A stretch of 64,000 nt of DNA, taken from the NCBI GenBank assembly GCA_964410025.1, contig CAYPFA010000001.1, forward strand, positions 31,401 through 95,400. Reading direction: 5' to 3'. Of this stretch, positions 1 to 64,000 are shown piece after piece; the stretch's first letter is position 1, and every line of letters begins with the position of its first letter. A model generated the notes under the pieces. That model was not told the origin of the DNA. It did not search any database and saw only the letters and a program-made list of their open reading frames with translations. Origin of the DNA: Candidatus Woesearchaeota archaeon. Its GTDB lineage: Archaea; Nanobdellota; Nanobdellia; Pacearchaeales; GW2011-AR1. The position numbers were made by a program, and so were the translations under genes.

Positions 1-1364
1 CTTCTTCCAAAGTAGGTAAACATTTGTGATTCGTAGGCACTTGATGAGGACGCAGCTAGCAGAGTAGAAGTTTGAGCTGCAGCACAAGAATTTGCAGAAT
101 TTGCACAAGAAATTCTTGCAACATATTGATCCAAGACCGTATCTCCAGGACCAGTTTGATCTTCCATAAGTGCAGTTATTTTTCCTACATTTTCAGGATC
201 GTATTGTAAAGAAGCCCAAGAAGTATCGGTTCCAATATCAACACCCGATAGAAATGTCTGAGAAGTTTCCCAAACTCCTGCTTGACAATTTGTTTGGCCA
301 AAACAACGGATTATATTAAAATAATCAACATTATTTAAACCATACATCAAAACAAAACCACCAGAAGAAGTTTCGGGCACTATATCAAAATTTCTAAATG
401 AAGTTCCATCCTGATATTCTCCTGCAGCAGTTATTTCCGTTACAGAACCCCAGCCCGAACCAGTCCACTCAACACAATTAAAATCTGCACCAGCATCTAC
501 AGAACAAACCATTATTCTATCGCTGTTTGGATAATTAACGGCCTTAACCCATTGAAAATCAGCAGTTTGACCGGCAGAAGCAGGGACGCTACTTTCAACA
601 CCGATAGTATTTGTAAATGTAATTGCCCTTAAGGAAGTTGCTGCTGCATCGGCCCAAACAATTAAAGCATCTCCCGAATCCTCGTAAGCAACCGCAAAAT
701 CTTCCTTAGTCGCAGTCTCCAAAGTCGTTTCCAATAAATAAGATATCGACCATGAAACCCCATTCCATTCCATTGCAATCAGATCAGAATTAGCATCAGC
801 TGCAATCATCATAATATAATTGCTAACACCATTATCTCTATCTGCAACCAAATTTATCCAATTTATCTGTCCAGTAAGATTAGTAACCACAAATCCGGAT
901 TTATAAAAAGAAGTTCCATTCCAAACCTGATATCTAACTTGACCCGCTGTTCCATTATTATAAGCAACCATAACATCCCCTGAAGCTTTTTCAACAGCGA
1001 GATCATATGCCCTATATAAATTCACACCAGAAGTAGCAGTCATGGTTGAAACAGCACTCCAATTGCTAGTCGAATTATAAAATTGAACTTTAATATCGTT
1101 GTTTGAATCAAGAGTACCTAAAATCGCCTTCTCTCTCACGGGATTATTTTTTAAAACAACCCATTGTAATGTTCCCGTTACTGCAGTCGCATTAAAGTTT
1201 GGAGAAAAAGAAGTTTCATTCCAGACCTGATATTGGGGAGTCGCTACGTACGCAGCGGTAGAATTTTGAAAAGCAACCATCCCAGACTCGGCACTAATGA
1301 AATTAATCAAGAATACCCCTAAAAGTAAAACTAGTATCCAACCCTCTTTTTTATCAATCACCAT
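1..1364 (-). CDS. secreted repeat-containing surface protein (C-terminus lies beyond window start)
   Basis: Hand translation of the minus strand from ATG 1364-1362 gives MVIDKKEGWILVLLLGVFLINFISAES... (signal-peptide-like), and the frame stays open to position 1. Recurring YQVWN[EG]TSF and W-rich segments suggest a repeat (propeller/lectin-like) protein. It is absent from the ORF track because no stop lies inside the window. Confidence 0.6.
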   Translation of the reverse strand, partial: MVIDKKEGWILVLLLGVFLINFISAESGMVAFQNSTAAYVATPQYQVWNETSFSPNFNATAVTGTLQWVVLKNNPVREKAILGTLDSNNDIKVQFYNSTSNWSAVSTMTATSGVNLYRAYDLAVEKASGDVMVAYNNGTAGQVRYQVWNGTSFYKSGFVVTNLTGQINWINLVADRDNGVSNYIMMIAADANSDLIAMEWNGVSWSISYLLETTLETATKEDFAVAYEDSGDALIVWADAAATSLRAITFTNTIGVESSVPASAGQTADFQWVKAVNYPNSDRIMVCSVDAGADFNCVEWTGSGWGSVTEITAAGEYQDGTSFRNFDIVPETSSGGFVLMYGLNNVDYFNIIRCFGQTNCQAGVWETSQTFLSGVDIGTDTSWASLQYDPENVGKITALMEDQTGPGDTVLDQYVARISCANSANSCAAAQTSTLLAASSSSAYESQMFTYFGR

Positions 1365-1553
1365 AAAATTTAAAATTATTTCGAAAAAAAATGATATTTC
1401 TCAAAATAAAACCGACTAATCACCATCCTCCTCATAAAATATTAAAGCAAGGACATTATTTAAACCTTGTTTTTTGCATTACAAAGAGAAATCCATAAAA
1501 ATTTACAACCAGTTACTTAAAAATCTTTATAAATCGAGAAAATATTAAAATAT

Positions 1554-2612
1554 ATGAAAAAATTATTACTTGTATTATTATTTATACTATTTGCATCAAC
1601 AGTTATGGCTCAATCACAAGCAGAATATTTTTACGGAATAGGTTGCCCGCACTGCACGAATGTTGCAGACTCTGGAGTTTTAGACAATATAAATAAATCT
1701 GGAAAAGTAGATTTAATCAAGCACGAAGTCTATTACGACGTAAAGGGACAAGAAAGATTTAAGGAAATTCAAAAAATACTTGGAATTACATCCACAGGAG
1801 TACCATTCCTATTCATTAACTATTCTGAAAATTATACCTATCTTGCAGGTGACACCCCAATAATTCAAAACGCAGAATATTATCTTTACACTGGAGACTT
1901 TACGCCAACAAAACAAGAACCCAGTGCAATAGTCCAAAACCTAACCCTTGGCGCAATAATAATCTCAGCACTTATTGATTCAATAAACCCGTGCGCCTTC
2001 GGAGTTTTAATTTTCCTTATGATTTCACTGCTAAAAACAGGCTCTTCCAAAAGAGCACTAAGATATGGTATAATATACAGCGCAGTAGTCTTTGCAATTT
2101 ACTTTTTAGCAGGTTTTGGAATTTTCAAAGCAATTCAAGCACTTACATTTTTACGAGGCTGGATTTATATAATTGCAGCCGCAATAGTTTTTATCTTTGC
2201 ACTTTTAGAATTTATTGACTTCGCTAACGCCGGAAAATCAGACAAAAAATCAATTTTAAAAATTCCACTAAGCGCAAAACCAATCCTAGAGGACACTGCA
2301 CAAAAAGGAACACTCTTCGCAATTATCTCACTTGGTGTCTTAGTTTCCCTATTCGAACTTCCTTGCACTGGCGGAATTTACCTGGGAATTTTATCACTAA
2401 TGGCAGCACAACAAACTTTCGCCTGGGGTTATTTATTCATCTATAATTTAATTTTCATTCTGCCACTAATCGTAATAACTCTTCTTGTTTACAAAGGAAC
2501 TTCTCCGGAAATACTTCAAAGATGGACAAACACTGAGAAAAGATGGATGAAATTCGCAGCAGCAATTATTTTAGTTCTTCTGGGAATTTATTTACTAAGA
2601 AGCGGATTGTAG
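1554..2612 (+). CDS. thiol:disulfide interchange membrane protein (thioredoxin-like CPHC domain fused to a DsbD/CcdA-type transmembrane core)
   Basis: Signal peptide and GCPHC redox motif, then a multi-TM core with INPCAFGVL and ELPCTGG cysteines typical of DsbD/CcdA electron-transfer proteins. Confidence 0.75.
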   Translation: MKKLLLVLLFILFASTVMAQSQAEYFYGIGCPHCTNVADSGVLDNINKSGKVDLIKHEVYYDVKGQERFKEIQKILGITSTGVPFLFINYSENYTYLAGDTPIIQNAEYYLYTGDFTPTKQEPSAIVQNLTLGAIIISALIDSINPCAFGVLIFLMISLLKTGSSKRALRYGIIYSAVVFAIYFLAGFGIFKAIQALTFLRGWIYIIAAAIVFIFALLEFIDFANAGKSDKKSILKIPLSAKPILEDTAQKGTLFAIISLGVLVSLFELPCTGGIYLGILSLMAAQQTFAWGYLFIYNLIFILPLIVITLLVYKGTSPEILQRWTNTEKRWMKFAAAIILVLLGIYLLRSGL

Positions 2613-3332
2613 TTAGGGTGAAATATGAAATTCTATATCAGGAATTTTTGCAAACTCTTCCGGAGCTAATCTTGTTTTATATGTTGAAAAAAGATAAGAA
2701 TTCAAATAACCAAGAAATCTATTACTATCACTAACGAAATCACTCCATCCGCCAAAAACAAGAGGAGTGGATCCACATCCTCCCAAAGATAACATTCTTG
2801 CAGAACCATGTTCGGAATCCAACTCGGCAATACTTGCAATAGGATCACTTCTCAAAACAGGATGTTTTCTTACACGAATAATATGTCCCAATCCTGAATT
2901 ACTCGTAGGATAAAAATATTCACTTGACTCAGAATTTTCAATAACTTGCTTATCAAACATCTTTGAAATACCATCAAAAGATTTTTTATCTCTACCAACA
3001 ATACTAGCAGCCAAACCAAACGTTCTTCCACCACCATTAATTTCAAAATAAAGATAATTTAATGGTGCAGGCAAAGTAATTCTTAAAGAACTATAATATA
3101 AATCTCCACCCTCCATATCTCTTTCATCATCTTCCACAATCCTCCTCTCTCTTTCACAGCTAGATTCTGCAAACTTACTTTCATCAAATTTTTCAGAATC
3201 ATCACCATCTTTACTATTCTTCTTATCGCTTATTTTTGTCCAAGTAGGCTCTAGTCCATCCTCTAGAAATCTGTAAAAGAACTTTCTTTCCGGCATAACT
3301 ATCTTTATCATAATACCACCAAAAAAGACCAT
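2613..3332 (-). CDS. hypothetical protein
   Basis: 239-aa ORF with an acidic N-terminal half and no motif I recognise. It abuts the stop of the convergent upstream gene. Confidence 0.45.
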   Translation of the reverse strand: MVFFGGIMIKIVMPERKFFYRFLEDGLEPTWTKISDKKNSKDGDDSEKFDESKFAESSCERERRIVEDDERDMEGGDLYYSSLRITLPAPLNYLYFEINGGGRTFGLAASIVGRDKKSFDGISKMFDKQVIENSESSEYFYPTSNSGLGHIIRVRKHPVLRSDPIASIAELDSEHGSARMLSLGGCGSTPLVFGGWSDFVSDSNRFLGYLNSYLFSTYKTRLAPEEFAKIPDIEFHISP

Positions 3333-3365
3333 TATATACAGATTTATTCACTAGAAGACACTAAT

Positions 3366-3617
3366 CTATTTTATCGTCCATCCCCTAACTTTCGCCTTCA
3401 TATATAATTCCCTCGGGCATTTCGTCCCAGATTTTGAAAACGCACAAACGATACAACACGAATGCATCGGAGTTCTAACCTCTTGCTTGCATTTCGGACA
3501 GGTATAAATCTGCGGAGAAAACTCAATACAAACCTTCGCAGTCGTTCCCTTTTTGCAATGCGGACAAACCAAAATAACACTCTTCGGAATCTTCTGAACG
3601 GATTTCTTTGACATCAA
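3366..3617 (-). CDS. zinc-ribbon protein
   Basis: 83-aa ORF with paired CPHC ... CPKC motifs plus a CCIVC cluster. Confidence 0.5.
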   Translation of the reverse strand: MMSKKSVQKIPKSVILVCPHCKKGTTAKVCIEFSPQIYTCPKCKQEVRTPMHSCCIVCAFSKSGTKCPRELYMKAKVRGWTIK

Positions 3618-3636
3618 ACAATATCACAAACAACAT

Positions 3637-4641
3637 TTAAATATTTTCGCAAACAAAATCCTTTCCTTTAGGATAAAATCCGAGAACTGACTTATGTTTT
3701 AAAACCCACTTTATCAATTCCCAAGAAAATATCGCATCCTCAACTTTCGGAAAAACTTCTCTATTTGATTTAAAAAATTCCTCAAACATTTTTATATATG
3801 GATTAACTCTCTCGTTAAAATCTATTATCTTACCGTCGATAAAAACGCAAGATTGTTTTTTGCCAAAAGCCTTACCGGTAACAAACTCAAACTCATTTTT
3901 TCCAGATTTTAAAACCAAATCAACAAATGTTTCCGTGTTTGACTTTTTACCCAGCTCGTTTTCATACTCATCATATTGCATCCTAGAAAATTTCTCAACG
4001 CTAAACAATCTCAAATCATGCCGGAGATCTTTTCTAATTCTAAATAACAAATTTAAAAAATGACTCTGAACCATGTCTCTAATTGCACCAATTTCATCGT
4101 AATATGAACGCCCCTCAAGCCCGACTTTCTCTAAAAAAACAAATTTTATTTTCCCGAAATTCCCCTTCATTTTACCAACCTCTTCCTTAAACAAATAATG
4201 ATCAGCTAAAAAAACCTTCTCGCTAAAATCACCGATAATATCTTTTAGTTCTTTTGCGCTCTCTAAATCATATCCAAATGGTTTTTCAATCAAAATAGAA
4301 ATATCAAAATTACGATCATAAATCTCCTTTAATTCTAGCAAAATACCCTTCAACATTTTTGGTGGCAACGAAACATAAAAATAATTTTTGCTATTTTTAT
4401 CCAAATCTCCAGCCAATTCCCCAAATAAACTTTCATCAAAATCAATTTTCTTATATCTAATCATTTTCTTTAATCCCGCAGAACAAGAATCACACACGCC
4501 AGAAACATACTGCTCACTAGACATATCTTTTCTACCTAATGCAATAATTTCAAAATCTTGTTTAAAACTCAAATCTTGCAACGCTGGCAAAACTTTCCGC
4601 CTAACCAAATCGCCAGTAGCACCAAAAATAAATAATTTCAT
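3637..4641 (-). CDS. glucose-6-phosphate 1-dehydrogenase family protein (short form)
   Basis: FGATGDLVRRKVLPAL dinucleotide-binding N-terminus, plus EKPFG and DHYLFKE signatures of the Zwf family. At 334 aa it is shorter than canonical enzymes. Confidence 0.7.
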   Translation of the reverse strand: MKLFIFGATGDLVRRKVLPALQDLSFKQDFEIIALGRKDMSSEQYVSGVCDSCSAGLKKMIRYKKIDFDESLFGELAGDLDKNSKNYFYVSLPPKMLKGILLELKEIYDRNFDISILIEKPFGYDLESAKELKDIIGDFSEKVFLADHYLFKEEVGKMKGNFGKIKFVFLEKVGLEGRSYYDEIGAIRDMVQSHFLNLLFRIRKDLRHDLRLFSVEKFSRMQYDEYENELGKKSNTETFVDLVLKSGKNEFEFVTGKAFGKKQSCVFIDGKIIDFNERVNPYIKMFEEFFKSNREVFPKVEDAIFSWELIKWVLKHKSVLGFYPKGKDFVCENI

Positions 4642-4732
4642 TACAATAATTTCAAAAAACTCTTTTTAACCATTTGTAAACCCTCTTAACTAAAACCAAA
4701 ATCCCTAAAAACCCACATAAACTGGCTAAACT

Positions 4733-5458
4733 ATGGGAATACTCAATATAATGAAAGGGTTAAGCGCCAACACACTCTACTATCCAGGATGCATGCTAAA
4801 AAACGTAATGACGCAAGAACAAGAAAACTATAAAAGAATAATGAACATCCTAGGAATCGACTTTGTAATGCTACCCAATAACGAAGTTTGTTGTGGAAGC
4901 CCAATAATAAATGCAGGATACAAGAAAGATGCAGTCATACTTGCCAAAAAAAATTTTGAAATTTTCAAAAAAAACAACATAACAAAAATAATAACTCCTT
5001 GCCCTGGATGCTACAATATGTTCCAAAATGAATATCCAAAACTCCTACGAGAATGGAATATTCAAGTTGAATTTGCACTACAAACAATTCTTGCAGAACT
5101 TAAAATAAGAAAATTAAAACAATATACTGAAAGAGAAATCGTTTCTTACCACGACCCTTGCCATCTAGGAAGATACTCTGATATATACGAAGAACCAAGA
5201 GAAATAATAAAACTTCTTGGCGGAGAATTAGTTGAAATGAAAAATAACAGGAAAAATGCAATTTGTTGTGGAGCGGGCGGAGGAATGAGAGCAAACTATC
5301 CAGAAATAGCAAAAGATATCGCAAAAAAAAGAATGCAAGAAAAACCAAACAATGCAAAATTTGTCTTAACGCCCTGTGGATTATGCACAGCAAATCTAAA
5401 AACAGCTGACGATTCTGTTGTAGAATTTTCAGAATGGATTTTAAGGAGGCTGTTGTGA
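4733..5458 (+). CDS. Fe-S oxidoreductase with two CCG cysteine-rich domains (GlcF/LutA/HdrB-like)
   Basis: EVCCGSP and AICCGAGGG motifs plus PCPGC and DPCH, the pattern of CCG-domain subunits. Confidence 0.7.
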   Translation: MGILNIMKGLSANTLYYPGCMLKNVMTQEQENYKRIMNILGIDFVMLPNNEVCCGSPIINAGYKKDAVILAKKNFEIFKKNNITKIITPCPGCYNMFQNEYPKLLREWNIQVEFALQTILAELKIRKLKQYTEREIVSYHDPCHLGRYSDIYEEPREIIKLLGGELVEMKNNRKNAICCGAGGGMRANYPEIAKDIAKKRMQEKPNNAKFVLTPCGLCTANLKTADDSVVEFSEWILRRLL

Positions 5459-6285
5459 AAATAAATTATCACGTTCATACAACTGGAAGCGACGGAAAAC
5501 TCTCACCAGAACAAGTAATTGAAAATGCAATTAAAACTGGAATAACTCATCTATGTTTAACTGATCACTATCCAGCACCAGAAGGAGTTGATCTTGATTC
5601 CCTAAAACACTACAGAGAAGGATTGTTCGAAGATCTAACTAAATTAAAAGAAAAAAACAAAGACAAAATAGATATTTCCATTGGCGCAGAATTTGATTGG
5701 GCAGAAGGATTTGATTCTTGGTATAAAACCGAAATCACAAAGAAAAAATACGATTACCTAATCGGCTCGGTTCACAGAGTAATAAATGAAAAAGAAAACT
5801 TCGGACTCTGGGACGGAAAAGAAACCGTAGAAAATTTCGTCAAAAGAATTGGCCCTAAAAAATACACAGAAAGATATTATGAAATGGTTCGCTCTCTAAT
5901 TAATTCAAAACTCTTCGACTGCGTAGGACACTTTGATATAATAAAAATACACAATTTAGAAAACCCAATTTTTTCTGAAAAAGATTCTTGGTATATAAAA
6001 GCAGTTGAAAACACGCTAGACGTTTTAGCAAAATCAAAAATGTGCGTGGAAATAAATATGCGTGGAATGGCAAAACAAGGAGAAGACCGACAATATCCTA
6101 GCTTTTGGATTTTACAAGAAGCACATAAAAGAAAAATTCCTATTACGATTGGAAATGATTTTCACGGTTTAAATTATGGAAATTTAGATCAACTTTTAGA
6201 CAAAGCCTACGAACTTGCAAAAAAGGCAGGATATAAATCAGCTTTAATTTTTAAAAATAGAAAACCTATCGAGGTGGAATTATGA
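5434..6285 (+). CDS. PHP-family metal-dependent phosphoesterase (HisJ-like)
   Basis: INYHVHTTGSDG N-terminal His motif and later DHY, GSVH, GHFD and NDFH ligand-like positions. Overlaps the upstream gene by 25 nt. Confidence 0.65.
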   Translation: MDFKEAVVKINYHVHTTGSDGKLSPEQVIENAIKTGITHLCLTDHYPAPEGVDLDSLKHYREGLFEDLTKLKEKNKDKIDISIGAEFDWAEGFDSWYKTEITKKKYDYLIGSVHRVINEKENFGLWDGKETVENFVKRIGPKKYTERYYEMVRSLINSKLFDCVGHFDIIKIHNLENPIFSEKDSWYIKAVENTLDVLAKSKMCVEINMRGMAKQGEDRQYPSFWILQEAHKRKIPITIGNDFHGLNYGNLDQLLDKAYELAKKAGYKSALIFKNRKPIEVEL

Positions 6286-7394
6286 CAAAACCCCTTTCAC
6301 CATATGAAACTGACGCATCTCAGGTAGTTGGAAAAGCAACGAAAATTATTCAACCAGAAAATATGCAAGAATTAAAAAATGCCATAAGAATGAATCCAAA
6401 AATCTGCATCAGAGGCGGTGGAAGCGGTTTAGCTGGCGGAGCAGTTCCTCAAAATGAAGCTGTTTTAGATTTATCAAAACTTGACAGAATAGACAATTTA
6501 GACACATCCCGAAGAACAATTGAAGTTGAAGCCGGAGTTATACTGGACGATTTAAACAATTATTTAGATAAATACAACCTAGAATTCCCTCTAAATCCTT
6601 CATCTCACGCAATTTGCACAATCGGCGGAATGATTGCCACAAATGCTGTCGGATCCAGAGCAATAAAATATGGAAGAACTTCCGAATGGATAAATTGGCT
6701 AGAAATAATTAATCCAATGGGAGAACAAGAAAAAAAAGCTCAAACAGAACTTTCAGACTACACAGGCATGGAAGGAATAACAGGAGTAATCGCAAAAGCA
6801 AGCCTGAGGCTTTCCGTAAAAAAACCCAAAAGAACAGCGACACTAATTTCATCTGGATACATAAATGAAATATCTGACTACGTAAGAAATTTAAAACGAA
6901 ATCCAAATGTTTCCATGATTGAATTTTTTGACAAGAAAATTTCTGAATGGCTTGGACTAGATTTCAAATATCATTTACTTATAGAATTTGAATCAGATGA
7001 AGGAAATCTAAAAGACGAGCAATATAATCAAATGATGGAAACAAGAGATAAAATTTATCCCATACTTGCCGAAAAAGGCTACAACAGAATCGAAGATCCA
7101 AAAATACTTTTAGATAGATTTGATAAACTTTTCACATATATTGAATCCTACGATATTCCCGTTTATGGACATCTTTCCGTAGGAATATTGCATCCCTGCT
7201 TCTCCAAATCTCAAGAAAGATTAATACCTGAAATAATGAGTTTAACAAAAAAACTTTGCGGACAAATAACTGGAGAACACGGAATTGGTTTATTAAAAAA
7301 AGAATTTATCGACGTAAATGACAAAAAATTAATCCAACTAATCAAAAGTAGAACAGATCCAACAAATAAATTTAATTCTGGGAAGGTTTTATGA
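6282..7394 (+). CDS. FAD-linked oxidase (GlcD / D-lactate dehydrogenase-like)
   Basis: GGGSGLAGGAVP FAD-binding motif and C-terminal GEHGIG motif. ATGA overlap with the PHP gene. Confidence 0.7.
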   Translation: MTKPLSPYETDASQVVGKATKIIQPENMQELKNAIRMNPKICIRGGGSGLAGGAVPQNEAVLDLSKLDRIDNLDTSRRTIEVEAGVILDDLNNYLDKYNLEFPLNPSSHAICTIGGMIATNAVGSRAIKYGRTSEWINWLEIINPMGEQEKKAQTELSDYTGMEGITGVIAKASLRLSVKKPKRTATLISSGYINEISDYVRNLKRNPNVSMIEFFDKKISEWLGLDFKYHLLIEFESDEGNLKDEQYNQMMETRDKIYPILAEKGYNRIEDPKILLDRFDKLFTYIESYDIPVYGHLSVGILHPCFSKSQERLIPEIMSLTKKLCGQITGEHGIGLLKKEFIDVNDKKLIQLIKSRTDPTNKFNSGKVL

Positions 7395-8425
7395 ACATCA
7401 CCTTCGCTCAATCCAGAGAATTTTTAGAAAGCATCACAGAAAAAGATAAAGTTGCAATTTTCACACACAAAGATTTAGATGGATTTGCTGCAGGAATTTT
7501 ATTTCAAGATTTTTGCGAAAAAAAAGGCTGCAAAAAAGTTCAAACATTCATTATAGATTATGGGATGAATAAAATCAGCGATTATAATTTAGATGAATTT
7601 AATATTGGTTTAGCGTCAGACCTAGCACCTAGTTCAGTTGTGGAAGATTTTGCAAAAATAAAAGATAAAAAAATATTTTATACAGACCATCATCCCAAAG
7701 ATGAAAAATATAAAATTCCGGATGAAGTTTCCTGCTTTATTACAACTTCCCAAGGCTATTTACCATCCACAAGAACTGTTTATGAACTCACAGAAAAAGA
7801 AAACAAAGAAAAACTTTGGCTAGCAACACTCGGCACTCTTTCGGACATGGCAGAAAAATATCCAGAAAATAAAGATTTTTTAGAAAATGCCTATAAAAAA
7901 TTAGGAACAAATCAAGAAGAAATGCTAAAATATTTATTCAAACTAAACTTTGCCCTAGTTGGTTCTCCTTCGTTAGAAAAAGCCTTCGAAGAAATTTCTA
8001 AACTAGAAAATCTAGAAGATATAGTAAAACTTTCCAAATATTACGAACCTGTAGAAAAAGAATTTGCAAGACTAGAAAAAGATTATGAAAATAAAAAAGA
8101 AAGATTTAATAAAATTGTCTATTATTATATTGAAACAGCCTATCCTGGATTAAAATCCGCATTTATTAATGCCATTTCCACCAAAGAGCCAGACAAAGCA
8201 TTAGTATTCACAACCACAAAAAAGAATAGCACGCTATCATTATCGTCCAGAAATCAATCAAGAGAATATAATGTATCAAAACTATTGCAAGATTGTTTAG
8301 CCGGATTAAAAGAAGGCTGGGCAGGCGGACACAAATCTGCAGCAGGCGGCCAACTAGACAAATCAGACCTAGAAAAATTTAAACAAAAATTAAAAAACTA
8401 CGATGTAGAATCAGCTAAAATATGA
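7391..8425 (+). CDS. DHH/DHHA1 family phosphoesterase
   Basis: DLDGFAAG, TDHHP and GGHKSAAGG motifs. Confidence 0.7.
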   Translation: MNITFAQSREFLESITEKDKVAIFTHKDLDGFAAGILFQDFCEKKGCKKVQTFIIDYGMNKISDYNLDEFNIGLASDLAPSSVVEDFAKIKDKKIFYTDHHPKDEKYKIPDEVSCFITTSQGYLPSTRTVYELTEKENKEKLWLATLGTLSDMAEKYPENKDFLENAYKKLGTNQEEMLKYLFKLNFALVGSPSLEKAFEEISKLENLEDIVKLSKYYEPVEKEFARLEKDYENKKERFNKIVYYYIETAYPGLKSAFINAISTKEPDKALVFTTTKKNSTLSLSSRNQSREYNVSKLLQDCLAGLKEGWAGGHKSAAGGQLDKSDLEKFKQKLKNYDVESAKI

Positions 8426-8820
8426 AAAAAATAAAGAAAAAAAATATAGAAGCATCAAACCTAATCGAAGAAGCAACAGAAATAATTCAAAATTGCATTA
8501 AATGTGGAATGTGCAAATCACTGTGTCCAGTTTTCAAATCACTAAAAGAAGAAGACGTTTCTCCAAGAGGCCACTCTATATTAATAAAAGAAAAAATAAT
8601 AAACGAACTATTATTTCAATGCACTCTCTGTAAGGCCTGCGAACAAAAATGCCCACTAAATTTAAAAATCTGCGACGCCATAAGAAATGCAAGAGAAGCT
8701 ATGGTTTTGCAAGAGCAAGGTCTAAAATCCAACAAGGAAATGATTGAAAACACACGAGAATCTGGAAGTCCGTTCGGAAAAGATAAAAAAATCTCTAAAG
8801 ACAAATTATATTGCTGTTAA
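8422..8820 (+). CDS. 2x[4Fe-4S] ferredoxin-type domain protein (GlcF N-terminal-like)
   Basis: CIKCGMCKSLCP and CTLCKACEQKCP cluster motifs. ATGA overlap with the DHH gene. Confidence 0.65.
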   Translation: MKKIKKKNIEASNLIEEATEIIQNCIKCGMCKSLCPVFKSLKEEDVSPRGHSILIKEKIINELLFQCTLCKACEQKCPLNLKICDAIRNAREAMVLQEQGLKSNKEMIENTRESGSPFGKDKKISKDKLYCC

Positions 8821-8865
8821 TCTCCCTACAATAATCTTTAAATATTGACTTTTCCATTAATAACT

Positions 8866-10881
8866 ATGCAAAAAAGAGAAAAGGTGATCTTCGCATTTTT
8901 AGGAATGCTAGTTTTAAACATTTTAGTAGCATCTGCCACGATTGAAATTACACAACCACTAGAAACATACAACTTTGGAGATTCAATTTTCACAACGGTA
9001 ACGCTAAACCCCCAAACAGTTTCTGGAAGTTTTGAAATCAATCTTTTCTGTGAAAACAAAACAGCCAATTTCTATAAAATAGCGCCAGCAGATGGGGCTT
9101 TTTCAGCGAATAAAGAACAAAAAATAAATCACAAAATAACATTAACAAAAGAATTTATCGAAAATCTTTCAGGGAAATGTAAAATTATTGTAATCCTAGG
9201 CAAAGAATCAATCTCCTCCAACGAATTTTTATTAACAAAGGAAATTACACTAACGACAAAAACAGATAAAGCTATATATAATCCTGGAGAAAAAATAATC
9301 TGGTCTCTAGAAGCACAAAAAGCAAATGAAATGCCACTTAACGGATTTGTAGAAATTTCTAGTAATATAACAAATTCAGCTAATGAAGTTATAGGCGGAA
9401 AGGCAACAAACTCATTTACTCTAGAAAATAATGCTAGAGCAGGAAGATACGAGCTTTCATTTTTTGCATACGATAAAGACGAAAATGGAATTTTAAATGA
9501 AAAAAGACAAAGCCTATTCTATGATATTAGGCAAGTTCCAACAAAAATAGAAGCAAGCATGTCTTCGCTTGAAGCAACACCTGGACAAAGCTTTGAATTT
9601 GGAGTAGATTTATTCGACCAATCTAATGAGAAAATGCCCGGAACACTTTCCTCTATTTACACTTCGGAAAAAAATGACAATAAACAAATTAGTGCCGAAT
9701 CAGGTTCAGTTGTAAAAATAGACTTTGCACAAAATGCAACACCTGGAAAATATTCTTTAGTGGTTTCACAAGGTAATTTAAAAACAACTAAAGAATTTTC
9801 ACTTAAAGAAGTTCCAAAATTAGACATTCAATTTTTAGAAAATTCTTCTATACTTCTTATAAGAAACATTGGAAACGTAATCTACAACAATAGTCTGGAT
9901 GTTGAACTAGGTGGAAAAATTACAAAAATAGAACTTAACTTAGCAGTTGGTGAAGAAAAGAAGTTTAACATAAGAGCTCCCGATGGATCCTACGATGTTA
10001 CGGCAACAAGCGGAGATTCCACAACTAAAAAGAATTTATTATTAACTGGAGACGTTATTTCAATTAGAGAAGGAAGCGGAACAATTATTTTTGAAGCAAG
10101 TCCATATATCTGGTTTTTCATCGTATCAATATTTTTATTATTAGGAACTACAATTTTTATGAAAAACAAAAAGCGAACGTTTAAATCCGAAGAAAGGTAT
10201 GGAAATGTTGTAGAGGAGAGGCCAACCTTAGAGCAAGTTAGCAAAAAAGCACATATGCAAAAACAATATCTCGATCTATCTCAACCAAGAATTAGTGAAG
10301 CAGAGTCAAATATATCTATGACAGGAAGCAAAGATTTCTGTTCTATAGTTTCGTTAAACATAAAAAATTCTAACGTTCTTGGCACCGAAGGAAACAGTAA
10401 AATAAATGAAATTTTAACAGAAGCTAAGTCTAGACTTGGTGTAGTAGATTGGAAAAGTCAACATGCTTTAATTATTTTCTCACCATTATTAACAAAGACT
10501 TACAATAATGAAATACTTGCAGCAAAAACTGCTTTTGAAATTAAAACAAAGATAGATGAATATAATAAAAGATTCAAGGATAAAATAGTCTATAACATAG
10601 GAATCCATGCAGGAGAGATGATTAACACTTTAATTAATGGAAAACTTAACTACACAAGCCTTGGAAATACTATAATCCTTGCAAGAAGAATTTCAGATTT
10701 AACAAATGAAAAACTTTTGGTCTCCGGAACATTTAGACAAAAATTATTAAGAGAATTAAAAGTTCAAAAAATAGAACATAAACTTGGCGACGTAGAAATT
10801 TATGAAGTTCAAAGAATCGCAGACATTGCTGCAAACGAAGAAAAACTTAAACAACTTTTAAAGAGAACAAATTTTAGTTAA
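8866..10881 (+). CDS. single-pass membrane protein with a large extracellular region and a cytoplasmic class III nucleotidyl-cyclase-like domain
   Basis: ATG 8866 is preferred over TTG 8845. It has an N-terminal signal anchor, about 420 aa of beta-rich ectodomain and one TM (YIWFFIVSIFLLLGTTIF). The C-terminal IGIHAGEM and GNTIILARRISD resemble cyclase catalytic motifs, but the first metal-binding Asp position reads SLNIKNS. Confidence 0.55.
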   Translation: MQKREKVIFAFLGMLVLNILVASATIEITQPLETYNFGDSIFTTVTLNPQTVSGSFEINLFCENKTANFYKIAPADGAFSANKEQKINHKITLTKEFIENLSGKCKIIVILGKESISSNEFLLTKEITLTTKTDKAIYNPGEKIIWSLEAQKANEMPLNGFVEISSNITNSANEVIGGKATNSFTLENNARAGRYELSFFAYDKDENGILNEKRQSLFYDIRQVPTKIEASMSSLEATPGQSFEFGVDLFDQSNEKMPGTLSSIYTSEKNDNKQISAESGSVVKIDFAQNATPGKYSLVVSQGNLKTTKEFSLKEVPKLDIQFLENSSILLIRNIGNVIYNNSLDVELGGKITKIELNLAVGEEKKFNIRAPDGSYDVTATSGDSTTKKNLLLTGDVISIREGSGTIIFEASPYIWFFIVSIFLLLGTTIFMKNKKRTFKSEERYGNVVEERPTLEQVSKKAHMQKQYLDLSQPRISEAESNISMTGSKDFCSIVSLNIKNSNVLGTEGNSKINEILTEAKSRLGVVDWKSQHALIIFSPLLTKTYNNEILAAKTAFEIKTKIDEYNKRFKDKIVYNIGIHAGEMINTLINGKLNYTSLGNTIILARRISDLTNEKLLVSGTFRQKLLRELKVQKIEHKLGDVEIYEVQRIADIAANEEKLKQLLKRTNFS

Positions 10882-11522
10882 TGATACGTGCAATCTTCTT
10901 TGATTTTGATGGAACAATCTCTGATACTCATTCTTTTATTTCAAAAACATTTATAGAGATACTCGAAAAAGAAAAATACTTCGTTGACAAATCAAAAATA
11001 AATTCCATAATGGGCGAGAAATTCCAGCACATGCTAAAAGATCTAGGAATAGTTGCTGAAATTGACTCATTAAGAAAAAAATTCTATAATCTACTAATAC
11101 AAAGAACAAAAAAAGAAAAACTCAAACCTTGCGTCTCTCTAGCGCCATTAAAAACACTTTCTAAAAAATATCCACTAGTAATAATCTCGAACGCAGAAAC
11201 CATATTTACAAAAATGCAAGCAAAAAAATTTGGCATAATAAATTTATTCAAAGAAATACGTGGCGCAGAAACTTTCGAAACAAAAGACAAAATAATGAAA
11301 CAACTTTTCAAAAAATATAAACTAAATCCCAAAGAAGTAATCTATATTGGCGATAGATTCTCCGACGTAGAATATGCAAAAAAAGCAGGCTGTTGGGCCG
11401 TTGCAATACACAACAAATGCTCTTGGAGTACAAGAAAAATAATTCTTGCAGAACACCCAGACTTTATTGTAAAAGATTTTTATGGACTAGAAAGAGTTAT
11501 TGAAAAGATAAATTCTATTTAA
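10881..11522 (+). CDS. HAD-superfamily phosphatase
   Basis: FFDFDGTISDT (motif I), ISNA, GDRFSDVEYAKKAG (motif IV). Confidence 0.75.
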   Translation: MIRAIFFDFDGTISDTHSFISKTFIEILEKEKYFVDKSKINSIMGEKFQHMLKDLGIVAEIDSLRKKFYNLLIQRTKKEKLKPCVSLAPLKTLSKKYPLVIISNAETIFTKMQAKKFGIINLFKEIRGAETFETKDKIMKQLFKKYKLNPKEVIYIGDRFSDVEYAKKAGCWAVAIHNKCSWSTRKIILAEHPDFIVKDFYGLERVIEKINSI

Positions 11523-12024
11523 GCGCTTCATATATTTCATTATAACTTTTCTCCCACTCTTCTGGCTGTCTCTTAAAAACAATTTTATCCACAGGTCCCT
11601 TTTTCACAAAAATTTCTTGCGCTTCAGTAGGATACATTATTCCAGTATATGCAATAACAAAAAAATCTCTGCCAAGTTTTTTTTTAGCAGCCTCCTTAAT
11701 GGCAGAAATAATATTCAAACTTCTTCCATAAGATCTCGTCAAAGATTCTACTCTTGTGTCAGTCGGCACCCGAAAAGCATGAATATCTGGATCAACATGG
11801 GTAATCATTGCTGAAAAAGGATTCTCTGCTCTTTCTACCAAGCCAACTAAAGAATAGCCACATCTCGTTATATCCAACTTTTTTTGCAACTCGTAATCGA
11901 TAGATAATTTATCTACGATTTGACTTTCTGCCATAAAAAGACTTCTGGTCCTGTCTTCATAATCTCTAGCAACCCATAAAACTCGCGGTTTGGTATCTGT
12001 CATAACAATAGTTAAAAAAATCAA
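11515..12024 (-). CDS. hypothetical protein
   Basis: 169-aa ORF with no recognised motif. Its 3' end overlaps the HAD gene stop region. Confidence 0.45.
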   Translation of the reverse strand: MIFLTIVMTDTKPRVLWVARDYEDRTRSLFMAESQIVDKLSIDYELQKKLDITRCGYSLVGLVERAENPFSAMITHVDPDIHAFRVPTDTRVESLTRSYGRSLNIISAIKEAAKKKLGRDFFVIAYTGIMYPTEAQEIFVKKGPVDKIVFKRQPEEWEKSYNEIYEALK

Positions 12025-12061
12025 CTAATAAACATTATCAATATAGAATATATTTTTGATA

Positions 12062-13108
12062 TTATTTGTTTCCATAAGCATCTTCATGAAGTTTGTGAAT
12101 CTCTTTATCGTCTCTTATATGCTTGAGCAGAATATTCAATTCCTTTGCAACTGCACCCTTCAAATCCATTGGGTGAAGTTTCTTCTCAACATAATCCTTT
12201 TCTACTTCTATATACGAACTATATTCTTTATTTCCACCAAACTTTTCAGGCCTAGTTATTACAAATTTCTCGTTTCTATCACCTTTTATTACAAATATTA
12301 AATATTTCAAAAGAGCCATAATACCATTTTCAGGATCTCCCTCAACGCATTCTGCTTTGTTAATTTTCTTAACGACATCTTCTTCTGTTTCCAAGGTATC
12401 TATTTTTGTCGACGGAATACTGGAACTCATTTTCATACCAACCAACCCTCTAATCATAGGATTCATTAATTCTATTCTTGCCTGATAGCCTATTTTTGGA
12501 AGATATTCTCTTGCGTAAACCATTATTTTTCTTTGGTCCATTCCGCCAAATTGCGCATCTACTTGTAAATATTCTTCATCTAAAGCTTGCATTAATGGAT
12601 AAATTATTCCGGACATTTTCGGATTGTCACCTAATTTTACAACTTCTGCTGCTGAATGTTTTGCATCATTAATTGTAGTCATTGTACTTAATCTCAATAA
12701 ATCGTGAAAATATTTGGGTTTAAGCTGTAGTTCGCTTCCTTTTACAAATTCTAATTTAGAAAGATCTACTCCAATTGTTTCTAGAACTAGTGTAATCATT
12801 TTCTTATAATAATTATATCTTTTTTCCAAAACTTCCCAAGGGACACTATCGAGTGCAGCATGCAAATCAGCCAAAAGTATTTTAACTTTTAATCCTGCTT
12901 TTAAAAAATCCGCGACTTTCATCATCGGGAAAAAATATGCTATCGAGATACTTCCAGTCGGCATTGTTCCCCAATACAAAGAAACCTCTTTTTTAGATGC
13001 TAATAATTCTTTAAGTTTATCATCGCCAATAATTTCCTGGAGATTTCTGCTAACCAAACTATATCTTTCTTCCACGCTCATTTCTGTCTTCTTAACCATA
13101 CAAATCAA
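12062..13108 (-). CDS. tyrS: tyrosyl-tRNA synthetase (archaeal/eukaryotic type)
   Basis: KMSSS loop, [38 protein letters not shown] and LHPMDLK. Colinear with archaeal and eukaryotic TyrRS as I recall them. Confidence 0.9.
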   Translation of the reverse strand: [348 protein letters not shown]

Positions 13109-13190
13109 TCACTTTCAAGTTATTTAAATCTTTTCAGAATAAATTTCTCCCCAAACAAACCTTTAAATATTACTTCCTCTTTAAAATTCT

Positions 13191-13586
13191 ATGAAAAGAA
13201 ATATCATTCCAATCCTTATTTTTTCAATAATCGGCAGTTTATTTGCAGGCTACCTTAGCTACAAAAAATTAACGTCAAACACCTGCGTTCTTACCGAGGG
13301 CTGCGCCAATTTTCTTGGTTTACCAACCTGCGTTTACGGATTTTTAATGTTCTTTCTAATTTTTGCGTTAGCTCTAATAGTCATGACGGCAAATATCAAC
13401 CTAAGAAAACCAATAAGAATAATTTCCATAATTGGAATTTTATTTTCCGGAAGTTTTTCAGTTTATGAATTATTTTTAGCTCCATTTAATATTTTGAACG
13501 GCGCAAAATTCTCCCTACTTCTTCCAAGCTGTGTTTATGGAGCATTAATGTTCCTAATAATTTTTATTTTAGAAAGAAAAAAATAA
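13191..13586 (+). CDS. small integral membrane protein with conserved cysteines
   Basis: 131 aa and about four hydrophobic helices, with a duplicated LP[TS]CVYG motif and CVLTEGC. Function unknown. Confidence 0.5.
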   Translation: MKRNIIPILIFSIIGSLFAGYLSYKKLTSNTCVLTEGCANFLGLPTCVYGFLMFFLIFALALIVMTANINLRKPIRIISIIGILFSGSFSVYELFLAPFNILNGAKFSLLLPSCVYGALMFLIIFILERKK

Positions 13587-13640
13587 GAATTTCCGTCAAT
13601 TTTCCAAAAACTATTTAAATACAGATATCTATTTTATATA

Positions 13641-14420
13641 ATGAAGTCTTACGTAAACAAGAAAGTTTATTTAAAAAAAATTGGTGAATTCTCGGGTTAT
13701 AAATTCTGGTATGTTAAAGGAAACTGGGTAAGAACAAATATCGACCCTGCATTTTCAAATTTTGGATATAATAGATACATGCCATTCATTCCCGAGAACG
13801 AAATGTGGATTGACCAAGAAAATGGCGTAAGAGAATCACACTTTTTTATAAATAGTTTTTTAACAATACAAAAGGAGCTAAAAAAAGGAAAAAGCTACAT
13901 CGAAGCAGTTAGGATAGCAGATATGATTGAAAGAAGAGAAAGAAAGAAAGCAAATTTTTTAAAAAATATAAAAAAAATAAAAGTTAAAGAAAAACTTATC
14001 GAAAAAATCCATAAAAAAAGATTATTCAAAAAATATACAAAAAAACTCAAAATTTGGCAAGTTAAGGGACATTTAGTAAGAAGTATTTTTGATCTTGACT
14101 TCAATCAAGGCGGACACGGACTCGTTTATCCATTTGTACCACAAAATGAAGTCTGGATTGATGATGATACCTACAAAAAAGAAATACCCTTTGTGCTAAT
14201 TCACGAACTCCATGAAAGATATCTAATGTCCATCGGCTGGAAATACGATGTTCTAGGAAATGAAGGCCAAAAAATATTTGTACGGAAAGAACAGGGCGGG
14301 AAAAAATCAGCTCACTTTGCATCAGAAGCCCTTGAAAACGAATGCCGAAACAATCCTAAGAAAATAATGAAAGTTTTGTTAAAAGAAATTGAAAAGAATG
14401 AAAAAATTATAAAAGAATAG
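13641..14420 (+). CDS. hypothetical protein with internal duplication
   Basis: Two related modules: FWYVKGNWVRTNIDPAF...FIPENEMWIDQ and IWQVKGHLVRSIFDLDF...FVPQNEVWIDD. Confidence 0.5.
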   Translation: MKSYVNKKVYLKKIGEFSGYKFWYVKGNWVRTNIDPAFSNFGYNRYMPFIPENEMWIDQENGVRESHFFINSFLTIQKELKKGKSYIEAVRIADMIERRERKKANFLKNIKKIKVKEKLIEKIHKKRLFKKYTKKLKIWQVKGHLVRSIFDLDFNQGGHGLVYPFVPQNEVWIDDDTYKKEIPFVLIHELHERYLMSIGWKYDVLGNEGQKIFVRKEQGGKKSAHFASEALENECRNNPKKIMKVLLKEIEKNEKIIKE

Positions 14421-14541
14421 GGTTATTTTTAAAAATATCCAAGAATTTTATATCAAAACAGCCATAAAACTACTAATTTAGCAGTTATTCGGTTATTTTT
14501 AACCAAAAAAAGCTTATAAACTCTACTACTATATAATAATC

Positions 14542-15294
14542 ATGGAAGGCAAAATTGAAGAATTCAACAAATTTTTAAGACAAGTTAAGAAAGCAAGAAA
14601 CGAGTTGAAATTCCACAGACCTGACTTTTGGAACAAGAACAGAGTAAACTTTAAAAATAACATCAAAACATTAATAAGTTTCTATAAATTCCCAGAAAAC
14701 TGGACAGTTAATGTAATCGCTTCAACATTTCTACTAGATAAAGAGTCCATGCCTTTTGACAGTGATGTTTGGAGCTTCTCAGACGTGGTCTCGGCAACAA
14801 AAGAACAAGGCTATAATATAGTTATCTTCTTTAATAAAGCAGATCTAGAATTCCTTTCCTTACCCGCCCTACTACCGATAGTAGTTCACGAAGCAGAACA
14901 CGTTTACCAAGTTCCAAAAAACTCAAAACAATATGTTTTAGCTGGAGTTGATGACGAAATAAGTAGAGAATTAGAAAAAGGCGCAGATGCAGAAGTAAAA
15001 AAATACTCTGATGAATATAGGAGAGAAAATGTTTTAGAAAAAATAATGTTCTGTTATGACAAACAAAGTTGGACTGGAGCAAAAAAAATGATTGATTATT
15101 TGTATAACGAGGCAAAAGATGCTTTCGGTGGCGGTTATGATCAAGAAGTAAACAAAGAAGAATATGACGCCTTCAAAAAAGCACTTGAGGAAAAAGATAT
15201 TGATATTTTTATTGACCATTTTATTGACAGCATTGAAAAAATGGAAGCCGAAAAAGAGAAAGAAGAGAAAGATAAACAAGATAAGAAAGAATAA
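14542..15294 (+). CDS. HExxH-motif protein (putative zinc metallopeptidase-like)
   Basis: VVHEAEHVYQ motif and a charged K/E-rich C-terminal tail. Confidence 0.5.
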   Translation: MEGKIEEFNKFLRQVKKARNELKFHRPDFWNKNRVNFKNNIKTLISFYKFPENWTVNVIASTFLLDKESMPFDSDVWSFSDVVSATKEQGYNIVIFFNKADLEFLSLPALLPIVVHEAEHVYQVPKNSKQYVLAGVDDEISRELEKGADAEVKKYSDEYRRENVLEKIMFCYDKQSWTGAKKMIDYLYNEAKDAFGGGYDQEVNKEEYDAFKKALEEKDIDIFIDHFIDSIEKMEAEKEKEEKDKQDKKE

Positions 15295-15302
15295 TTATTA
15301 AT

Positions 15303-15548
15303 TTATCGTAGTTTTAAAGAATCTTCAAACTTTTCTGTCAAATCCCGAGGAACTTCTATACCATAAACTTTTGCAATTCTTGAACATTCCTCATACGCCT
15401 GTCTCATTTCCAAACGAGAAATATTTCTCTACGATTCATCTCTTCCTACAACAAATAACAATTTTGTATGCAAACAATCAATATCATCAGCCAAGCTAGC
15501 AAATTTTATGCCATCTTCAAACGAACCATAATCTACCCTAATTTTCAA
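15303..15548 (-). pseudogene. small ORF interrupted by one in-frame TAG
   Basis: Hand translation gives (TTG)KIRVDYGSFEDGIKFASLADDIDCLHTKLLFVVGRDES-TAG-RNISRLEMRQAYEECSRIAKVYGIEVPRDLTEKFEDSLKLR-TAA. That is 82 codons with TAG at 15431-15429. It fills an otherwise ORF-free gap. Confidence 0.35.
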
Positions 15549-15622
15549 TCAGTTTCACCATTTAAAAAACCGACGTTTTCACACTTAACAAATCTTTTTA
15601 AATAAGCTTTCTAAATAACTAT

Positions 15623-16540
15623 ATGGAAGAGGAATACGATCTATTAATTCTCGGCGGAGGAATCGCTGGCATGACTGCAGGAATTTATGGAGCTAGATAT
15701 AATCTAAAAACTGCAATCATCGCAAACTCTTTTGGCGGAACAGGAAATCTTGCTGGACATGTTGAAAATTGGCCAGGCTTTGAAGGATCAGGTGCAGATT
15801 TAATGAAAAAAATCGAAGAACAGGCAAAAACCAAAGGCGTAAAATTTATTCAAGATGAAATAAAACAAGTATCCAAAGATAAAGAAAAATTTTCAGTCCT
15901 AATATCCAACAAAACAATAAAAGGTAAAACACTTATTTTAGCGTTGGGAATGCAAAATAAAAAACTAAACATACCGGGGGAAAAAGAATTCTTAGGAAAA
16001 GGCGTTTCCTATTGCACAACCTGCGACGGAATGTTTTTCAAAAATAAAAATGTAGCAATTATCGGAGGCGCAGATTCTGCAGCAAAAGCCGCTTTATTTT
16101 TATCCGAAATAGCAAAAAAAGTTTACGTAGTTTATAGAAAAGGCGAAATGCGATGCGAACCAGTTGTTTTAGAAAAATTAAAGAAAAAACCTAATGTAGA
16201 AATCCACTATTTCTCAAATCCTGGAGAAATCATTGGAGACAAAAAAGTTAAAGCTCTAAAATTAAATAAAGAAGAAGGACAAAAAGAAATGACCCTGGAC
16301 GTCGACGGAGTTTTTATTGAAATCGGTGCAACACCCACAACTGAACTAATAAAACCTCTGGGAATTGCAACCAACGAAATTGATTATATTATCACAGATA
16401 AAGAAAGTAGAACAAATATCCCGGGAGTTTACGCAGCAGGCGACACGACAGACACAAAATTCAAACAACTTGTAGTTGCCTCAGCAGCAGGCGCAACTGC
16501 AGCAAAATCAGCTTTTGATTATTTAAAAGGAAAGAAATAA
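15623..16540 (+). CDS. trxB: thioredoxin reductase
   Basis: GGGIAGMTAG FAD motif, redox-active CTTCDG, second dinucleotide fold GGADSAAKAA, and AAGDTTD. Confidence 0.85.
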   Translation: MEEEYDLLILGGGIAGMTAGIYGARYNLKTAIIANSFGGTGNLAGHVENWPGFEGSGADLMKKIEEQAKTKGVKFIQDEIKQVSKDKEKFSVLISNKTIKGKTLILALGMQNKKLNIPGEKEFLGKGVSYCTTCDGMFFKNKNVAIIGGADSAAKAALFLSEIAKKVYVVYRKGEMRCEPVVLEKLKKKPNVEIHYFSNPGEIIGDKKVKALKLNKEEGQKEMTLDVDGVFIEIGATPTTELIKPLGIATNEIDYIITDKESRTNIPGVYAAGDTTDTKFKQLVVASAAGATAAKSAFDYLKGKK

Positions 16541-16541
16541 A

Positions 16542-16799
16542 TTAAACACCTTTCTCTAATGGTCGTGCCGATCTTCTTGATTCAGAATCACCAACCTGAT
16601 ATAAATATTCAAATTCTTTATAAGATTCAGTCACAGTTGGTCCAAAAGAATCTACCGCTCTTCAATTTCTAACCCTTCCTTGTTTTGCAGCAGTTAAAGC
16701 TCTCTGATAATGAGTCTCTACAACATCTGCATAATGATATAAATTATCTCCACCAACAACACCGCTAGACATTCTTATTCTGAATATTTTTCCAACCAT
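16542..16799 (-). pseudogene. small ORF interrupted by one in-frame TGA
   Basis: Hand translation from ATG 16799 gives MVGKIFRIRMSSGVVGGDNLYHYADVVETHYQRALTAAKQGRVRN-TGA-RAVDSFGPTVTESYKEFEYLYQVGDSESRRSARPLEKGV-TAA. That is 86 codons with TGA at 16664-16662. It lies directly downstream of rpl10e on the same strand. Confidence 0.4.
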
Positions 16800-16866
16800 A
16801 TTTTCTAAAGTTAAAACTCATTTATAAGTATTATTATGATAAACTAGGAAATAAAAATATTTAGAA

Positions 16867-17403
16867 TTACTTTCTTCTCTCGGTCTCAACGTGTAATGTG
16901 CAAGGCATTCTCGCTCTTGAAGAACCAATTAATTCTCTTGCTAATTTTTCATTCTTTGCACCGTTTAATGCAATAACAAAAATAGGATCTCCTCTCTTTA
17001 ACAAACATGCTCTTCCCATAGATTTACCAAAAGATAACGCCATACCAGTCTGCATACGGTCAGCTCCAGCACCTGTAAGCATCTTATTTTCTCTCATAAT
17101 GTGATGCGGATATGGTTTTACTTCAAGATAAAAATCCTTACCAACGCCTTCAGTCAAAAATCTATTCAAAAACTGTCTAACAGCTTCAAGCGCATTATCT
17201 CTTAATTGAACTGCATGCTTTGTTCTAATTATTAAAATTGTTTTATATTTTCCAGCAGCATATCCTTTCATATCGCCCATTCTCATTTTTGTCAAATGAA
17301 CATTTGGAACTGTTCTAATATAATTCTTACCTTTAACTTTAGACTTTCTTGTAAACGGAACTGTATATCTTCTAGAATAACATGATGCTTTTCGTAATGC
17401 CAT
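16867..17403 (-). CDS. rpl10e: 50S ribosomal protein L10e (uL16)
   Basis: MALRKASCYSRRYTVPFTRKSK N-terminus and a length typical of archaeal/eukaryotic L10e. Confidence 0.9.
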   Translation of the reverse strand: MALRKASCYSRRYTVPFTRKSKVKGKNYIRTVPNVHLTKMRMGDMKGYAAGKYKTILIIRTKHAVQLRDNALEAVRQFLNRFLTEGVGKDFYLEVKPYPHHIMRENKMLTGAGADRMQTGMALSFGKSMGRACLLKRGDPIFVIALNGAKNEKLARELIGSSRARMPCTLHVETERRK

Positions 17404-17404
17404 C

Positions 17405-17665
17405 TTACTTAAATTTTACCTCTGTACCAATAGATTGTCCGGGTAATCCTCTCTCGAAAATTGCTCTAACAACGCCCTTGTTTCCATGAGCTGCTACTAC
17501 TTTTCCTTTAATTTCCGTTTTTGTAGGTGAAGTCCAAACTACTTCTTTACCGACGAATTTCTTTCCCTTGTCTCTATTGTCAGAACCTTCAATTTCAATT
17601 AAGAAATGTCTAGGATGGTAAGTCTTTCTTCCTCGTCTAAACTGTACTACAATTGCGTTAACCAT
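17405..17665 (-). CDS. rpl35ae: 50S ribosomal protein L35Ae (eL33)
   Basis: 86 aa with the HPRHFLIEI ... GKVVAAHGNKGVVRA pattern. Separated from rpl10e by 1 nt. Confidence 0.85.
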   Translation of the reverse strand: MVNAIVVQFRRGRKTYHPRHFLIEIEGSDNRDKGKKFVGKEVVWTSPTKTEIKGKVVAAHGNKGVVRAIFERGLPGQSIGTEVKFK

Positions 17666-17794
17666 GATTATCCTTAATAAAATTGGTTTTTAAACCTTAC
17701 GAGAGACAACTCGAGTCTTTACGTGCAAGCAAACCGCTTTGAGACAAGTTTAAATTAAAACATCCTCGACATTACCTTTTAAAACTTACAATTA

Positions 17795-18340
17795 TTACTT
17801 ATTTAAAAATTCTTCAAAAGCCCTTATAGCCTTATTTCTTTGCGAACAAAAATCCTTTTCCTCAGCGGTCATTTGAGCATAAGTTTTCGTATTTTCATTT
17901 GGCACAAATATTTGATCCCAACCTTTTTTAAAACCATTAGTTCCAATTGGCAAAACTATTTTACCGTCAGTTATTCCCTGTATACAAACCGGCTCTTTTC
18001 CTGGTTCACAATATCCAATAGAGGTTATTGCTTTTGCCTTATTATTTTTTGAAGCCAAAAGCGTTTTCACAAGTTTTTCATTTCCCATATTTTCTAAAAA
18101 ATGTTTTATATATGGTCCCGGCAACCACCCCCATTCATCAAAACATAAAGAAGTATCGTCGACAAAACACGACTTATTAATTACTTGACACGCAAGTTTT
18201 GCCTTTTCCTTAACTATCTCTTCGGGAGTTCCTTGAAGTTCTGGTAAATCAATTTTTTTTCTATCAAGCTTAAAAGAAATCATTCGTTGAAATTCTAAAA
18301 ATTTATCCTCGTTTCCTGTAATAAAAATAATTTCTTTCAT
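17795..18340 (-). CDS. non-canonical purine NTP pyrophosphatase (Ham1/RdgB ITPase family)
   Basis: IIFITGNEDKFLEF N-terminus, FVDDTSL, and a GWDQIF-type C-terminal motif. Confidence 0.8.
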   Translation of the reverse strand: MKEIIFITGNEDKFLEFQRMISFKLDRKKIDLPELQGTPEEIVKEKAKLACQVINKSCFVDDTSLCFDEWGWLPGPYIKHFLENMGNEKLVKTLLASKNNKAKAITSIGYCEPGKEPVCIQGITDGKIVLPIGTNGFKKGWDQIFVPNENTKTYAQMTAEEKDFCSQRNKAIRAFEEFLNK

Positions 18341-18361
18341 TTCTAAAAAGTTATTTATTAT

Positions 18362-20215
18362 TTAATTTCCTAATTCAAAATCGCCATATATTTTCTTAAA
18401 AATTCCCATTACCTCTGGAACAATCTTAACAGTATCTGCTTTAGAATCGGACAATGCTTTATTTAAATCATCAACATTCGAATCAACAAGTTTTTCTCCT
18501 CTTAATACGAATACTTTCCCAGCATCGACAACATAAACACTTTTCAAAAAGAAAACCTCAACAAGTTTTTCTGCTGTTTTTAAAACAAATCTCTTTCTAT
18601 CTATAGCAACAAAATCTTTTCTCTGAACATATTCAATCATAACATTTGTGATCTCTGCAGCCATTTTTCTGACATCTTCCATAGCAGTAATTTCTTTTGC
18701 CGTAACTTTTTTCTTTTTATCCTTATCAAAAGCTTCAAAATCTTTTTTAGTTTTAATAATAAATTTCAAATTTTCAGAAAATCTCGGCGGCATCTTTCCC
18801 TGCTTCACAAATTCATCATCGAATGCTTTTATAATAGCTGATTCTCCGCTCTTGCCCAATAAAGAACCAATCATTCCGAAAACGTCGCCATAAACCTGCG
18901 CAATCGACTTGTCCTGCATTCTTTTTTCAATCTGTTCTCTTAATTGCTTTAATCTTTTTATATAATCAATAGCATCTTTAGCAACTCTTTCAACTTCACT
19001 TCCACTCACTTTCTTAATCTTACCATGCTCCATTCCCTTATAATATTTAATACTAATTTCTTCCAAAATATCAGCATACTTCTTTTCAATTAATTTTTCT
19101 TTCTCAACAAATAATTCTCTAAACTCTTTGACAGTATCATAAACATTTCCCGGTGCTCTTCCATACAACATCAAAAGTCCTTGCGTTGGATATGAAACTC
19201 CAGTAAAAATATCCATAGTGACTATATCTAATAATCTTCTATTAATATTATCTTCAAGTCTATCTCCCGTCGACATAAACATATCCAAAGATTCTCTAGA
19301 TGCCTTAATCTTGCCCATCTTTAATAAAGATTTCCAAGGCAAAAATGCTCCTCTATCATAAAGTGGTATTCCGTCTCTAATAAAAGTAAACATAACTGGA
19401 TGAGCATCCTTAACCGCTTCCCAGAATTCAGTCATCAAATAAACCTGCGGAGAAAGAAGATTTTTAACGCCAGCAATAGCCGTTGCTTCCTGAATATATT
19501 GAAAAATAACTGAACGTAATTTTTCTTTCAATTCAAACCTAGGCATTCTTTTTACATCCGTATCATCAATAATAATAAAAACATCCACATCTGAAGTAGG
19601 CTTTGTTGTTCCTCTAACTAAACTTCCACCAATAACATAAGCACTAACATACTTTTCGAATTTTCTTAAAACCAAGGATTTGTGTATAGATGAAACTCTA
19701 AGCGCACCAAGTAATCCCTTATCTAAAATAGGATATGACATCGCCAAAGCTTCAAAAACATCGAATTTAGAATCCAATCCCAAATTCCAAATATCCACTG
19801 GAGTCATAATGTGCATCCAAATTTTATCATTAATATCTTTTGCTTTCTTTATGCACTCAAGTCTAATTTTCTGGATTTCCTTAAATTTATCCTCAGGAAC
19901 AACAACCAAAAGATGTATTAATTTTCTCTTGCAATCCGCTTCAGGAACCTCATACTCTTCTTCAATTTTTTGCGAAGCCTGAGCAGGAACAATTCCAATA
20001 GATTCTATAAATTTATATTGCTTAACCAAATCTTTTTTTAATTTTTCAATATCTGCCTTCGTTTTATCCATCTGCTTCACGACTTCTTTATCAAGTTCAT
20101 TTGCCATCGGTAAATTACCTAGCTTTGATTTTGGAATATAACCAGCAGAAAGATTTTGCTCAACAGTTTTTTCTTCTTCCTTTTTTCGATCTTTTTCAGA
20201 ATTACTATCAGCCAT
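18362..20215 (-). CDS. large nucleotidyltransferase-domain protein
   Basis: GGSLVRGTTKPTSDVDVFIIIDD is the pol-beta superfamily NTase signature. It is embedded in a 617-aa protein with a coiled-coil N-terminus and a long helical C-terminal region. Confidence 0.6.
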   Translation of the reverse strand: MADSNSEKDRKKEEEKTVEQNLSAGYIPKSKLGNLPMANELDKEVVKQMDKTKADIEKLKKDLVKQYKFIESIGIVPAQASQKIEEEYEVPEADCKRKLIHLLVVVPEDKFKEIQKIRLECIKKAKDINDKIWMHIMTPVDIWNLGLDSKFDVFEALAMSYPILDKGLLGALRVSSIHKSLVLRKFEKYVSAYVIGGSLVRGTTKPTSDVDVFIIIDDTDVKRMPRFELKEKLRSVIFQYIQEATAIAGVKNLLSPQVYLMTEFWEAVKDAHPVMFTFIRDGIPLYDRGAFLPWKSLLKMGKIKASRESLDMFMSTGDRLEDNINRRLLDIVTMDIFTGVSYPTQGLLMLYGRAPGNVYDTVKEFRELFVEKEKLIEKKYADILEEISIKYYKGMEHGKIKKVSGSEVERVAKDAIDYIKRLKQLREQIEKRMQDKSIAQVYGDVFGMIGSLLGKSGESAIIKAFDDEFVKQGKMPPRFSENLKFIIKTKKDFEAFDKDKKKKVTAKEITAMEDVRKMAAEITNVMIEYVQRKDFVAIDRKRFVLKTAEKLVEVFFLKSVYVVDAGKVFVLRGEKLVDSNVDDLNKALSDSKADTVKIVPEVMGIFKKIYGDFELGN

Positions 20216-20300
20216 ACCATATTGATGTTTTTGTGCTTTTTAAATGTTAAGAAACATATTCGTAAGCTTTAAAAGTCTTGAAAATTCTAAATTATTATAA

Positions 20301-20406
20301 GGGCCTATAAGCTAATGAACCATCGTGGTTGCTTATGGGTAAATAATAAATAAGGGCCTATAAGCTAATGAACCATCGTGGTTGCTTATGGGTAAATAAT
20401 AAATAA
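20301..20406 (+). repeat. two tandem 53-bp units, each starting with the first 17 nt of tRNA-Val
   Basis: Unit = GGGCCTATAAGCTAATG + AACCATCGTGGTTGCTTATGGGTAAATAATAAATAA. Identical copies lie at 20301-20353 and 20354-20406, and the third period begins the real gene at 20407. The unit is self-complementary (CCTATAAGC/GCTTATGGG and AACCA/TGGTT). Confidence 0.85.
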
Positions 20407-20477
20407 GGGCCTATAAGCTAATGGTAGACTCTCTCGCTTACACCGAGATGGCGGAGGTTCGATCCCTCCTGGGCCCA
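20407..20477 (+). tRNA. tRNA-Val (anticodon UAC)
   Basis: Acceptor GGGCCTA/TGGGCCC (one G-U), with T8, A14, G18G19 and A21. Anticodon arm TCTCG-CTTACAC-CGAGA and T arm GGAGG-TTCGATC-CCTCC. Discriminator A, and CCA is not encoded. The D stem has one C-A mismatch. Confidence 0.8.
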
Positions 20478-20503
20478 TTTAATATTTATAATTGAACCGG
20501 AGC

Positions 20504-20605
20504 TGGCGGAGGCGAAAATTTCGCTTTGAGTAAAAATAAATTAAGACAGAAAGCAATTTTTACGAAATGCAAAATTTGAGGAGATCCCTCCTGGGCCCAT
20601 TTAAT
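20504..20605 (+). repeat. partial 3' copy of tRNA-Val with 70 nt inserted in the T loop
   Basis: 20504-20512 TGGCGGAGG equals tRNA nt 44-53. A 70-nt insert follows (20513-20582). Then 20583-20605 GATCCCTCCTGGGCCCATTTAAT is identical to 20461-20483 (tRNA nt 57-73 plus 6 nt of flank). Confidence 0.7.
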
Positions 20606-20651
20606 TAAATACAATATAAATTCTTTTAAACCTATAGAAATTCCTTAATTC

Positions 20652-21107
20652 ATGCACATAAAAAATTTAGCAGATAGTTTGAATGTTACACCAGTTCCAA
20701 ATGTTGTTTGCAACGGAGATTTAATCGAAGTCCACAGAGGAATCGGCTGGCTAAAAAATACAATTGGAACAACCGATTTTCAAGAAACCTTACACAGATT
20801 TCATCCAGGACATCGAATGGGCGGAAATCATTATCATAAAAATAAAATTGAAGTTATAACAGTTTTAGAAAATCCTCTAGAAATTCATCTCGTAGACCCA
20901 AAAACAAAAACTTATTGGAATCAAGAAATACAACCAAATCACCAATTTACACTCGTCCCAGAAATCGCACACGCATTATTTTATAGAGGAAATAACCTAG
21001 CAATTGTTCTCGAACATGCCTCATTGGTTTTCAACCCAGCAGATCCAAGAAAAGACGTAATTCCATTTCAAATATTAGACAAAGAAACATATAATCAAAT
21101 TTACTAA
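20652..21107 (+). CDS. cupin-fold protein
   Basis: GGNHYHKNKIE (G..HxH....E) and PEIAHAL resemble the two cupin motifs. Confidence 0.5.
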   Translation: MHIKNLADSLNVTPVPNVVCNGDLIEVHRGIGWLKNTIGTTDFQETLHRFHPGHRMGGNHYHKNKIEVITVLENPLEIHLVDPKTKTYWNQEIQPNHQFTLVPEIAHALFYRGNNLAIVLEHASLVFNPADPRKDVIPFQILDKETYNQIY

Positions 21108-21108
21108 T

Positions 21109-21684
21109 TTAATTTCCAATCAAAACTTTTAAAATTCTATTCTGAATTTCTTCAACACTTCCAATCCCATCAACTTCAGAAACATCAGCGCCAGTATTGT
21201 CGTAATAATCTAAAATAGGAAAAGTTTCATGCTCATAAACTTCAAACCTTTTTTTTATCGTCTCTTCATTATCATCCGCTCTTCCCTGATGTTGGGCCCT
21301 CAACAAAAGTCTTTTCATTAATTCCTCTTCATCCGCAACTAAATTAATTATTCTCAAATTAGCATCATCAATTTCTTCAAGCATCTTATCTAATTCTCTC
21401 GCCTGAAAAACAGTTCGTGGATATCCGTCAAGTAAAATCCCCTCAGCTGAATCTTTATTTTCTTCCAAAAAATTTCCAACAAGCTTATTGGTGATTTCAT
21501 CAGAAATTAATTTTCCGCCATCCATTATTGCTGCAATTTCTTTACCAAAATCAGAACCCGATGCTTTTTCTTTTCTAAATAAAGCTCCAGTAGACAAATG
21601 CAAATAACCTAAATTCTTCGCAACTAATTCAGATTGAGTTCCTTTGCCAACTCCAGGCGCACCAAATAAAATTAATACTTCCAT
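21109..21684 (-). CDS. adk: adenylate kinase
   Basis: GAPGVGKGTQ P-loop, LSTGALFR, LLDGYPRT. Confidence 0.85.
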   Translation of the reverse strand: MEVLILFGAPGVGKGTQSELVAKNLGYLHLSTGALFRKEKASGSDFGKEIAAIMDGGKLISDEITNKLVGNFLEENKDSAEGILLDGYPRTVFQARELDKMLEEIDDANLRIINLVADEEELMKRLLLRAQHQGRADDNEETIKKRFEVYEHETFPILDYYDNTGADVSEVDGIGSVEEIQNRILKVLIGN

Positions 21685-21707
21685 TTTAAATATGAATTTT
21701 TACTTTT

Positions 21708-24700
21708 CTACTTTTCTACTTTTCCAATCTTACTTAAAATATCATTAACTTGAGAAGTCATTGCTTTTTGTTGCTCTGGTGAAATAACTTTTATAACCTT
21801 TTTCTCTTGAACCGGTTGAGCAGATTTCTGTTGTTGCATCTGTTGTGGTTTTACAATTATTTTCTGAATGGAAAGAATTTTCGGATTAGGTTTGTGATGT
21901 ATATTTATCTGCATAACTTTATTCTGAATAGGCTTTTGCGTTTGTATAACAACCGTTTTTCTATTTTGATTCTGTTGAACATTCATTCCTTTCATCTGTC
22001 CAATTTCCTGTCTAACAATATTTCTTATTTCATCTCTGATTGAAACAGAATTACTTGGTAAACCTTTTTTTTGAGGATTTTGCTTCAATAAATTTTTATC
22101 TCCGCCAGCTTTCTGAGCCAAGTTCTTAGCATTATTAACAACATTTGTCATTTTTGCAGCAGCTTTTTTTGCTTCAATTTTTCCTTTAATCACAGCCTGA
22201 GCAGCAGCCAATATTGCAATAGGAACTCTGTAAGGCGAACATGAAACATTACTTAATCCAATTCTATGACAGAATTCTACAGATGCAGGATCTCCGCCAT
22301 GTTCTCCACAGATTCCCATGTCCATATCTTTCTTTACACTTCTAGCTTTTGTTACAGCCATTCTCATAATTCTACCGACTCCTTCTTGATCAATTGTTTG
22401 GAATGGATCTTTTTCAAAAATATTTTTAGCTAAATAGGTAGGAATAAATTTACCAGCATCATCTCTTGAAAACCCTAAAGTTGTTTGAGTCAAGTCATTT
22501 GTTCCGAAAGACATAAATTCTGCAATCTTTGCAAGCTCGTCAGCAACAACAGCAGCTCTTGGAAATTCAATCATTGTACCAATTTTATATTTAACAACTC
22601 CTTCAGCTTTTGTATCTTTAGCAGCTTTCTTAACAATATCAACAATTAATTGAAACTCAACAGTTGAAATAATATTTGGAATTTCAATTTCTGGAATTGC
22701 GTTTATTCCTTGTTTTTTACATTCTATCGCAGCCTCAAAAACTGCTCTTGCTTGCATTTCAGAAATTTCAGGATAAACAACTCCAAGTCTACATCCTCTA
22801 AATCCCAACATTGGATTAAATTCGTGAAGCTCGTCGATCTTTGCCTTGATTTTTGCAACTGGCATATTTATTTTTTTAGAAAGTTCTTCAATTTCCTTAT
22901 CTTCTTTTGGTAAAAATTCATGTAATGGCGGATCTAAGAATCTTATAATTACCGGTAAATTATTCATTTCTCTAAATATTCCTTCAAAATCAGATCTTTG
23001 TAATGGAAGTAATTTCTCCAAAGCTTTTCTTCTACCCGCTTCATCATCAGCTAAAATCATTTCTCTTACCGAGTCAATTCTATCGCCTTCGAAAAACATA
23101 TGCTCTGTTCTTGTTAAACCAATTCCTTCAGCGCCAAATCCTCTTGCAATTTTAGCATCGCCTGGAGTATCAGCATTTGCTCTTACGCCAAGTCTTTTTG
23201 TCTTTTGAGCCCATTGCATTAATGTTCCAAATTCGCCAGCAAGAATTGGATCGATTACAGCCAAAGATCCTTTGTAAAAATCCCCTGTTGTTCCATCAAG
23301 TGTTAAATAATCTCCTTCCTTCAAAACCTCTCCGCCAATTGTCATTGTTTTCTTTTTTTCATCGATAATTAATTCAGAACATCCAGCAATACAACACTTA
23401 CCCATTCCTCTTGCAACTACAGCCGCATGTGAAGTCATTCCGCCTCTAGCAGTTAAAATTCCTTGAGAAACATGCATTCCCTTAATATCGTCAGGGGAAG
23501 TTTCAAGTCTTACTAAAATAACTTTTTCATCCTTTTCCACTGTCCATTCTTCAGCAACTTCTGCGTTGAAAACAATTTTACCAACAGCTGCACCAGGTGA
23601 AGCAGGCAAACCTTTTCCTAAAACATTAACTTTTGTTTTCGCAACCGGGTCAATTCTCTTGTGCAATAATTGATTAATTTGTTGTGGATCAACTTTCATT
23701 AAAGCCTCTTCTTCCGTCAATAATTTTTCTTTAACCAATTCAACAGCAATTCTAACAGCAGCAAGTCCAGTTCTTTTTCCATTTCTCGTCTGTAACATAT
23801 ACAATTTTCCTTCTTGTACTGTGAATTCAATGTCTTGCATATCCTTGTAATGTTTTTCTAAAGTTTGTCTAATTTCCAATAACTGCTTGTAAACAACCGG
23901 CATATCTTTTTCTAATCTTGCGATTGGCTCAGGTGTTCTAATTCCAGCAACCACGTCTTCGCCTTGAGCATTAATCAAATATTCGCCATAAAATTTATTT
24001 TCTCCATTTGAAGGATTTCTTGTAAAACAAACTCCAGTTCCAGATGTTGGTCCTAAATTTCCGAAAACCATTGCCTGAACATTAACGGCTGTGCCCAAAA
24101 GTCCTTTAATATCGTTCAATTGTCTGTACGTGATTGCTCTTGTATTATTCCACGAACTAAAAACAGCATCGACAGCCATAATTAATTGTTCTCTTGGGTT
24201 TTCTGGAAAAGATTTTCCTTTTTCTGCTTTAATCAAATCTTTATATTTTTGTACAATAATTTTCAAATCTTCAACTGTTAATTCAGTATCAATTTTAATT
24301 CCTTTTGTTTTCTTTTGATTATCTAAAATATGTTCAAATTTATCATGATCAACTTGCAAAACTACGTCGCCAAACATTTGTAAAAATCTTCTGTAAGAAT
24401 CGTAAGCAAATCTTGGATTTTGGGATTTCTGCGCCAAAGCCTCAACTGTTTTATCGTTTAAACCTAAATTCAAAATTGTGTCCATCATTCCTGGCATTGA
24501 AACCGCAGCACCAGAACGAACAGAAACTAAAAGTGGTGATTTATCATCATTAAATTTCATTCCAACTTTTTTTTCTAATTCAATAATAGCAGCGTCGATT
24601 TGTCCCTGTAATTCAGCCGGATATTTTTTTCCATTTTTATAATAAGCATCACAAGTTTCAGTAGAAATTGTAAATCCATCAGGAACTGGTAATCCCAAAT

Positions 24701-24791
24701 TAATCATCTCAGATAAATTAGCACCCTTTCCGCCTAAAAGTTGTTTCATCGAAGCGTTCCCCTCTTTGAATAAATATACGTATTTAGCCAT
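21708..24791 (-). CDS. ppdK: pyruvate, phosphate dikinase with a Q/K/N-rich C-terminal extension
   Basis: KGANLSEM, the phospho-histidine region GGMTSHAAVVARG, and the TIM-barrel motifs FMSFGTNDLTQ and CGEHGGDP. About 157 extra residues follow the usual C-terminus (...CSPYRVPIAILAAAQA). Confidence 0.9.
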   Translation of the reverse strand: MAKYVYLFKEGNASMKQLLGGKGANLSEMINLGLPVPDGFTISTETCDAYYKNGKKYPAELQGQIDAAIIELEKKVGMKFNDDKSPLLVSVRSGAAVSMPGMMDTILNLGLNDKTVEALAQKSQNPRFAYDSYRRFLQMFGDVVLQVDHDKFEHILDNQKKTKGIKIDTELTVEDLKIIVQKYKDLIKAEKGKSFPENPREQLIMAVDAVFSSWNNTRAITYRQLNDIKGLLGTAVNVQAMVFGNLGPTSGTGVCFTRNPSNGENKFYGEYLINAQGEDVVAGIRTPEPIARLEKDMPVVYKQLLEIRQTLEKHYKDMQDIEFTVQEGKLYMLQTRNGKRTGLAAVRIAVELVKEKLLTEEEALMKVDPQQINQLLHKRIDPVAKTKVNVLGKGLPASPGAAVGKIVFNAEVAEEWTVEKDEKVILVRLETSPDDIKGMHVSQGILTARGGMTSHAAVVARGMGKCCIAGCSELIIDEKKKTMTIGGEVLKEGDYLTLDGTTGDFYKGSLAVIDPILAGEFGTLMQWAQKTKRLGVRANADTPGDAKIARGFGAEGIGLTRTEHMFFEGDRIDSVREMILADDEAGRRKALEKLLPLQRSDFEGIFREMNNLPVIIRFLDPPLHEFLPKEDKEIEELSKKINMPVAKIKAKIDELHEFNPMLGFRGCRLGVVYPEISEMQARAVFEAAIECKKQGINAIPEIEIPNIISTVEFQLIVDIVKKAAKDTKAEGVVKYKIGTMIEFPRAAVVADELAKIAEFMSFGTNDLTQTTLGFSRDDAGKFIPTYLAKNIFEKDPFQTIDQEGVGRIMRMAVTKARSVKKDMDMGICGEHGGDPASVEFCHRIGLSNVSCSPYRVPIAILAAAQAVIKGKIEAKKAAAKMTNVVNNAKNLAQKAGGDKNLLKQNPQKKGLPSNSVSIRDEIRNIVRQEIGQMKGMNVQQNQNRKTVVIQTQKPIQNKVMQINIHHKPNPKILSIQKIIVKPQQMQQQKSAQPVQEKKVIKVISPEQQKAMTSQVNDILSKIGKVEK

Positions 24792-24848
24792 ACAAAACTA
24801 TTCTAAAAATTTGGTTTATAAATATTATGGTAATGAAAAAGATAAATT

Positions 24849-24929
24849 AATATTAAAATTAAAGAGCACTACAAATCTTTTTAAATCCTCGAAAAGTTAC
24901 ATTCTTAGGCAGTCGTGGTTAAGTGGTAG
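24849..24929 (+). repeat. 81-bp direct repeat, left copy (tRNA-Gly promoter region plus first 21 nt of the tRNA)
   Basis: AATATTAAAATTAAAGAGCACTACAAATCTTTTTAAATCCTCGAAAAGTTACATTCTTAGGCAGTCGTGGTTAAGTGGTAG is identical to 32151-32231. Downstream of nt 21 the sequence diverges into AT-rich DNA. Confidence 0.8.
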
Positions 24930-25035
24930 TTAAGTACCTTGTAGTATAATATATTTTGTGTTTACAATAGATACAATAACGACTCTTTAGTGACAAAATA
25001 GATAGATTTAAAATATTGTTTTTTATATAGATTAT

Positions 25036-26481
25036 ATGGTAGAGACAATATTGCTGGTTGGATTTGGTCATCACGCTAGAAGAATCTATTATCCTGTCTT
25101 AAATGAGGCAAGGGAGAAATATGATTTTATTATTGTAGATGTTGATAACCAAAAAGAAAGTATTGAAGGATTTTTTGCAGAAAGAGAACATAAGCCAAAG
25201 AAGATTATTTTATTAAAACAATTTTCAGAAGAGTTGCCAGAATTACCTCAAGAAACTAAGGCAATTCTTGATGCTGTAGTTGATAATTATAAAATAAAAG
25301 GAATGATCATATCTACTGATCCTCTTTATCATTTACACTATGCAAAATGGGCTCTAAAAAGAGAAATTTCTATTCTAATGGATAAGCCAATTAGTGCCCG
25401 TAAAAATATGTCTAGTGATGTGAACCAAGCCGAAAAGTTAAATAAGGATTATCAGGAGCTTTATGATCTCTATAGTACAAAAAGAAATAAGATTTTGTTC
25501 TCAGTTGTGTCACAAAGAAGATTTCATAGCGGCTTTCAAAAAGCAAAAGAGTTAATTAAAGAAGTTTTTGAAAAAACAAACTGTCCGATAACGTCTATAC
25601 AAATTAACCATGCAGATGGACAGTGGAGATTGCCAAATGAAATTATAGACATAGATTATCATTCATTTAATCAGGGATTTGGAAAATGTTCTCACTCTGG
25701 ATATCATTTTATTGATCTTCTTACGTTTTTATTTGAGGGTGCTACGAATGAAAGTAAGAAAGTAGACAATGTGGAAGTTTTTTCTAGTTTTCTAACTCCT
25801 CTAGATCATCTAAATCAGATTAGTTTAGAGGATTATGACAAATTATTTAGTAATTTTAGAGATTATAACAAATATAGTCATGAAGAATTAAAGAGAAAAA
25901 TGAGATTATTTGGAGAGATTGACGCATTTATTAATATGAATTTCAAGATTGGAGAAAATATAATCACTCTTTGTAGTTTAAATCTAGTACATAATGGATT
26001 CTCTCAGAGAGGTAATTTAATTCCAAATAAAGATCTATATAAAGGAAATGGGAGAGTAAGGCACGAAAGCTATATCATACAACAAGGTCCATTTCAATGT
26101 TTGCACATAGATTCTCTTCAATCTTCTGAAATTAAGGCAAACTCTGAGCCAAATTATGATATAGGCGGTGAGTATCATTTCGATATACATATTTTTAGGA
26201 ATGATAAGTTTAATAGCAAGTGGAAGAATTATGAAAAAATATCTATAAGACAATTACAGAAAAATAAAATGCTTAATTTATCTAGGGGACATCAAGAAGA
26301 TGCTAGAAGAGAAGCTACTTTTGAATTTTTGAATTATTTGGAGGGAGAGAGGAAAAAAGAATATGTGTCGGATTTCGCGCTTCATAAGAATACTGTGAAG
26401 CTTATAGCAGGAATTTACAAGTCTTCAGTCTTGAAACTAAATAATTCTAATCCATTGGTTAAAATTTCTTATGACTCCTAA
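25036..26481 (+). CDS. Gfo/Idh/MocA-like NAD(P)-dependent oxidoreductase
   Basis: N-terminal Rossmann start ILLVGFGHHARRIYYPVL, plus ISTDPLYHLHYAKWALKREISILMDKPIS (the EKP-like motif of the family). Confidence 0.6.
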   Translation: MVETILLVGFGHHARRIYYPVLNEAREKYDFIIVDVDNQKESIEGFFAEREHKPKKIILLKQFSEELPELPQETKAILDAVVDNYKIKGMIISTDPLYHLHYAKWALKREISILMDKPISARKNMSSDVNQAEKLNKDYQELYDLYSTKRNKILFSVVSQRRFHSGFQKAKELIKEVFEKTNCPITSIQINHADGQWRLPNEIIDIDYHSFNQGFGKCSHSGYHFIDLLTFLFEGATNESKKVDNVEVFSSFLTPLDHLNQISLEDYDKLFSNFRDYNKYSHEELKRKMRLFGEIDAFINMNFKIGENIITLCSLNLVHNGFSQRGNLIPNKDLYKGNGRVRHESYIIQQGPFQCLHIDSLQSSEIKANSEPNYDIGGEYHFDIHIFRNDKFNSKWKNYEKISIRQLQKNKMLNLSRGHQEDARREATFEFLNYLEGERKKEYVSDFALHKNTVKLIAGIYKSSVLKLNNSNPLVKISYDS

Positions 26482-27181
26482 AATATACGTAGTTGGTTTT
26501 GATGGCTTGCATAGATCTGGGAAAGGTACTCAAATTAATTATTTAAAAGAATATCTTACTGCAAGTGAGAGTCCTCATGTTGTTATTCGGGGAGATGGCA
26601 CTAGGCGGGGAAAAGGAGAGTTATCTTATGATCCAAAGTCAACTTGGTGGCAATTTAATTATGATTATTTTTTTAAACCAGATTCTTCCCCAAGCGAGAC
26701 TTTATATAAAAGGAATTTGCTCTATCAAAGAATTTCAAGAGAGGCTCAATTTTGGCTAAGAAGGGGATTGCCAACTATTGCTAGAGATTCTTCTGCAAAT
26801 AGAGCATTTTTAGTAATGGATCGAACTTTCTTATCTAGGTTATTTGTTATGAGGCAGATATGTCCGTCAATTAGCATAGATGAGGCTCTAAATTCTTATA
26901 ATCCAAATAATTCTAATATTGTTGAGTCTATTATACCAGATATAACCTTTGCTCTAGATGTTTCTAAAACAGAGTTACTCAGAAGGTGCGAAAGTGCAAC
27001 GGATCAGCCAGATAAGGCGGATTTTAGAAGGAACAATTTATTGAATCACTATGGGCTTTATGAGAAAGTTCTGGACGAAGTTTGTAGAGATTCGAGATTT
27101 AATGTTTGTCGTGTACCTGGGGAGTCTTCTCCGGAGGAGATCCATTCTTTTGTAAAAAAAGTAGTAATGGAGATGAAATGA
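26471..27181 (+). CDS. P-loop nucleoside/nucleotide kinase-like protein (dTMP-kinase-like fold)
   Basis: VVGFDGLHRSGKGTQ Walker A resembles the E/GxDGxGKST of thymidylate/deoxynucleoside kinases. Overlaps the upstream gene by 11 nt. Confidence 0.55.
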   Translation: MTPKIYVVGFDGLHRSGKGTQINYLKEYLTASESPHVVIRGDGTRRGKGELSYDPKSTWWQFNYDYFFKPDSSPSETLYKRNLLYQRISREAQFWLRRGLPTIARDSSANRAFLVMDRTFLSRLFVMRQICPSISIDEALNSYNPNNSNIVESIIPDITFALDVSKTELLRRCESATDQPDKADFRRNNLLNHYGLYEKVLDEVCRDSRFNVCRVPGESSPEEIHSFVKKVVMEMK

Positions 27182-28479
27182 GTGAAATTAAATGGTTCAA
27201 TTTTAAGAAAAACGACAGTAAAACAGATATATATTGTTCGAATGAAAAAAAATTGAAACTTTCTAGTTTGGCTATTATGAAAGAACTTGATTTGGCTTGG
27301 TTTAACTTTTTTGTAAAAAATACATCTAATGGGGGAGTATTGAAAAAAAATACATATGCTGAAGATTTTAATAAAGTGAGATTGGTACATATAACTTCTT
27401 CTTTCGATGAGATAGTTCGCACTGGAAAGATTTTCCCTAGCGGAGGAGGCTTAGGGTCTGTAATATATTGCTCACCCTTACATAAAGAAAATAGCGTTCA
27501 TAATCTATTTGAGCAATATCTTCATTTTCAGTTGCCAAAACATACTCCTAAAGAATTAACTCCGTTATGTATAGAGATCTCTTTAGAAAGAAGAGACAAG
27601 GATAATCTCAGTAGTTATGGAGTTGACTATACTAATTTTGGAGAGTTACATTGTATGGTGTGGAAAGTTCTGAAACGTGAACTTATGAAACCTTATATTG
27701 CAGAATTTGAAAATAAAATAAGTAGTCAAGTTATGAAATTACGAGATGTGTTTAATGTTTTTATAGATTATAACTTAAATTCGGTTTCTAGCAAAAAGTT
27801 AAGAGAATATTATAACAGCATTTTTATAGGGACCCCTTCCTTGAGATTCATTTTATATGAGATTCTTGCAGAATATATTTTATTATATCAAGACAATAAG
27901 AAGGCAGTTAAATATCGTGATATCGGTGAACTTTATAATTTGTCTCATAAGAAGTTTATATTTGATTTGTGCCCGTCTATGTTGAAAAGATTTAATATGA
28001 GGGAGTTTTTTATAAAAATAGAAGACATAGAGGAATATTTTTCTAAGTCTGATATCTTTGTTGAATTTAATAAGGATCAATTTGAGTGGTTTTTGAAGTG
28101 GAGAATGGGATTTTATATCAAGAAACTTTGTTTAAGGAAAATAGATTCTATAAACAGTTTTGATCAGTTAGTTTCAAATTATCCTAGGCTAGTTGGACAA
28201 ATAATTTATAGGGATTTCTTTGATAAAAATTTATTTGAACGAGTTAGAAGTAAAATTATATATCCTATGTGGAAAAAAGATAGAATTATTTGCCCTATTT
28301 ATCCAATTCTTCCAAAGGGCGAAGTTGGAGTAAATCCCTGTTTAGATGAATTGGGAGTGAAATATAAAATATATAAGGCAAAATATGACTCGAGAAGAGG
28401 AAAATTAATTTTATTGAAGGAGTTAAATATAAAATTAAATTCAGAATTAATATCTAAAGCCAAAACAACAGTAAGATGA
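27178..28479 (+). CDS. hypothetical protein (433 aa) with no recognisable motif
   Basis: Start chosen at MSEIKWFNF, where ATGA overlaps the kinase stop. The longer track ORF (27106) would overlap the kinase by 76 nt. Confidence 0.5.
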   Translation: MSEIKWFNFKKNDSKTDIYCSNEKKLKLSSLAIMKELDLAWFNFFVKNTSNGGVLKKNTYAEDFNKVRLVHITSSFDEIVRTGKIFPSGGGLGSVIYCSPLHKENSVHNLFEQYLHFQLPKHTPKELTPLCIEISLERRDKDNLSSYGVDYTNFGELHCMVWKVLKRELMKPYIAEFENKISSQVMKLRDVFNVFIDYNLNSVSSKKLREYYNSIFIGTPSLRFILYEILAEYILLYQDNKKAVKYRDIGELYNLSHKKFIFDLCPSMLKRFNMREFFIKIEDIEEYFSKSDIFVEFNKDQFEWFLKWRMGFYIKKLCLRKIDSINSFDQLVSNYPRLVGQIIYRDFFDKNLFERVRSKIIYPMWKKDRIICPIYPILPKGEVGVNPCLDELGVKYKIYKAKYDSRRGKLILLKELNIKLNSELISKAKTTVR

Positions 28480-29237
28480 GTATGCCTCTTTATTTAAAAA
28501 TTCAGAACAAAGTATTTGAAGATTTGCAGATTTTAGATTTAGAAACTTTAGAATGGATTAGAAGCAGACAAAATCCAAAGATATTTAGTATTTCTGAAAA
28601 TAAAGCCGATTTTAAACCTCTTAACGAAGAGGAAATAAAAGAAGTAATTCCCAAATTAGAATGGTTTAGTAATTCAAATAGGGCATTAAGTATTCATGGT
28701 AGATCACACGCAGTTAGAACTACTTTATTTTCATATGCTATTTGCAAATTAAATAATATTAGCAGTTATAAAAAGCATCTTGTTGCTGCTAGTATACATG
28801 ATATCTCTAGGGGTGTTGATAATGATGATTTTGATCATGGTGAAAGGTCAGCTAATTGGTTTAAAGAAAATCATAGTTTGTTTAGAGGGTTAACACAAAA
28901 AGAAAAAGAAGAGATATATTTTGCAGTGTACTATCATGATATTGAGCAAGAAAATATTCCAATAGAAATATTAGACAAAAATAGGGAGATTATCAATGTT
29001 CTCAAGTGTGCAGATGCATTAGATCGTTTTAGGTTGCCAAAAGAGAAATGGTGGCCAAATAGAAATTTTTTCAAGATAGATATTCCCGACTGGGTTTTTG
29101 AAATGGCTAAATGGTTAGTTTATCAATCAGAACTAGATATTATTAAATATTCTAAAGACCCAGTAGATGCTGTTTTAAGTTTAGGATTTAAGGCAGGATT
29201 AAATAAGTTTATAAATAAATCTTCTATTCCTATCTAA
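28476..29237 (+). CDS. HD-domain phosphohydrolase
   Basis: HGRSHAVR ... AASIHDISRG ... YYHD ... CADALDR gives the H..HD..D pattern. ATGA overlap with the upstream gene. Confidence 0.6.
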   Translation: MSMPLYLKIQNKVFEDLQILDLETLEWIRSRQNPKIFSISENKADFKPLNEEEIKEVIPKLEWFSNSNRALSIHGRSHAVRTTLFSYAICKLNNISSYKKHLVAASIHDISRGVDNDDFDHGERSANWFKENHSLFRGLTQKEKEEIYFAVYYHDIEQENIPIEILDKNREIINVLKCADALDRFRLPKEKWWPNRNFFKIDIPDWVFEMAKWLVYQSELDIIKYSKDPVDAVLSLGFKAGLNKFINKSSIPI

Positions 29238-29647
29238 TGGACGAAAAATACTTGTTTAAGGTTATTGTGGCAGCAGTTATATTTAATGAAGATAAGAAAT
29301 TTCTATTAGCAAAAAGAAGCTTAACTGAAGACGTCTTGCCGGGATATTGGGGTATACCTGGTGGGAAAGTAGAAACACGAGGCAATATACCTAATATTTT
29401 AGAGTACGAAGTAAAAAGAGAAGTCTTGGAGGAGGTAGGTATAGAGGTTGATGATTTAAAATATATAGAAAGTCATATGAATGATAGTGGGAAATTGAAT
29501 GTTTGTTTTTCGTGTAAAATTTCTGGCGGAGTTCCAAAAGCACTAGAAGATACTTCAGAAGTTGGATGGTTTTCCCTAAAAGAAGCGGAATGCATGCAAC
29601 TAACCCCTCATACCTTAGAAAGATTAAAGACTGCAATAGGTAATTAG
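29237..29647 (+). CDS. Nudix hydrolase
   Basis: Nudix box GGKVETRGNIPNILEYEVKREVLEEVGI. TAATG overlap with the HD gene. Confidence 0.8.
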   Translation: MDEKYLFKVIVAAVIFNEDKKFLLAKRSLTEDVLPGYWGIPGGKVETRGNIPNILEYEVKREVLEEVGIEVDDLKYIESHMNDSGKLNVCFSCKISGGVPKALEDTSEVGWFSLKEAECMQLTPHTLERLKTAIGN

Positions 29648-31326
29648 TTCTTTTTTATTAAAAAATTTCCTAGCGCCAGATAATCTAGGCCACTAGAATA
29701 GAAAGCCTTTATCGCATCACGAGGAGTACAAACAATCGGTTCACCCTTTCCGTTAAAGGAGGTATTCATAACAACTGGTATCTTAGTTATTTTTTCGAAT
29801 TCTTCAATGAGTTTATGAAATTTTTCATTTACTTCTTTTTTTACCGCGTGCGGTCTAGCCGTGCCATCTACATGAACTACTGCCGGTATATCTTTTATTT
29901 TTGAGCTTACTACATTAGATCCAACAATCATAAAACTAAAGCAGTCATTCAATTCAAAGAATTTATTCTTTCTCTCATAAAGTATACTTGGAGCGAATGG
30001 CCTCCATAACTCTCTTTCTTTTATAATATTTACATTTTTCCACATGTTAATGTTTTTAGGATCAGATAAAACAGATCTGTTACCTAGTGATCTTGGTCCG
30101 AATTCCATTCTTCCCTGAAACCACCCTACTATTTTTCCATCACTTATTAGTTTTGCGCACTTAGAACATATATTGCTTTCTTTTGTGTAACTTATTTTGA
30201 ATTTTTTAAGTTCTTTTTCTATTTCATTATCACTAAATTCTGGCCCAAAATATGTTGTTTCATATCTATTATTTGTTTTTTTGTCAACTTTTGCAGAGTA
30301 TTCCAAAGCGGCGCCGATTGATGATCCAGCGTCATTTGAAGCTGGCTGAACATAAATTTCTTTTACTTTTTTAGATTCTAATATTCTTTGGTTAGCTATA
30401 CAATTAAGTGCCACCCCGCCACTTAAACATAATTTATCTTGCCCGGTTAATTTGACGGCCAAGTCTACCAGTTTTAGTATTTTCTTTTCTAGAACTTTTT
30501 GTGCAGATGCAGCAATATTTTTTTGAATGTTTGAAAAATCAACTGTTTTTGAGAATTCTCCTGTCATTTTGTTAAAGGAAGTATTTGTTTTGTCTTTTTC
30601 TCCAAAAAGATTCTCAAAGTTTTCAATCCATTTAGAAACAATAATTGTTTGTTGTCCTCTTTTATTTTTTAATTCTTTTGAGTCTAAGGTAATATTTATT
30701 GATTCTAGCTTTTTTATAATTTCTTCGTCTGGTTTTCCATAGGGTGCTAACCCCATTAATTTTCCTTCATCCCCGTTTCTCATTCCAATATATCTTTCTA
30801 TTGAGCTATAAAAATACCCTATAGAATCTTCGATTTTGTTGTTCCAAACTTTTTTTATTTTATTTCCCTTGCCCGCCCATATGGACGCAGAGCAATATTC
30901 GCCTTGCCCATCTATCACAAGTATAGCGGCATTCTCAAACCCAGAGCACCTAAAAGAGCTAGATGCGTGCGCCAAATGATGTTCTACGTAGCCAATCTTA
31001 GGTATTTTTTTGTATTGAAAATATTTTTTTGGAAAAAATTTATTTAATATATCTTCTGGAGGTACAGAGTAAATTGTTTCTCTATCTGGTCCGACATTTT
31101 CCCAATCCCAACTAAATACCACATAATCAATATCATCTAATTCTAGTTTTTGGCTATCTAGACAAGCTTTTACGCTTAATAATGGTAGAGAGTCATATGC
31201 ACGTTTTTTCCTAAGTAGTCTTTCTTCTTCTATTGCAAATTTTATTTCTCCATCTACTACGAGAGTAGCAGAGACATCGTGGTTAACACTAAGCCAGGGG
31301 GAGGCATTAATCCCTAAAATCTTCAT
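29644..31326 (-). CDS. carbamoyltransferase (NodU/CmcH/TobZ family)
   Basis: MKILGINASPWLSVNHDVSATLVVDGEIKFAIEEERLLRKK N-terminus and C-terminal NTSFNGKGEPIV..PRDA, typical of the family at 560 aa. Confidence 0.85.
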   Translation of the reverse strand: MKILGINASPWLSVNHDVSATLVVDGEIKFAIEEERLLRKKRAYDSLPLLSVKACLDSQKLELDDIDYVVFSWDWENVGPDRETIYSVPPEDILNKFFPKKYFQYKKIPKIGYVEHHLAHASSSFRCSGFENAAILVIDGQGEYCSASIWAGKGNKIKKVWNNKIEDSIGYFYSSIERYIGMRNGDEGKLMGLAPYGKPDEEIIKKLESINITLDSKELKNKRGQQTIIVSKWIENFENLFGEKDKTNTSFNKMTGEFSKTVDFSNIQKNIAASAQKVLEKKILKLVDLAVKLTGQDKLCLSGGVALNCIANQRILESKKVKEIYVQPASNDAGSSIGAALEYSAKVDKKTNNRYETTYFGPEFSDNEIEKELKKFKISYTKESNICSKCAKLISDGKIVGWFQGRMEFGPRSLGNRSVLSDPKNINMWKNVNIIKERELWRPFAPSILYERKNKFFELNDCFSFMIVGSNVVSSKIKDIPAVVHVDGTARPHAVKKEVNEKFHKLIEEFEKITKIPVVMNTSFNGKGEPIVCTPRDAIKAFYSSGLDYLALGNFLIKKN

Positions 31327-31582
31327 AAAAATAAATGATTAACTACCTTTAAATATTTAGCGCAACATTCAAATATAATAAAGAGTAATTACTTTTATGA
31401 AAAATAGGGTTCATAATATAATATAGATAATTCATCCAGTTCATAAAAAATATATAAAAACGCGTTAAAAACTATAGTTTCCTCAATTTATTATTGTGTT
31501 TGATCAATAAATAGGTTATTAGTAAAGAGTATTGCTAGAAGTAGCATATATAAAAAAATACCTAAAGAAGATTAAAATATTT

Positions 31583-32095
31583 TTAGGAATACAACTCTTT
31601 AAATTTAGATAAAAATAAAAAATCTCTTTTTAAAACAAATTGATGAGTATAAGCAGATGGAGAACATTTTTTTAATAAAAGAAGAGCTTCATCAAGAGGG
31701 ACCCAACAGATTTTAAATTTTTCATCTTTCTTTAAATAAGAATCTTTATCATTTTTAATATCAAAAGCATTGCAAATAAAACAATTAGAAATCTGAATTT
31801 GCCCATATTTGTTCTTATGCTCTGTGACTACTCCAAACTCTTTAAAACCATCAGCACTGCAATTAATCTCTTCTCTTATAATTCTTGAAAGAGCAGCTAC
31901 ATAGTCTTCGTTACCCAATATCTCTCCTCCTGGTAATTTGTAGTAATCATCACTATCAGATCTAATAATTGCGACATTCCTATTAGTGTCTAAAACAATT
32001 GCTCGTACAGTTTTTCTTAACCGAAACTCCTCTTTGTCCCAGATTATCTCTTTTCCAAAAACATCCATATCTGTTATCTCGTGTATAAATTGCAT
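31583..32095 (-). CDS. Nudix hydrolase (second copy in island)
   Basis: Nudix box GGEILGNEDYVAALSRIIREEINC. Confidence 0.75.
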   Translation of the reverse strand: MQFIHEITDMDVFGKEIIWDKEEFRLRKTVRAIVLDTNRNVAIIRSDSDDYYKLPGGEILGNEDYVAALSRIIREEINCSADGFKEFGVVTEHKNKYGQIQISNCFICNAFDIKNDKDSYLKKDEKFKICWVPLDEALLLLKKCSPSAYTHQFVLKRDFLFLSKFKELYS

Positions 32096-32150
32096 ATCTT
32101 ATATTAGAAAATTAAGTTTATAATTTTAACGTAGGTATATCACAAATAGC

Positions 32151-32231
32151 AATATTAAAATTAAAGAGCACTACAAATCTTTTTAAATCCTCGAAAAGTT
32201 ACATTCTTAGGCAGTCGTGGTTAAGTGGTAG
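32151..32231 (+). repeat. 81-bp direct repeat, right copy (functional promoter plus 5' part of tRNA-Gly)
   Basis: Identical to 24849-24929. The TTTTTAAAT TATA-like box is centred about 27 nt upstream of tRNA position 1. Confidence 0.8.
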
Positions 32232-32281
32232 AATATGACCTTGCCAAGGTTGTGACCCGAGTTCGATTCTCGGCGACTGCA
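32211..32281 (+). tRNA. tRNA-Gly (anticodon GCC)
   Basis: Acceptor GCAGTCG/CGACTGC and D loop AAGTGGTA. Anticodon arm TGACC-TTGCCAA-GGTTG and T arm CCGAG-TTCGATT-CTCGG. Discriminator A, and CCA is not encoded. Confidence 0.85.
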
Positions 32282-32329
32282 TAGAACAAAAGTGTTCAAC
32301 ATGAGAATCTTTATAAAATAAAATCATTG

Positions 32330-32372
32330 CCGAGAAGCGAAGGAGGAGAGTGAGATTCTCGGCGACTGCATA
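32330..32372 (+). repeat. partial 3' copy of tRNA-Gly with an expanded T loop
   Basis: CCGAG is followed by 19 nt (AAGCGAAGGAGGAGAGTGA) replacing TTC. Then GATTCTCGGCGACTGCATA is identical to 32265-32283 (tRNA nt 57-73 plus 2 nt). Confidence 0.7.
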
Positions 32373-32482
32373 TCGACGCTTTTGATGATTTTATCGACGG
32401 TGGAAATGTATAATATTTATTTTAGTATTGTTGCGGCAGGAATCATATTTACGATTTATTTGTTTAATTAGCTATTTTAAAA

Positions 32483-32576
32483 CATGTTTCAAGTCCATGT
32501 AGGATACAACGCGTCATGTTTCAAAAAATGCAACCATTTTGGCAACACGTTTCAGTAAATTATATCTCTCGTTTCA
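32483..32576 (+). promoter_or_regulatory. four phased direct repeats C[AT][TC]GTTTCA upstream of the 32620 gene
   Basis: CATGTTTCA at 32483 and 32515, CACGTTTCA at 32546 and CTCGTTTCA at 32568. The spacings of 32, 31 and 22 nt are about 3, 3 and 2 helical turns. Confidence 0.4.
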
Positions 32577-32619
32577 TTCTAAGGAATATATGAAAAAGAT
32601 GAAAGGAGGTAAAAACAAA

Positions 32620-33003
32620 ATGAAAAAAACAATGTTAGTAGCTATGATGGCAATAATGACAATGTTAACTATTGGCTCAGTGTTTGCATATCAGTATGGG
32701 AACAGAACAAATGCAAACCCAGCGGTAGACAGAATAGCAGCAGAAGCGGCTATTGAGTCTGGAGACTATAATGCTTGGAAATTATTGCATGCAGAATCTA
32801 GTGGAAAGATGGCGTCATTGATAAACGAAGGAAACTTCTATTTATTAAAAGAAATGCATGAAGCTAGAGAGGCTGGAGACTTTGCAACAGTTCAAAAGAT
32901 TAAAACTGAATTAGGTTTTAAATCTGGAAACGGGCAAGGTAATGGAATGCATGATGGACAGGGAAAAGCTAAAAACAGCGGAAATTGCCCATATGCAAAC
33001 TAA
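32620..33003 (+). CDS. small secreted protein
   Basis: Start chosen at MKKTMLVAMMAIMTMLTIGSVFA (signal peptide), 9 nt downstream of a GGAGGT Shine-Dalgarno-like site. The C-terminus is G/N/Q-rich with one Cys. Confidence 0.55.
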   Translation: MKKTMLVAMMAIMTMLTIGSVFAYQYGNRTNANPAVDRIAAEAAIESGDYNAWKLLHAESSGKMASLINEGNFYLLKEMHEAREAGDFATVQKIKTELGFKSGNGQGNGMHDGQGKAKNSGNCPYAN

Positions 33004-33093
33004 AGCAAGAAGCTTAAAATAAATTTTTTATTTTTTTTATTTTTTAATAGTTAGATTATTAAATATCGAATTATGTACTATAAGGAGGAAAAA

Positions 33094-33321
33094 ATGCCAA
33101 TAGGAAAATATTTAGCACAAACAACGGGATTGTATGGATACGGATGGGTATTCGAAATTTTAATACTTGTAGTTTTCTTTTTTATAGTATACTGGATCGT
33201 GAAAAGTTCACAAAAGAAAGAGTCTGCATTAGAAATTCTAAACAGAAGATATGCTAATAATGAAATTACAAAGAAAGAATATGGACAATTAAAAAAAGAC
33301 ATCTCTTGCGAGGATAATTGA
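33094..33321 (+). CDS. membrane protein with a SHOCT-like C-terminal motif
   Basis: Start after AGGAGG. One TM, then RRYANNEITKKEYGQLKKDI resembling the SHOCT short C-terminal domain. Confidence 0.5.
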   Translation: MPIGKYLAQTTGLYGYGWVFEILILVVFFFIVYWIVKSSQKKESALEILNRRYANNEITKKEYGQLKKDISCEDN

Positions 33322-33734
33322 TGGAGATTTCAACAAAGAAGATTATTCTTGCTTTGGGTTCGGTATTTATCTTAGGTGTATTATTCGCTATTTCTAATGG
33401 GATCTATACGGAAACAACAGACTCTTCTTTCCCCATATTTGTTTATGTAATTGCTTTAGTCTCGCTATTAACTGGCGTGTTTATTTCTTTCCTATTTCAA
33501 TGGAAAATAAACAAACTCCAGTTGGAAAGAGTATTAAAAATACTTCCAGAGGAAGAAAGAAAAGTAGTATCACTCCTAATTCAAAATAATAATTCGTTAG
33601 AGCAAAATAAACTTGTAGCATTAACGGGAATAAATAAAGTAAAAATGTCGAGACTTCTTGGAGACCTAGAATTTAGACAAATTATAAAAAAATCAGATCT
33701 AGGAAATACTAATTTAATAGTATTAATAATCTAA
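33318..33734 (+). CDS. membrane-anchored winged-helix (MarR/ArsR-like) putative regulator
   Basis: Two N-terminal TM helices, then EERKVVSLLIQNNNSLEQNKLVALTGINKVKMSRLLGDLEFRQIIKK (HTH-like). ATGA overlap with the upstream gene. Confidence 0.5.
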   Translation: MMEISTKKIILALGSVFILGVLFAISNGIYTETTDSSFPIFVYVIALVSLLTGVFISFLFQWKINKLQLERVLKILPEEERKVVSLLIQNNNSLEQNKLVALTGINKVKMSRLLGDLEFRQIIKKSDLGNTNLIVLII

Positions 33735-33761
33735 AAAATAAAAAAATAAAATTTTTTGTGT

Positions 33762-34415
33762 TTATTCTGTAGCTAAGAAAGCCCACCAAGGCTTTTTAGT
33801 TTGAATAATTTCTCCATTTTCAGCATCTACTTGAACCTGAACTTCCATCTGTGCCCTGAATAATCCCAAAACTTTTGATTGTTTTTGAGTTTTTATTTCA
33901 TAAGCAACTCTTGTTTGATTTCCAGTTCCAACTTCCCTAAGTTCCATAGTGCAATTGTTTATTTCGCATTTTGCACCAAGTTTTGCTAATGCTGTTTCTG
34001 AAGCAGTGTTAGGCATTATCTTAACCTCTGCATTCAATCCATTGGACAATTTAACTTGAAGTTTTGTTCTATTCTGAACTTGCTCCTGGGTTATATTCAT
34101 AGAAGAATGTGCCTCTATGTCCCTAACTCTCAAGGTTGTACCCTTTTCTTCGCCAGATTGGATTTGCATTTGCTCTCCATCCTGATTAGAGTAATTTCCA
34201 GTTTGAATTTGGATTTGTGCTTGTTTCTGTACTCCGTTTCCAGAGCCAGCATTTACTTGCACTTGATTTTGTAAACTATCGTCAACTCCTTCATTTTGAG
34301 TTTCAGAATTAGTAGCTAACGGAACATTTACTCCCGCTTGTGCGCCATTTCCTACTGCAAAAACCAATGAAGTTGTTAGCATTAGAGCTAAAAAAATTAA
34401 AAATACTTTGTTCAT
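33762..34415 (-). CDS. secreted Q/N-rich protein
   Basis: Signal peptide MNKVFLIFLALMLTTSLVFA. No recognised catalytic motif. Confidence 0.5.
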   Translation of the reverse strand: MNKVFLIFLALMLTTSLVFAVGNGAQAGVNVPLATNSETQNEGVDDSLQNQVQVNAGSGNGVQKQAQIQIQTGNYSNQDGEQMQIQSGEEKGTTLRVRDIEAHSSMNITQEQVQNRTKLQVKLSNGLNAEVKIMPNTASETALAKLGAKCEINNCTMELREVGTGNQTRVAYEIKTQKQSKVLGLFRAQMEVQVQVDAENGEIIQTKKPWWAFLATE

Positions 34416-34530
34416 ATTTTACCCCCCTTCATCTTTTTCATTACTTATACAAGGAGCACCCAACTATATAAGGGTTACTAACAGATAAAAATTTAGAAAC
34501 ATATTTAAACAAGATTAGATAAAAGATTTT

Positions 34531-35094
34531 ATGAAAAAAGGAATTGATAAAAAAAATTTAGTTTTTTTAATTATAGGTGTAATAGTGGTTGTGTTTCTAG
34601 TTATGCTTCTTTTGCCGCAAAAAACTCAAATTACGAGGGGGAATTGCGTATCAGACCAATGTTTATCTGTTTCAAATTTAAGCTATCCAGTAGGCGAACT
34701 TCCTGCAGATATAAAAAATACACTAGATTTGGCAATGAATGATGAATATATGGCTCACGCTTTCTACCAAAGTGTTATCGATAAATTTGGATTAAGTAAT
34801 CCCTTTTCAATGATTATTAGAGCCGAAGAAGGTCATATATCAATGCTTAAGGCATTATATGATAAATATGGGCTTGAAATTCCTGCAGATAATTGGATTA
34901 TTAATTCTACTTCACCGGACACATTTAAAGAAGCTTGTCAAATAGGAGTAGCTGCTGAAATTGCAAATGCTGCATTATACCAAGAACAACTTTTGCCCGT
35001 AGTAAGCAATTATGAAGATTTAACACAAGTTTACAATAGCTTAATGACAGCTTCCCAACAGAAGCATTTGATAGCTTTTCAAAAGTGTGCATGA
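34531..35094 (+). CDS. membrane-anchored ferritin-like (DUF2202-type) protein
   Basis: N-terminal TM, with NDEYMAHAFYQ and AEEGHISML helices resembling the ferritin-like diiron E..H pattern. Confidence 0.5.
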   Translation: MKKGIDKKNLVFLIIGVIVVVFLVMLLLPQKTQITRGNCVSDQCLSVSNLSYPVGELPADIKNTLDLAMNDEYMAHAFYQSVIDKFGLSNPFSMIIRAEEGHISMLKALYDKYGLEIPADNWIINSTSPDTFKEACQIGVAAEIANAALYQEQLLPVVSNYEDLTQVYNSLMTASQQKHLIAFQKCA

Positions 35095-35208
35095 TTTGAT
35101 AAACTATCCGATTCTCTTCGTAAATATTCACTTCTAATCTATTGACAAACACCTCCAGCCTAAAATTCCTCACCAACTCCTCTTAATTAATTCCCTTAAT
35201 CGCAGGTT

Positions 35209-36375
35209 TTATGGGTTAATAGAATCTATCAACATTTTCTCAGAAAGTTTTTCTTCTTTTCCAGTCTTCATATTTTTCAAAGTATATTTTTTATTCCTAA
35301 CTTCATCTTCTCCAATAATAATTACTTTCCCAATTTTTTTCGCATTTGCAAAATCCAAAGCCTTACTTGGCGCTTTATCTGTTAACAAAACAACTGCAAC
35401 ATTTTTCTCCCTTAATTTCTGCGCAATCTCTATTGCTTTCTCGTCTTGATTCATTGATAAAATTAAAAAATCTTTATTCTCATTGTCAATTTTTGAAAGC
35501 AAAAATAATGGTTCGAGTCCAAAGGAAATTCCAGCTGACTGACTTCCGTTTATCATATAGGCACCACCACCAGAAAGTGCAACACCCAAATCCTTGCTCC
35601 AAATTTCAAATACACTTCCGTTATAATAACTCAAACCCCTTGCTAGAAACGGTCTGAATTCAATTTCAACACCATAACTTTTACAAAGTTCTTTCAGTTT
35701 AACAATATCTTTATAATAAGAATATTTCGCAAAACTTTTTTCTGGAGATGTAAATATATCAACCAACTTTTCAGCTTTCAATTCCTTAAGATTTTTCTTA
35801 ACTTCTTCCTTAGATAATTTATCTAACTTATCAAGCTCTCTTATAACCTGCTCTCTTTCTCTTTCTGGAATTCGCTCAGCTTCCAAAACTTCATTAATCA
35901 ATTTTCTATTATTAAAATAAATTGTTGCTGGGATTTTCAAACCTTCAAAAACATTTTTCGCCAAAGCCATTAACTCAGCCTCTTCTTTTATGGAACTTCC
36001 AATAACATCTGCATCACACTGAATAAACTGCCTAAGTCTGCCTTTCTTTATCGGCTCATCTCTAAAAACATAACCAATCTGATATCTTTTGTATGGCAAT
36101 TTTTGATTTTTTGCAATTCTTTTTAGCTGAAATGTAAATTCAAATCTTAAAGCAAGTTTTCTTTCTCCCCTATCTTGCAATCTAAAAACATCCCTAACGG
36201 CCTCGTCTTTTTCATTGTCGCCTTTAACAAATTCTTCAGATTCTACAATCGGAGTCTCAGCCGGTTCAAAACCAAATAATTTAAATTGATTTCTAATTAT
36301 CTCCATCATATTTTCTCTCTTCTTAGCATCCTCGCCAAAAAAATCCTGAAATCCCTTAATAGTTTCTGTGTTCAT
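35209..36375 (-). CDS. histidyl-tRNA synthetase-like protein (probable HisZ regulatory subunit, or divergent HisRS)
   Basis: Class II HisRS-like motifs GFQDFF, FRDEPIKKGRLRQFIQCD and SGGGAY (Arg of the GGGRY motif replaced), plus a C-terminal anticodon-binding-like alpha/beta domain. It is the last gene of an operon that starts with a short-form hisG, which normally needs HisZ. Confidence 0.65.
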   Translation of the reverse strand: MNTETIKGFQDFFGEDAKKRENMMEIIRNQFKLFGFEPAETPIVESEEFVKGDNEKDEAVRDVFRLQDRGERKLALRFEFTFQLKRIAKNQKLPYKRYQIGYVFRDEPIKKGRLRQFIQCDADVIGSSIKEEAELMALAKNVFEGLKIPATIYFNNRKLINEVLEAERIPEREREQVIRELDKLDKLSKEEVKKNLKELKAEKLVDIFTSPEKSFAKYSYYKDIVKLKELCKSYGVEIEFRPFLARGLSYYNGSVFEIWSKDLGVALSGGGAYMINGSQSAGISFGLEPLFLLSKIDNENKDFLILSMNQDEKAIEIAQKLREKNVAVVLLTDKAPSKALDFANAKKIGKVIIIGEDEVRNKKYTLKNMKTGKEEKLSEKMLIDSINP

Positions 36376-36806
36376 TTTAGCTCCTTCTCATAAATAAACT
36401 GATTTTTACTCAATTTATATCTTTTGTTTTTATAAAATTTAAATGCTTTCGAACTTTTAAGACTAATCAACATCAAAAGTTTACAACCTCGTCGTGCATA
36501 TTCTTTCTCCATCCAGTCTAAACAAAAACTTCCGAGACCCTTATTTCTGAATTCTCCTTTAATTGCAAATTGTTCTAGCGATGCAACCTGCCCAGAAATA
36601 AACTGATAAGGATTTATCACAAAAAATCCAACAATTTTATTTTTATAAAAAACAGAATAAACATCACAATATCTGGAAAAAACTTTCAATTTTTTCAGAG
36701 CAAGTTTCGGCGTCCAACTTTCATTATACTCTTTTGAAAAAACGTCCGAATAAATTTCAGCAATTTTTCCATATTCCCAAAACCTAGTTTTTCTGATTGT
36801 TATCAT
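36372..36806 (-). CDS. GNAT family N-acetyltransferase
   Basis: EFRNKGLGSF acetyl-CoA-binding motif (Q/RxxGxG/A). Confidence 0.7.
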   Translation of the reverse strand: MITIRKTRFWEYGKIAEIYSDVFSKEYNESWTPKLALKKLKVFSRYCDVYSVFYKNKIVGFFVINPYQFISGQVASLEQFAIKGEFRNKGLGSFCLDWMEKEYARRGCKLLMLISLKSSKAFKFYKNKRYKLSKNQFIYEKELK

Positions 36807-38035
36807 AATAATTCCTTCTCTAATTTAATTAGATTTTTCTTATTTATTAAGGTTTCTTTCTCAAGTCTAGCCAGTGCGGCTTTTTTGTGTCCGTCAAGTC
36901 CCTCAAGTTTCGCCAGTTTAGCAGCAATATTTTGAAGCGCCTTGCTATTCTTATTTATTTTTTGGAAAGTAGTAATTTTAATAAAATCTTTTACAGATAA
37001 TCCAGATGCATATCTTGCAGCACCTCCAGTAGGTAATGTGTGATTTGTTCCAGAGCAATAATCTCCAAAGACTTCTGCGGAATAATTTCCAATAAATAAA
37101 GATCCGTAATTACTTAATTTACTAATTATTTTTTCTGGATTCTTTATTTGTAATTCTAGGTGTTCCGGAGCCATGGAGTTAGAAATATCTATGGCTATTC
37201 CGAGATTCTTTACGACTTGAATCTTGCTTTTTCTTAATGAGATGCGAGCGACATCTTTTGTTTTTAATTCCGCCAACTGAATTTTTAATTCGCAAGCTAC
37301 ATCTTCAGCGAGTTTTTTTGATGTTGTTAGTAAATTGGCTTTCGCTTCCATATCGTGTTCTGCTTGAGCCAATAAATCGGCGGCAATAAACTTTGGAACA
37401 GCAGTCTCATCGGCTATTATTAATACCTCACTTGGTCCAGCAATAAAGTCAATCCCAACATCACCATAAACCATTCTCTTTGCTTCTGCTACATATTTAT
37501 TTCCCGGTCCCACAATTTTATCCACCATTGGCACTTGCCTTGTCCCATAGGCCATTCCAACTATTGCCTGAACACCACCAATGTTAAAAATTTCATCTGC
37601 ACCAGCGATATCTGCTGCCACAATACTTATTGGAGAAATTTTAGGAGAACAAACTATTATTTTTTTCACGCCAGCTACTTTGGCAGGAATAACCGTCATA
37701 AGTGCAGTAGATGGGAGAGGATATCTTCCGCCAGGAACATAACATCCAACACAATCTAAGGGAATAATTTTCTGTCCGATTACTCCATAATTTTTTTTAA
37801 CACTAAAATTCCTAAATTGTTTCATTTGCGATTTTGCAAAACTTCGGATATTTTTAGCAGCCATAATTAATGTTTCTATTGCGTTTCTATCGGTTTTGGC
37901 ATATGCTTCTTTGATTTGTTTTTTTGTTAATCGAAAGCTAAAATTATCATTGTCATCGTAAAATTTATTATATTTTAAAATAGCCAAATCTCCATTTTGT
38001 TTTACATCTTTAATTATTTTTTTTACAATTTTCAT
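36803..38035 (-). CDS. hisD: histidinol dehydrogenase
   Basis: YVPGGRYPLPSTALM, AGPSEVLIIAD, QAEHD and NHTLPTGGAARY motifs. Confidence 0.9.
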   Translation of the reverse strand: MKIVKKIIKDVKQNGDLAILKYNKFYDDNDNFSFRLTKKQIKEAYAKTDRNAIETLIMAAKNIRSFAKSQMKQFRNFSVKKNYGVIGQKIIPLDCVGCYVPGGRYPLPSTALMTVIPAKVAGVKKIIVCSPKISPISIVAADIAGADEIFNIGGVQAIVGMAYGTRQVPMVDKIVGPGNKYVAEAKRMVYGDVGIDFIAGPSEVLIIADETAVPKFIAADLLAQAEHDMEAKANLLTTSKKLAEDVACELKIQLAELKTKDVARISLRKSKIQVVKNLGIAIDISNSMAPEHLELQIKNPEKIISKLSNYGSLFIGNYSAEVFGDYCSGTNHTLPTGGAARYASGLSVKDFIKITTFQKINKNSKALQNIAAKLAKLEGLDGHKKAALARLEKETLINKKNLIKLEKELL

Positions 38036-38745
38036 TTTTTATCTCTCCTTAAATTTTCAAAAATGGAATAGTCGGTTGTAGATTTTGCGAGTATTTTTAT
38101 TGTGTTAAATATGGGGAAATCTGCACAATTGTCATCTACAATTAAAGGAAGTTCCGTGCATCCCAAAACTATTCCTTCTGCACCACACTGTAGTAATTTT
38201 TGCGATATTTTTAATAAATAATTCTTATCCACCTCAGTTTTATTCCCACCCAATACTCTTAGGATTATGTTGTTTATTTCTTCTATTTCATTATTGGACG
38301 GGGTTAGAATGTCAATACCATATTCTTTAAAATATTTTTGATAGAGTTTAAAATTATAAGTTGTTTTGGTGGCAAGCAATCCCACTTTTTTAATATTTTT
38401 TTTAGTTAAAAATATTGCAACTTCTTCTATGAGATTTAATGTCTTGATTTGAGCTGCATTGCTATAGGCGTCATAAATAATATTTATAGTATTGCATGGT
38501 ATGGAAATAATTTCAGCCCCAAGGATTTCGAGTTTTTTACAGCAATCTCTCATCATTTCCTCTGCGAGTTGAAGATTGGAAACATTTTCAACAATATCTG
38601 GAATTGGTAAATTTATAATATACATCTCCGGATATTCTGAGTCATATACGGCACCGTATTCATTTTGAAAAATATTTATTATCTCTTGGTAAAAGCGTAT
38701 TGTAGCTTCAGGACCCATGCCTCCGATAATGCCTATTTTTTTCAT
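38032..38745 (-). CDS. aspartate/glutamate racemase family protein
   Basis: IGIIGGMGPEAT N-terminus, with the two catalytic Cys contexts IPCNT and LGCTELP. Confidence 0.8.
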   Translation of the reverse strand: MKKIGIIGGMGPEATIRFYQEIINIFQNEYGAVYDSEYPEMYIINLPIPDIVENVSNLQLAEEMMRDCCKKLEILGAEIISIPCNTINIIYDAYSNAAQIKTLNLIEEVAIFLTKKNIKKVGLLATKTTYNFKLYQKYFKEYGIDILTPSNNEIEEINNIILRVLGGNKTEVDKNYLLKISQKLLQCGAEGIVLGCTELPLIVDDNCADFPIFNTIKILAKSTTDYSIFENLRRDKK

Positions 38746-39038
38746 TTTTTATCTCTCCTTGCATTTTCTTTATAAATATCTTCAAGCGTAATTTCAGCTT
38801 CGGTCATATAAACTAAAAGAAAATACATCAAATCTGCGCATTCCCAAATAAGATTCTCCTTGTCTTTTGATGTTATAACTTCTGCCGCTTCTTCTATTAA
38901 CTTTCTTTTCAAAAGTTCTTTATCTGCAACCAACTTTTTAGTGTAAGAATTTTCTTCTCCACTGGCAATTTTCGTTTTAATTTTTTCATAGAGCTCTTCT
39001 AAATTAAGTTCGTTATTCGTTTTCATTTTTACCTCCAA
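38742..39038 (-). CDS. hisE: phosphoribosyl-ATP pyrophosphatase
   Basis: NSYTKKL, KLIEEAAEV and ECADLMYFLLV motifs of the HisE/MazG-like family. Confidence 0.85.
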   Translation of the reverse strand: MEVKMKTNNELNLEELYEKIKTKIASGEENSYTKKLVADKELLKRKLIEEAAEVITSKDKENLIWECADLMYFLLVYMTEAEITLEDIYKENARRDKK

Positions 39039-39585
39039 TTATTACAATATCCGATTCGAAAATTTTATCATAGACTTTTAATCCGGCTTCTTCAGCCGAC
39101 TTTCCGGAATAAACAATATCGACGACTAAATCAACAATCTTGTTGACAAAAGCAGATTCGGTAGCACCAGAAAGATATATTTTTTCAAAAACAAAGCCGC
39201 GTTCAAATTCAAGTCTCGCCAAATATTTCTTGGCGATTTTGGAGTATTTCCGATTGATGCAAACTCTTAGTTTTTTTTCAAGCTCTTCAATTTTTTTATT
39301 TTTGTCTCCAAGTAAACAGAGAGTTGGTTTGCCATAAACGCAATCAGAATCGTTCCATGAGACAGTTTTAATTTTCTCAAATTTACTATTTCTATTTCTA
39401 ATACAAAATTCTTTCAGTAAATCCTCTCCAGTGATGCCAATGACTTTCTTGTTTTGCCTAAAAAGCTCATCAACAAATAACGGAACATCCTCTCCACGAA
39501 CCTCCAATATCTCTCCAGAATACTCCTTAGAAATTTCTTTACAAATAGCAAGTCCAGAATTTTTCGGTACGATGAATATAATCAC
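39013..39585 (-). CDS. hisG: ATP phosphoribosyltransferase, short form
   Basis: 190 aa with a GTG start. GITGEDLL and DLVVDIVYSGKSAEEAGL match the HisG catalytic region, and there is no C-terminal regulatory domain. Confidence 0.8.
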   Translation of the reverse strand: MIIFIVPKNSGLAICKEISKEYSGEILEVRGEDVPLFVDELFRQNKKVIGITGEDLLKEFCIRNRNSKFEKIKTVSWNDSDCVYGKPTLCLLGDKNKKIEELEKKLRVCINRKYSKIAKKYLARLEFERGFVFEKIYLSGATESAFVNKIVDLVVDIVYSGKSAEEAGLKVYDKIFESDIVIIGGKNENE

Positions 39586-39783
39586 AGCTTTGTTGAGCTA
39601 CCATGTTATACTCCGAGAAATAAAAAATTGCGAGTAGGGAATCGGATTTGTAGATTTATAGGCAGATGGGCTGGAAGGTGCGAGCAAAACGCTTTTGCTT
39701 TTATCTTGCACAGCAACTATTATTTCGTTTTTCGCAAATGCATTTTGTGAGTAAAGAATCGGACTGACCGATTCACATTTAAG

Positions 39784-39927
39784 GGCGGAAGGTGTGAGAC
39801 CTTTAGAGAAGGTCATCCCCACGGGAAATCGGACTTGTCCGATGAACACATTAAAGGCGGAAGGTGTGAGGCCTTTAGAGAAGGTCATCCCCACGGGAAA
39901 TCGGACTTGTCCGATGAACACATTAAA
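39784..39927 (-). repeat. two tandem 72-bp units, each a cloverleaf-like fold ending in the tRNA-His 3' terminus
   Basis: Unit (minus strand) = TTTAATGTGTTCATCGGACAAGTCCGATTTCCCGTGGGGATGACCTTCTCTAAAGG[C/T]CTCACACCTTCCGCC. Copies lie at 39927-39856 and 39855-39784 with 1 mismatch. The last 13 nt equal the T-stem 3' strand, acceptor 3' strand and C73 of the adjacent tRNA-His. A degenerate further copy CGCACCTTCCAGCC lies at 39682-39669. Confidence 0.85.
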
Positions 39928-40083
39928 GGCGGAAGGTGTGAATCGGACACACGTCTCACGAGTTCTGTCTTGTTGTCTGTCGCCAGACAGGAAGGATAGT
40001 TTTTCTACCTTCCTAGAGGCTCTTTTTTCTAAAAAGAACCTGTAGACCACAGTCGCGTATTCTACCATTGAACTACATCCGCC
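39928..40083 (-). tRNA. tRNA-His (anticodon GUG) with an 84-nt intron at 37/38
   Basis: The 5' exon is encoded G-1, GCGGATG, D arm GTTC-AATGGTA-GAAT, then CGCGA-CTGTGG. The intron spans 40046-39963. The 3' exon is C-TCGTG, AGAC, T arm GTGTG-TCCGATT-CACAC, CTTCCGC and discriminator C73 opposite G-1. Splice sites lie in 3-nt bulges (GG|T and AA|C) flanking a CTGT/ACAG helix, a relaxed bulge-helix-bulge. Confidence 0.7.
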
Positions 40084-40097
40084 ATATTTATTTCTGA

Positions 40098-40144
40098 ACG
40101 TCTCTGAGCCACAGTCACGCATTCTACCATTGAACTACCGAGCT
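40098..40144 (-). pseudogene. intron-less partial tRNA-His-like copy (about positions 1-47) immediately upstream of tRNA-His
   Basis: AGCTCGG-TA-GTTCAATGGTAGAAT-G-CGTGA-CTGTGG-CTCAGAGACGT. The D arm and anticodon loop are identical to tRNA-His, but the acceptor strand differs, there is no G-1 and no matching 3' strand. A TATA-like ATTTAAAG lies about 28 nt upstream. Confidence 0.5.
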
Positions 40145-40665
40145 TTAGCTTTTGACAACTTTCCTGTTCTTTAAATCTTCCGTATGGACAAAAGACAAGG
40201 CAGGGAAAGGAGCCATTAATTATATTTAAATCTAAATTCGAGGGTATAAAAATGTTGTTAGAATTGGAAATAAAGCAAAGGCTAGTTGAATTACAAACTG
40301 TGCCGATAACTCCATTGATTTACCATAATAATTTTAGAGCTACCACCTTTAAAAAGTTTTCTATTCCAAATCAAACCATACCTTTTTAATCTCCTTTCAC
40401 GACTATATTTTATGGACAACAAATTTTTAGCGATAAGAAACAAGAGCATGATTGCCAGGACTAAGTCTAGACAAGGCAATCAAAATATGAAAACACTCGG
40501 TATAACTAACCCAAAGTATAATGAACGTGGAGAAAGAAAAAGAGAAAGATACCAAAAAGCAAGCGAAAAAGGAAGAGATCTCTACCATAAGGCAAGAAGA
40601 CGTGGAGCAAACAATCAAAGAACAAGAAGACGTAGAAGAAGATAAATTAGAAGGATTTTTATAGA

Positions 40666-41742
40666 TTGAAAATATTTAGTTTTATGCCAATAAAATTTAG
40701 AAAATTAAAAAATCCGACAAGAGGGACAGAAATTGGATATGCGACAATTCCATTAAAAGATATTGATTCTCCGGAAATTTATAGAGATATTTCTACTGCA
40801 ATTGAGAAAGTTTATGATTCTGTAGAAAATGGAGAATACGATAGAGGAAGAAGCAATCCGATTAAGCGTGTCGCAGAAGGTTGGCATAAGCCCAATGCTT
40901 CCACATATAAAATGTCAGATGAGCAATTATTGAATCCAATGGTGAAAGAACTTAAAGAATTTGCGAAATCAGATAAAAAAGAAATGAGCCTGGAAGTACT
41001 GAGCCCTAAAGAATCGGACCCATTTTATTTTTCATTAAGAAAGACAAGGGGGCAAATATTAATAGTCCCAAGACCATTTATCCATACTATTTATAGAACA
41101 AGAAAAAACAAACTTGATACAACAGGGCAAGCAGATGTTGGTTCTTCTACAGCCCAATATAACGACGTACTTTCTATTTTAAAAGAAGGTTTTAGTCTCC
41201 CAACTGGAAAACATTGGGACACTAATGCATTACCTAAAAAATCCAAAGAACATAGATTTAATGAAAGTTATTCTGCTGGAGATAGAAAAGAGGAAGGAAA
41301 TGTAACTAGCAAGGACAGGTATTCAATAGAATTATTTCATGATGAAGGAAGGACCAATGGGAGTGAATATGCAATTATTTCAGCTTCACCCCAGAGAATA
41401 TTATCTGTTAATATACAATTAGATAAGGATGCCTCTGAGGAAGAAAAAGAAAAAAAGATGCAATTTTATGATAAAGAAATAACAGGAAGATATAAAGTTC
41501 CAGTAAGATTTTTTGATGACTCTGGGAAAAGAGCATTCCCAACACAACAATCTCTTGAACAAAAATTCTCAGTCATCGCCATCGTCGGTTTTTTATCTTC
41601 TTTATTTTTCATCGGTTCGAGTGTGACAGGAAATGCAATTGCAGATTTAACTTCAACAACTTCTAATTTTATCGGAGCAGGATTATTTTTAATCGGAATA
41701 GTTGGAGCTTTATTTTATTTTAAATCAAAAAACAAATTTTAA
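40666..41742 (+). CDS. hypothetical protein with C-terminal transmembrane anchor
   Basis: 358-aa ORF (TTG start, alternative ATG at 40684) with two C-terminal hydrophobic helices. No recognised motif. Confidence 0.5.
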   Translation: MKIFSFMPIKFRKLKNPTRGTEIGYATIPLKDIDSPEIYRDISTAIEKVYDSVENGEYDRGRSNPIKRVAEGWHKPNASTYKMSDEQLLNPMVKELKEFAKSDKKEMSLEVLSPKESDPFYFSLRKTRGQILIVPRPFIHTIYRTRKNKLDTTGQADVGSSTAQYNDVLSILKEGFSLPTGKHWDTNALPKKSKEHRFNESYSAGDRKEEGNVTSKDRYSIELFHDEGRTNGSEYAIISASPQRILSVNIQLDKDASEEEKEKKMQFYDKEITGRYKVPVRFFDDSGKRAFPTQQSLEQKFSVIAIVGFLSSLFFIGSSVTGNAIADLTSTTSNFIGAGLFLIGIVGALFYFKSKNKF

Positions 41743-42806
41743 TCCTCTTCCAGTTTCGCCAATTCTTCAAACAATTTTATCTGAGCCTTACTTAATTTCT
41801 TCGGAGTTCTAACTGTAATATTAACAAACTGATCTCCATGATGATGCGTATCACCAAGATGTTGAATCCCCTTACCTTTCAATCTCAAAACTTTTCCAGA
41901 CTCAGTTCCCTTATCTATTTTAATTTTTATCTTTTCGGAAGACAACGTTGGAATTTCAAGCTCAGCTCCAAGTGCAGCCTGTGGAAAACTTACATCAAGT
42001 TCAATATAAACATCATGCTCTTCTCTTCTAAAAACATTATCTGGTTTAACATTAATTAATAAAAATAAATCTCCTTCTGCACCATTTTTAACAGCACCCC
42101 CTCCGCCTCTAATCTTCAAAGTCTGTCCATCATCAATTCCAGCTGGAATTTTTACTTTCACCTTTTCTTTATTCAAAAAAACTCCTTTCCCGTAGCAAGC
42201 AGAGCAAACGTTTTCGGGGATTTGCCCCTCGCCATTACAACTCTCGCACCTAATTGTTCTACTAATTACTCCGAATGGAGTTTTTTGATTGACTTTCAGC
42301 CTTCCACGACCATTACAATTAGAGCAACTTCTAAACTCTTTATCTTCCGCTCCAGTCCCATCGCACTCTTCACAGGGCACATTTCTTTCGACCAAAATTT
42401 CTTTTTCACATCCAAACACAGCTTCCTTAAATTCAATTATTAATCTGAAACGCAAATCTTTTCCAACTTCATCTTCCTCATCTTCATCATCGTATCCGCC
42501 GCCAAAACCTCCGTTTCTAAATAAATTAATTATGTCTTCAAAACCTCCGCCACCACCACGAGAACTAAATCCTTGACCCGAATGGCTTGTCTCACCCATA
42601 TCATATTTTCTTCGTTTTTCATCGTCTTCCAATGTACTAAAAGCCTCATTTATTTCCTTAAATTTTTCCTCATATTCTTTCTTTTTATCAGCTTCAGCTT
42701 TATCCGGATGAAATTTCAAAACTAATTTTTTATAAGCCTTTCTAATAGTCTCGCTAGAATCGCTCTTCTTCACTCCAAGTATTTCATAATAATCCTTTTT
42801 TGCCAT
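41739..42806 (-). CDS. dnaJ: molecular chaperone DnaJ
   Basis: J domain DYYEILGV...HPD, a G/F-rich linker, and four CxxCxGxG zinc-finger repeats. Confidence 0.9.
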   Translation of the reverse strand: MAKKDYYEILGVKKSDSSETIRKAYKKLVLKFHPDKAEADKKKEYEEKFKEINEAFSTLEDDEKRRKYDMGETSHSGQGFSSRGGGGGFEDIINLFRNGGFGGGYDDEDEEDEVGKDLRFRLIIEFKEAVFGCEKEILVERNVPCEECDGTGAEDKEFRSCSNCNGRGRLKVNQKTPFGVISRTIRCESCNGEGQIPENVCSACYGKGVFLNKEKVKVKIPAGIDDGQTLKIRGGGGAVKNGAEGDLFLLINVKPDNVFRREEHDVYIELDVSFPQAALGAELEIPTLSSEKIKIKIDKGTESGKVLRLKGKGIQHLGDTHHHGDQFVNITVRTPKKLSKAQIKLFEELAKLEED

Positions 42807-42901
42807 TATACAATCACCATTGTTCCTAGTATCATTTGTATTGGATGCGTTTTAACCATAATTGATAAGAACCTTTTTGTTTTTTAAATTCATCTGTAGA
42901 A

Positions 42902-44719
42902 CTATTTCTTCTCGCCAACTACTTCAGCATCAACTATTTTTGAATCAGCATTATCTCCGCTCGCGCCAGCTTGTTTTTCAGCTTGCTCTTTTGCAGATTG
43001 TTCGTAGATTTTTACTCCAAGTTCTTGTGAAATCTTCTTAACTTCTTCCAATGTTGATTTTATCTTATTAGCATCATTTCCTTTACAGACTTCTACTAAA
43101 ACATCTAATTCTTTTTGTATTCTATCAATTGTTTGTTTAAGTTCTGGCTTATCCTTATATTCTTCCATCATTTTTTCAGTTGAATATATCAAAGATTCAG
43201 ATTCATTTCTAGCCATAATTAATTCTTTTTTCTTCAAATCTTCTTCTTTAAATTTCTCAGAATCCTTAACCATTCTTTCAATTTCTGCTTCAGTCAAAGC
43301 TCCGCCAGTAACGGTGATTTTTTGTTCTTTACCCGTTCCCAAGTCTTTTGCAGAAACATGAACAATTCCATTTGTATCAATATCAAAACTAACTTCAATT
43401 TGAGGTATTCCTCTTGGAGCTGGCGGTATTCCAACCAAATCAAATTTACCTAGAGATTTATTGTCTTCAGCCATTTCTCTTTCACCCTGTAAAACATTGA
43501 TTGTTACAGCCTGTTGACCATCTGCAGCAGTTGTGAAAGTCTCGCTCTTTCTTGTTGGAATAGTTGTATTTCTTTCAATCAGAGGAACTCTAAGTCCGCC
43601 CATTGTCTCAATTCCCAAAGTTAATGGTGTAACGTCTAAAAGTAAAATATCTTTAACATCTCCACTTATAATTGCGCCTTGAATTGCAGCACCAAGTGAA
43701 ACAGCTTCGTCGGGATTTACAGATTTATCAGGAACTAATCCAGTAAGATCTTGAACTATTTTCTGAACCAACGGTATTCTTGTTGAACCACCAACTAAAA
43801 TAACCTTGTCAATCTTTGGCATCTTAGCGTCCTTAAGTGCTTGTTTTACCGGATTCTTTAATCTCTCGAAAATAGGATCACAAATCTTTTCAAAATTTGC
43901 TCTTGTTAATGTAACATCCAAATGCTTTGGACCATCGGCGCCAGCAGAAATATACGGAATAGTAACCTTTGTCTGTTGTGCCGAGCTCAGTTCTATTTTT
44001 GCCTTTTCAGAAGCATCTCTCAATCTTTGCAAAGCAACTAAATCAGATCTTAAATCAATTCCGTTTTCTTTCTTAAATTCTGTAGCCAAAAAATCCATCA
44101 ATAAATTATCAATATCATCACCACCAAGGAAGTTATCTCCGCTTGTCGACTTAACTTCAAAAATTCCACCACCAAGTTCTAAGATAGAAACATCAAAAGT
44201 TCCACCACCGAAATCAAAAACTAAAATTGTGTGATCATGAGATTTTTCTAAACCATAAGCCAAAGCAGCAGCAGTTGGTTCGTTAATAATTCTTTTAACA
44301 TTCAATCCAGCAATAACACCTGCATCCTTAGTTGCATTTCTTTGAGCGTCTCCAAAATAAGCTGGAACAGTAATTACAGCGTCAGTAACTTCATGACCTA
44401 AATATGCTTCAGCGTCTTTCTTTAATTTTTGTAAAATCATTGCAGAAATTTGCTCAGGTGAATATTCCTTATCGCCAACAACAGACATTTTCTTTGTTCC
44501 CATCAATCTTTTAATGCTTCTAATTGTACTTCTTGGATTTGCCACAGCTCCTCTTTTTGCGACGTCACCAACTAAAATTTCATTTCCATTAATAGAAACT
44601 ACGCTCGGTGTTGTATTGTTTCCTTCTGTATTCGGAATGATTTTTGCCCTTCCGCCTTCCATGATGCTTACAGCTGAGAATGTTGTTCCTAAATCAATTC
44701 CTATAATTTTAGTGTTCAT
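42902..44719 (-). CDS. dnaK: molecular chaperone DnaK (Hsp70)
   Basis: [31 protein letters not shown]. Confidence 0.95.
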
Positions 44720-45270
44720 TTTTTGTCCTTTACCCTACTGACTTTAACTTTTGATGCCCTTAAAAGCTTATCGTTTAGGAAATATCCCTTCTGAATTTCT
44801 TCTAAAATAATTCCGTCTTTTTCTCCATCAACTTTTATAACTGCTTCATGTATTTTTGGATTAAAAATTCCAGTAGAATCAACGTTTTTTACACCATTAT
44901 TTTTCAAAATTTCATTAAGCTCGTCGTAAATCATCACAACACCTTTATCTTTATTATGTTTCAAAGCTAATTCAAAATGATCCAACACTGGCAATATTTC
45001 AGAAATTAAATTTGCATTTGCATTAATTAAATTTTCCTGCTTTTCTTTTTCCATTCTTTTTCTATAATTATCAAAATCTGCCTGTTGTCTTGCAATTTTA
45101 TCTAAATATTCGACTTCCTTATTTTCTATTGTAGCCTCAGTAGCTACTTCTTTAAATGCGTTTAATATTTTATCCATTACTTCGTTACTTTCAGCATCTG
45201 ACATTTCTTCTTCTTTTGGAGCATCCGCTGATTCTGCTACCTTAACGCTTTCTTTATCTTTTTCTACCAT
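44716..45270 (-). CDS. grpE: nucleotide exchange factor GrpE
   Basis: Length, an acidic N-terminus, DFDNYRKR, and a C-terminal beta domain. ATGA-type overlap with dnaK. Confidence 0.85.
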
Positions 45271-45364
45271 ATAATATCTTTTGAATAATCCCTTTTAAAG
45301 GATGCGGTTTTGAAAATTTCGTCAAATTACTCAGCTTTAAAAACCTATTTTTAAGTATATTTTC

Positions 45365-45898
45365 ATGTTAAAAATTAAAGGCAATGAAATAGAAGAACCG
45401 AAGATAGCAACGTCTTTTGATCGTAAAGCTGTACAAATACAAAATAATATTGTACAGACACTAAGACTACTCGAAGTAGATCGAGATCATATAGATATGA
45501 AAATGGAAAAAATCGCACAAAGAAAAGCTCCCGCTTCTGTATCTTGGTATTTCGAAGGAAGAAATTTAAAATACAGCTATTCACAAATGAAAAATTTTGT
45601 AGAAAATCTTTACATCCTAGATAAAGTTCTGAAATGTGAAGTCGCGAAACTTATTGCTGAAGAAATAACTCCGAGCCAATTCATGCAAGAATTTTCCGAA
45701 GATGATAACTTATCAGAGCAATTGGTAGAGGCAAGAAAAACTCTGGGCGTTGATTCAACTGAAAAAGATTTTGAACTAATAAGTAAAAAATATAAAGATT
45801 TAGCAAGAACACACCACCCTGACATGCCAGCAGGAAATCACAATACTTTCCAAAAAATTAATGCAGCACACAAGCTACTTAAAAAAGAACTAACATAA
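45365..45898 (+). CDS. protein with C-terminal J domain
   Basis: YKDLARTHHPDMPAGNHNTFQKINAAHKLL carries the HPD tripeptide in J-domain context at the C-terminus. The N-terminal 120 aa are unrecognised. Confidence 0.55.
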   Translation: MLKIKGNEIEEPKIATSFDRKAVQIQNNIVQTLRLLEVDRDHIDMKMEKIAQRKAPASVSWYFEGRNLKYSYSQMKNFVENLYILDKVLKCEVAKLIAEEITPSQFMQEFSEDDNLSEQLVEARKTLGVDSTEKDFELISKKYKDLARTHHPDMPAGNHNTFQKINAAHKLLKKELT

Positions 45899-45942
45899 AT
45901 CTTCTCACAAACCTTTTTAATCCCAAAAGACTTATTTAAATT

Positions 45943-47103
45943 ATGCCAACATCTTGTTTCAAAATTCTTCACAAAGATAAAAAAACCGACGCACGAGTTG
46001 GCGAAATTTCAACAAAAAAAGGAAAAATTAAAACTCCTTTTTTTATGCCCGTTGCAACAAAAACTTCTGTTAAACATATTAATTCTCGAGACCTAGAAGA
46101 AATGAATTGCCCGGCAGTAATTAGCAACACTTTTGTTTTACATTTACGACCTGGAGAAAAACTAATCAAAAAATTCGGAGGAATTGGAAAATTTATGAAC
46201 TTCAAAGGAATTAACGTAACAGATTCTGGTGGTTTCCAAATGTATTCTCCGTCGCTATATCATTCCTCCGATGAAAAGGGAGTTACTTTCAAAAATCCCT
46301 ATGATGGCAAAAAAGTTTTCATCACACCAGAAAAAGATATGCAAATTCAACTAGACTTGAACGCAGAAATTGCAATGTGTTTAGATACAATGCCTCTGAT
46401 TGAACATCACAAAGAACAAATTCAGCTCGCAGTTGAAAGAACAACAGCCTGGGCAAAAAGATGTAGAGAAACTCACAATAAACTTCAATCAAAAATTCCA
46501 CAAAATAAAAGACAACTTCTTTGGGGAATAACTCAAGGTGGAATTCACGCAGACCTGAGAGAAAAATCAGCTAGAGAATTAAAAGAAATTGATTTTGACG
46601 GTTATTCTGTTGGCGGATTAGCCCTAGGCGAAACTATCGAACAAGAAATGGAAATGATTGACATTCATAAAAAAGTTATTGGAGAAAGCAAGCCTTGTTA
46701 TTTAATGGGCGCAGGAAATCCAGTTGAAGTTTTAGAAGCAATTTCCAAAGGAGTTGATATGTTCGATTCAAGATTCCCGACGCAAAACGCGAGAAGAGGA
46801 ACAATTTTTACATCAAAAGGAAAACTAAGAATTTTTAGAAAAAAACACATAATGGAAAACAAACCATTAGATGAAAATTGCGATTGTTTCGTCTGTAAAA
46901 CCTACACTAGAGGCTACATAAGATACCAACTTTTTCAAGAAGAAGCAGTTGGAATGCGTTTAGCAACTTTCCACAATTTATATTATCTAACAAAACTAAT
47001 GGAACAAGCAAGAGCTGCAATAAAACAAGGAAAATTTTTAAAATTCAAAAACAAAATCAAAAAGATCTACGAAAAAGAAGACGCTGGTGTTGAACAGAGA
47101 TAA
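45943..47103 (+). CDS. tgt: tRNA-guanine transglycosylase (archaeosine/queuine TGT family, catalytic domain only)
   Basis: FMPVAT, TDSGGFQ, GGLALGE and the zinc site CDCFVCKTYTRGYIRY. At 386 aa it lacks the C-terminal PUA-containing domains. Confidence 0.85.
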   Translation: MPTSCFKILHKDKKTDARVGEISTKKGKIKTPFFMPVATKTSVKHINSRDLEEMNCPAVISNTFVLHLRPGEKLIKKFGGIGKFMNFKGINVTDSGGFQMYSPSLYHSSDEKGVTFKNPYDGKKVFITPEKDMQIQLDLNAEIAMCLDTMPLIEHHKEQIQLAVERTTAWAKRCRETHNKLQSKIPQNKRQLLWGITQGGIHADLREKSARELKEIDFDGYSVGGLALGETIEQEMEMIDIHKKVIGESKPCYLMGAGNPVEVLEAISKGVDMFDSRFPTQNARRGTIFTSKGKLRIFRKKHIMENKPLDENCDCFVCKTYTRGYIRYQLFQEEAVGMRLATFHNLYYLTKLMEQARAAIKQGKFLKFKNKIKKIYEKEDAGVEQR

Positions 47104-47111
47104 AATTAATT

Positions 47112-47507
47112 TTAACGTCTACCTAAAACATTTCCACCAAGGGGATTTCTTAAAAAGTCACTTCTTCGTTTTTCTTCTTTTTTTCTTATCGATTCTCGTT
47201 CTATAAAATCTCTTTTTTCTAGTTGCCTACCCCTTTCTCTATTTGCCGCCAACACTCTTTCTTGATAAACTTTATTTTTCCAATCCGCAACTTTTCTATC
47301 ATGACTTTGTACTTTATCATCTAATCGCTTTATATCTCCACCAATATTAGAAAAGAGCCGTTTTAATGCCCCGCTTTTTATTAGAAAAAATAATATAAGG
47401 GCCATTATCCCAACCATAAAAGAATTTTTAATATCTTTAGTAAAAATTAATCCTATTATAAAACCAACTACAAACCAAATTAAAACACTCTTTATTGTTT
47501 TATTCAT
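47112..47507 (-). CDS. small membrane protein with a basic coiled C-terminal tail
   Basis: Two N-terminal TM helices, then a K/R/E-rich tail. Confidence 0.5.
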   Translation of the reverse strand: MNKTIKSVLIWFVVGFIIGLIFTKDIKNSFMVGIMALILFFLIKSGALKRLFSNIGGDIKRLDDKVQSHDRKVADWKNKVYQERVLAANRERGRQLEKRDFIERESIRKKEEKRRSDFLRNPLGGNVLGRR

Positions 47508-47590
47508 AAAATATTTAGGATTCTACTATTTTTAAATCCTACGAATAGGAATTAGTCAACACTCCGTCTCCACAAACCGTCGTCCATCTT

Positions 47591-47616
47591 GGGCGGGTGG
47601 GCGGGAGTGCGTCGTT
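47591..47616 (+). repeat. GC-rich box copy 1 (GGGCGGGTGGGCGGG-AGTGCGTCGTT), G-quadruplex-capable
   Basis: Four G3 tracts separated by single nucleotides, in an AT-rich intergenic region. It shares CGGGTGG-(0/7 nt)-GCGGGARTRCGTCGTT with 58564-58593. Confidence 0.6.
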
Positions 47617-47654
47617 CTCCAAATACTTATAAACTATATTCTCGTCATCAAATC

Positions 47655-48848
47655 ATGAAACGAGAGGGCAGCAGAAAAAATATTTATCTTTTAGGCACTT
47701 CTAGTATGTTCAACGACATTGGAAGCGAAATGGTTACCCCGATTCTTCCATATTTTATTAGTTCTTTGGGCGGAGGCGGGGCTGCAATTGGTTTAGTTAG
47801 CGGTTTAAGGGAAGGAATTTCAAGCCTACTAAAACTCGTAGGTGGTTGGCTTTCAGACAGACTCGGAAAAAGACTAGGAATTGTTTTCTTCGGCTATATT
47901 GCATCAGCCCTGCTTAAATTACTAATGGCTTTTGCACAAACTCCTGCACAAATAGCTGGTTTTATCTCCCTTGAAAGAATTGGGAAAATGAGAGACCCGC
48001 CAAGAGATGCAATAATTGCTAAAACGAATATTCCTCAAGGAAAGGGTTTCGGAATTCACCAAAGATTTGATAGCATAGGTGGTGCAGTTGGAACCATACT
48101 GGTTCTTTTAATTTTCTGGCTTTTACATTGGGACTTTAGAACAATTGTTTTTGCAGCAGCTGGAATCACCATGCTTTCGGTTATACCCCTATTTTTTGTT
48201 AAAGATAAAAACTCAGCACCAATAAAAAGAAATCTTCTTGGAAGTATTGGAAATCTGGACTCGGGATTAAAAAAAATAATTTACATTATGGCCATATTTT
48301 CATTTGCGAATTTCGGACTTTACATGTTTCTCATATTAAGAGCAAAGGAAATTTCCGGGAACGAAATATATCCCTTAATTATATTTACAATATTTAATCT
48401 CATATATGCCTTTACATCAAAACCATCAGGGAAGCTATCAGACCACATAGGAAGAAAGAAGGTTTTAGCACTTGGATATTTGCTCTTTATGATTCTTTGC
48501 ATAGGATTCGCTGTAACGTACGATCTTATAACTATGGGAATTTTATTTGGACTTTATGGGCTTGTATTCGGCCTGACAGAACCAATTCAAAAGGCATATG
48601 TATCCGATTTGTCTAATGGACAAAAGGGAACGGCCATGGGCTACTTTTATTTTATAAAAGGATTGGCAGTAATTATCGGAGGCCTTGTAGCCGGACTTAT
48701 TTGGGACATCGGCGCAGTGTATATGTTCTTTTATCTGGCAGTGGTCGCCTTTGTGGCACTAGTCGCGCTTTTCAGAACAAGACAAACACCATTGCATAAA
48801 ATTTTCTCAAAGGAATATGTAACTAATATGATACCAAAGAAAAAATGA
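47655..48848 (+). CDS. MFS transporter
   Basis: Start moved to ATG 47655 (MKREGSRKNIY). It has 12 hydrophobic segments and a GWLSDRLGKR motif between TM2 and TM3. Confidence 0.75.
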   Translation: MKREGSRKNIYLLGTSSMFNDIGSEMVTPILPYFISSLGGGGAAIGLVSGLREGISSLLKLVGGWLSDRLGKRLGIVFFGYIASALLKLLMAFAQTPAQIAGFISLERIGKMRDPPRDAIIAKTNIPQGKGFGIHQRFDSIGGAVGTILVLLIFWLLHWDFRTIVFAAAGITMLSVIPLFFVKDKNSAPIKRNLLGSIGNLDSGLKKIIYIMAIFSFANFGLYMFLILRAKEISGNEIYPLIIFTIFNLIYAFTSKPSGKLSDHIGRKKVLALGYLLFMILCIGFAVTYDLITMGILFGLYGLVFGLTEPIQKAYVSDLSNGQKGTAMGYFYFIKGLAVIIGGLVAGLIWDIGAVYMFFYLAVVAFVALVALFRTRQTPLHKIFSKEYVTNMIPKKK

Positions 48849-49696
48849 AAAACAACATCTCTCAAATCGAAACAGCATTAAAGAAAGATAAATGTATCGC
48901 ACTTCTAGCTCCGAGCTTCATTGCGGAATTTAGCTATCCAGCAATAGTCTATGTTCTGAAAGAGTTAGGCTTCTCAAAAGTAATCGAACTAACATTCGGT
49001 GCAAAAATGATCAATAGGGACTACCATGAAATTTTAAAAAAGAAAGACAAGCTTTGGATTTCAACTACCTGTCCCGGAATTTGTGAATTTATAAAAAATG
49101 AATATCCTCAATATACAAAAAACCTAATTCCTATTGATAGCCCGATGATTGCAACAGCAAAAATCTGCAAAAAAAACTATCCAAACTTCAAAACAATTTT
49201 CATCTCACCATGTGCTTTCAAAAAACAAGAAGCTGAATCTTCAAAATATGTAGACTACACAATTGACTACCAACAACTTAAACAACTTTTCACAAAAAAT
49301 AAAATAAAACTAAAAAACAGAAAAGCCGGAAAATCAGAAATATTTGATTCTTTCTACAACGACTACACAAAAATCTATCCTGCTTCTGGAGGATTATCTA
49401 AAACAGCTCATCTAAAAGGAATCTTAAGCAAAAACGAAGTAAAAATAATTGACGGAATAAAAAAAATAAAAGAATTTTTAGAAAATTACAAAAAACATCC
49501 AAATAAGAAATTGGTTTTTCTAGACGTAAATTTCTGTGTTGGCGGTTGCCTAGGCGGACCCTTTTTTACAAATAAAAATCTTTCGCAAAAAAAGAAAAAA
49601 CTTCAAAAATACATGAACTACGCACTAAAGGCAAGAATCCCAAATAAAAATAAGGGATTCATAAAACAAGCAGAAGTAATAAAATTTAGAAATTAA
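48845..49696 (+). CDS. [FeFe]-hydrogenase H-cluster-domain-like protein (minimal, 283 aa)
   Basis: LLAPSFIAEF, TTCPGICEFIKNEYP (P1-like with a single Cys), SPCAFKKQE (P2, PCxxKxxE) and FCVGGCLGGP (P3-like). It has no N-terminal ferredoxin domains. Confidence 0.6.
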   Translation: MKNNISQIETALKKDKCIALLAPSFIAEFSYPAIVYVLKELGFSKVIELTFGAKMINRDYHEILKKKDKLWISTTCPGICEFIKNEYPQYTKNLIPIDSPMIATAKICKKNYPNFKTIFISPCAFKKQEAESSKYVDYTIDYQQLKQLFTKNKIKLKNRKAGKSEIFDSFYNDYTKIYPASGGLSKTAHLKGILSKNEVKIIDGIKKIKEFLENYKKHPNKKLVFLDVNFCVGGCLGGPFFTNKNLSQKKKKLQKYMNYALKARIPNKNKGFIKQAEVIKFRN

Positions 49697-50223
49697 AAAC
49701 TCAAAACTCTATCTGCAAACAAAGATAAATCTGCCAAAGTTTCTTTCTTCGTTTCTCCAACCACAAGGCATACTGACTTTAAAGAATTCTGACGAAATTT
49801 AGATGTTATGCTATTCATAAATCTCAACACTAAAAGAATATTATTATGAAGCACCAATCCGGAAAAACTATCCAATATAACTAAATCTGTTTCACTAGAT
49901 AAATTATTCAAAGCTATAGCCAATTCTGTTAAAGCTCTCGGAGAACTAATATACTCACACTGTTTAGCCGGAATTTGCTTCATAGAGGAAGCAGAAATAC
50001 AATCAATAAAATGGAATTTTGAAAAATCTATTTTTCTACCTTTCAATTTTTCAGCCAAAGAAAAATAGGGCATATTAGCGCTAACGATACAAATTTTTTT
50101 AAATTTACCCTTAGCAGACTCACACAAATCCAGAAGAGCTTCACCTGGACTCTCTTTATTGCAAACTAAAACAATACTCTGTCCACCCTCTAATGACTTT
50201 TTTAAGCTAATAATTTTTTCCAT
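49693..50223 (-). CDS. RecA/KaiC-like fold protein with degenerate Walker A (paralogue A)
   Basis: The pattern SIVLVCNKESPGE (no GxxGxGKT), a Walker-B-like DLVILDSFSGL and C-terminal LFADRVLSF resembles KaiC/RadA-like domains. It is a paralogue of 50599-51120. Confidence 0.4.
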   Translation of the reverse strand: MEKIISLKKSLEGGQSIVLVCNKESPGEALLDLCESAKGKFKKICIVSANMPYFSLAEKLKGRKIDFSKFHFIDCISASSMKQIPAKQCEYISSPRALTELAIALNNLSSETDLVILDSFSGLVLHNNILLVLRFMNSITSKFRQNSLKSVCLVVGETKKETLADLSLFADRVLSF

Positions 50224-50225
50224 TT

Positions 50226-50597
50226 TTAACCAAGAAGTTTTTTAACCCTCATTTTAAAATCGTTAATATCTACAATTGGTTTCTGGAAATAATCCACTGC
50301 CTTTAATTTCTTTACCAAACTCTGCCCCTCTAAACCCAATTGAATAGCGGTCAAAAAAGCAACCTTTTGATTTTTCAATTTAGAATCAGCTCTAATCTTT
50401 TCCAACACTTCTCTTCCAGACATTTCCGGCATCATAATATCTAATAAAACCAAATCAAAATTTTCCTTATTCATAATCTTTAAAGCAGACATTCCACTAT
50501 CCACTGTTTTACAACCATAACCCATTCCATCGATAAGCATTTTTAAAGAAGAGACTATATCTTTCTCATCATCAACAACTAAAATTTTTTTAACCAT
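50226..50597 (-). CDS. response regulator receiver (stand-alone CheY-like)
   Basis: ILVVDDE, DLVLLDIMMPEMSG and the conserved K (FQKP) fit a receiver domain. There is no output domain. Confidence 0.85.
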   Translation of the reverse strand: MVKKILVVDDEKDIVSSLKMLIDGMGYGCKTVDSGMSALKIMNKENFDLVLLDIMMPEMSGREVLEKIRADSKLKNQKVAFLTAIQLGLEGQSLVKKLKAVDYFQKPIVDINDFKMRVKKLLG

Positions 50598-50598
50598 A

Positions 50599-51120
50599 CT
50601 AAATTATCTCCACCTTATCTGCAAACAAAGACAAGTCTTCCATAACCTCTTTATTTGTATCATGAAATAATAAATAAACTGCTTTGTTTTTTGCCTGTCT
50701 AACTTTCGCCATCAAACTATTCAAAAATTGCAAAGTTGCCACATTCCCATTATAGGTTAATAATCCAGAAACATTATCAAAAATAATTATATCAAACTCA
50801 GTCAATTTACCATCAATTTCCATTGCCAAATCAACGAGAGACTCTGGGGAAGTAAGGTAGACACATTGCTTCGAAGATTTTTCAGCCATCATCAAACTAG
50901 AAGAAATACAATCAATAAAAAACCATTTAGAAAAATCAATCTTTTCACTTTGAAATTTACTTGATAAAATCGGAAAAGATTTATTCGTAGTAACATAAAG
51001 CACCTTACTGTTTTTAGGAATAGTTTTCAAAAAATTAAGAGTAAAAGTTATAGGATCCGACTCTCGACACAAAAAAACAACGTTCTGATTTTTTTTAAAA
51101 TATTCGTCAATTGGTTTCAT
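50599..51120 (-). CDS. RecA/KaiC-like fold protein with degenerate Walker A (paralogue B)
   Basis: Colinear with 49693-50223: FIDCISSS, a Walker-B-like DIIIFDNVSGL, and LFADKVEI. Confidence 0.4.
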   Translation of the reverse strand: MKPIDEYFKKNQNVVFLCRESDPITFTLNFLKTIPKNSKVLYVTTNKSFPILSSKFQSEKIDFSKWFFIDCISSSLMMAEKSSKQCVYLTSPESLVDLAMEIDGKLTEFDIIIFDNVSGLLTYNGNVATLQFLNSLMAKVRQAKNKAVYLLFHDTNKEVMEDLSLFADKVEII

Positions 51121-51135
51121 AGAAAGTTGTATAAA

Positions 51136-51507
51136 TTAAGAAAGTATCCTCTTTAATTTTGTTTTAAAATCATCAATATCTACAATTGGCTTTTGAAAAT
51201 ACTCAACTGGCTTCAATGTTTTTACAAAATTTTTCCCTTCTGAACTTAATTGAATTACGGATAAAAATGCTACCTTTTGTTTTTTCAATTTAGAATCAGC
51301 TCTAATCTTTTCCAACACTTCTCTTCCAGACATTTCCGGCATAAGTATATCTAATAAAACCAAATCAAACTTTTCTTTAGACAATATTTGAAGTGCGGAT
51401 TTTCCGTCATTTACAATTTTAGAACTAAATCCCATTGCGTCAACAAGCATCTTGACCGATGAAGCTATATCATTCTCGTCGTCAACAATAAGTATCTTCT
51501 TTACCAT
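51136..51507 (-). CDS. response regulator receiver (stand-alone)
   Basis: ILIVDDE and DLVLLDILMPEMSG. It shares a 62-bp identical block with the two other receivers. Confidence 0.85.
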   Translation of the reverse strand: MVKKILIVDDENDIASSVKMLVDAMGFSSKIVNDGKSALQILSKEKFDLVLLDILMPEMSGREVLEKIRADSKLKKQKVAFLSVIQLSSEGKNFVKTLKPVEYFQKPIVDIDDFKTKLKRILS

Positions 51508-51650
51508 CTCTCTTTAATATATCTACTAGATATCATTATATAAATCTTTCTGACTGATAAAAAAGACCGCGCACAAGGTTTAAATTTATTTAAACATTTT
51601 CTAAGCTTTAACATTTAAAATTCTCATAAATAAAAATCGTGACCCCTAAA

Positions 51651-51667
51651 GCGCGCGAGTAGCGCGC
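51651..51667 (-). terminator. GC hairpin GCGCGC-GAGTA-GCGCGC downstream of the PAS gene
   Basis: A perfect 6-bp GC stem in an AT-rich spacer, about 65 nt after the stop at 51732, followed on the minus strand by T-rich sequence. Confidence 0.3.
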
Positions 51668-51731
51668 AAATAATCAAAACAAATTTTTTCGTAAAAAAAA
51701 TTTGACAAATACATAAAAAAATAACTTTATT

Positions 51732-53327
51732 TTATTTCTTTTCTTCCTCAAGCTGCTTAATTTTTTTCTTCAGCTCCACCATCTTCAATTCTCTATCGAT
51801 GGCGATATTATTGAATCTCTCTAATTCTGATGCTCTTTCCTCCAACTCTCGAGATTTTACACTTCTCTCAGTTATATCTTGCATAATAGCGAATATTTTA
51901 TTTGGATGATTTTTTATTAAAGTTGCGCTAATTTCAATATCAATTACAGAACCATTTTTATTTTTAATCTGTGTTTCAAATTTAATAGATCCCCTCTCTC
52001 CTATTTTTTTAATATTAGCCTTTAACTCTTCTTTACTCAATTTTATATCACAATCTCCCAAACGCATCTTAAGTAATTGCTCTCGGGAATATCCTGTAAT
52101 ATTACAATAAGCATCATTCACCTCTTGAATATTGCCCTCACCATCTGAGACAATAAATCCATTAGTCATTGTTCTAATAAGCGTGTTATATTCTGTCTGC
52201 GTTTTTTTCTTTTCAGTAATATCTTCAGAAATTCCCATCAAATATTTTAACTTACCATCTTCCATAATTGGAATTTTTTTAGTGTGCAGCAACCTTTTAC
52301 CGCCCTTAGTATCTATTGGCTCCTCTGGAATATCCAATAATTTTCCACTTTTTAAAACCGCACGATCTTTCTGTGTAAAAAAATCTGCCTGCTTTTTTGG
52401 AAAGAAATCATAATCTGATTTCCCAAACAACTGTTCCTGTTTTTGTCCCAATAACATTTCTCCTGCTTTATTAAATAATTCAAATTTCAAATCTTTAGCA
52501 TCCTTAACAAAAATCATATCCGGAACATTTTCAAGAACAGAACTTAAGAAAGTAGTTTGTTTTTGCAATTCTGCAGTTCTTTCAATAACAATTTTATCCA
52601 CATTTTCTTTTGCTTTTCTCAATTCTTCTTCTGTTTTCTTTTTTTCAGTAATATCGTGCATAATACCGATGGCATAAAGTAATTTACCTCTAGAATCAAG
52701 TATAGAATCTGCCCTTTCCCATAAAGAAAACAATTCCCCCTTAGAATTAAATGCATTCAATATGCCTTCCCAGCTCTTACCTTTATTAAGCAATGGAACA
52801 ACTTGGCTATTTAATATCTTGACTGATTCTGGCGGGTAAAAATCTCTATAATTTATCTTTCTAAATTCTTCAAGTGTTTTTCCAAAAAGCTTTTCATGAG
52901 CCTTATTAATATCAATAATTTTACCGTCTGAATCGCTAATTGCAAAAGCTTCACTTGAAAAATCAAATACCTTCTTGTAAATATTTAATTTATCTTCGAG
53001 TTCTCTCAAATGGATAACTACTTTTTCTTTTTCCCTATTCGCAATTTCTAATTCATCTGCTCGCTTTTGTTTTTCGCTATTTTCAAAAACAAGTTTTCTA
53101 TTGGCAATAACCAGTTCAGCAACTCGTTTAGCTTTTTCTGCTACAGCAATTTCTAATTCATGTGCTCGCTTTTGTTTTTCACTATTTTCAAAAACAAGTT
53201 TTCTATTGGCAATAACCAGTTCAGCAACTCGTTTAGCTTTTTCTTTATTTTCAAAAACAAGTTTCTTATTAGCAATAATAAATTTGTCAGCTAGTATCGC
53301 TTTTTCCTTCAACTCTCTTTCATCCAT
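51732..53327 (-). CDS. multi-PAS sensor protein without a kinase domain, with N-terminal 22-aa repeats
   Basis: N-terminal repeats of IANRKLVFENSEKQKRAxELE, then three PAS-like modules each followed by DITE[RK]K, and a C-terminal coiled coil. It has no HisKA/HATPase motifs. Confidence 0.75.
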   Translation of the reverse strand: MDERELKEKAILADKFIIANKKLVFENKEKAKRVAELVIANRKLVFENSEKQKRAHELEIAVAEKAKRVAELVIANRKLVFENSEKQKRADELEIANREKEKVVIHLRELEDKLNIYKKVFDFSSEAFAISDSDGKIIDINKAHEKLFGKTLEEFRKINYRDFYPPESVKILNSQVVPLLNKGKSWEGILNAFNSKGELFSLWERADSILDSRGKLLYAIGIMHDITEKKKTEEELRKAKENVDKIVIERTAELQKQTTFLSSVLENVPDMIFVKDAKDLKFELFNKAGEMLLGQKQEQLFGKSDYDFFPKKQADFFTQKDRAVLKSGKLLDIPEEPIDTKGGKRLLHTKKIPIMEDGKLKYLMGISEDITEKKKTQTEYNTLIRTMTNGFIVSDGEGNIQEVNDAYCNITGYSREQLLKMRLGDCDIKLSKEELKANIKKIGERGSIKFETQIKNKNGSVIDIEISATLIKNHPNKIFAIMQDITERSVKSRELEERASELERFNNIAIDRELKMVELKKKIKQLEEEKK

Positions 53328-53462
53328 CTTTTTTACCTCTCATTATATAATCTAGCACATATTTAAATTTATTTAAACTAACTTTTATAGAAAAAATATT
53401 ACCTAGTTTTTTTACCATATTAGATTATAAAGAAAAACAAACCAGTTATTTTTCACCTTAAC

Positions 53463-53837
53463 TTACTTCAAAGCATTCTTAATCTTCTTCAGTATTTTCG
53501 GAGCAGAAAGTGTCTTGTCTATAAATGCAGTAAGTTTAAGTTTACCAATTACTTTTTCTCCAACTTTAGCCAATGAAACTACAGACAAGAAGGCAACATT
53601 TTGTTTTTTCAATTTAGAATCAGCTCTAATCTTTTCCAACACTTCTCTTCCAGACATTTCCGGCATCATAACATCCAGAAGAACCAAATCAAATTTTTCT
53701 TTTTTAAGAAGATTCAAAGCATCCTTACCACTAACAACAGTATTAACAACATAGCCACTATTTTCAAGAAGCATCTTCATAGAAATTAATGTGTCTTGCT
53801 CATCATCCACAACTAAAATTTTTTTTGCACCAACCAT
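53463..53837 (-). CDS. response regulator receiver (stand-alone)
   Basis: ILVVDDE, DLVLLDVMMPEMSG. Confidence 0.8.
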   Translation of the reverse strand: MVGAKKILVVDDEQDTLISMKMLLENSGYVVNTVVSGKDALNLLKKEKFDLVLLDVMMPEMSGREVLEKIRADSKLKKQNVAFLSVVSLAKVGEKVIGKLKLTAFIDKTLSAPKILKKIKNALK

Positions 53838-53840
53838 CTT

Positions 53841-56045
53841 TTATACTTTTCCTAATTCCTCCGTCTTTTTAAACTTTGCCTTTAATGGAAGAGTAAAATA
53901 AAATTTGCTACCCTTTCCAAATTCAGATTCAACCCATATTTTTCCACCATGTGCTTCAACTATGTGCTGACAAATATTTAATCCTAGCCCCATGCCACCC
54001 TGCGCTCGACTAATGACCGACTCTACCTGGAAAAACGGTTTAAACAAATGATCTATTGATAGAGCAGAAATACCTTTTCCCGTATCCTGAACCTCAACTA
54101 AAATTTCATCGTCACGTTTTTTAGCACGAATAACTATCTCTCCCTTCTTTGTAAATTTAATTGCATTATCCACCAAATTAGTAATAACCTCTAATATTCT
54201 TCTTTCATCACCTGCAACTTCCAAATTCTCTCCATCTTTATAAAACAACTTAACTCCCGAAGAAATAGACAATTTTTCAAAATTATCCACCACTTGTTTT
54301 ATACAATTTGACACATTAACTTTAGATATTTCTAATTTAAAATTACCCGACTCCATTACTGAAATTTCTAATAAATCCATTATCATAGCCTTTAATCTTT
54401 CCGTATTACGTAAGACAATCTCAAAACTCTCCCGCTGTTTATCATTCAAATTTCCACGACTACCGTCTATAAGCATCTGTAATTGAAGCATAGTGGGGGC
54501 AAACGGAGTTTTTAATTCGTGAGAAGTTAATACTAAAAAATTATTTCTAAAAGCCTCAGCCTCTTTTACGTGTTTAAGTGCGTCAGCTAATTCTCTTGTC
54601 CTCTCCTCAACTTGTTTTTCAACATTTTCCTTTGCTTTTCGCAATTCATCTTCTGTTTTCTTTCTTTCAGTAATATCTTGAATTGAACCAAACATCTTAA
54701 TTGGACTTTTGCCACCATTAAACTCTAATTTGCCAATACCATGAACCCAATGAGTAGTTTTATCTGACTTACGGACAATTCTATATTCCTTATTAAAATT
54801 TTTATGTTTTTGTAAAACTTCTATATTAAAATAAGAATTCATCATTTCCCTATCTTCCGGATGAATTAAATTAATCCAACCCTCTATAGAACGAACGTAT
54901 CTGGAATCAATTCCAAAAACACTGTCCATTTCAGAAGTGCTACTCCAAAGACCAGTTTTTATATCTAGGACATAACTTCCAAGATGCGCTAGTTTTTCAG
55001 CTCCCTCTAAAATATTATTTTTATTTTTTATAATCTCCTCTGCCTTCCTTCTATTAGTAATATCTCTAGACAGTGTAAGAATTACGGCAGATTTCCCGGA
55101 GTTAAAAAGTGCAGCGTTAATTTCCATGGGAATAATTTTGCCCTGTCTAGTTACATAATCAATCTCTAAATTCCTAATAGGCCTATGCTCAAAACACTTT
55201 TTCATTTCCGCTCTACTTCTTTTCAAATCATACTCTGCAATCAATTCGCTCATATTTCTACCGACTATTTGCCGTAAATTATCATGCCCTGTTAATTTAA
55301 GATACACATGATTTGCATCTAAAACATTTCCCTTTGCATCAATGGTCACATAGCCCATTTCAGTTGTATCAATCAAAGTCTCATATTTTGCAACACTCGT
55401 CTGCAATTCCTCCCACATTTTTTTAAGCTCACTAAAATCCTCTTCCGATTTTGCAACCTCTACAATTTCTCCCGCTTCAAAAATAGGAGAATAGGTGATA
55501 TTTACGAATACTTTCTCACCACCCTTATTTACTCTAACTTGTTTAGAGAAAAAAGTAGGTTTGCCTTCCATAATTGACTTGATATTTCTTTCTGCTTCAG
55601 CCCTGTTTTCCTTAGCAATTATTTTTGTAATATTCTTACCCAGCATTTCCTTTTCCGTAAATCCATAAATCAGCTCAGCCCCGGGATTCCATGCCCTAAT
55701 AATTCCATTAAAATCTTGAATGGTAATCGCCTCTTTAGAATCTATTACAACTGTTTTATAATATTTTAACTTATCTTCGAGTTCTCTCAAATGGATAACT
55801 ACTTTTTCTTTTTCCCTATTCGCAATTTCTAATTCATCTGCTCGCTTTTGTTTTTCGCTATTTTCAAAAACAAGTTTTCTATTGGCAATAACCAGTTCAG
55901 CAGCTCGTTTAGCTTTTTCTGCTACAGCAATTTCTAATTCATCTGCTCGCTTTTGTTTTTCGCTATTTTCAAAAACAAGTTTTCTATTAGCAATAATAAA
56001 TTTGTCAGCTAGTATCGCTTTTTCCTTCAACTCTCTTTCATCCAT
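53841..56045 (-). CDS. PAS-domain sensor histidine kinase
   Basis: Same N-terminal 22-aa repeats and several PAS modules. The H box is LTSHELKTPF and the HATPase motifs are DNAIKFT, DTGKGI and GMGLGLNI. Confidence 0.85.
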   Translation of the reverse strand: MDERELKEKAILADKFIIANRKLVFENSEKQKRADELEIAVAEKAKRAAELVIANRKLVFENSEKQKRADELEIANREKEKVVIHLRELEDKLKYYKTVVIDSKEAITIQDFNGIIRAWNPGAELIYGFTEKEMLGKNITKIIAKENRAEAERNIKSIMEGKPTFFSKQVRVNKGGEKVFVNITYSPIFEAGEIVEVAKSEEDFSELKKMWEELQTSVAKYETLIDTTEMGYVTIDAKGNVLDANHVYLKLTGHDNLRQIVGRNMSELIAEYDLKRSRAEMKKCFEHRPIRNLEIDYVTRQGKIIPMEINAALFNSGKSAVILTLSRDITNRRKAEEIIKNKNNILEGAEKLAHLGSYVLDIKTGLWSSTSEMDSVFGIDSRYVRSIEGWINLIHPEDREMMNSYFNIEVLQKHKNFNKEYRIVRKSDKTTHWVHGIGKLEFNGGKSPIKMFGSIQDITERKKTEDELRKAKENVEKQVEERTRELADALKHVKEAEAFRNNFLVLTSHELKTPFAPTMLQLQMLIDGSRGNLNDKQRESFEIVLRNTERLKAMIMDLLEISVMESGNFKLEISKVNVSNCIKQVVDNFEKLSISSGVKLFYKDGENLEVAGDERRILEVITNLVDNAIKFTKKGEIVIRAKKRDDEILVEVQDTGKGISALSIDHLFKPFFQVESVISRAQGGMGLGLNICQHIVEAHGGKIWVESEFGKGSKFYFTLPLKAKFKKTEELGKV

Positions 56046-56086
56046 CTTTTTTACCTCTCATTATATAACAAATATTCTATTTAAAT

Positions 56087-58087
56087 TTATTTATTACCTG
56101 AAAAATGCCATTTTCTAGGTATAGTAAAATAAAAAGTTGATCCCATTCCGACAGCACTCTCAACACCAATTCTTCCTTTATGCGATTCCACAATTCCCTT
56201 ACAAATAGCCAAACCTAAACCAGTTCCTTTTTGATTTAATTTATATGAAGCAACCACCTGAGAAAAAGGCTGGAAAAGTGTTTTTATATGTTCTTGAGAA
56301 ATTCCAATACCTGTATCAATAACCTTAATAATAACATCGTCGGCATTTTCCTTTGCCTCCACCGTAATAAAACCACCCTCAGGAGTAAACTTTATAGCAT
56401 TACTTAACAAATTAGACACCACTTGCCCAATTCTTCTAACATCAATCAGCACCGAATGCAAATGTTGCAATTTAAGATCAATCTTAATATTTTTTTGCTT
56501 TGCCAATGGCTCAATACTTGAAACCATTTGCCTAATAATTTGAGCAACATCTGTCCTAAGTGGAAATATTTTTAAATTTGCCGTCTGAATAACCGAAACA
56601 TCCAAAACATCACCAATCAACTGATTAAGCGTTTTCATATTTCTAACAATCATATCCATACTCTTTTTTTGCCCTTCAGATAATTTCCCAAAATCTCCCT
56701 CTTGCATCATTTGAGCCTGAATTAAAATTGGCGTCAGTGGAGTTTTCAATTCATGAGAAGTAAAAGATAAGAATTCATTTTTCAATTTATCTAATCCCTT
56801 TAGTTGTTTATATGCTTCATTTAATTTTTCCTTCGACTCTTCCACGTCCTCAAGTATATTTAATGTTGCAGTCTTTGCCTGAGTAGCCTGAATATTTCTT
56901 CTTTCCAAGCTACGTTGAGATTCAGATAATTGACGCGTTCTATCTCTAACCTGCCCCTCAAGAGAATTTCTCAACGAACTCAACTCCAAACTCATCTGAT
57001 TAAAAATAATCGCCAAATCACCCAATTCGTCTTTAGTATAAACCTTTGCGTGAACACTTAATTCTCCACTTCCAATTCTTTTTGCGATTTTCCCCAATTC
57101 AGTTATTTGATATATGTAAGACTTAGTCACAAAAAATACAATCGTTAAAAAAACGATAGAAACAAGAACCACAAAAAAACTAGCCAACAAATCTAAATTC
57201 TTCACATAGATAGACAACTCTTTATTAGAAACATAGGTCGCTACAATTTTCCCGTCTGTTAAAACTAAATATCCCAAAACTCCATCACCCAACTGAAGCA
57301 CTCCATTCTCTCCAAGTTTTCCCTCTTGCCTTAAATTTTCCAATAAAGACAAATTAATATTTGTTTGAGGTTCAACAATAAAATCTCCATACTTATCCAT
57401 TAAAAAAGAATATCCTGTATTCAAAATTTTAGAAGAAAAAATAAATTTTCTAATATTATCCAAACTCATATCTATACCTGTAACACCTATAAATTTTCCG
57501 TCAGAAGTATAGGTAGGAACCACGTATGAAAACATAGTCACATTCGTTATTACGTCAGAATAGACCTCTGTCCACATTCCACTCTTCAATTCCCGAGGAC
57601 CATAATACCAAAACATCTGGGGATTTGAAGGATAAAAAACCCCCAATGGCTCATTCGCGACAGAAATTATCGAACCATTTTCAAAAACAAACCAATTCCC
57701 ATAATTCCCCTGAAACACATCCACATCATAATTATCATAAACAGCAATAGCCTGACCCGCATTCTGAGACAATTTTAATAATATTTCCTTTTCCACACCA
57801 GCCATAGAGTCCACCCTTTTCTGCAAATATGCTTTATCCACTACAGCTTTATTATAATCAAATTCGCTCGCCATTAAACTACCTATAGCTACTACGGCAG
57901 ACTCAATCATTTTATCCTGAGTAAACATTTTATTAGCAATATTTTCCGTTTGCACAACGACTAACTCCTGAACATGTGTCCTAGAAATATTTGATAAATA
58001 AAAATAAGAAGCAATATAATAAATAGTACTAATCAAAACAATAAGAACTACCAAAAACCAAAGAATTTTACGCCTTATGCTAGCCAT
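56087..58087 (-). CDS. membrane sensor histidine kinase (Cache-like ectodomain, HAMP, HisKA, HATPase)
   Basis: Two TM helices flank a roughly 280-aa ectodomain. The HAMP segment is IAKRIGSGELS...DELGDLAIIFNQM, the H box is FTSHELKTPL, and the HATPase motifs are SNAIKFT, DTGIGI and GTGLGLAI. Confidence 0.85.
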   Translation of the reverse strand: MASIRRKILWFLVVLIVLISTIYYIASYFYLSNISRTHVQELVVVQTENIANKMFTQDKMIESAVVAIGSLMASEFDYNKAVVDKAYLQKRVDSMAGVEKEILLKLSQNAGQAIAVYDNYDVDVFQGNYGNWFVFENGSIISVANEPLGVFYPSNPQMFWYYGPRELKSGMWTEVYSDVITNVTMFSYVVPTYTSDGKFIGVTGIDMSLDNIRKFIFSSKILNTGYSFLMDKYGDFIVEPQTNINLSLLENLRQEGKLGENGVLQLGDGVLGYLVLTDGKIVATYVSNKELSIYVKNLDLLASFFVVLVSIVFLTIVFFVTKSYIYQITELGKIAKRIGSGELSVHAKVYTKDELGDLAIIFNQMSLELSSLRNSLEGQVRDRTRQLSESQRSLERRNIQATQAKTATLNILEDVEESKEKLNEAYKQLKGLDKLKNEFLSFTSHELKTPLTPILIQAQMMQEGDFGKLSEGQKKSMDMIVRNMKTLNQLIGDVLDVSVIQTANLKIFPLRTDVAQIIRQMVSSIEPLAKQKNIKIDLKLQHLHSVLIDVRRIGQVVSNLLSNAIKFTPEGGFITVEAKENADDVIIKVIDTGIGISQEHIKTLFQPFSQVVASYKLNQKGTGLGLAICKGIVESHKGRIGVESAVGMGSTFYFTIPRKWHFSGNK

Positions 58088-58303
58088 ACTCTTTACCCTC
58101 TTTAATTTTATTTCCCCTCAATTCAATCATCTTCCTCTTCCTTTATGATTGTTCCTAGAATGTTAAACTAATTCTCAACACCCCATCGAAACACCTTATA
58201 ATCGATAGAAAACCTAATATATAAAGATTTCACTTACACAAATAACAAAACTACTCAGAATATCTAACTCTTAGAATTAAATAGATAATAAAATATTAGA
58301 AAC

Positions 58304-58489
58304 TTACTCCTCAATACTTATCGCGCCCACAGGACACGAATCAGCAGCTTCTTTTTCACAAGTTATTTTGTCAACTTTTGCCTTCTTAGCAACAGACTTT
58401 CCGTCTTTCATTTCAAAAGAACCAGGACAAATAGAAACACAGGCTCCGCATCCAATACAAAGTTTCTTATCAACACTTATTTTTGCCAT
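58304..58489 (-). CDS. small ferredoxin
   Basis: 61 aa with CIGCGACVSICP plus distal C..C..CP cysteines. Confidence 0.8.
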   Translation of the reverse strand: MAKISVDKKLCIGCGACVSICPGSFEMKDGKSVAKKAKVDKITCEKEAADSCPVGAISIEE

Positions 58490-58563
58490 TTTTATTTTTA
58501 CCTCTAAAAAAGAAATAAGAAGTAGAGTTTATAAATATTATTAAAAATAAATATAAAATCGCA

Positions 58564-58593
58564 CGGGTGGTCGGCGGGCGGGAATACGTCGTT
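58564..58593 (+). repeat. GC-rich box copy 2 (CGGGTGG-TCGGCGG-GCGGGAATACGTCGTT)
   Basis: Matches 47594-47616 apart from a 7-nt insertion and two transitions. It abuts the stop codon of the 58593 gene and lies about 76 nt upstream of the ferredoxin start on the minus strand. Confidence 0.6.
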
Positions 58594-59102
58594 TAACCTT
58601 TCATCCCTTTCTGTATCTGCTCAACTATTTGTTCCCTCGTCTTCCCTTCTACGTCCACCACAAAACTCGAATCAAACTGTCTGACCAAAGCATAAACTTC
58701 CTGCACGTCCTTATCTTTCAAAATTCCGCCTCGTTTTCTATTCCTATTTATACAAGTCTCCACTTTCGCCTTCAATGTCACAACAAACATCTTCTCGTGC
58801 TTCAAATTCTTCGCAAAAAAATCAATTTGTTCCTTATAATAAAAATTCCCATCAACAATTACACTCTGCCTTTCCAAAAACTTTCTTATATCTTCTAAAA
58901 CATCTTCTTCAACTGCTAGAAAATTAGCAACAGGAATACATCCACTCTTCGGATCAACCCTATCTAACTTCGCATCTTCCAGAAGTTTATCTATAGAAAC
59001 AACTTTCGCACCAATTCTCTCTGCAAAAATCTTACTAATCGTAGTTTTCCCAATTCCCAGTGGTCCACGAATAATAATTAAAGTATTTACCATAAACAAC
59101 AA
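58593..59102 (-). CDS. P-loop kinase-like ATPase
   Basis: IIIRGPLGIGKTTIS Walker A. The size and layout resemble small-molecule or nucleotide kinases. Confidence 0.55.
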   Translation of the reverse strand: MLFMVNTLIIIRGPLGIGKTTISKIFAERIGAKVVSIDKLLEDAKLDRVDPKSGCIPVANFLAVEEDVLEDIRKFLERQSVIVDGNFYYKEQIDFFAKNLKHEKMFVVTLKAKVETCINRNRKRGGILKDKDVQEVYALVRQFDSSFVVDVEGKTREQIVEQIQKGMKG

Positions 59103-59131
59103 GAGAATTAGATGTTTTTAAGAGTATGGGA

Positions 59132-59584
59132 TTATTTCTTCAATCTCTTACTTAAATGAAACCCTTCTTCTAACTCGAAACCATTTTTCTTCCAAAAAGC
59201 TTGTGCATTTTTATTAGCAGCATGTGAAAAAGAAGCAATTCTTGTGCACTTATTTTTCTTAAACAATTTCAAAACATGTTGAACAAGAATTTTTCCGATA
59301 CCTTTTCCCCTAGCATCTTCTTTAACAAATAAGGTATGAATTACGCCCGTATGCTCTTTACCCTGCAAACGAAAATTAATATCTATAAATCCCAAAGGAA
59401 TACCCTTTTCTTCTGCAATAAAATATAAAGTCCCAAGCCTCATGAATTTTTTATTCACTTTTTTTAATTCTGCAATTTTCGAAACTCCCAGCCTTTTATC
59501 TAAAGAATTTTCATATAAACCATACCCTTGATCAAATTTAGCAATAATATTCAAATCTTTTTCCGTTGCCTTTCTAATTTTCAT
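59132..59584 (-). CDS. GNAT family N-acetyltransferase
   Basis: DARGKGIGKIL acetyl-CoA-binding motif. Confidence 0.75.
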   Translation of the reverse strand: MKIRKATEKDLNIIAKFDQGYGLYENSLDKRLGVSKIAELKKVNKKFMRLGTLYFIAEEKGIPLGFIDINFRLQGKEHTGVIHTLFVKEDARGKGIGKILVQHVLKLFKKNKCTRIASFSHAANKNAQAFWKKNGFELEEGFHLSKRLKK

Positions 59585-60384
59585 ATCCCTTCCTCAAAAA
59601 CATCCTTCGTCTTCTGATAAAATATCCCCAAAGGAATCTTCGTATCAGCTTTTATCCCATTATAATCAAACTCTTCAGCTTTTCTCATCGCTTCTTCAAA
59701 ATTAGTTTTATCATGTCCTTTTTCCTGCAAATTATATGTTTTTTCTTTATATCCTGCATCGTTATGGAAAATAATACATGGCTGTATAACTTCAATAAAA
59801 CAAAATCCTTTATGCTTCTGCGCTTCTTCCAAAACATTCGCAACTTGATTCACATCTGCAAAAACTCTCGCAACAAAACTCGCCCCAGCACCCAGCATCA
59901 ACTTAATTGAATTAATTGGCTGCAATTTCACACCAACCGGATTTGTCTTATCCTTATACCCCTTCTCAGTCGCAGGAGACGGCTCAGCAATTGTCAAAGC
60001 AAAAACCTGATTATTATGAACTAAATATTTTATATTCGAATTATATCTAGCCATATGTATCAAATGCTCCATTCCCTCAGCATACGCATCACCATCACCA
60101 GAAAAACCAAGCACATTCAATTTAGGATTTCCAATTTTCATTCCTAACGCAACAGGCAAAACTCTTCCATGAAGAGAATTAACTCCCTGTAAATTCAAAT
60201 AATCAAATATTTTTCCAGCACATCCAATCCCAGAAACAACTGCAAAATCCTCTTTCTTTTTACCAGAAGCAATTTGCTTTTCTAAAAATCTCTGCACACC
60301 TGCAAGTATCATAAAATTAAAACAACCTGGGCACCATGTCGGGACAGCTGAAGTTCTAATATTTTTATTTACCATCACAACCAC
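59581..60384 (-). CDS. 2-oxoacid:ferredoxin oxidoreductase, beta (TPP-binding) subunit
   Basis: WCPGCFNF, SGIGCAG, HGRVLPVALG, GDGDAYAEG. Confidence 0.85.
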   Translation of the reverse strand: MVVMVNKNIRTSAVPTWCPGCFNFMILAGVQRFLEKQIASGKKKEDFAVVSGIGCAGKIFDYLNLQGVNSLHGRVLPVALGMKIGNPKLNVLGFSGDGDAYAEGMEHLIHMARYNSNIKYLVHNNQVFALTIAEPSPATEKGYKDKTNPVGVKLQPINSIKLMLGAGASFVARVFADVNQVANVLEEAQKHKGFCFIEVIQPCIIFHNDAGYKEKTYNLQEKGHDKTNFEEAMRKAEEFDYNGIKADTKIPLGIFYQKTKDVFEEGI

Positions 60385-60893
60385 CTCCCAACAATATAAG
60401 TATCAACATATCTTCCATCGTCAGTTAGTAAAGCTTTCTTTTTTGTTCCTTCAATTTTAAAACCACATTTCTTAGCAAGCTTCCAAGAACCAACATTTTC
60501 AATTGCGCACTCCGCCTCAGCTCGTTTAAATCCTTTTTTCTTTGCATAATCCAAAAGCGTCTTCAATAATTTCGTAGCAATTCCCTGCCCAGCATAATCC
60601 GGATGCACTCCCCATCCACAATCAACTCTGTGTCTCAATCTTCCACTTTTTTTAAATGAACCAAAAACAGAACCTACAACCTTTTTCGCCTTTTTATCAA
60701 TAGCAAGAAAAATAAAATGATCCTTTCCCAATTCTTCATATTGCTTTCTCATCTTCGCAATTTTTTCCTCATCAGGTATTTTATTACTACCATTATACAA
60801 CCAAAATTTCCTCTTCAATCCTTCAGATACCATCTCTGCCACAGAAACTTCATCTCCAGGTTTTGCTTTTCTAATAATTATATTTGAGCTCAT
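60375..60893 (-). CDS. GNAT family N-acetyltransferase inserted between the OFOR subunit genes
   Basis: YAGQGIATKLL motif. It overlaps both neighbours, by 10 nt and 4 nt. Confidence 0.75.
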   Translation of the reverse strand: MSSNIIIRKAKPGDEVSVAEMVSEGLKRKFWLYNGSNKIPDEEKIAKMRKQYEELGKDHFIFLAIDKKAKKVVGSVFGSFKKSGRLRHRVDCGWGVHPDYAGQGIATKLLKTLLDYAKKKGFKRAEAECAIENVGSWKLAKKCGFKIEGTKKKALLTDDGRYVDTYIVGRWL

Positions 60894-62464
60894 TGTATCC
60901 TCCTCCTAATCTCCCCACTCAGCTCATCACTAAAAAATGGCCTTCCGTCGTATCTCAATATTTTATTTTTATCCTCAACAATAAACCCAGTTTTCTCTGC
61001 AATCAATCTACTTAATGGCGATTCAGAATTATTTTCAACAACAATTACCTTCTTAGATTTCTTAATTTCATCTTTTATTTTATCAGAAAACGGATTCATA
61101 TAAAGAACTTGCAGAAACTTAGCATCTAATTTTCCGTCGGAAATAGCATCTAAAATCGCACCTTTAGTTGAACCCCAGCCCAAAACCAAATTTTTGCTAT
61201 TCTGATTCCCATAAATCTTAAACATTCTGCTCATCAGAGCTGACCCCCGCAGGGCTCCTTCGCATTCTCGCTCAATTTCCTTTTGTTTTTTTATTCTCGC
61301 TTCAAAATTCGCCTTAATGACATCAGTATCTTCAGTCGCAATATTTTCTTTTTTACCATCCATTTCATAAGAATTAAATCTCTCTCCAGCCTTCACGCCA
61401 CTTTTAATTTCTTTAATTCCCTTCAAAACTTTCTTTTCATCAAACAAACTCTTCGCTTCAGCCAAATGTTTATCATTCAAAACTATCGACGGAATTTTAT
61501 ATTTTTGTGAAAAATAAAACGCATCATTTGTCAACTTCATTGATTCTTCATTATCTCCTGGAGCCAAAACCATTCTAAAAAATTCTCCATGCCCTGAATG
61601 TAAAGCCATATTCAAATCCCCTTGCGAAGTGTAAGTCGCAACTCCCGTTCCCGGTCCTGGCCTCTGTGACAAATAAAACACCAACGGAACTTCAGCCATC
61701 GCAGCAAAGCTCATTGTTTCCGTCATTAAATCAAATCCACCACCGGAAGTTCCAACCATAACTCGCTTACCAACAACCGAACTCCCAACTCCAGCCAAAG
61801 CAACTGCAATTTCATTTTCAACTTCAATAACCTTAAACTGACTCTTACTTGCATTCTGCCGAGCTGAATCCAGCGTGAGAGTTCCAAGCTCCATCATCAA
61901 TGGAGTCGCAGGGGTCATGGGATAAGCATAATAAATATCCAAACCAGATTTTATAGCAGACAAGGCCATCGCCTTACTACCATTCATCAAAACCAAATCC
62001 TTTATTTTTCTGCCAGCGTTTACAGTAGTTATTTTTCTTTTCTCCGCATCGAAACCCCCTTTAGCATCTTTCATATTCTCATCAAACTTATGCAACTTCT
62101 TCAACTCTTTTTCCAAAACATCAAACCCGATTCCCAATAATTTAAACAAGGCTCCAGCATAATACATATTACCTTTTCCTTCTACAAATTTCAAAACAAC
62201 TGCTTTACTAGACAAATCAGATTTATGCAACTTCTCCGTATTGTCATCCAAACAAACCAAAACATCTGTCTTAGAAGAATTGCTATAAATTTCCTTATCT
62301 GAAAAACTTATTAAATTAAAATTATGCCCGCCTCTAATTAACGATTGATAATCTCTCGAATAAAAAACATAATAACCTTGCTCAATCAAACCCTGTGAAA
62401 CAACTTCCGAAAGAATGTTCGGTCCTTGCCCGGCCTTACCACCAACTAATATCTCGCACCTCAT
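60890..62464 (-). CDS. 2-oxoacid:ferredoxin oxidoreductase, alpha subunit with fused gamma domain
   Basis: N-terminal gamma-like GGKAGQGPN...RGGHN, followed by the alpha-type AYPMTPATP and GTSGGGF. Confidence 0.85.
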   Translation of the reverse strand: MRCEILVGGKAGQGPNILSEVVSQGLIEQGYYVFYSRDYQSLIRGGHNFNLISFSDKEIYSNSSKTDVLVCLDDNTEKLHKSDLSSKAVVLKFVEGKGNMYYAGALFKLLGIGFDVLEKELKKLHKFDENMKDAKGGFDAEKRKITTVNAGRKIKDLVLMNGSKAMALSAIKSGLDIYYAYPMTPATPLMMELGTLTLDSARQNASKSQFKVIEVENEIAVALAGVGSSVVGKRVMVGTSGGGFDLMTETMSFAAMAEVPLVFYLSQRPGPGTGVATYTSQGDLNMALHSGHGEFFRMVLAPGDNEESMKLTNDAFYFSQKYKIPSIVLNDKHLAEAKSLFDEKKVLKGIKEIKSGVKAGERFNSYEMDGKKENIATEDTDVIKANFEARIKKQKEIERECEGALRGSALMSRMFKIYGNQNSKNLVLGWGSTKGAILDAISDGKLDAKFLQVLYMNPFSDKIKDEIKKSKKVIVVENNSESPLSRLIAEKTGFIVEDKNKILRYDGRPFFSDELSGEIRRRIQ

Positions 62465-62735
62465 TGCGATATTTTTTGGAAATTTATTTGAGAAAAAATC
62501 GCAATGTAACGAACTTGCTGAGTTACACTATCGGACTTTTTTGACCAAACTGCAAGTTTGGAATTATCCAAAAAACGTCCTTTACATATCACCATTCGTT
62601 TACCAATAAAAGCCATTATTTAAAGATTTCTTAATGATGTTAACGATCCGAGCCTACGGAGGATTGACAAAAATGTTTCTTTTTATTTAGAAAAATTTTT
62701 CTTTTGTAAAGAAAAAGAACTCACAGTATATTAAC

Positions 62736-64000
62736 TCAAATCTCTCCAAATCCATTAACAAACTCAACACCATTTTTTTCAAAAATCTTATTGGCTTCTT
62801 TCATGCTTTTCTCCCCTAAAAATACAGCCACAACATTTCTTTTAGACTTCGCAAGTTCTTTCTTCATTCTGCCTTCCATGGCTGACACCCGCGTGTGCTC
62901 TACACTAAATTCTTCCTTAATCTTTACTACTACCCTTGCAGTCTTCTCCATTTCACTCATACTCTGCGGAGTTAAAATAACAAATAATGTTTCAAATGAT
63001 TTATTTTTTATCTCATTAAAATTCCTCATATAATCTTCAGCCAAAGCAGTTCCTATAATATCCAATGACTTATCAACAATTTTTACATTTCTCCTAACTA
63101 AATAATCAGAAAGCAGAACTCCTGCGCCGCCTGCATTAGTTATTATAAAAGCAGACTTACCTACTTTTATCTTATTACCTCTAATATTTCTCTTTATACC
63201 GCTCGCCTTCGTTAATTGCATATCGCCAGATATGGAACTATGTTCTTTGGTTTCCAGGGAAGCTTTCTTTTTAAGAAAGGAAGCCTCAAACATTTCCAAA
63301 AAATTCTCACACATTTCAACACCAGCTTGCCTAAACGCGCCAGTATAGATCGCATAATCAGAAGCCAAACTCGCAGTATGACTTATCGCAGCCCTTTCTC
63401 CCGCATCTGAACTTCCGCCCTTAATTGCATAAATCCGCTTACCGTTTTTAATCGCTTTCTTACAAGCTTCCAAAAATCTTTTTCCGTCCTTCAATTTCTC
63501 AACGTACAAAACAATTGACTTAGTTTTTTTATCCTTCCCAAAATATTCTATAAAATCATTAAAATCCATATTATCCATATTCCCCAGACCAACAAACGCA
63601 GAAATTCCAAAACCACCCTTCAAATCAGCAACATAACTCCACATCGCCCCAGACTGACTCACAAAAGCAATATCTCCTTTCTCTGCCATAGAATTTGCAA
63701 AAGTCAAATCAAGACCAGCCCAAGGATTACAAGTTCCAAAACAATTCGCACCACTAAATCTTATCCCATACTTCTTAGCAACCCTCAAAACTTCCTCCTC
63801 ATCTTTCATATTTCCGACCTCAGAAAATCCCGCACTAATCAAAATAACTTCTTTTATCCCCTTCTTCCCGCACTCTTCCATCGACTTAGCTACAAAAGAA
63901 GCCGGAATAGCAATAACAGCCAAATTAATTTTCTCTTTAACTTTCAAAACCGATTTATAACACTTAATTCCTAAAAGCTCATCGTGATTCAAACTTATCG
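62736..64000 (-). CDS. ADP-forming acyl-CoA synthetase (CoA-binding/ligase domains), N-terminus beyond window end
   Basis: GIKCYKSV..INLAVIAIPA, VILISAGFSEVG, FVSQSGA and GLGN motifs. The frame is open upstream of the TTG at 63992 through to position 64000. Confidence 0.75.
   Translation of the reverse strand, partial: ISLNHDELLGIKCYKSVLKVKEKINLAVIAIPASFVAKSMEECGKKGIKEVILISAGFSEVGNMKDEEEVLRVAKKYGIRFSGANCFGTCNPWAGLDLTFANSMAEKGDIAFVSQSGAMWSYVADLKGGFGISAFVGLGNMDNMDFNDFIEYFGKDKKTKSIVLYVEKLKDGKRFLEACKKAIKNGKRIYAIKGGSSDAGERAAISHTASLASDYAIYTGAFRQAGVEMCENFLEMFEASFLKKKASLETKEHSSISGDMQLTKASGIKRNIRGNKIKVGKSAFIITNAGGAGVLLSDYLVRRNVKIVDKSLDIIGTALAEDYMRNFNEIKNKSFETLFVILTPQSMSEMEKTARVVVKIKEEFSVEHTRVSAMEGRMKKELAKSKRNVVAVFLGEKSMKEANKIFEKNGVEFVNGFGEI

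Follow-up and report, generated by a model that had tools for sequence, protein, structure and literature searches.

Tandem fold-back units between the promoter and the gene of an archaeal tRNA-Val look like young, lineage-specific scars of a process acting at tRNA loops

What are two perfect 53-bp repeats, each opening with the first bases of tRNA-Val, doing between a tRNA-Val promoter and the intact gene, and how did they come to be there? The locus lies in a 64,000-nucleotide stretch of contig CAYPFA010000001.1 (the window, to which coordinates without a contig label refer) from a DPANN archaeon, of Pacearchaeota/Nanoarchaeota type to go by how homologues of a neighboring gene are named, with a genome of 0.83 Mb in 6 contigs (33% G+C, 88% complete; G000 hereafter), which together with its congeners G001-G007 makes up the eight genomes of the genus. 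A sequence-only reading had offered two answers, namely scars of repeated recombination in the D loop or functional hairpin RNAs, and had supposed that the units form a structured leader of the tRNA precursor.

Tandem Repeats Finder places the array at 20297-20423 (period 53, 2.4 copies, 100% matches, score 254) and, together with ARAGORN, confirms that both units are perfect and open with GGGCCTATAAGCTAATG, i.e. nucleotides (nt) 1-17 of the tRNA-Val(TAC) gene at 20407-20477, which is called by ARAGORN and scores 57.5 bits against the Rfam tRNA model. Each unit continues with AACCATCGTGGTT GCTTATGGG and ends in TAAATAATAAATAA, the same AT-rich sequence that, as had been noticed earlier, also precedes the live gene. 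Within the filler, the adjacent nt 4-12 recur as an imperfect inverted copy (8/9), alongside a mini-palindrome of 5 bp without mismatch, and a single unit folds as had been proposed, with CCUAUAAGC paired to GCUUAUGGG around an inner AACCA-UCG-UGGUU hairpin, at a predicted energy of -16.4 kcal/mol (z = -3.65; 1 of 200 shuffles was as good). Viewed as a duplication, the locus contains a 21-nt direct repeat spanning -4 to +17 of tRNA-Val, with 32 nt and no ORF between the repeats. Its features are as follows:

20268-20275, + strand: TATA-like box TTTAAAAG of the ancestral tRNA-Val promoter, at the genome-typical spacing to unit 1 and not to the live gene
20301-20353, + strand: unit 1, a dead copy of tRNA-Val nt 1-17 followed by a 22-nt filler and a 14-nt AT-rich spacer, at the ancestral gene start
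within 20301-20353, + strand: the unit-1 filler, made up of the hairpin AACCA-TCG-TGGTT and GCTTATGGG, the imperfect inverted copy of nt 4-12
20354-20406, + strand: unit 2, 100% identical to unit 1
20407-20477, + strand: live tRNA-Val(UAC), 71 nt, with no encoded CCA, 100% identical to the gene of the closest siblings
20496-20512, + strand: diverged copy of tRNA nt ~37-51 (ACCGGAGCTGGCGGAGG), the start of a dead 3' half
20513-20582, + strand: 70-nt hairpin insert in the T loop of the dead 3' copy, belonging to a repeat family found behind many tRNAs of G000 and G005
20583-20605, + strand: exact 23-nt copy of tRNA nt 55-71 with 6 nt of trailer, the end of the dead 3' copy

The 70-nt hairpin insert has ten matches in G005. 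The 22-nt filler together with AACCATCGTGGTT is unique, the 32-nt segment between the repeats occurring nowhere else in G000, and a search of the surrounding 2 kb for a local template of the filler recovered only 7-8-mers, fewer than in shuffles. Searches with Rfam models gave no match to the units above noise. In metagenome and genome contigs two specific unit patterns had 0 matches, and a 16-mer of the unit hit 120 loci, every one a chance match.

The array itself is very probably real. Using the exact downstream ORF as a handle, we retrieved assembled contigs from three JGI metagenome assemblies of different samples, which carry the two-unit array within an identical 436-nt intergenic region and differ from the window by 0-1 mismatches over 4.7-6.5 kb; short contigs from three further samples begin within the repeat, as a tandem would give. 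As three independent assemblies thus agree on two units, an assembly artefact, which would have undone the earlier reading, is unlikely.

To reach more diverged strains we used the neighboring gene for a 617-aa nucleotidyltransferase (NTase), because the downstream orphan ORF has no homologues. Relatives with NTases 78-80% identical lie on sibling contigs L252/L253 and L254, and the tRNA-Val(TAC) encoded there matches the live gene of the window at 100% identity, with neither the units nor the downstream dead 3' copy at the locus. The promoter region CTTTAAAAGTCTTGAAAATTCTAAAT stands 25 nt before the intact tRNA-Val in L252 and L254, and also before a 5' fragment of the gene in G007; in the window the same region stands before unit 1 and not before the live gene. 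Hence, the gene originally began where unit 1 now stands. The congener G005 likewise has the promoter followed directly by tRNA-Val, without units. These empty sites, with the same promoter and the same tRNA, indicate that the 106 nt is a derived, lineage-specific insertion at the tRNA-Val D loop, and the complete identity of the two units points to a recent tandem doubling. The units accordingly look like young by-products rather than a conserved RNA device. The promoter-tRNA-Val module is divergent from the NTase gene in the window (20215-20480) and in L252; in L254 it is inverted relative to that gene, with the tRNA reading toward it, which makes the locus a point of rearrangement as well.

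The position of the promoter bears on what becomes of the units. As had been claimed, only one TATA-like box is properly spaced: TTTAAAAG lies about 25-27 nt before G1 of unit 1, and neither unit 2 nor the live tRNA-Val has a TATA-like hexamer ending at a distance of 21-31 nt. Of the 39 tRNAs of G000, 20 have a hexamer whose end falls at that distance from the mature 5' end, with a sharp peak in its distribution (33 occurrences in the 20-29 nt bin vs about 5 elsewhere), and this spacing implies that the tRNAs of this genome have very short leaders, a few nt in most pre-tRNAs. A further example lies at 32187-32210 of the window, before tRNA-Gly. At the other unit-bearing tRNAs, too, the hexamer precedes the distal dead copy. 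G000 further encodes a full-length RNase P RNA (C2:175227-175508, directly downstream of tRNA-Phe-GAA; 64.9 bits, E = 3e-18). Given that the only well-spaced promoter precedes unit 1 and that an RNase P RNA is present, both units are most likely transcribed as a 106-nt leader and then cut off by RNase P. The structured leader proposed earlier thereby gains indirect support from a single ancestral promoter and a candidate processing enzyme, its transcription being predicted from sequence. In the predicted global fold the distal decoy pairs with the real 3' acceptor strand, which weakens the notion that the units are harmless and at the same time suggests that the local fold-back matters.

The tRNA-Val locus is one instance of a genome-wide pattern. 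Searching for copies of at least 11 nt, within 300 nt upstream for 5' ends and within 400 nt downstream for 3' ends, we found a copy of the tRNA's own 5' end upstream in 12 of 39 G000 tRNAs, of its own 3' end downstream in 15, and of either in 24. Non-cognate pairs gave 8 (5') and 14 (3') hits out of 1420, and copies on the wrong side were seen at none of the 39. The 5' units belong to Val-TAC (x2), Val-GAC, Ser-GGA, Ser-GCT, Ile-TAT, Glu-TTC, Glu-CTC, Gln-CTG, Leu-TAG (x2) and Thr-TGT and share a common plan, in which the first 12-18 nt of the tRNA are followed by a small hairpin, then by a partial copy of nt ~4-12 in inverted orientation, and then by an AT-rich spacer that leads to the live gene. 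A comparison of the units showed that: 1) in all eight non-tandem units with exact copies the identity block reaches from 0-4 nt before +1 to nt 12-17, in the D loop, the exception as to its start being Val-GAC, where identity extends 41 nt into the leader. 2) Outside the exact blocks the leaders are unrelated, and the decayed Gln-CTG copy has no exact block. 3) Of the first 16 nt, 8-13 are paired with downstream sequence in 18 of 19 units from six genomes (G000, G001, G002, G003, G005 and G007). 4) The 30-nt double hairpin of the Thr-TGT unit is also present in the T loops of the dead 3' copies of Lys-TTT, Trp and Leu-TAG; this hairpin and a 70-90-nt family are tRNA-linked inserts that recur. 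5) The direct repeats flanking the inserts measure 12 to 32 nt, their length tracking tRNA landmarks.

Dead 5' copies as a whole range from nt 1-12 to nt 1-44. The longest kind is seen in the window upstream of tRNA-His (40095-40140, - strand), where a dead copy of the 5' two-thirds of a tRNA-His (nt 1 to ~44, anticodon GTG) differs in its acceptor stem, GCTCGGT, and has no hairpin insert; dead 5' copies of other lengths therefore exist. Several further observations concern the surroundings of G000 tRNAs. Hairpins with the conserved loop ATTGA(A/G)N(A/G)AA(G/A)(C/T)GAAAT follow many tRNA 3' ends and open downstream cassettes of ~150 nt (e.g. C1:248274-248300 after Gln-CTG and C2:94369-94395 after Leu-TAA), and their paired GA motifs look kink-turn-like. 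Introns of a conserved 82-98-nt family (..CTTACTTTCTTCAC.GAAGAAAGTTTCC..GGAAA..) are found at the anticodon-loop intron site in tRNA-Arg(TCG), in an ARAGORN-called Phe(GAA) on C1 and in Thr(CGT) (C1:106934-107105, C1:356136-356296 and C4:58995-59149), and a similar stretch that is not part of an intron follows closely behind tRNA-Ile(TAT), after C3:26671. ARAGORN also calls two intron-bearing tRNA-Phe(AAA) genes (C2:97944-98043 and C3:100745-100853); their counterparts in G005 are Trp(CCA) with an intron and Gly(CCC), and the two calls are probably mis-called intron-containing Trp and Gly genes.

Among the congeners the units come and go. The Ser-GGA unit is present in G000, G001 and G003 and absent from G002, G004 and G005. 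The Val-GAC unit of G000 has a homologue in G007, a different unit occupies the site in G005, and G001, G002 and G004 have none. Glu-TTC carries three different units in G000, G002 and G003 and none in the other five genomes; the Ile-TAT unit is found in G000 only; and the Gln-CTG unit, too, is found in only part of the congeners. Sampling of 44 tRNAs from three other genera of the family turned up no 5' copy at all. Where the Ser-GGA unit is shared by three species both strands of its stem are kept, with one compensated change in G001 (C4>T with G>A), and the inner hairpins cannot be aligned. Selection or template switching could account for the kept stems; their preservation across species at tRNAs other than tRNA-Val hints at some folding constraint, and with it at a role of some sort.

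The D loop of tRNA-Val has also received larger DNA. In G007 and G006 (loci L182, at G007:C5:3900-8300, and L028 and L015, in G006) the same promoter is followed by tRNA-Val nt 1-21 and then by a 3.2-kb insert whose products are a 320-aa LAGLIDADG-like protein, an unassigned protein of 250 aa and a 361-aa reverse transcriptase resembling those of group II introns (134.9 bits to TIGR04416, which is below the cut-off). After it comes a different intact tRNA-Val(TAC), adjoining the 3' remnant of the old gene, and by this arrangement the insert is a gene-replacing cassette. As these inserts occupy the same D-loop position as the units, the D loop of tRNA-Val(TAC) is evidently a recurrent insertion point. 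In the window itself, the promoter and nt 1-21 of tRNA-Gly are duplicated 7.3 kb apart. No fold-back stands beside the dead fragment in either cargo-bearing D-loop insertion, the tRNA-Gly island or the G007 insert, which implies that the small units are not simply deletion remnants of such insertions.

These observations lead us to lean, with modest confidence, toward reading the units as non-coding scars, young and specific to this lineage, that a process confined to the genus left at a tRNA loop and that slippage later doubled. Of the two answers offered from the sequence at the outset this is the one that gains, with its empty sites, the D-loop inserts of congeners and at least 12 analogous 5' scars in G000. 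We propose that the ancestral locus consisted of the promoter, about 25 nt and tRNA-Val, and that 53 nt entered the D loop between nt 17 and 18, bringing the 22-nt filler, the 14-nt spacer and nt 1-17 in a new copy, by which tRNA-Val would have stayed whole while the old nt 1-17 were left stranded and dead behind the promoter. More generally, small hairpin DNA would insert in tRNA D or T loops and duplicate the segment from loop to terminus, the units being the 5'-side footprint. An A-B-A arrangement could then have become A-B-A-B-A by slippage or unequal exchange across the 21-bp direct repeats. Transcription, driven by the one ancestral promoter, would begin near G1 of unit 1, the 106-nt leader with both units would be removed by RNase P, and the local fold-back might tie up the 5' acceptor strand of each decoy so that it does not pair with the genuine 3' acceptor strand.

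That the origin was driven by an agent, either a mobile hairpin or cassette or a recombinase, is a more tentative part of this proposal, to which we give a little less than even weight. It is favored by the landmark-bounded identity blocks, the strict polarity, the hairpins common to several loci and the restriction to one genus, and disfavored by the filler being unique and tiny, by the want of a linked enzyme and by the cargo-bearing D-loop insertions that have no fold-back. We know of no kind of element as small as the 32 nt between the repeats, and searches of G000 recovered no LAGLIDADG_3 or reverse transcriptase match, only three tyrosine recombinases, and no transposase or nuclease linked to the units. 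Bolder, and in our estimate rather unlikely, is the idea of a still-active, genus-restricted mechanism that recognizes tRNA genes by structure or transcript boundaries and inserts short hairpin DNA in their D and T loops with exact loop-to-terminus duplication, by which the essential gene would survive, selection keeping the units folded.

The main rival to agent-driven scars is template switching during replication or repair at the tRNA gene, set off where a fork stalls or the DNA breaks near the D loop, without any mobile element or recombinase. One or two error-prone events would then have made both the direct and the inverted copy, and the excess across the genus would reflect a lineage-specific repair deficit. 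The filler speaks for it, being an 8/9 inverted copy of nt 4-12 joined to a perfect 5-bp mini-palindrome and unique in the genome, and hairpins are documented as made and repaired in one step (PMC8794818). By inspection, about 5 of 7 independent units moreover have a complement that runs without a break across nt 8-9, which the natural partner strands of the tRNA would not give. Against these points, the identity block begins at the first base of the tRNA or upstream of it in 8 of 8 exact-copy units and not at random leader positions, identical hairpin sequences occur at different tRNAs, and for the remainder of the filler the surrounding 2 kb offers no template better than chance. We regard template switching as possible, though hardly a probable account of the whole. 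Two related derivations of the units were considered and set aside. If a full gene copy had lost its interior, the strands that partner the D-stem and acceptor in the tRNA itself could have remained as the fold-back, and the T6-G wobble does match the acceptor stem; the contiguous complements and the dead copies of other lengths led us not to adopt this. Retrocopying of tRNA fragments was rejected, as no reverse transcriptase was found in G000 and the 3' copies carry genomic trailer and not CCA.

The second answer of the sequence-only reading was that the units work as RNA, whether as parts of the pre-tRNA serving processing, stability or regulation as a leader or as independent hairpin RNAs. 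Their stability (z = -3.65), the pairing of 8-13 of the first 16 nt in 18 of 19 units, the Ser-GGA stems kept in three species with one compensated change and a promoter placed for a start at unit 1 are all as such a role would have it. The distribution is not: the units are missing from the closest siblings with identical tRNA and promoter, and from G005, every unit-bearing tRNA is patchy among congeners, the two copies are young by virtue of their 100% identity, the 32-nt filler is found nowhere else in the genome, Rfam has nothing that matches, and none of the 44 tRNAs sampled in the three other genera has a 5' copy. We consider a function of this kind, functional hairpin RNAs included, improbable.

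More doubtful still is that the units are remnants of integrase-mediated elements (attL/attR) whose interior has been deleted down to 36 nt between the att cores. Identity blocks bounded by the tRNA terminus and a loop do resemble att cores, G000 has tyrosine recombinases, and cargo insertions are found at the same position in G007 and at tRNA-Gly; this account would, however, require near-total deletion at a dozen loci, each leaving a hairpin and an inverted copy that neither cargo-bearing insertion has, and many specificities for 24 different tRNAs. Least credible of all, to the point of being very nearly dismissed, is that the units are an artefact of copy number, as the short contigs that break within the repeat might suggest and the three concordant assemblies contradict, or exons of a split or intron-containing tRNA, given that ARAGORN (introns allowed) and Infernal, the check proposed with the earlier reading, find only the uninterrupted 71-nt gene and that inspection shows no bulge-helix-bulge, the intron start AACCAUCG having no complement to the exon-2 GUAGAC and there being no 4-bp central helix.

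A partial tRNA gene is ordinarily taken to mark a large integrated element. In this 0.83-Mb symbiont genome partial copies accompany 24 of the 39 tRNA genes, with almost nothing between the repeats, with strict polarity and with limits set by tRNA landmarks. If an agent caused them, they represent an undescribed route for DNA into essential genes without killing them; if repair did, tRNA genes are a major fragile site of reduced genomes; and if the still-active mechanism is true, it would amount to a novel type of selfish insertion or repair pathway that spares the gene. The units would add long structured leaders with a decoy acceptor strand to pre-tRNAs, and they confuse tRNA annotation and break short-read assemblies. 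With identical tRNA in both, the siblings (empty) and G000 (filled) offer a clean before-and-after pair for experiments.

Among known systems, partial tRNA genes are described as the attL/attR repeats of integrative elements in archaea and bacteria in PMC9897764 (citing Reiter 1989 and Williams 2002), and the tycheposons are further integrative elements that leave partial tRNA genes (bioRxiv 10.1101/2020.12.28.424599). The units resemble them in being a cognate, polar direct repeat of the tRNA end that is bounded by terminus and loop and leaves the gene intact, and in their presence or absence among close relatives, with empty sites in L252/L253, L254 and G005. They differ in having just 32-36 nt between the repeats, without integrase, cargo or recognizable element remnant, in the hairpin and inverted self-copy that follow the dead copy, and in occurring at the 5' ends of a dozen tRNAs of one 0.83-Mb genome. 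The tRNA-linked repeats (TLRs) of E. coli (Egan and Landy 1978; Stenum et al. 2021, PMC8144298) are short, non-coding units of tRNA operons that repeat the terminal 18-19 nt, are sometimes tandem, are co-transcribed and have no known function (PMC8144298). In brevity, lack of coding capacity, repetition of a tRNA end and tandem arrangement they are like the present units, but TLRs copy the 3' end, downstream, whereas these copy the 5' end, between promoter and gene, and carry a fold-back; the only TLR-like part of this locus is the downstream 23-nt copy at 20583-20605. Template-switch (quasipalindrome) mutations create hairpins in one step (Monttinen and Loytynoja 2022, PMC8794818), and in them, too, a reverse-complement copy beside its template forms a stem; alone, however, they leave unexplained the direct duplication bounded at +1 and the hairpins common to several loci. 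Split, permuted and multi-intron archaeal tRNA genes (Chan, Cozen and Lowe 2011, PMC3218864) are similar in that tRNA pieces are parted at D- or T-loop positions in a small archaeon, and different in that here the gene is complete, has no bulge-helix-bulge and is duplicated rather than completed by the pieces. The tRNA-Val unit insert lacks the dispersed copies with conserved ends of MITE/REP-like elements, and its absence from siblings and from Rfam sets it apart from a conserved structured leader or small RNA family. Full-text searches of the literature recovered no description of 5'-end fold-back units between a promoter and its tRNA gene. The nearest known systems are the att-type partial tRNA genes and the TLRs, neither of which describes 5' fold-back units.

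Follow-up and report, generated by a model that had tools for sequence, protein, structure and literature searches.

The window, the whole 64,000-nt stretch of Candidatus Woesearchaeota archaeon DNA analyzed here, contains three tRNA genes: Val(TAC), Gly(GCC) and His(GTG). ARAGORN made no call for tRNA-His, which was identified by an Rfam match of 43.8 bits. All three genes are accompanied by satellite fragments copied from themselves (Table 1), as had been claimed in an earlier reading made without database searches, referred to in the following as the sequence-only reading. Every fragment on its list was found, and tRNA 13-mers occurred outside the genes 15 (Val), 14 (Gly) and 11 (His) times, far above the 0.05, 0 and 0.35 of shuffled windows. 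An intact, uninterrupted tRNA gene adjoins every fragment.

Table 1. Features of the three tRNA loci, in window coordinates.
Feature	Position	Strand	Remark
TATA-like box CTTTAAAAG of tRNA-Val	20267–20275	+	kept in relatives L109, L127 and L086
Val 5′ unit 1, 53 nt	20297–20349	+	
Val 5′ unit 2, 53 nt	20350–20402	+	100% identical to unit 1
tRNA-Val(TAC), intact	20407–20477	+	tRNA gene call
Val 3′ module interior, 99 nt	20484–20582	+	
Displaced Val 3′ end GATCCCTCCTGGGCCCATTTAAT, standard nt 57–73 plus 6-nt trailer TTTAAT	20583–20605	+	direct repeat of 20461–20483
Displaced Gly promoter region and tRNA nt 1–21, left border of island	24849–24929	+	exact 81-nt repeat of 32151–32231
7.2 kb island between Gly repeats	24930–32150	.	
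tRNA-Gly(GCC), intact	32211–32281	+	promoter and nt 1–21 lie within right-hand 81-nt repeat
Gly 3′ module interior, 70 nt	32284–32353	+	
Displaced Gly 3′ end, 19 nt exact, standard nt 57–73 plus TA	32354–32372	+	direct repeat of 32265–32283
Ancestral tRNA-His T-loop and 3′ end, decayed, TCCGATTCCCTACTCGCA	39629–39646	-	in place beside conserved hisG leader
Older, diverged His 3′ end copy CGCACCTTCCAGCCC	39668–39682	-	
Two 72-nt tandem His units	39784–39927	-	97% identical
tRNA-His(GTG)	39928–40082	-	Rfam
Displaced, diverged His 5′ part, about nt 8–49 of intron-less allele	40094–40143	-	
70-nt insert with hairpin	40144–40213	-	begins where relatives' tRNA-His starts
TATA-like box TTTTTATACCC of tRNA-His	40242–40252	-	aligns with promoters of L124 and L126

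The two upstream copies of tRNA-Val nt 1–17 that had been described proved to be parts of identical tandem units, each made up of ATAA, nt 1–17 and 32 further nt. In unit 1, the nt 1–17 copy (20301–20317) is followed by an inner hairpin, AACCAtcgTGGTT (20318–20330), the complement of tRNA nt 3–12 (20331–20340) and an A-rich tail. The distance from the TATA-like box is now 34 nt to the first displaced 5′ fragment, against 140 nt to the real gene. The downstream copy had been given as nt 44–53, an insert and nt 57–73; this split layout was confirmed, with the 5′ piece, TGGCGGAGG at 20504–20512, measured as standard nt 45–53 (variable loop and 5′ strand of the T-stem). Between TGGCGGAGG and GATCCCTCCTGGGCCCATTTAAT are 70 nt, and the AT-rich hairpin that follows TGGCGGAGG is homologous to that of relative L092. 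At the Val repeat, two Logan contigs break off without spanning the units. The breaking of short-read unitigs there, which means that the exact number of tandem units needs long reads, would fit the repeats being assembly artefacts of a metagenome-assembled genome. However, two independent JGI assemblies agree fully at the Val locus, and comparable modules were found in many relatives assembled independently, making an artefact extremely improbable.

At tRNA-Gly, the upstream copy of the promoter and nt 1–21 does bracket an island, as had been proposed: the exact repeat consists of 60 nt of promoter region plus nt 1–21, and its copies are 7,302 nt apart. Five plus-strand genes lie behind the displaced promoter (TATA box, 24878–24885), encoding oxidoreductase-like, dTMP-kinase-like, unknown, HD-domain and NUDIX proteins; on the minus strand are two genes, for a carbamoyltransferase and another NUDIX protein. 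No recombinase was recognizable among the genes of the island. For lack of conserved synteny upstream of PPDK, no empty site of the island was found among the relatives compared. On the 3′ side, a split copy (nt 49–53, insert, nt 57–73) had been described. The nt 57–73 copy is present, but it is essentially contiguous, reaching 25 nt with 2 mismatches when extended to 32348, and the supposed nt 49–53, CCGAG at 32330–32334, is not significant alone, this 5-mer occurring 36 times in the window. CCGAG closes an 8-bp hairpin with the 3′ copy; the hairpin, GCCGAGAA...TTCTCGGC (32329–32363), has a purine-rich loop, and a similar one is found 3′ of tRNA-Gly in relative L105.

The tRNA-His gene consists of exon 1 (40047–40082), an intron with a canonical hBH motif (39963–40046) and exon 2 (39928–39962). 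The intron measures 84 nt, not 87 nt. The upstream copy exists, with a 30-nt core 93% identical to the gene, but its extent differs from the claimed nt 1–47 or so (Table 1). Of downstream copies, two or three had been described; we found two exact and two decayed ones. The exact copies comprise the 3′-terminal 13 nt of tRNA-His (39856–39868 and 39784–39796), and each ends a 72-nt unit, after a 59-nt spacer with a T-loop-like TCCGATT inside. This array occupies the spacer between tRNA-His and hisG, in a conserved arrangement of tRNA-His and the his operon. Among the assemblies compared, it was seen in the window only. In relatives L124, L125 and L126, tRNA-His lies 25–40 nt before hisG, with no fragments, and the tRNA-His of relatives is intron-less. 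The most distal fragment aligns in place with the 3′ end of the relatives' tRNA-His, next to the conserved hisG leader (39578–39606), and the newer 3′ ends are stacked between it and the gene. The farthest 3′ fragment is thus the ancestral tRNA end, still adjoining hisG.

Relatives were also informative at the Val locus. In the close relatives L109 and L127, tRNA-Val and its promoter match those of the window exactly, but there are no 5′ units and no 3′ module. In 18 of 19 satellite-free Val loci, a TTTAAA box starts 31–34 nt ahead of tRNA nt 1; the window, L095/L096 and L106 hold this spacing to the displaced fragment and not to the gene body. The promoter has thus stayed with the displaced 5′ fragment. 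The sequence-only reading had regarded promoters before the 5′ fragments as a misfit to att scars, but the spacing fits insertion within the gene, because such an insertion should leave this arrangement. Taken together, the empty sites, the promoter spacing and the in-place His end suggest that the satellites are att-like direct repeats. Scarring of tRNA genes by insertion, the default explanation of the sequence-only reading, is thereby supported by Val and His loci of relatives that lack fragments and by Gly repeats that bracket an island.

The canonical promoter distance to the 5′ fragment would also be expected if the fragments were working pieces of split or intron-containing tRNAs, with the 5′ fragment as exon 1 and the units cut by the splicing endonuclease. 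BHB introns do occur in the lineage: that of tRNA-His has its hBH motif, and a related intron is found in a tRNA-Gly of L120. However, an uninterrupted gene stands beside every fragment, the 5′ and 3′ fragments together lack nt 18–43 and could make no tRNA, and there is no complementary pair of leader and trailer of the split-tRNA type. The 53- and 106-nt Val units were tried as introns and rejected: the central 4-bp helix is formed from palindromic tetramers only, with flanking helices of 0–1 bp. Since no BHB motif can form, the earlier idea of split or intron-containing intermediates does not hold for the Val units, and we consider the fragments very unlikely to be working tRNA pieces.

Satellites were found at about 10 of the 33 tRNAs in the archaeal loci scanned, compared with none of 30 bacterial tRNAs with true partial copies; a count by alignment score over 34 distinct loci gave 5′ satellites in 7–8 and 3′ satellites in 9–10. 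The pattern is lineage-specific. Small modules are present at approximately 40% of tRNA-Val loci across a DPANN clade and always match the local tRNA. Near-identical strains differ in copy number, with a single 3′ module in L095 and two in L096. In relative L088, small islands that carry a MazG-like gene and an MNT/HEPN pair follow each other in series, each bounded by tRNA-Val nt 30–73 fragments and a repeated arm motif.

The direct repeats reach the gene boundary to within 0–6 nt and have variable lengths of 12–23 nt, which points to att identity blocks rather than a fixed target duplication. The breakpoint before G57, in the T-loop, recurs in Val and Gly and across lineages. The inserts range from hairpin modules of 36–140 nt up to the 7.2 kb island, and fragment copies occur both in tandem and in decayed form.

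The three tRNA genes are, on comparison of these loci, probably insertion hot spots, with the satellites being old gene ends pushed outward. An incoming DNA segment carrying its own copy of a tRNA end would insert inside the gene, near the D-loop to give 5′ satellites or near the T-loop to give 3′ satellites. The gene would be rebuilt, leaving a direct repeat of the attL/attR type. Tandem units could result from repeated insertion or from unequal crossing-over between repeats, while older displaced ends would decay in place. The recombination would be site-specific, and its integrase would be supplied by a virus, by a plasmid or from some other region of the genome. The sequence-only reading had stated that the window lacks a recombinase, and searches of about 50 of its ORFs by Pfam, and of a subset by NCBIfam and PHROGs, revealed neither an integrase nor any other recombinase. 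Beside the satellites of relatives, too, none was found. The search for matching attP-like segments on viral contigs, which that reading had put forward, was negative in three exact-pattern scans and one protein scan.

The small modules may be non-autonomous elements of miniature size, or else eroded remnants of larger elements. The 3′ copies start 86–142 nt after tRNA-Val, and the 5′ units are 53–87 nt long; these narrow sizes argue against random decay of large elements, which should spread more broadly. All five 5′ modules have one common fold (z-scores −2.0 to −4.9), in which the hairpin would pair the displaced fragment with a complementary stretch. Their stems are complementary within a lineage (5/5 and 6–7/7 pairs) and not across lineages (1.6/5 and 2.5/7). 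Between L129 and L130, whose modules are only 63% identical, the inner stem is kept via two double substitutions. This compensatory upkeep, and the homology between the 3′ modules of the window and L092 (alignment score of 31, against 15.5 ± 2.3 for shuffles, in distant hosts), are unlike passive scars. The view of the modules as mobile gains some support. Split T-loop copies had been named as another misfit to att scars; this holds for Val, where the split T-arm copy recurs in relatives as a conserved hairpin, but not for the contiguous Gly copy.

The shared 5′ fold and its compensatory changes would also fit modules that are functional parts of the transcript, structured 5′ leaders or 3′ trailers controlling processing, stability or termination, with the match to the tRNA kept by selection or gene conversion. 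Transcription should begin at the displaced fragment, given the promoter placement, and the His modules, located between tRNA-His and hisG, might steer the co-transcribed his operon. However, the spread is patchy, the closest relatives having the identical tRNA without modules, and copy number differs between strains. The modules of L090, L120 and L129 show no sequence similarity to that of the window, and neither the 3′ modules nor the His unit are more stably folded than shuffled sequence (z −0.3 to −1.5). The displaced copy in L130 is decaying, the modules have no match in Rfam (rtT included), and the his operon of relatives works without such an array. A transcript function is therefore quite unlikely to explain the modules. 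Under insertion, the conserved hairpins may be recognized by the recombinase, or selected to spare pre-tRNA folding from the extra fragment.

The 5′ modules are imperfect palindromes, in which the outer arm is formed by the tRNA 5′ end and its inverted copy. Such palindromes, the near-perfect tandem repetition of the 53-nt and 72-nt units (100% and 97% identity) and the failure to find a recombinase would be consistent with errors of replication or repair, such as fold-back or template switching, slippage or microhomology-mediated repair, to which tRNA genes would be prone by their strong structure and heavy transcription. Errors of this kind do not readily account for homologous non-tRNA sequence in distant hosts, for inserts that carry genes (the 7.2 kb island; the toxin–antitoxin and MazG genes of L088), for the same T-loop breakpoint in Val, Gly and several lineages, or for the inclusion of the promoter in the Gly repeat. 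An origin without recombinase is thus unlikely.

Insertion at tRNA genes has clear precedents. Archaeal att sites in the literature involve both 5′ and 3′ tRNA ends, with intron import through attP, and the integrative elements SSV1, pNOB8-type plasmids and PYG1 of Pyrococcus yayanosii duplicate att sites of tRNA genes. As here, an intact tRNA gene and a partial direct 5′ or 3′ copy bound the insert, and the repeat stops at the gene boundary; PYG1, in which the partial copy lies upstream of the complete gene, matches the Gly island. In contrast, those elements are 9–23 kb long or larger, carry an integrase gene and have repeats of approximately 44 bp, whereas the inserts here are mostly 36–140 nt with repeats of 12–23 nt, and the large one has an 81-nt repeat with a promoter and no integrase found. 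In streptococci, cis-mobilizable elements (CIMEs) have lost their integration genes and kept attL and attR, and tandem arrays at tRNA genes grow by accretion when the att site receives further insertions. The His stack, the L088 array and the doubled L096 module are similar, but CIMEs are kilobase-sized remnants of bacterial ICEs, described without compensatorily kept hairpins, and no mobilizing partner is known here.

For the His locus, the closest parallel is Caldiarchaeum, where a tRNA-Thr 5′ fragment and intron gain via an integrating element were described (Sugahara et al. 2012). There, the rebuilt gene, which has an extra intron, is preceded by a 5′ fragment of an allele with fewer of them; here, an intron-less 5′ fragment precedes a gene with an intron absent from relatives. 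In Caldiarchaeum, 1.8 kb with a putative recombinase separate fragment and gene, against about 11 nt at His, where the 3′ end has also been replaced repeatedly. The 72-nt His units, being tandem, downstream and each ending in a copy of the tRNA 3′ end, resemble in form a repeat array in another organism and of another sequence, in the E. coli tyrT operon. Its distal repeats are 178-bp units, each ending in the last 19 nt of tRNA-Tyr, and are associated with rtT RNA, for which the His units gave no Rfam match. The tyrT repeats are not known to have a counterpart on the 5′ side or a hairpin in which the fragment is paired. Fujishima and co-workers are said to have described, in 2010, BHB introns transposed between tRNA genes in Thermoproteales, with related introns in different tRNAs. 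The likeness of the tRNA-His intron to that in tRNA-Gly of L120 is of this kind, but the parallel covers the intron only and not the satellites.

Displaced tRNA ends are a known kind of scar. Here, however, many of the inserts are tiny conserved hairpin modules without an adjoining recombinase. Their recurrence at tRNA-Val loci across the clade, their constant match to the local tRNA, the upkeep of their hairpins by compensatory changes and the failure to find an integrase beside any of them go beyond the routine.

The window has a G+C content of 32% and encodes the archaeal ribosomal proteins L35Ae and L10e, and its nearest protein homologues are labelled Pacearchaeota, Woesearchaeota or Nanoarchaeota archaeon; its source is a DPANN archaeon. 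ARAGORN and Rfam together identified three tRNA genes, which are listed in the table with the other features. The 13-mers of these tRNAs found outside the genes numbered 15 for Val, 14 for Gly and 11 for His, compared with at most 0.35 in shuffled windows. All of the tRNA fragments (satellites) listed by an earlier, sequence-only reading were present, and exact coordinates could be assigned to them. A search around 30 bacterial tRNAs matched nothing but paralogous tRNA genes nearby and spurious introns, showing that satellites are not a general trait of tRNA genes. Two Logan contigs end at the Val repeat, and the Val locus has the same sequence in two independent JGI assemblies; because these assemblies agree, we reject the idea that the repeats are an assembly artefact, the probability of which is close to nil.

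Coordinates of features in the window and in the loci of metagenomic relatives (L086–L133); positions without a locus handle refer to the window
Feature	Position	Strand	Remarks
tRNA-Val(TAC)	20407-20477	+	ARAGORN/Rfam
tRNA-Gly(GCC)	32211-32281	+	ARAGORN/Rfam
tRNA-His(GTG)	39928-40082	-	Rfam only; missed by ARAGORN
617-aa protein gene	18362-20215	-	
tRNA-Val and promoter	20267-20477; L109 9433-9540; L127 2570-2690		inverted relative to the 617-aa gene in window and L109 against L127
TTTAAA box, window	-140 from gene		106 nt inserted
TTTAAA box, L095/L096	-93 from gene		63 nt inserted
TTTAAA box, L106	-94 from gene		61 nt inserted
Val 3' copies			L090/L091, L092, L095, L096 (two modules), L120, L129
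Decayed Val 3' copies			L103, L130
Val 5' copies			L095/L096, L106, L129, L130; perhaps L089
~200-aa gene upstream of tRNA-Val promoter	L127 1960-2571; L129 1542-2129		
Islands after tRNA-Val	L088 4655-6250		tRNA-oriented coordinates
Gly island	24930-32150		
Island plus-strand products		+	oxidoreductase-like, dTMP-kinase-like, unknown 432-aa, HD, NUDIX
tRNA-His/hisG arrangement	39578-40252	-	
tRNA-His/hisG arrangement, relatives	L124 3700-4010; L126 3720-4010; L122 1-700		
Most distal His fragment	39629-39646		
First newer His end	39668-39682		
tRNA-His intron	39963-40046	-	84 nt
tRNA-Gly(GCC) intron	L120 1250-1398	-	78 nt
Intron-less tRNA-His allele fragment	40094-40143		
Stretch upstream of tRNA-His promoter	about 40285-40310	-	~25 nt
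ORF, 174 aa	39598-40122	-	

Upstream of tRNA-Val are two identical 53-nt units, each opening with ATAA and tRNA nt 1–17; downstream, a 9-nt copy of the 5' side of the T stem is followed by 70 nt and then by the final 17 tRNA nucleotides and TTTAAT. Such a short insert with its displaced tRNA end is referred to in the following as a 5' or 3' module. Relatives were collected by scanning metagenomes with the 617-aa nucleotidyltransferase-like gene that adjoins tRNA-Val as the query, which yielded 36 loci at 55–80% amino acid identity, most of which had tRNA-Val in synteny with this gene; protein searches and look-ups of contigs supplied additional relatives. In the closest relatives, L109 (80%) and L127 (78%), tRNA-Val and its promoter are identical to those of the window, and alignment to the window revealed neither 5' units nor a 3' module at this gene, the two Val units (106 nt) appearing as a clean insertion. 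Satellites were also found in relatives with a differing tRNA-Val, each copy matching its own tRNA. One relative, L088, has small islands downstream of tRNA-Val with a MazG-like gene and an MNT/HEPN toxin–antitoxin pair, each island being bounded by fragments of tRNA-Val nt 30–73, one of which represents a different tRNA-Val allele, and by a repeated arm motif, CTCGTTACAAAAGGTTACCTTT; no integrase is kept in these islands.

In 18 of 19 satellite-free loci, a TTTAAA box begins at -31 to -34 from tRNA nt 1. Where a 5' module is present, the spacing of the box is held to the displaced fragment and not to the gene. The apparent promoters upstream of 5' fragments, a puzzle in the sequence-only reading, are accounted for by this retained spacing. 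In Nanoarchaeum, tRNA transcription is leaderless and no RNase P is known. The fixed position of the box in loci L086–L120 hints at leaderless tRNA transcripts, and if leaderless transcription applies, genes with a 5' module would need other means of removing a leader of 53–106 nt.

The 617-aa protein has a weak Pol-beta-type nucleotidyltransferase domain and more than 2,400 strong homologues, and across the whole clade its gene neighbours tRNA-Val and the genes for L35Ae and L10e. Beyond tRNA-Val, gene order is not conserved across relatives. The window, L109 and L127 share an identical tRNA-Val despite the inversion of the gene and its promoter relative to the 617-aa gene, and the orientation flips several times across the clade.

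At tRNA-Gly, an exact 81-nt repeat consists of the promoter region and nt 1–21, reaching 60 nt upstream of the gene, promoter included. The two copies are 7,302 nt apart and bracket a 7.2 kb island with nucleotide-metabolism-like genes, five of which are co-oriented on the plus strand behind the displaced tRNA-Gly promoter. The predicted leader of these genes would consist of tRNA-Gly nt 1–21. The island resembles PYG1, in which a partial tRNA copy likewise lies upstream of the complete gene. A carbamoyltransferase encoded in the island matches the phage auxiliary-gene family phrog_1601 (E=6.5e-122); an IMG/VR protein scan found no close viral relative of it. Relatives L132 and L133, whose PPDK is 86% and 82% identical, lack tRNA-Gly at that position and so offer no empty site for the island, and a genome scan with PPDK as the query found no syntenic genome. 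Downstream of tRNA-Gly is an exact 19-nt 3' copy, and tRNA-Gly of L105 has a 3' module similar to that of the window.

The tRNA-His locus has a diverged 5' part upstream and, downstream, two 72-nt tandem units, each with an exact 13-nt copy of the 3' end, followed by two older copies, an array seen in the window only. In L122–L126, an intron-less tRNA-His is found 25–40 nt upstream of hisG, heading the his operon, and L124–L126 have no tRNA-His fragments. When the window was aligned to this locus, the promoter was conserved on the left and the hisG leader on the right, and the most distal His fragment, TCCGATTCCCTACTCGCA, coincided with the T-loop and 3' end of the relatives' gene. Since this fragment stands in place of the relatives' tRNA end, it is a decayed ancestral tRNA-His end. 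Between it and the present tRNA-His lie progressively newer ends, a single one followed by the pair of exact copies. At the 5' end, the old promoter is followed by a 70-nt hairpin-bearing insert and a fragment of an intron-less allele, and the present intron-bearing gene begins only about 11 nt after that fragment. An intron-less 5' fragment before a rebuilt, intron-bearing gene resembles the model of Sugahara et al. (2012), which attributes displaced tRNA fragments and imported introns to integrating elements.

The tRNA-His intron has a canonical helix–bulge–helix motif (h, CGCGA/TCGTG; H, CTGT/ACAG; bulges GG|T and AA|C), and it served as a positive control for the idea, raised in the sequence-only reading, that the fragments are intermediates of split or intron-containing tRNAs. 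No bulge-helix-bulge splice motif is possible for the Val units; in addition, each locus has an intact gene, and the fragments lack nt 18–43. We therefore consider such intermediates very improbable. The intron is similar to a tRNA-Gly(GCC) intron of L120 (score 31 against 17.9 ± 2.9, p=0.002), and there is no intron in the window's own tRNA-Gly or in the relatives' tRNA-His; on this similarity, the two introns look like a family moving between tRNA genes.

The tRNA-His gene is located 25–40 nt upstream of hisG in the ancestor of the window and in relatives with 66–76% identical HisG, and 27–29 nt around the hisG start, acATGGTAGCTCAAaAAAGCTGTGATTAT, are conserved at the DNA level. Together, these observations suggest that tRNA-His is co-transcribed with the his operon, whose amino acid it carries. 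A further stretch upstream of the tRNA-His promoter, GGAGTTATCGGCACAGTTTGTAA, is conserved in the window, L124 and L126. The array was considered as a T-box-like or tRNA-mimic regulator of the his operon, an idea that found no support: what it copies is the tRNA 3' end and not the complement of that end, it is missing in relatives where tRNA-His and hisG are arranged in the same way, and its units fold no better than shuffles. The 174-aa ORF overlapping tRNA-His and the array is almost certainly spurious, and the locus would be prone to misannotation by both gene callers and ARAGORN.

[quoted passage not shown] When repeat boundaries were compared between the window, L092, L095, L105, L106, L120, L129 and L130, 3' repeats ended 1–6 nt past the discriminator base and small 5' repeats started 0–4 nt before nt 1. 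Repeats were anchored at the gene boundary and differed in length (12–23 nt; 81 nt for the island), and the 3' breakpoints of Val and Gly fell at an identical T-loop position, before G57. Variable, gene-anchored repeats and a common T-loop breakpoint suggest identity blocks of att sites (attachment sites of integrating elements) and not fixed target duplications. A transposon or MITE with target-site duplication was rejected because repeat length is not fixed and because the inverted repeat itself contains the duplicated tRNA segment. Distal repeats of the tyrT type (rtT RNA) were dismissed for want of a match to the rtT covariance model; an Rfam search of positions 20000–40600 at E≤1 gave tRNA only, besides one sub-threshold chance match over the tRNA-Val gene. 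Errors of replication or repair that involve no recombinase are an unlikely source of the satellites. In the literature, both tRNA gene ends have been described as archaeal att sites, as have integrase-less, att-flanked remnants accreting in tandem.

Searches against Pfam, NCBIfam, PHROGs and PDB sequences identified no integrase or recombinase in the 64 kb window, bearing out what had been reported from the sequence alone, and none beside the satellites of relatives. Neither a 358-aa ORF adjoining the His locus nor the ~200-aa helix-turn-helix proteins adjoining tRNA-Val in L127 and L129 could be recognized as a recombinase. The genes for the latter lie directly upstream of the tRNA-Val promoter and their products are 28% identical, that of L127 matching a helix-turn-helix weakly at its C terminus; an ORF truncated where locus L130 begins lies in the corresponding place and was compared by eye. 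Exact-pattern scans of IMG/VR gave no match to the Val 5' 17-mer, the Gly 5' 21-mer or the Val hairpin motif; sampling of DPANN viruses and plasmids is poor. The attP-like match on viral contigs envisaged in the sequence-only reading did not appear in three DNA scans and one protein scan.

The most probable reading, in our judgement, is att-type insertion into the tRNA genes, which would displace their ends, followed by tandem amplification or accretion and decay of the older copies, with the recombining enzyme acting in trans. The sequence-only reading had integration scars as its default, which was largely right in view of the empty sites and att-like repeats; the exotic alternatives that it added are mostly unsupported.

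Several observations concern the structure of the small modules. Insert sizes are narrow: 3' copies start 86–142 nt after tRNA-Val, and 5' units measure 53–87 nt. The five 5' modules, those of the window, L106, L095, L129 and L130, share one predicted fold, in which an outer stem, formed by the tRNA 5' copy and a complementary stretch, surrounds an inner hairpin (z-scores of -3.5, -4.9, -2.0, -4.3 and -2.9, respectively). Stem pairing was 5/5 and 6–7/7 within a lineage and averaged 1.6/5 and 2.5/7 across lineages, a count that used stems taken from the predicted folds and is therefore biased towards structure; it replaced a formal covariation count, as divergent stems were out of register in MAFFT. 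Between L129 and L130, the neighbouring gene is 88% identical and the 5' module only 63%, and the inner stem has been kept through two double substitutions (GCTGA/TCAGC vs ACCGA/TCGGT). In the 3' hairpin of these two loci, an A-T pair is exchanged for G-C, and the displaced copy of L130 is decaying. Significant similarity was found between the interiors of the Val 3' modules of the window and L092 (score 31, shuffles 15.5 ± 2.3), in a short alignment; the two hosts fall into clades far apart in the neighbour-gene tree, and the module is missing from the sister lineages of the window. No other copies of any module interior were found in 1.8 Mb of sequence, a set too small to decide the matter. 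The narrow sizes, shared fold, compensated stems and homology between the window and L092 do not fit simple scars, and neither do the negative searches for a recombinase and for matches on viral contigs.

The module hairpins may be a recognition feature of the recombinase. Alternatively, selection might keep them because they mask the extra tRNA end in the precursor transcript, where, left unmasked, it would compete against the genuine acceptor, D or T stems. That the modules are functional leader or trailer RNAs is improbable; for C/D-box sRNA, inspection by eye showed neither box C nor box D motifs in them. A bolder reading, possible but in our view less likely than not, is that the 50–160 nt modules constitute a class of non-autonomous mobile elements not described before, which in DPANN archaea has specialised on the ends of tRNA genes. 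Each module would bring a replacement tRNA end and a hairpin pairing with the displaced end. Its insertion site in the D-loop or T-loop would be fixed, and its recombinase, which may recognize the folded structure, would be provided in trans. Over time, acceptor stems would be rewritten and introns imported, so that tRNA genes would evolve by serial end replacement.

What is new over known tRNA integration scars is that miniature modules, structured and without an integrase, recur across a DPANN clade. Fragments of this kind also matter in practice: they mislead tRNA annotation, interrupt short-read assemblies at tRNA genes and point to recombination hot spots in the reduced genomes of DPANN archaea. 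Should the modules be only scars, they would still be a clean, well-documented case of three neighbouring tRNA genes undergoing serial insertion and decay. If they are truly mobile, they would be the smallest known elements using tRNA genes as attachment sites, and would offer a concrete case, open to sampling, for two ideas about archaeal tRNAs: that disruption of tRNA genes and gain of introns are driven by mobile DNA, and that incoming copies can overwrite gene ends.

Follow-up and report, generated by a model that had tools for sequence, protein, structure and literature searches.

The window, the whole stretch of 64 kb (64,000 nucleotides) analyzed here (C1:31401-95400), belongs to assembly G000, which comprises 830 kb in six contigs, has 33% G+C, and is 88% complete. 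The genome has the look of a DPANN-type host in its small size, its archaeal-type tRNAs, and its tRNA-splicing endonuclease (PF01974 match at C1:311406-311666, 91 bits). An intact tRNA-Val(TAC) gene is located at 20407-20477 on the plus strand, the strand of all the features of this locus; it was recovered by ARAGORN and matched the Rfam tRNA model over its full length with 57.5 bits. The end of the gene, from T-loop nucleotide 57 to the discriminator base, forms together with the 6-nt trailer TTTAAT the first member (DR1, 20461-20483) of an exact 23-nt direct repeat, and the second member (DR2, GATCCCTCCTGGGCCCATTTAAT) lies at 20583-20605. The earlier note had placed the tRNA-Val gene, a 9-mer, a 70-nt insert, and the 23-mer exactly where we found them with ARAGORN, Rfam, and sequence comparison. 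Its view that the arrangement did not arise by chance was upheld: the 23-mer occurs only as DR1 and DR2 in the whole 830-kb genome, its composition-based probability is 2e-15 per given place, and in a control of downstream-flank matches at 200 random genomic places the longest match was at most 13 nt.

DR1 and DR2 are separated by 99 nt without an ORF. The interval begins with a left spacer (ATTTATAATTGAACCG, 20484-20499) that contains the heptamer ATTGAAC at 20491-20497. It continues at 20500-20512 with a diverged direct copy of tRNA-Val nt 41-53 (variable loop and 5' strand of the T stem), which we call A' and which agrees with 20445-20457 at 12 of 13 positions. The 9-mer TGGCGGAGG, at 20504-20512 and 26 nt past the 3' end of tRNA-Val, had been reported as the whole of this 5' piece; the piece extends further and reads GAGCTGGCGGAGG. 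A' abuts a hairpin element of 68 nt (H, 20513-20580), CGA-AAATTT-C-GC-T-TT-GAG-TAAAAAT ... ATTTTTA-CGA-AA-T-GC-A-AAATTT-GAG, which is the best match of our covariance model R1 (82.8 bits) and stands in place of T-loop nt 54-56. The 2-nt linker GA (20581-20582) joins H to DR2, and the whole insert including the linker measures 70 nt (20513-20582). The T arm of the second copy is split by this discrete 68-nt unit and its linker, so the locus is not a simple contiguous att duplication, as had already been argued.

A separate satellite occurs on the 5' side of tRNA-Val. It is a 53-nt tandem repeat of 2.4 copies (20297-20423; TRF, 100% identity), whose unit comprises tRNA nt 1-17 preceded by 4 nt of leader, a mini-hairpin (AACCA-TCG-TGGTT), and tRNA nt 3-12 as an imperfect inverted copy. 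Short-read contigs of the same strain break within this repeat. The tRNA-Val locus showed 0 differences in six other metagenome assemblies of the same strain, and no movement of the hairpin was seen at the locus among them.

The insert belongs to a hairpin family, YGA-N6-CGCTTT...AAATGCA-N6'-GAR, that has at least 25 copies in G000. The copies are 51-90 nt long and non-coding, their arms form a covarying hairpin, and the full consensus is Y-GA-N6-C-GC-T-YY-...variable loop...-RR-T-GC-A-N6'-GA-R. N6 and N6' are complementary yet copy-specific (ACGATT/AATCGT, GCAGTT/AACTGC, and ACATTT/AAATGT). In a set of ten sequences, 93.5% of the cells were paired and 10 of the 17 pairs had changes on both sides. 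With 37 distinct sequences on the model, 94.4% of the cells were paired, 14 of 17 pairs covaried, and 92 double-change cells were counted versus 25 in shuffles (0 of 500 shuffles as high), in an alignment fitted to the model, which favors the structure. Sliding the partners by one to three columns made pairing drop to 27-56%. The alignment also revealed non-canonical positions that are fixed in every copy, namely C.A, T.T, and two tandem G.A/A.G steps. The covarying stems point to a fold that would be formed by a single strand. The palindrome GCGAAAATTTCGC, singled out in the earlier note, proved to be peculiar to the tRNA-Val copy and is not the conserved fold; the covariation of the family pairs 20516-20521 with 20572-20577. 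Taken alone, the tRNA-Val copy has an ordinary folding energy (z = -0.96).

The Rfam search over 20100-20800 returned the tRNA as the only passing match, the other best matches having 10-25 bits against cut-offs of at least 35 bits. A C/D or H/ACA guide RNA was discarded because the boxes and the pocket are absent and there was no Rfam match. A K-turn or L7Ae site was also rejected on inspection of the alignment, in which the tandem G.A pairs lie within a continuous helix with a covarying Y-R pair adjacent to them and no 3-nt bulge.

The covariance model R1 identified 23 copies in G000, and a strict pattern scan of both strands confirmed 19 of the copies and added two new ones. All 23 model copies are intergenic; one is overlapped solely by an opposite-strand ORF, which is taken to be spurious. 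About 10 of the 23 lie no more than 300 nt from one of the 30 tRNA genes found by ARAGORN, a zone that represents about 2.4% of the genome. The family sites include those of Val, Pro, Met, both Gln, Ile, Thr, Leu, Phe, and His, plus one protein gene. The window contains a second copy at 39676-39758 on the plus strand (C1:71076-71158), among the 3' satellites of the minus-strand tRNA-His, with 27.9 bits in R1 and a strict pattern match. A duplicated 3' end was present at 16 of the 30 tRNA genes and a duplicated 5' end at nine. The copies are diverged (60-84% identity) and none are near-identical at separate loci, so nothing suggests a recent burst. The family has a narrow, patchy distribution: R1 was positive in five of 120 other genomes of the order, all from one family, with 1-10 copies each. 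In G005, which is of the same genus, the insert matches at least nine separate sites with 68-84% identity.

A second copy of a gene end houses the hairpin at a minimum of nine sites, namely eight tRNA-linked copies and one protein gene; 1-4 nt of this second copy are replaced, and the real gene upstream is intact where the hairpin occupies its duplicated end. This layout, abbreviated as [A B trailer]-spacer-[A' H B trailer], is constant at tRNA and protein-gene ends. The same order was observed behind tRNA-Pro, Met (two units), Gln(CUG), Gln(UUG), Ile, and Val. An intact tRNA with a 3-8 nt trailer is followed by a spacer of 16-80 nt and by an 8-15 nt copy of the tRNA immediately 5' to where the insert enters (TTCAAATC or TTCGAATC, depending on the cognate tRNA, and at Val the piece given above); then come the hairpin, with its precise ends YGA...GAR, the 2-nt linker NA, and an exact copy of 11-23 nt of the remaining tRNA through the trailer. 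Such 8-15 nt of the target's own sequence stand directly 5' of H at no fewer than nine sites. The linker between the hairpin and DR2 takes the forms GA, CA, AA, and TA among Val, Pro, Met, the two Gln, and Val-GAC.

Exact direct repeats of 11-44 nt directly after H were found at Val, Pro, Met (twice), both Gln, and the protein gene; the flanking repeats are 11, 11, 11, 13, 13, 23, and at least 44 nt long. At tRNA-Ile the direct repeat begins 34 nt past H, and 13 of the 23 copies have no detectable flanking repeat. In the protein gene at C1:239351, the order is TGGCACGG, H, and GATGCG..., with AGGC of the target replaced and the 44-nt exact repeat after the hairpin. The spacer of tRNA-Val(GAC) carries ATTGAACCGGAG, as at tRNA-Val(TAC), and the hairpin is likewise placed after nt 53. 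A second motif, S, is a 7-bp covarying stem with the loop GARNAAAGYGA, located 4-10 nt past the 3' ends of the tRNAs for Leu, Met, Lys, Gln (two), Leu, and Ile. The heptamer ATTGAAC at 20491-20497 may be read, from its sequence, as the 5' half of this stem-loop, which starts the inserts behind seven other tRNAs. Tandem arrays of repeats were present at Ile, Met, and Leu. Behind tRNA-Pro, the T arm is followed by an inverted copy (CGGATTTGAAC) and then a direct copy (GTTCAAATC); direct-inverted-direct arrangements occur also at the second tRNA-Met copy, tRNA-Gly, tRNA-Phe, the tRNA-Val of G005, and L041.

We compared eight tRNA-Val(TAC) loci (G000, G005, L041, L042, L043, L004, L006, and L007). 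The locus of G000 has one hairpin, after nt 53, and that of G005 has two, one (H-b) after nt 53 and another (H-a) in the 3' strand of the T stem. L041 has a single hairpin, inverted and adjoining an inverted T-arm copy. The five remaining loci (L042, L043, L004, L006, and L007) have no hairpin and no repeat of the tRNA end, and a gene lies close behind. The A' piece at tRNA-Val is GGCGGAGG in G000 versus GTCACAGG in G005, where it corresponds to the species' own T stem and stands at H-b. The tRNA-Val hairpin of G000 shares 84% identity with a non-tRNA copy in G005 versus 68-69% with the G005 tRNA-Val copies.

L043 carries an identical tRNA-Val(TAC) without any satellites. Its upstream flank is about 90% identical to that of G000 although the extra 53-nt units are absent, as is the downstream unit. 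Synteny between G000 and L043, the closest relative, stops exactly at the 3' end of tRNA-Val, the homologous downstream genes being about 155 kb away in G000, and L043 therefore offers no precise empty site for the 3' unit. The search for an exact empty-site junction, with the T loop joined to the downstream flank, gave 0 matches among one genome per species. At tRNA-Pro the architecture is common to G000 and G005. The tRNA-Pro genes of the two species differ in the T arm and acceptor stem, and each of the pieces (inverted T-loop copy, A', and DR2) agrees with the tRNA of the species in which it lies; in G075 the exact inverted T-loop copy alone is kept. Because the flanks match each species' own tRNA, they were made, or remade, from the local gene. 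Remaking could result from repeated insertion, conversion, or a templating step. Judged by these sequence matches, the flanking pieces are not old scars in neutral decay.

The strict pattern scan showed 17 copies on the plus strand and two on the minus strand, in a genome where the minus strand carries 60% of the long ORFs on C1 and C2. The minus-strand tRNA-Leu(AAG) and tRNA-Phe have plus-strand hairpins upstream, behind which the 5' ends of these tRNAs are repeated, and the plus-strand copy at the minus-strand tRNA-His is inverted among the 3' satellites of that gene. The side of the satellites depends on the strand of the tRNA: 3' repeats were present at 13 of 19 plus-strand versus three of 11 minus-strand tRNAs, and 5' repeats at two of 19 versus seven of 11. 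The GC skew along all of C1 ranged from -0.03 to -0.33 per 20 kb. Where its absolute value exceeded about 0.08-0.1, the C-rich strand coincided with the sense strand of the hairpin for 12 of 14 G000 copies and for 12 of 14 in three relatives. Hairpin orientation may thus follow the chromosome strand (C-rich) and not the polarity of the neighboring gene; we keep this association as a lead, since the copies are non-independent and the skew also mirrors gene direction. Even so, the association speaks against co-transcription with the tRNA and for a process on DNA strands.

The search for candidate enzymes in the 88%-complete G000 covered the Y1 (IS200-type) transposase (Y1_Tnp, PF01797), TnpB, Cas1, and reverse transcriptase (RVT) and revealed no match to any of them, the control genomes being positive for PF01797. 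No related RAYT gene was found in G000. The genome encodes three tyrosine recombinases (C2:76671, C3:137233, and C3:621), one of them next to tRNA-Asp. The earlier note had held that a match of the insert to the end of a known integrated element would reduce the locus to nested att scars. In substance such a match was obtained, in that the insert is part of a repeated insertion-type family with 23 covariance-model matches here and more in the relatives; the family is not a known element, having no match in Rfam or in the phage, plasmid, or viral collections. The 70-nt insert had no match in the phage or plasmid collections, and the 26 and 2 pattern matches in viral contigs were attributed to chance because none scored with the covariance model. 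A literature search found no description of the hairpin element.

Several known systems resemble parts of this arrangement. One group consists of MITEs and REP/BIME-type palindromic repeats, such as the REP sequences mobilized by RAYT and the Correia elements. The hairpin is similar to these in being short (about 65-85 nt), non-coding, multi-copy, intergenic, strand-biased, and patchy at the genus level, with a covarying imperfect palindrome. It differs in that its repeats lack a target duplication of fixed length (11 to at least 44 nt), in having target sequence on both sides, in its strong preference for tRNA gene ends, and in the lack of a RAYT or related transposase. Of the features that define MITEs, the family shows multi-copy inverted-repeat arms but no fixed-length target-site duplication; of those that define IS200/IS605-REP systems, it shows an imperfect hairpin with strand bias (17 vs. 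2; C-rich strand in 24 of 28) but no Y1 or RAYT gene. Integron attC sites are folded single-strand recombination sites. Like them, the hairpin conserves structure over sequence, keeps certain positions unpaired or non-canonical, varies in its terminal loop, and shows a strand preference that may be linked to replication, and the genome has tyrosine recombinases. Unlike them, it has no R''/R' core motifs, cassette array, or identified IntI-type integrase, and integron recombination makes no target duplication.

For the non-canonical tRNA introns of archaea, Fujishima et al. are said to have proposed transposition in 2010. These introns form a family too, whose similar, short, structured members occupy the T arm in different tRNAs; in contrast, our hairpins lie in non-functional partial copies, lack a bulge-helix-bulge (BHB), and have an orientation independent of the tRNA. 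An archaeal BHB tRNA intron was rejected, since neither the motif nor a foldable tRNA was found and only the splicing endonuclease was present. The duplication of tRNA 3' halves as attL and attR by integrating archaeal elements, with the tRNA-disruption model derived from it, is the nearest published model (Sugahara et al., 2012; PMC3293823). It shares with our locus an intact tRNA followed by a partial second 3' copy, and the tRNA end as a rearrangement hot spot. Unlike att duplications, the "element" here has 99 nt and no genes, the copy is interrupted in the T arm, and a dozen tRNAs, 5' ends, and a protein gene are affected. The locus also departs from an att scar of a tyrosine-integrase element: the 23-nt repeat is present, but no ORF lies between its copies and the second copy is interrupted, and a family at one or a few att sites would be expected, whereas the hairpin family occurs at the tRNAs listed above and a protein gene. 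Escherichia coli has tRNA-linked repeats of the tyrT type, mentioned in PMC8144298, that end in a copy of the tRNA 3' end. There, too, each repeat behind a tRNA gene closes with the 3' terminus of that tRNA, and tandem arrays are formed. They belong to another domain of life and have no sequence relation to the hairpin, and they are not known to be a dispersed hairpin family or to occur at protein genes or tRNA 5' ends.

The 102-nt feature at 20504-20605 is best read as the right-hand part of a 122-nt footprint (20484-20605) of a small non-coding DNA element, with the order tRNA nt ~41-53, H, and nt 57-76 plus the 6-nt trailer, and with the real tRNA-Val upstream untouched. In our judgment, an element that inserts at the DNA level and duplicates its target's end probably left this footprint; its mobility we infer. 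H would act on DNA, probably folded from a single strand while replication is under way, and its placement may involve insertion or template switching with the target end copied from the local gene, so that the gene that is hit would remain whole. The element presumably does nothing for tRNA-Val, which works without the hairpin in relatives. Against this reading, no move was seen, and neither a precise empty site nor a transposase candidate was found; more than half of the copies (13 of 23) have no flanking repeat, and the A' piece 5' of H goes beyond an ordinary staggered-cut target duplication. The divergence of the copies and the ordinary folding energy of the tRNA-Val copy also count against it.

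Part of the evidence can also be accommodated by nested att scars. An integrase-borne element, its attP carrying the tRNA 3' half, would have entered tRNA-Val and later lost its body, and the hairpin would have landed in the redundant attR and been tolerated there. Like many attR sites, the second copy begins close to the anticodon stem's 3' strand, with tRNA-like similarity back to about 20497; the 3' end of tRNA-Val is a synteny breakpoint relative to the L043/L044 contig; and the three tyrosine recombinases, including the one beside tRNA-Asp, would be a possible source of integration. Tyrosine recombinases aside, tRNA fragments and intron gain through an integrating element have been documented (Sugahara et al., 2012; PMC3293823). 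We nevertheless consider this history unlikely, as the non-tRNA spacer between DR1 and the second copy has just 16 nt and A' is mostly 8-9 nt long across the sites, too short for an att arm. At least 12 different tRNAs show the layout, as do tRNA 5' ends and a protein gene, a number of sites far beyond what site-specific integrases would use in 830 kb. Because the spacers have the conserved S hairpin in common, they belong to the repeat unit and are no random leftovers. An account without autonomous mobility, in which forks stall at tRNA genes, fold-back or template-switch repair duplicates the gene ends, and the hairpins are templated filler from other loci or are kept as fork or transcription barriers, appears to us equally improbable. 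The direct-inverted-direct arrangements of target pieces at tRNA-Pro and elsewhere, the dependence of the satellite side on the tRNA strand, and the absence of a transposase among the families searched (Y1, TnpB, Cas1, and RVT) agree with it, as does the very strong GC skew that hairpin orientation follows. This skew association, however, comes from a few genomes with non-independent copies, and the skew mirrors gene orientation too and not replication direction alone. Filler would not be expected to have the precise ends (YGA ... GAR plus NA) and conserved asymmetric core of H, which looks like a recognized site, and 13 copies lie away from any duplicated gene end.

A role at the RNA level is very improbable. 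On this view the insert would be a T-loop intron, would supply the 3' half for a tRNA that is split or trans-spliced, or would be a structured small RNA that shares a transcript with tRNA-Val and is freed by the enzymes of tRNA processing. In its favor are the covariation of the stems, as seen in structured RNAs, the position of the copy 26 nt behind the tRNA on the same strand, and the presence of a tRNA-splicing endonuclease gene. The bulge-helix-bulge suggested by the earlier note was not borne out over 20484-20615, where strict criteria gave 0 matches and relaxed ones 21 versus 19.9 in shuffles; the junctions have no BHB, and no relaxed match puts bulges at 20512/13 and 20582/83. The copy has no nt 1-38, that is, no 5' half, and excision would leave a T loop of 4 nt. 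When the 23 copies were excised in silico, each boundary being allowed to move by as much as 14 nt, ARAGORN found no tRNA. Orientation ignores neighboring transcription: some plus-strand hairpins have minus-strand genes on both sides, and others lie upstream of minus-strand tRNAs or antisense to them; relatives with an identical tRNA have no hairpin; and no Rfam family was matched.

The insertion element that copies its target's end also admits a bolder formulation, which we put forward tentatively as a possibility on the doubtful side. H would be the recognition structure of an undescribed, replication-coupled ssDNA insertion system without a recognizable transposase. This system would be directed to gene-end stem-loops, chiefly the T and D arms of tRNAs, and would rebuild the gene that is hit from the local template. 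Insertion into the expressed copy would then be a DNA-level source of the non-canonical T-arm introns and the split or fragmented tRNA genes of DPANN.

The tRNA-Val case is one instance of a genome-wide pattern, a structured hairpin repeat in duplicated gene ends, chiefly those of tRNAs. Given the numbers of duplicated 3' and 5' ends, tRNA flanks are the main sites of structural turnover in an otherwise minimal genome. For annotation, this means that the tRNA "halves" found here are debris and not split tRNA genes. Mobile elements have been proposed as the origin of the non-canonical introns, fragments, and split halves of archaeal tRNAs, and the small, abundant agent was never pinned down. 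The hairpin of G000 is a candidate for such an agent: it has precise ends, it occurs repeatedly in the T arm of spare tRNA copies, and its flanks match their own tRNA. If the replication-coupled, target-regenerating mechanism proves true, it would give selfish DNA a novel means of exploiting essential genes as safe places to land.

Duplicated tRNA ends were common across the source genome. A copy of the 3' end of at least 11 nt was present within 600 nt downstream of 16 of its 30 tRNA genes, and a copy of the 5' end of at least 12 nt was present within 400 nt upstream of nine of the 30. Our results showed that the two kinds of copy differ in their strand preference. The 3' copies favored plus-strand tRNAs (13 of 19, vs. 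3 of 11 on the minus strand), and the 5' copies favored minus-strand tRNAs (7 of 11, vs. 2 of 19 on the plus strand). Because 3' copies go with plus-strand and 5' copies with minus-strand tRNAs, most satellites are found on one and the same side of their genes along the chromosome.

GC skew was strong and uniform to an unusual degree over all 356 kb of contig C1 and over C2:1-140000; every value was negative (−0.03 to −0.33 per 20-kb window), and the G-rich strand of these regions carries about 60% of the long ORFs.

Upstream of tRNA-Val(TAC), a 53-nt unit is repeated in tandem (2.4 copies, 100% identical; window 20297-20423). Each unit includes four leader nucleotides plus nucleotides 1-17 of the tRNA; it also contains the mini-hairpin AACCA-TCG-TGGTT and repeats nucleotides 3-12 of the tRNA imperfectly in inverted orientation. 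The locus of a close relative (L043) lacks the two extra units, yet it is about 90% identical to the source genome over the upstream flank. Analogous 5' satellites are present in a more distant relative (L041).

The 3' end of tRNA-Val is also a synteny breakpoint (window 20478-20490, compared with the locus L044). On a related contig (Ga0247841_10001430), tRNA-Val is followed by genes that correspond to C1:206737-212465. A stretch of about 2.7 kb on this contig, which carries ice-binding-like and exosortase-like genes, is missing from the source genome. In a genome of the same genus (G005) and at the related locus L042, it is adk that lies on the 5' side of tRNA-Val.

Two further tRNA genes in the window have downstream satellites. 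The 3' end of tRNA-Gly(GCC) is copied exactly over 19 nt (32354-32372, identical to 32265-32283), with only about 19 nt of intervening filler, and the multicopy hairpin family is absent from this satellite (window 32211-32372). The copy is preceded by GCCGAGAA, which agrees better with the end of the T loop and the T-stem 3' strand in reverse complement (8 nt) than with the T-stem 5' strand in direct orientation (5 nt). The minus-strand tRNA-His (39928-40082), which ARAGORN does not detect, contains an insert of 87 nt at the canonical position for an intron. Its 3' end recurs downstream, within 39676-40082, as three copies in tandem, together with a small hairpin of another kind (ATCGGAC-AA-GTCCGAT). 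A plus-strand member of the hairpin family (39676-39758) interrupts the last of these copies.

Other small repeats occur at tRNA ends. One is a stem-loop in which a covarying stem of 7 bp closes a conserved 11-nt loop, GARNAAAGYGA; it is placed 4-10 nt past tRNA 3' ends or copies of them (C1:170127, 170420, 240231, 248282, and 346827; C2:94378; C3:104285) and is restricted to tRNAs with hairpin satellites. The second family, ...CCC(A)AAGGGATCACCTCTGYKGAGGCGTCA..., lies between a tRNA end and its duplicate at two minus-strand tRNAs, 5' of tRNA-Thr UGU (near C1:333490) and 3' of tRNA-Lys UUU (near C1:263600).

About 500 nt from tRNA-Asp (C3:138236-138309) there is a tyrosine recombinase ORF of 474 aa (C3:137233-137724), which may be part of an integrated element.

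Follow-up and report, generated by a model that had tools for sequence, protein, structure and literature searches.

Results

A Duplicated tRNA Promoter on Both Sides of an Operon

Two exact copies of an 81-bp sequence enclose a segment of 7,221 bp within the window (the whole 64-kb stretch of DNA that we analyzed). The segment holds seven genes, and it is set between ppdK on the left and a conserved three-gene module on the right, as follows:

21708-24791, minus strand: left flank, ppdK (pyruvate, phosphate dikinase, 1027 aa; Pfam PPDK_N/PEP-utilizers)
24849-24929, plus strand: left copy of the 81-bp repeat, attL-like, a dead stump made of 60 bp of upstream sequence and tRNA-Gly nt 1-21
24930-24979, plus strand: junction DNA after the left copy, about 50 nt, with no counterpart elsewhere and no significant fold
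24980-25035, plus strand: the operon's own promoter region (TTTAGTGACAAAA ... TTTAAAATA), kept upstream of the orthologue in two other DPANN loci
25036-26481, plus strand: 481-aa protein with a weak GFO/IDH/MocA-type Rossmann N terminus (69-73% identity to the L187 and L190 orthologues)
26471-27181, plus strand: 236-aa dTMP-kinase-like P-loop kinase
27178-28479, plus strand: 433-aa protein of a rare family (12 homologues)
28476-29237, plus strand: 253-aa HD-domain phosphohydrolase-like protein
29237-29647, plus strand: 136-aa NUDIX hydrolase (MutT / pyrimidine dNTP pyrophosphatase-like)
29644-31326, minus strand: 560-aa NodU/TobZ-type carbamoyltransferase
31583-32095, minus strand: 170-aa NUDIX hydrolase (NUDIX-170), a variable right-end gene
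32096-32150, no strand assigned: right junction, 55 nt, with a TATA-like box for the NUDIX-170 gene
32151-32231, plus strand: right copy of the 81-bp repeat, attR-like, comprising the promoter and nt 1-21 of the functional tRNA-Gly
32211-32281, plus strand: intact tRNA-Gly(GCC), 71 nt, no encoded CCA (ARAGORN; Rfam, 60.7 bits)
32590-33003, plus strand: right flank, first gene of the three-gene module (137 aa, SHOCT-like, DUF7343)

The repeat spans positions -60 to +21 relative to tRNA-Gly(GCC), no match came from any of 100 shuffles, and the copies are flanked by unlike bases on either side (t/c at 24848/32150, T/A at 24930/32232). Each copy includes a TTTTTAAAT box (24878-24886 on the left and 32180-32188 on the right), the center of which lies about 27 nt upstream of tRNA-Gly nt 1, the usual place of an archaeal TATA box. 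An intact tRNA follows on from the right copy alone; the left copy gave no match in an Rfam search even at E<=10, is followed at nt 22-27 by bases that make D stem pairing impossible, and has no significant fold (z = 0.05). The preliminary description of this DNA had reported the two identical copies, their composition (about 60 bp of upstream sequence with the box, plus tRNA-Gly nt 1-21), and the intact tRNA on the right only, and on all of these points it was accurate. It had also noted faint tRNA similarity beyond the left copy, of which one part survives: ACCTTG (tRNA-Gly nt 28-33) is present at 24936-24941, and the first 12 nt of the left junction match tRNA-Gly nt 22-33 at 7 of 12 positions in register. 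Beyond nt 33, however, the junction resembles what remains of the tRNA no more closely than shuffles do, and the second motif that had been named, CGACTC, is therefore not significant; it sits at the upstream limit of the conserved promoter region that belongs to the operon. On the other side of the left copy, ppdK is probably leaderless and has a minus-strand TATA-like TTTATAAAC at about 24814-24822; the TATA-like boxes of ppdK and of the NUDIX-170 gene have the same 35-nt offset from the repeat.

What does the segment carry? Its content is unlike that of a typical remnant of a mobile element: the seven genes are a conserved, colinear DPANN operon, the promoter of which begins about 50 nt from the left repeat and is placed right for a leaderless mRNA. 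The same operon is chromosomal in two other DPANN genomes (loci L187 and L190), where it has neither a tRNA nor flanking repeats, and none of the three operon proteins that were tested matched the viral contigs of IMG/VR. At L187 and L190, the carbamoyltransferase orthologue is divergently paired with a thymidylate-synthase-like gene and is also accompanied by dNMP-kinase-like and NUDIX/HD hydrolase genes. From domain content and from this neighbor in other genomes, the cargo operon probably modifies pyrimidine nucleotides or nucleic acid. We considered the island as a pyrimidine hypermodification module proper and set the idea aside because the thymidylate-synthase homologue that such a module needs is missing: tblastn of the 64-kb window found no trace of a thymidylate-synthase-like gene. 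The island carbamoyltransferase is the sole member of its 90%-identity cluster, and the 433-aa protein, the best homologue of which is 59% identical, has a confident AlphaFold model with no fold match in the PDB; on that predicted structure, a known recombinase fold is excluded.

Could the arrangement be an accident of assembly? A free 7.3-kb circle and an uninterrupted chromosome might have been misjoined through the shared 81 bp, and the source is indeed a metagenome, in which short-k graphs break exactly at the repeat. Two Logan contigs (k=31) have their start within the right repeat, 30 nt in, and one of the two, 7,281 bp long (7,221 + 2x30), ends 30 nt inside the left repeat; a third runs from inside the right repeat through tRNA-Gly into the right flank. 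Nevertheless, two JGI assemblies (3300044990 and 3300045131) carry the arrangement base for base. The left junction is present as DNA in both and is implied by gene spacing in 3300059473, and the right junction is present in both and in 3300044987. Because both junctions recur in several independent assemblies, and with alternative joins in none of the contigs, we regard a misassembly as scarcely credible.

Relatives, Mobility Genes, and Composition

That the segment is an island, as it had been called, agrees with its absence at either flank in every accessible relative. Both flanks have close relatives at 82-88%, with homology on the right beginning at 32474. We found no empty site (ppdK and the right flank are adjacent in no relative examined) and no circular junction among the accessible contigs, which at this locus are all of one strain. 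A congeneric genome (PPDK 88% identical; contig in IMG sample 3300059473) is annotated with two genes of the Phage_integrase family and one for an AEP primase within about 10 kb upstream of ppdK, on the island's side.

Profile scans (Pfam, NCBIfam, PHROGs, and PADLOC) found no integrase, transposase, or replication family among the seven island proteins, in agreement with what had been said of them from the first, and no integrase turned up in the scanned ORFs of the window or in the precomputed Pfam lists for its positions 11708-42931; the unscanned ORFs outside that interval were judged by eye only. Several familiar kinds of element were tried against these results and rejected. An island with its own integrase next to the tRNA does not fit the empty scans and a 433-aa model that matches no PDB fold. 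An SSV-type or pTN3-like "suicidal" integrase element would require an integrase ORF that overlaps a repeat, and there is no split int(N)/int(C) and no ORF that overlaps either copy in this manner, the neighbors being an operon gene 106 bp away and the opposite-strand NUDIX gene 55 bp away. A DNA transposon or casposon would need terminal inverted repeats, of which the island has none (score 15 vs. 14.1 +/- 2.5 for shuffles), so that it is not a transposon, and no transposase or casposase was found either. To our knowledge, an 81-bp duplication far exceeds any known target-site duplication. What the locus does have is a direct repeat of partial tRNA sequence at each border and the intact tRNA at one, as in tRNA-targeting elements, and intact att copies at both ends with no recombinase gene, as in cis-mobilisable ones.

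The composition check proposed in the preliminary description gave a divided answer. By 4-mer distance, the island is an outlier (0.214 vs. 0.126 +/- 0.015 for controls, maximum 0.158), a difference that amino-acid composition accounts for; its synonymous codon usage is within controls and the same as that of the flanks and host.

Scars at the Ends of Other tRNA Genes

The preliminary description missed a duplicate of the tRNA-Gly 3' end and the end duplications at the tRNA-Val and tRNA-His genes:

20297-20423, plus strand: tRNA-Val 5' array, a perfect tandem repeat of 53 bp in 2.4 copies
20583-20605, plus strand: exact 23-nt copy of the tRNA-Val 3' end, 122 bp downstream (equal to 20461-20483, from nt 55)
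32348-32372, plus strand: copy of the tRNA-Gly 3' end, a second scar, 89 bp downstream of the original (23/25 nt match)
39757-40143, minus strand: tRNA-His scars, a 5'-half copy and a 3'-end array

Within the tRNA-Gly 3' copy, 19 nt are exact (32354-32372 equal to 32265-32283, from tRNA nt 55), and GCCGAGAA precedes the copy and pairs with it. The tRNA-Val array presents nt 1-17 of its tRNA at 20301, 20354, and 20407, the first copy being preceded by the conserved tRNA-Val promoter (CTTTAAAAG, 20267-20275). Relative L170, with 82% identical PPDK, lacks the 106-bp tRNA-Val insert and keeps the tRNA-Val promoter and gene without inserts, from which it follows that the tRNA-Val scars are derived insertions. 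Some 60 nt upstream of the intron-containing tRNA-His(GUG) at 39928-40082 lies a diverged version of its 5' half, with its core at 40138-40121, and a 72-bp tandem array (39757-39941) repeats its 3' end three times; comparison of two samples shows gaps in this array, a sign that repeats close to tRNAs may recombine within the population.

All three tRNAs of the window (Gly, Val, and His) have duplicated 5' and 3' ends, vs. none of the 46 tRNAs in the other loci that we fetched (2.9 Mb). For tRNA-Val as for tRNA-Gly, the exact 3' block begins at nt 55, in the T loop, and the 5' block stops within the D loop (nt 17 for tRNA-Val, nt 21 for tRNA-Gly); such fixed structural positions are what site-specific enzymes would give. 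Five of the six scar fillers range in length from just 23 to about 105 nt, in at least three of these five a little of the adjoining tRNA piece recurs in inverted form (GCTTATGGG, GCCGAGAA, and ATCGGAC), and the tRNA-Val unit folds with z = -3.65. Since the other two window tRNAs show the same end duplication as tRNA-Gly, we take it to be a lineage-wide habit and not a single event.

Discussion

How does a whole operon come to lie between two copies of a tRNA promoter? The preliminary description called the mechanism of insertion unexplained, and we have narrowed it without proving it. Our tentative choice, which we hold to be a serious possibility if something short of probable, is an att-type duplication produced by one crossover at a 5'-distal tRNA site, with the recombinase acting in trans or since lost. 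Suppose that a circular DNA of about 7.3 kb with the same 81 bp underwent a single reciprocal crossover with the 5' region of the chromosomal tRNA-Gly. The incoming copy would then have become the promoter and first 21 nt of the working gene, on the right, and the displaced chromosomal copy would have been left as the dead stump beside ppdK. This crossover has to fall within the 81 bp, since the bases at nt 22-27 of the left copy cannot make a D stem. In this scheme, we infer the circular intermediate, the direction of the event, and the enzyme, which would be a tyrosine recombinase that recognizes the D-loop region of tRNA genes; if it was supplied in trans by another element or was lost from the island, then the island would be a degenerate, cis-mobilisable-type element.

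The classic attL/attR signature, a direct repeat of part of a tRNA that is complete at just one end, is present, and the duplicated ends of the three tRNA genes (including the 3' end of tRNA-Gly) and the Phage_integrase genes upstream of ppdK in the congeneric genome point the same way. So do the contrast between the flanks, with relatives at 82-88%, and the 433-aa protein, at 59%, in a segment missing from relatives, and a variant from the same population with an additional Fic gene beyond NUDIX-170 at the right end of the island, which demonstrates cargo flux. However, integrase, empty site, and circular junction were all sought and not found in the material described above, and there is no element backbone, the operon and the last gene lying about 50 and 55 nt from the repeats. 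The same operon is tRNA-free elsewhere and, for the three proteins tested, without IMG/VR matches, and its codon usage is host-like. Moreover, homologous recombination would account equally well for two copies that agree at all 81 positions, 60 of them in noncoding promoter, and the tiny fillers (36 to about 100 nt) with inverted microcopies at the other tRNA scars look more like template switching than like decayed elements.

The host's own homologous recombination (RadA) could have acted by a single crossover with circular or concatemeric DNA of a related cell that shared the 81 bp or by unequal sister-chromosome exchange, and the island would then be a cassette that loops out and in via its own repeats, with the same topology and no dedicated recombinase. 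Perfect 81-bp identity that stops abruptly at both ends fits such a process, an integrase is absent from the island and the examined window ORFs, an element backbone is lacking, and host-like codon usage would come with a donor of closely similar genome; the gaps in the tRNA-His array between two samples are also in its favor, and even the archaeal integrase IntpTN3 reportedly recombines any segments that are identical over at least 104 bp (PMC8371274). It does not explain why the limits of the blocks are shared across tRNAs (nt 55 in two, the D loop in two), why the events are restricted to tRNA genes, or how the circle first gained the tRNA-Gly promoter and 5' end, and we think homologous recombination unlikely, although with a real chance of being right. 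If, instead, replication or repair went astray where it stalls at tRNA genes, by template switching or break-induced replication at the tRNA hairpins, short duplications holding filler DNA would arise at each of the lineage's tRNAs, the tRNA-Gly filler would be a 7.2-kb copy of a resident operon, and there would be no mobile island at all. Such errors would suit tRNAs affected at both ends in three of three cases (and in none of 46 elsewhere), short fillers with inverted tRNA pieces, the folding of the tRNA-Val unit, and an operon that abuts the repeats with almost no extra DNA, keeps its own promoter, and is chromosomal in other DPANN genomes. But no second copy of the operon was seen, as all contigs with its proteins map to one locus; the start at nt 55 in two tRNAs favors an enzyme with a defined cleavage site; and to copy 7.2 kb and return exactly upstream of a promoter is a demanding event. 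We rate template switching as rather unlikely.

Perhaps, then, the left copy is not dead. Split and tri-split tRNAs occur in archaea, DPANN included, and the copy might be the trans-joined 5' piece of a split tRNA or else a co-opted tRNA promoter driving the five-gene operon into which it points. Archaeal split tRNAs have been discussed in the literature (PMC3293823), and the perfect conservation of a promoter in a supposedly dead copy does need explaining. Still, an intact tRNA-Gly(GCC) exists, and the stump, with its unpaired D stem, its z of 0.05, and no Rfam match, speaks against a split gene; the operon, for its part, has a promoter of its own, conserved in other genomes and at a leaderless-mRNA distance. 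A functional left copy of either kind seems to us very improbable.

The genomes of DPANN archaea are tiny and rearrange fast, and little is understood of how they acquire operons. Here, a whole seven-gene operon, predicted to serve nucleotide modification, lies beside a tRNA gene without any mobility gene of its own, and every tRNA examined in the window (n=3) shows fresh scars of duplication, placed at fixed points of its structure. Should trans-acting recombinases have made the scars, then tRNA genes would be the chief gateways for gene flow in the lineage; should errors of replication at these genes have made them, then they would be a new mutational signature. With perfect 81-bp repeats, the island is predicted to be able to loop out. 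A bolder proposal, and something of a long shot, is that this DPANN lineage has tRNA-structure-directed recombination, with breaks in the D loop and at T-loop nt 55, on many or all of its tRNA genes, which would leave arrays of duplicated ends and could capture and move integrase-free operon cassettes, each with its own tRNA promoter, in an integron-like shuffling of modules between reduced genomes. The cargo has an interest of its own, with a confidently modeled 433-aa protein of no known fold and what may be a hint of modified pyrimidines in a cellular archaeon.

Comparison with Known Systems

Cis-mobilisable elements and degenerate islands, known from the streptococcal ICE/CIME literature, are att-flanked and integrase-free. 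Like CIMEs, our island has both att-like copies intact, no recombination gene, and cargo of an adaptive type, and the related locus in a relative is occupied by an integrase-bearing element, a candidate helper; unlike them, it has no backbone remnants, and its site would be archaeal and 5'-distal.

The cargo has its own likeness, to phage modules in which a thymidylate-synthase homologue and a carbamoyltransferase make 5-carbamoyloxymethylcytosine (PMC8670742). L187 and L190 likewise pair a thymidylate-synthase-like gene with the carbamoyltransferase orthologue, whereas the window lacks the former, its carbamoyltransferase is about 31% identical to that of phage, and the setting is cellular.

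Duplication of a tRNA 5' end had been set against the usual duplication of the 3' end by islands, but it has precedents in archaea. Integration on the 5' side of tRNAs is rare in archaea yet already documented: pTN3-like elements, TKV4/MVV, and CalSub-E1 integrate 5'-distally (PMC8371274, PMC6563490), in Caldiarchaeum subterraneum the intact tRNA-Thr gene is preceded, at a distance of 1.8 kb, by a 5' fragment (PMC3293823), and attB sites in archaea can cover the D loop and reach outside the gene (PMC8371274, PMC6563490, PMC3293823). With pTN3-like elements, TKV4/MVV, and CalSub-E1, the island shares repeats of the tRNA 5' part, a gene restored by the element with the displaced 5' fragment at the far border, and the need for the element to supply the tRNA's expression signal. 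Those elements encode their own integrase, whereas the island has no integrase gene, whole or split; integration of pTN3-like elements splits the integrase gene and leaves the tRNA to be transcribed from that gene's promoter, whereas here the tRNA's own 60-bp promoter is duplicated.

The Caldiarchaeum tRNA-Thr locus is similar in that its strain-specific insert is enclosed by a direct repeat, consisting of a 5' fragment on one side and an intact tRNA on the other, with the break near the D arm; in that case, an intron was gained at 24/25, and the authors propose site-specific integration followed by homologous recombination (PMC3293823). Its 1.8-kb insert has a putative recombinase next to the tRNA, whereas the 7.2-kb island carries metabolic genes only and has the tRNA promoter within its repeat.

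The Repeat at tRNA-Gly

At the 5′ end of a tRNA-Gly gene lies a seven-gene segment of 7,221 bp (the island), set between two identical copies of an 81-bp repeat, at 24849–24929 and 32151–32231, a kind of match that never arose in shuffles of the window. What the preliminary description had observed here is confirmed; how it interpreted the observation is partly supported. The repeat spans −60 to +21 of tRNA-Gly(GCC), whose gene is at 32211–32281, and it does carry, as had been said, TTTTTAAAT, centered ~27 nt upstream of tRNA nt 1, the expected position for an archaeal TATA box. The faint tRNA similarity attributed to the left copy holds for only a short way: 7 of 12 nt agree in register after nt 21 (ACCTTG), but beyond that point the resemblance is at chance level. 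With no Rfam match even at E ≤ 10, the left copy is not a tRNA; its readings as a tRNA pseudogene and as a piece of a split tRNA were both rejected. Read directly from the sequence, its nt 22–24 (TTA) are unable to pair with nt 10–12 (GTT), so a crossover, if there was one, would lie inside the 81 bp.

Does homology extend past the repeat? Outside the 81 bp, a single decayed block stands out (14/20 at 24809–24828); it corresponds to the divergent gene's TATA box, which keeps the same offset from the repeat, and as a sign of more extended homology, it is suggestive, not decisive. The two divergent genes are ppdK, the left flank, encoding pyruvate, phosphate dikinase (PPDK), and NUDIX-170, the 170-aa NUDIX gene at the island's right end. 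Each is preceded by a TATA-like box (plus-strand sequence GTTTATAA), at 24814–24822 and 32116–32124, exactly 35 nt outside the repeat and about 25–27 nt before the ATG. These boxes suggest leaderless mRNAs, and their equal offset possibly means that the duplication was once longer.

The same structure is found in two JGI assemblies, one of them 3300044990, the metagenome to which the window belongs. Its organism can be recognized as a DPANN archaeon, Pacearchaeota-like, from a gene for ribosomal protein L35Ae, from promoters of TATA type, and from best hits that bear the names Pacearchaeota or Woesearchaeota. Among Logan contigs (k = 31), two start 30 nt inside the right repeat and one of these two, of 7,281 bp (7,221 + 2 × 30), ends 30 nt inside the left. 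All of the contigs compared that carry the locus are of one strain.

The Island, Its Flanks, and Its Genes

How foreign is the island? The difference in composition from the flanks that the preliminary description proposed to look for is there in the 4-mer profile, an outlier (distance 0.214 vs. 0.126 ± 0.015 in controls, maximum 0.158) that we traced to amino-acid composition, but not in synonymous codon usage, which falls within controls. Phyletic pattern is the more telling guide. The best PPDK relatives in a one-genome-per-species collection and JGI metagenome contigs are 75% identical and have no tRNA beside ppdK, and closer relatives from a protein index (82–88%) have other genes upstream of it. 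At the other end, relatives of the right-flank gene (the first of a conserved three-gene module) are 71–88% identical, all those examined are without tRNA-Gly upstream, and in the closest of them homology begins at 32474. The island's 433-aa protein has a best homologue just 59% identical. The island segment is absent at ppdK and upstream of the right-flank module in every relative examined, and because the ppdK side and the right-flank side are adjacent in none of them, the proposed search for an empty site found no true one. PPDK itself is 1027 aa long here, vs. about 870–880 aa in most homologues, and its C terminus is extended by about 150 residues, with Q, K, and N abundant (21708–22163); this stretch is the part least conserved among close relatives.

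The seven genes encode, in order, a 481-aa protein with weak likeness to GFO/IDH/MocA, a dTMP-kinase-like protein, an unknown protein of 433 aa, an HD protein, and two NUDIX proteins on either side of a NodU/TobZ-type carbamoyltransferase. As first thought, none of them matches an integrase, transposase, or replication family, and a comparison with defense families returned nothing but a generic NUDIX model. The 433-aa protein (27178–28479) belongs to a very rare family, with 12 homologues among 5.8 billion clusters, which come from DPANN archaea and a single Sungbacteria (CPR) MAG. AlphaFold models the protein with confidence (pLDDT 89, pTM 0.90), and the model matches no PDB fold (best E 0.96, TM 0.16 or less), so it does not have any of the known recombinase folds; a single-sequence model of the 481-aa protein was unusable (pLDDT 38). 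No integrase appeared in the scanned window ORFs or in precomputed Pfam lists (11708–42931), the remaining ORFs, outside that span, being judged by reading their translations; a split integrase and transposon ends were considered and rejected. Viral contigs held no exact match to the tRNA 5′ 21-mer, and neither the carbamoyltransferase nor the 433-aa and 481-aa proteins had a relative there; in phage records the carbamoyltransferase had only distant matches (about 31%) and the 433-aa protein none.

The orthologous operon, its genes colinear with those here and 52–78% identical, is found in two other DPANN loci, L187 (GCA_040961015.1) and L190 (a groundwater scaffold), where it is set among housekeeping genes, without a tRNA and with no flanking repeats found. 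Both versions (L187 7157–15370, L190 7378–14863) have two further genes: a NUDIX gene upstream and, pointing away from the carbamoyltransferase, a thymidylate-synthase-like gene of which there is no trace in the window. Conservation with both includes the promoter region ahead of the first gene, ~24980–25035. DNA that is neither repeat nor operon comes to no more than about 50 nt at the left end and 55 nt at the right, too little to accommodate an element backbone.

The locus has other occupants. Upstream of ppdK in a congeneric genome (PPDK 88% identical; IMG 3300059473, 39,129 bp) are two Phage_integrase genes (for proteins of 413 aa and 198 aa), an AEP-TOTE primase gene, and many small ORFs, a set of at least 10 kb known here from gene content alone; downstream of its ppdK are extra MFS and ASCH genes. 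In the island's own population there is also a variant, on a 7,075-bp contig of IMG 3300059473, with a Fic gene added at the right end of the island.

Scars on Every tRNA in View

The tRNA-Gly gene is scarred at its 3′ end too, a copy of which lies 89 bp downstream (19 nt exact, 32265–32283 = 32354–32372; 23/25 from 32259/32348). This copy is housed in ~190 bp (32282–32473), between the tRNA and the next gene's conserved promoter, that have no counterpart in relatives; a hairpin (GAACAAAAGTGTTC) stands immediately 3′ of the tRNA. Two more tRNA genes carry duplicated ends:

20407–20477 (locus 20267–20605), tRNA-Val(TAC)
39928–40082, minus strand, tRNA-His(GUG), containing an ~87-nt intron; found by Rfam, missed by ARAGORN

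Ahead of tRNA-Val, a perfect 53-bp tandem repeat (20297–20423, 2.4 copies) places nt 1–17 three times, all behind a single conserved promoter, with every unit a strong hairpin (z = −3.65), and an exact 23-nt copy of the gene's 3′ end lies 122 bp downstream. Upstream of tRNA-His, between a TATA-like box and the real gene, there is a diverged copy of the 5′ half; downstream, the 3′ end is repeated three times by a tandem array with a 72-bp unit (2.6 copies, 93% matches; locus 39757–40180), which has gaps between JGI samples 3300044990 and 3300045131. In 2.9 Mb of other loci, a duplicated 5′ or 3′ 15-mer was seen for 0 of 46 tRNAs. A relative with a PPDK 82% identical (L170) has the same tRNA-Val promoter immediately before a clean gene, with neither the 106-bp insert nor the 3′ copy, and the scars are therefore recent insertions. 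The exact 3′ blocks of tRNA-Gly and tRNA-Val share a first position, nt 55 (GAT in the T loop), and the 5′ blocks both stop within the D loop, at nt 21 and nt 17. The fillers between the duplicated ends have no further copies in the window or in the other loci compared.

Repeats of other kinds occur elsewhere in the window. Two neighboring PAS/histidine-kinase genes share N-terminal coding segments (53041–53244 and 55822–56024) built of 105-bp tandem repeats, which encode coiled-coil-like ELEIA/RKLVFEN repeats, and paired response-regulator and KaiC-like genes at 49693–51507 look like a recent tandem duplication.

Discussion

In its geometry the island matches the product of one reciprocal crossover that joins the chromosome to a circle bearing the same 81 bp. 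What might have carried it out? We place first, as a tentative choice, a tyrosine recombinase, acting in trans or since lost, that would have used a 5′-distal (D-loop) site in tRNA-Gly. In its favor are an att-like signature, break points at fixed structural positions, a further scar on this tRNA, the relative that bears integrases, and published precedent, both for 5′-distal integration at tRNAs and for attB sites that extend to the D loop and past it (PMC8371274, PMC6563490, PMC3293823).

Simple homologous recombination between copies of the 81 bp would fit their perfect identity just as it fits the absence of any element backbone, and we rank it second, as a doubtful candidate. Template switching directed by tRNAs, which is in keeping with the inverted micro-copies in the tiny fillers of the other scars but requires a second copy of the operon, where none is seen, comes third and strikes us as unlikely. 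That the left copy, without an Rfam match of its own, serves as a functional split-tRNA piece or a co-opted promoter is very improbable, and the agreement between the two JGI assemblies and the Logan break points speaks so plainly against an assembly artefact that we give this explanation the smallest chance of all.

And the cargo? In phages, a thymidylate-synthase homologue paired with a carbamoyltransferase marks 5-carbamoyloxymethylcytosine synthesis (PMC8670742). By likeness to that pair, a role for the operon in pyrimidine modification is suggested, not shown; the L187 and L190 gene set resembles the pyrimidine-hypermodification pathways of phages but differs in its setting, which is cellular chromosomes.

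Duplication of the 5′ end had been presented as a departure from usual islands. It is indeed rare, but it is already known, and so are att-flanked islands without an integrase. What is unusual here is that the repeat takes in a 60-bp promoter, that the cargo is a clean conserved operon, and that end duplications stand at fixed positions on every tRNA in view.
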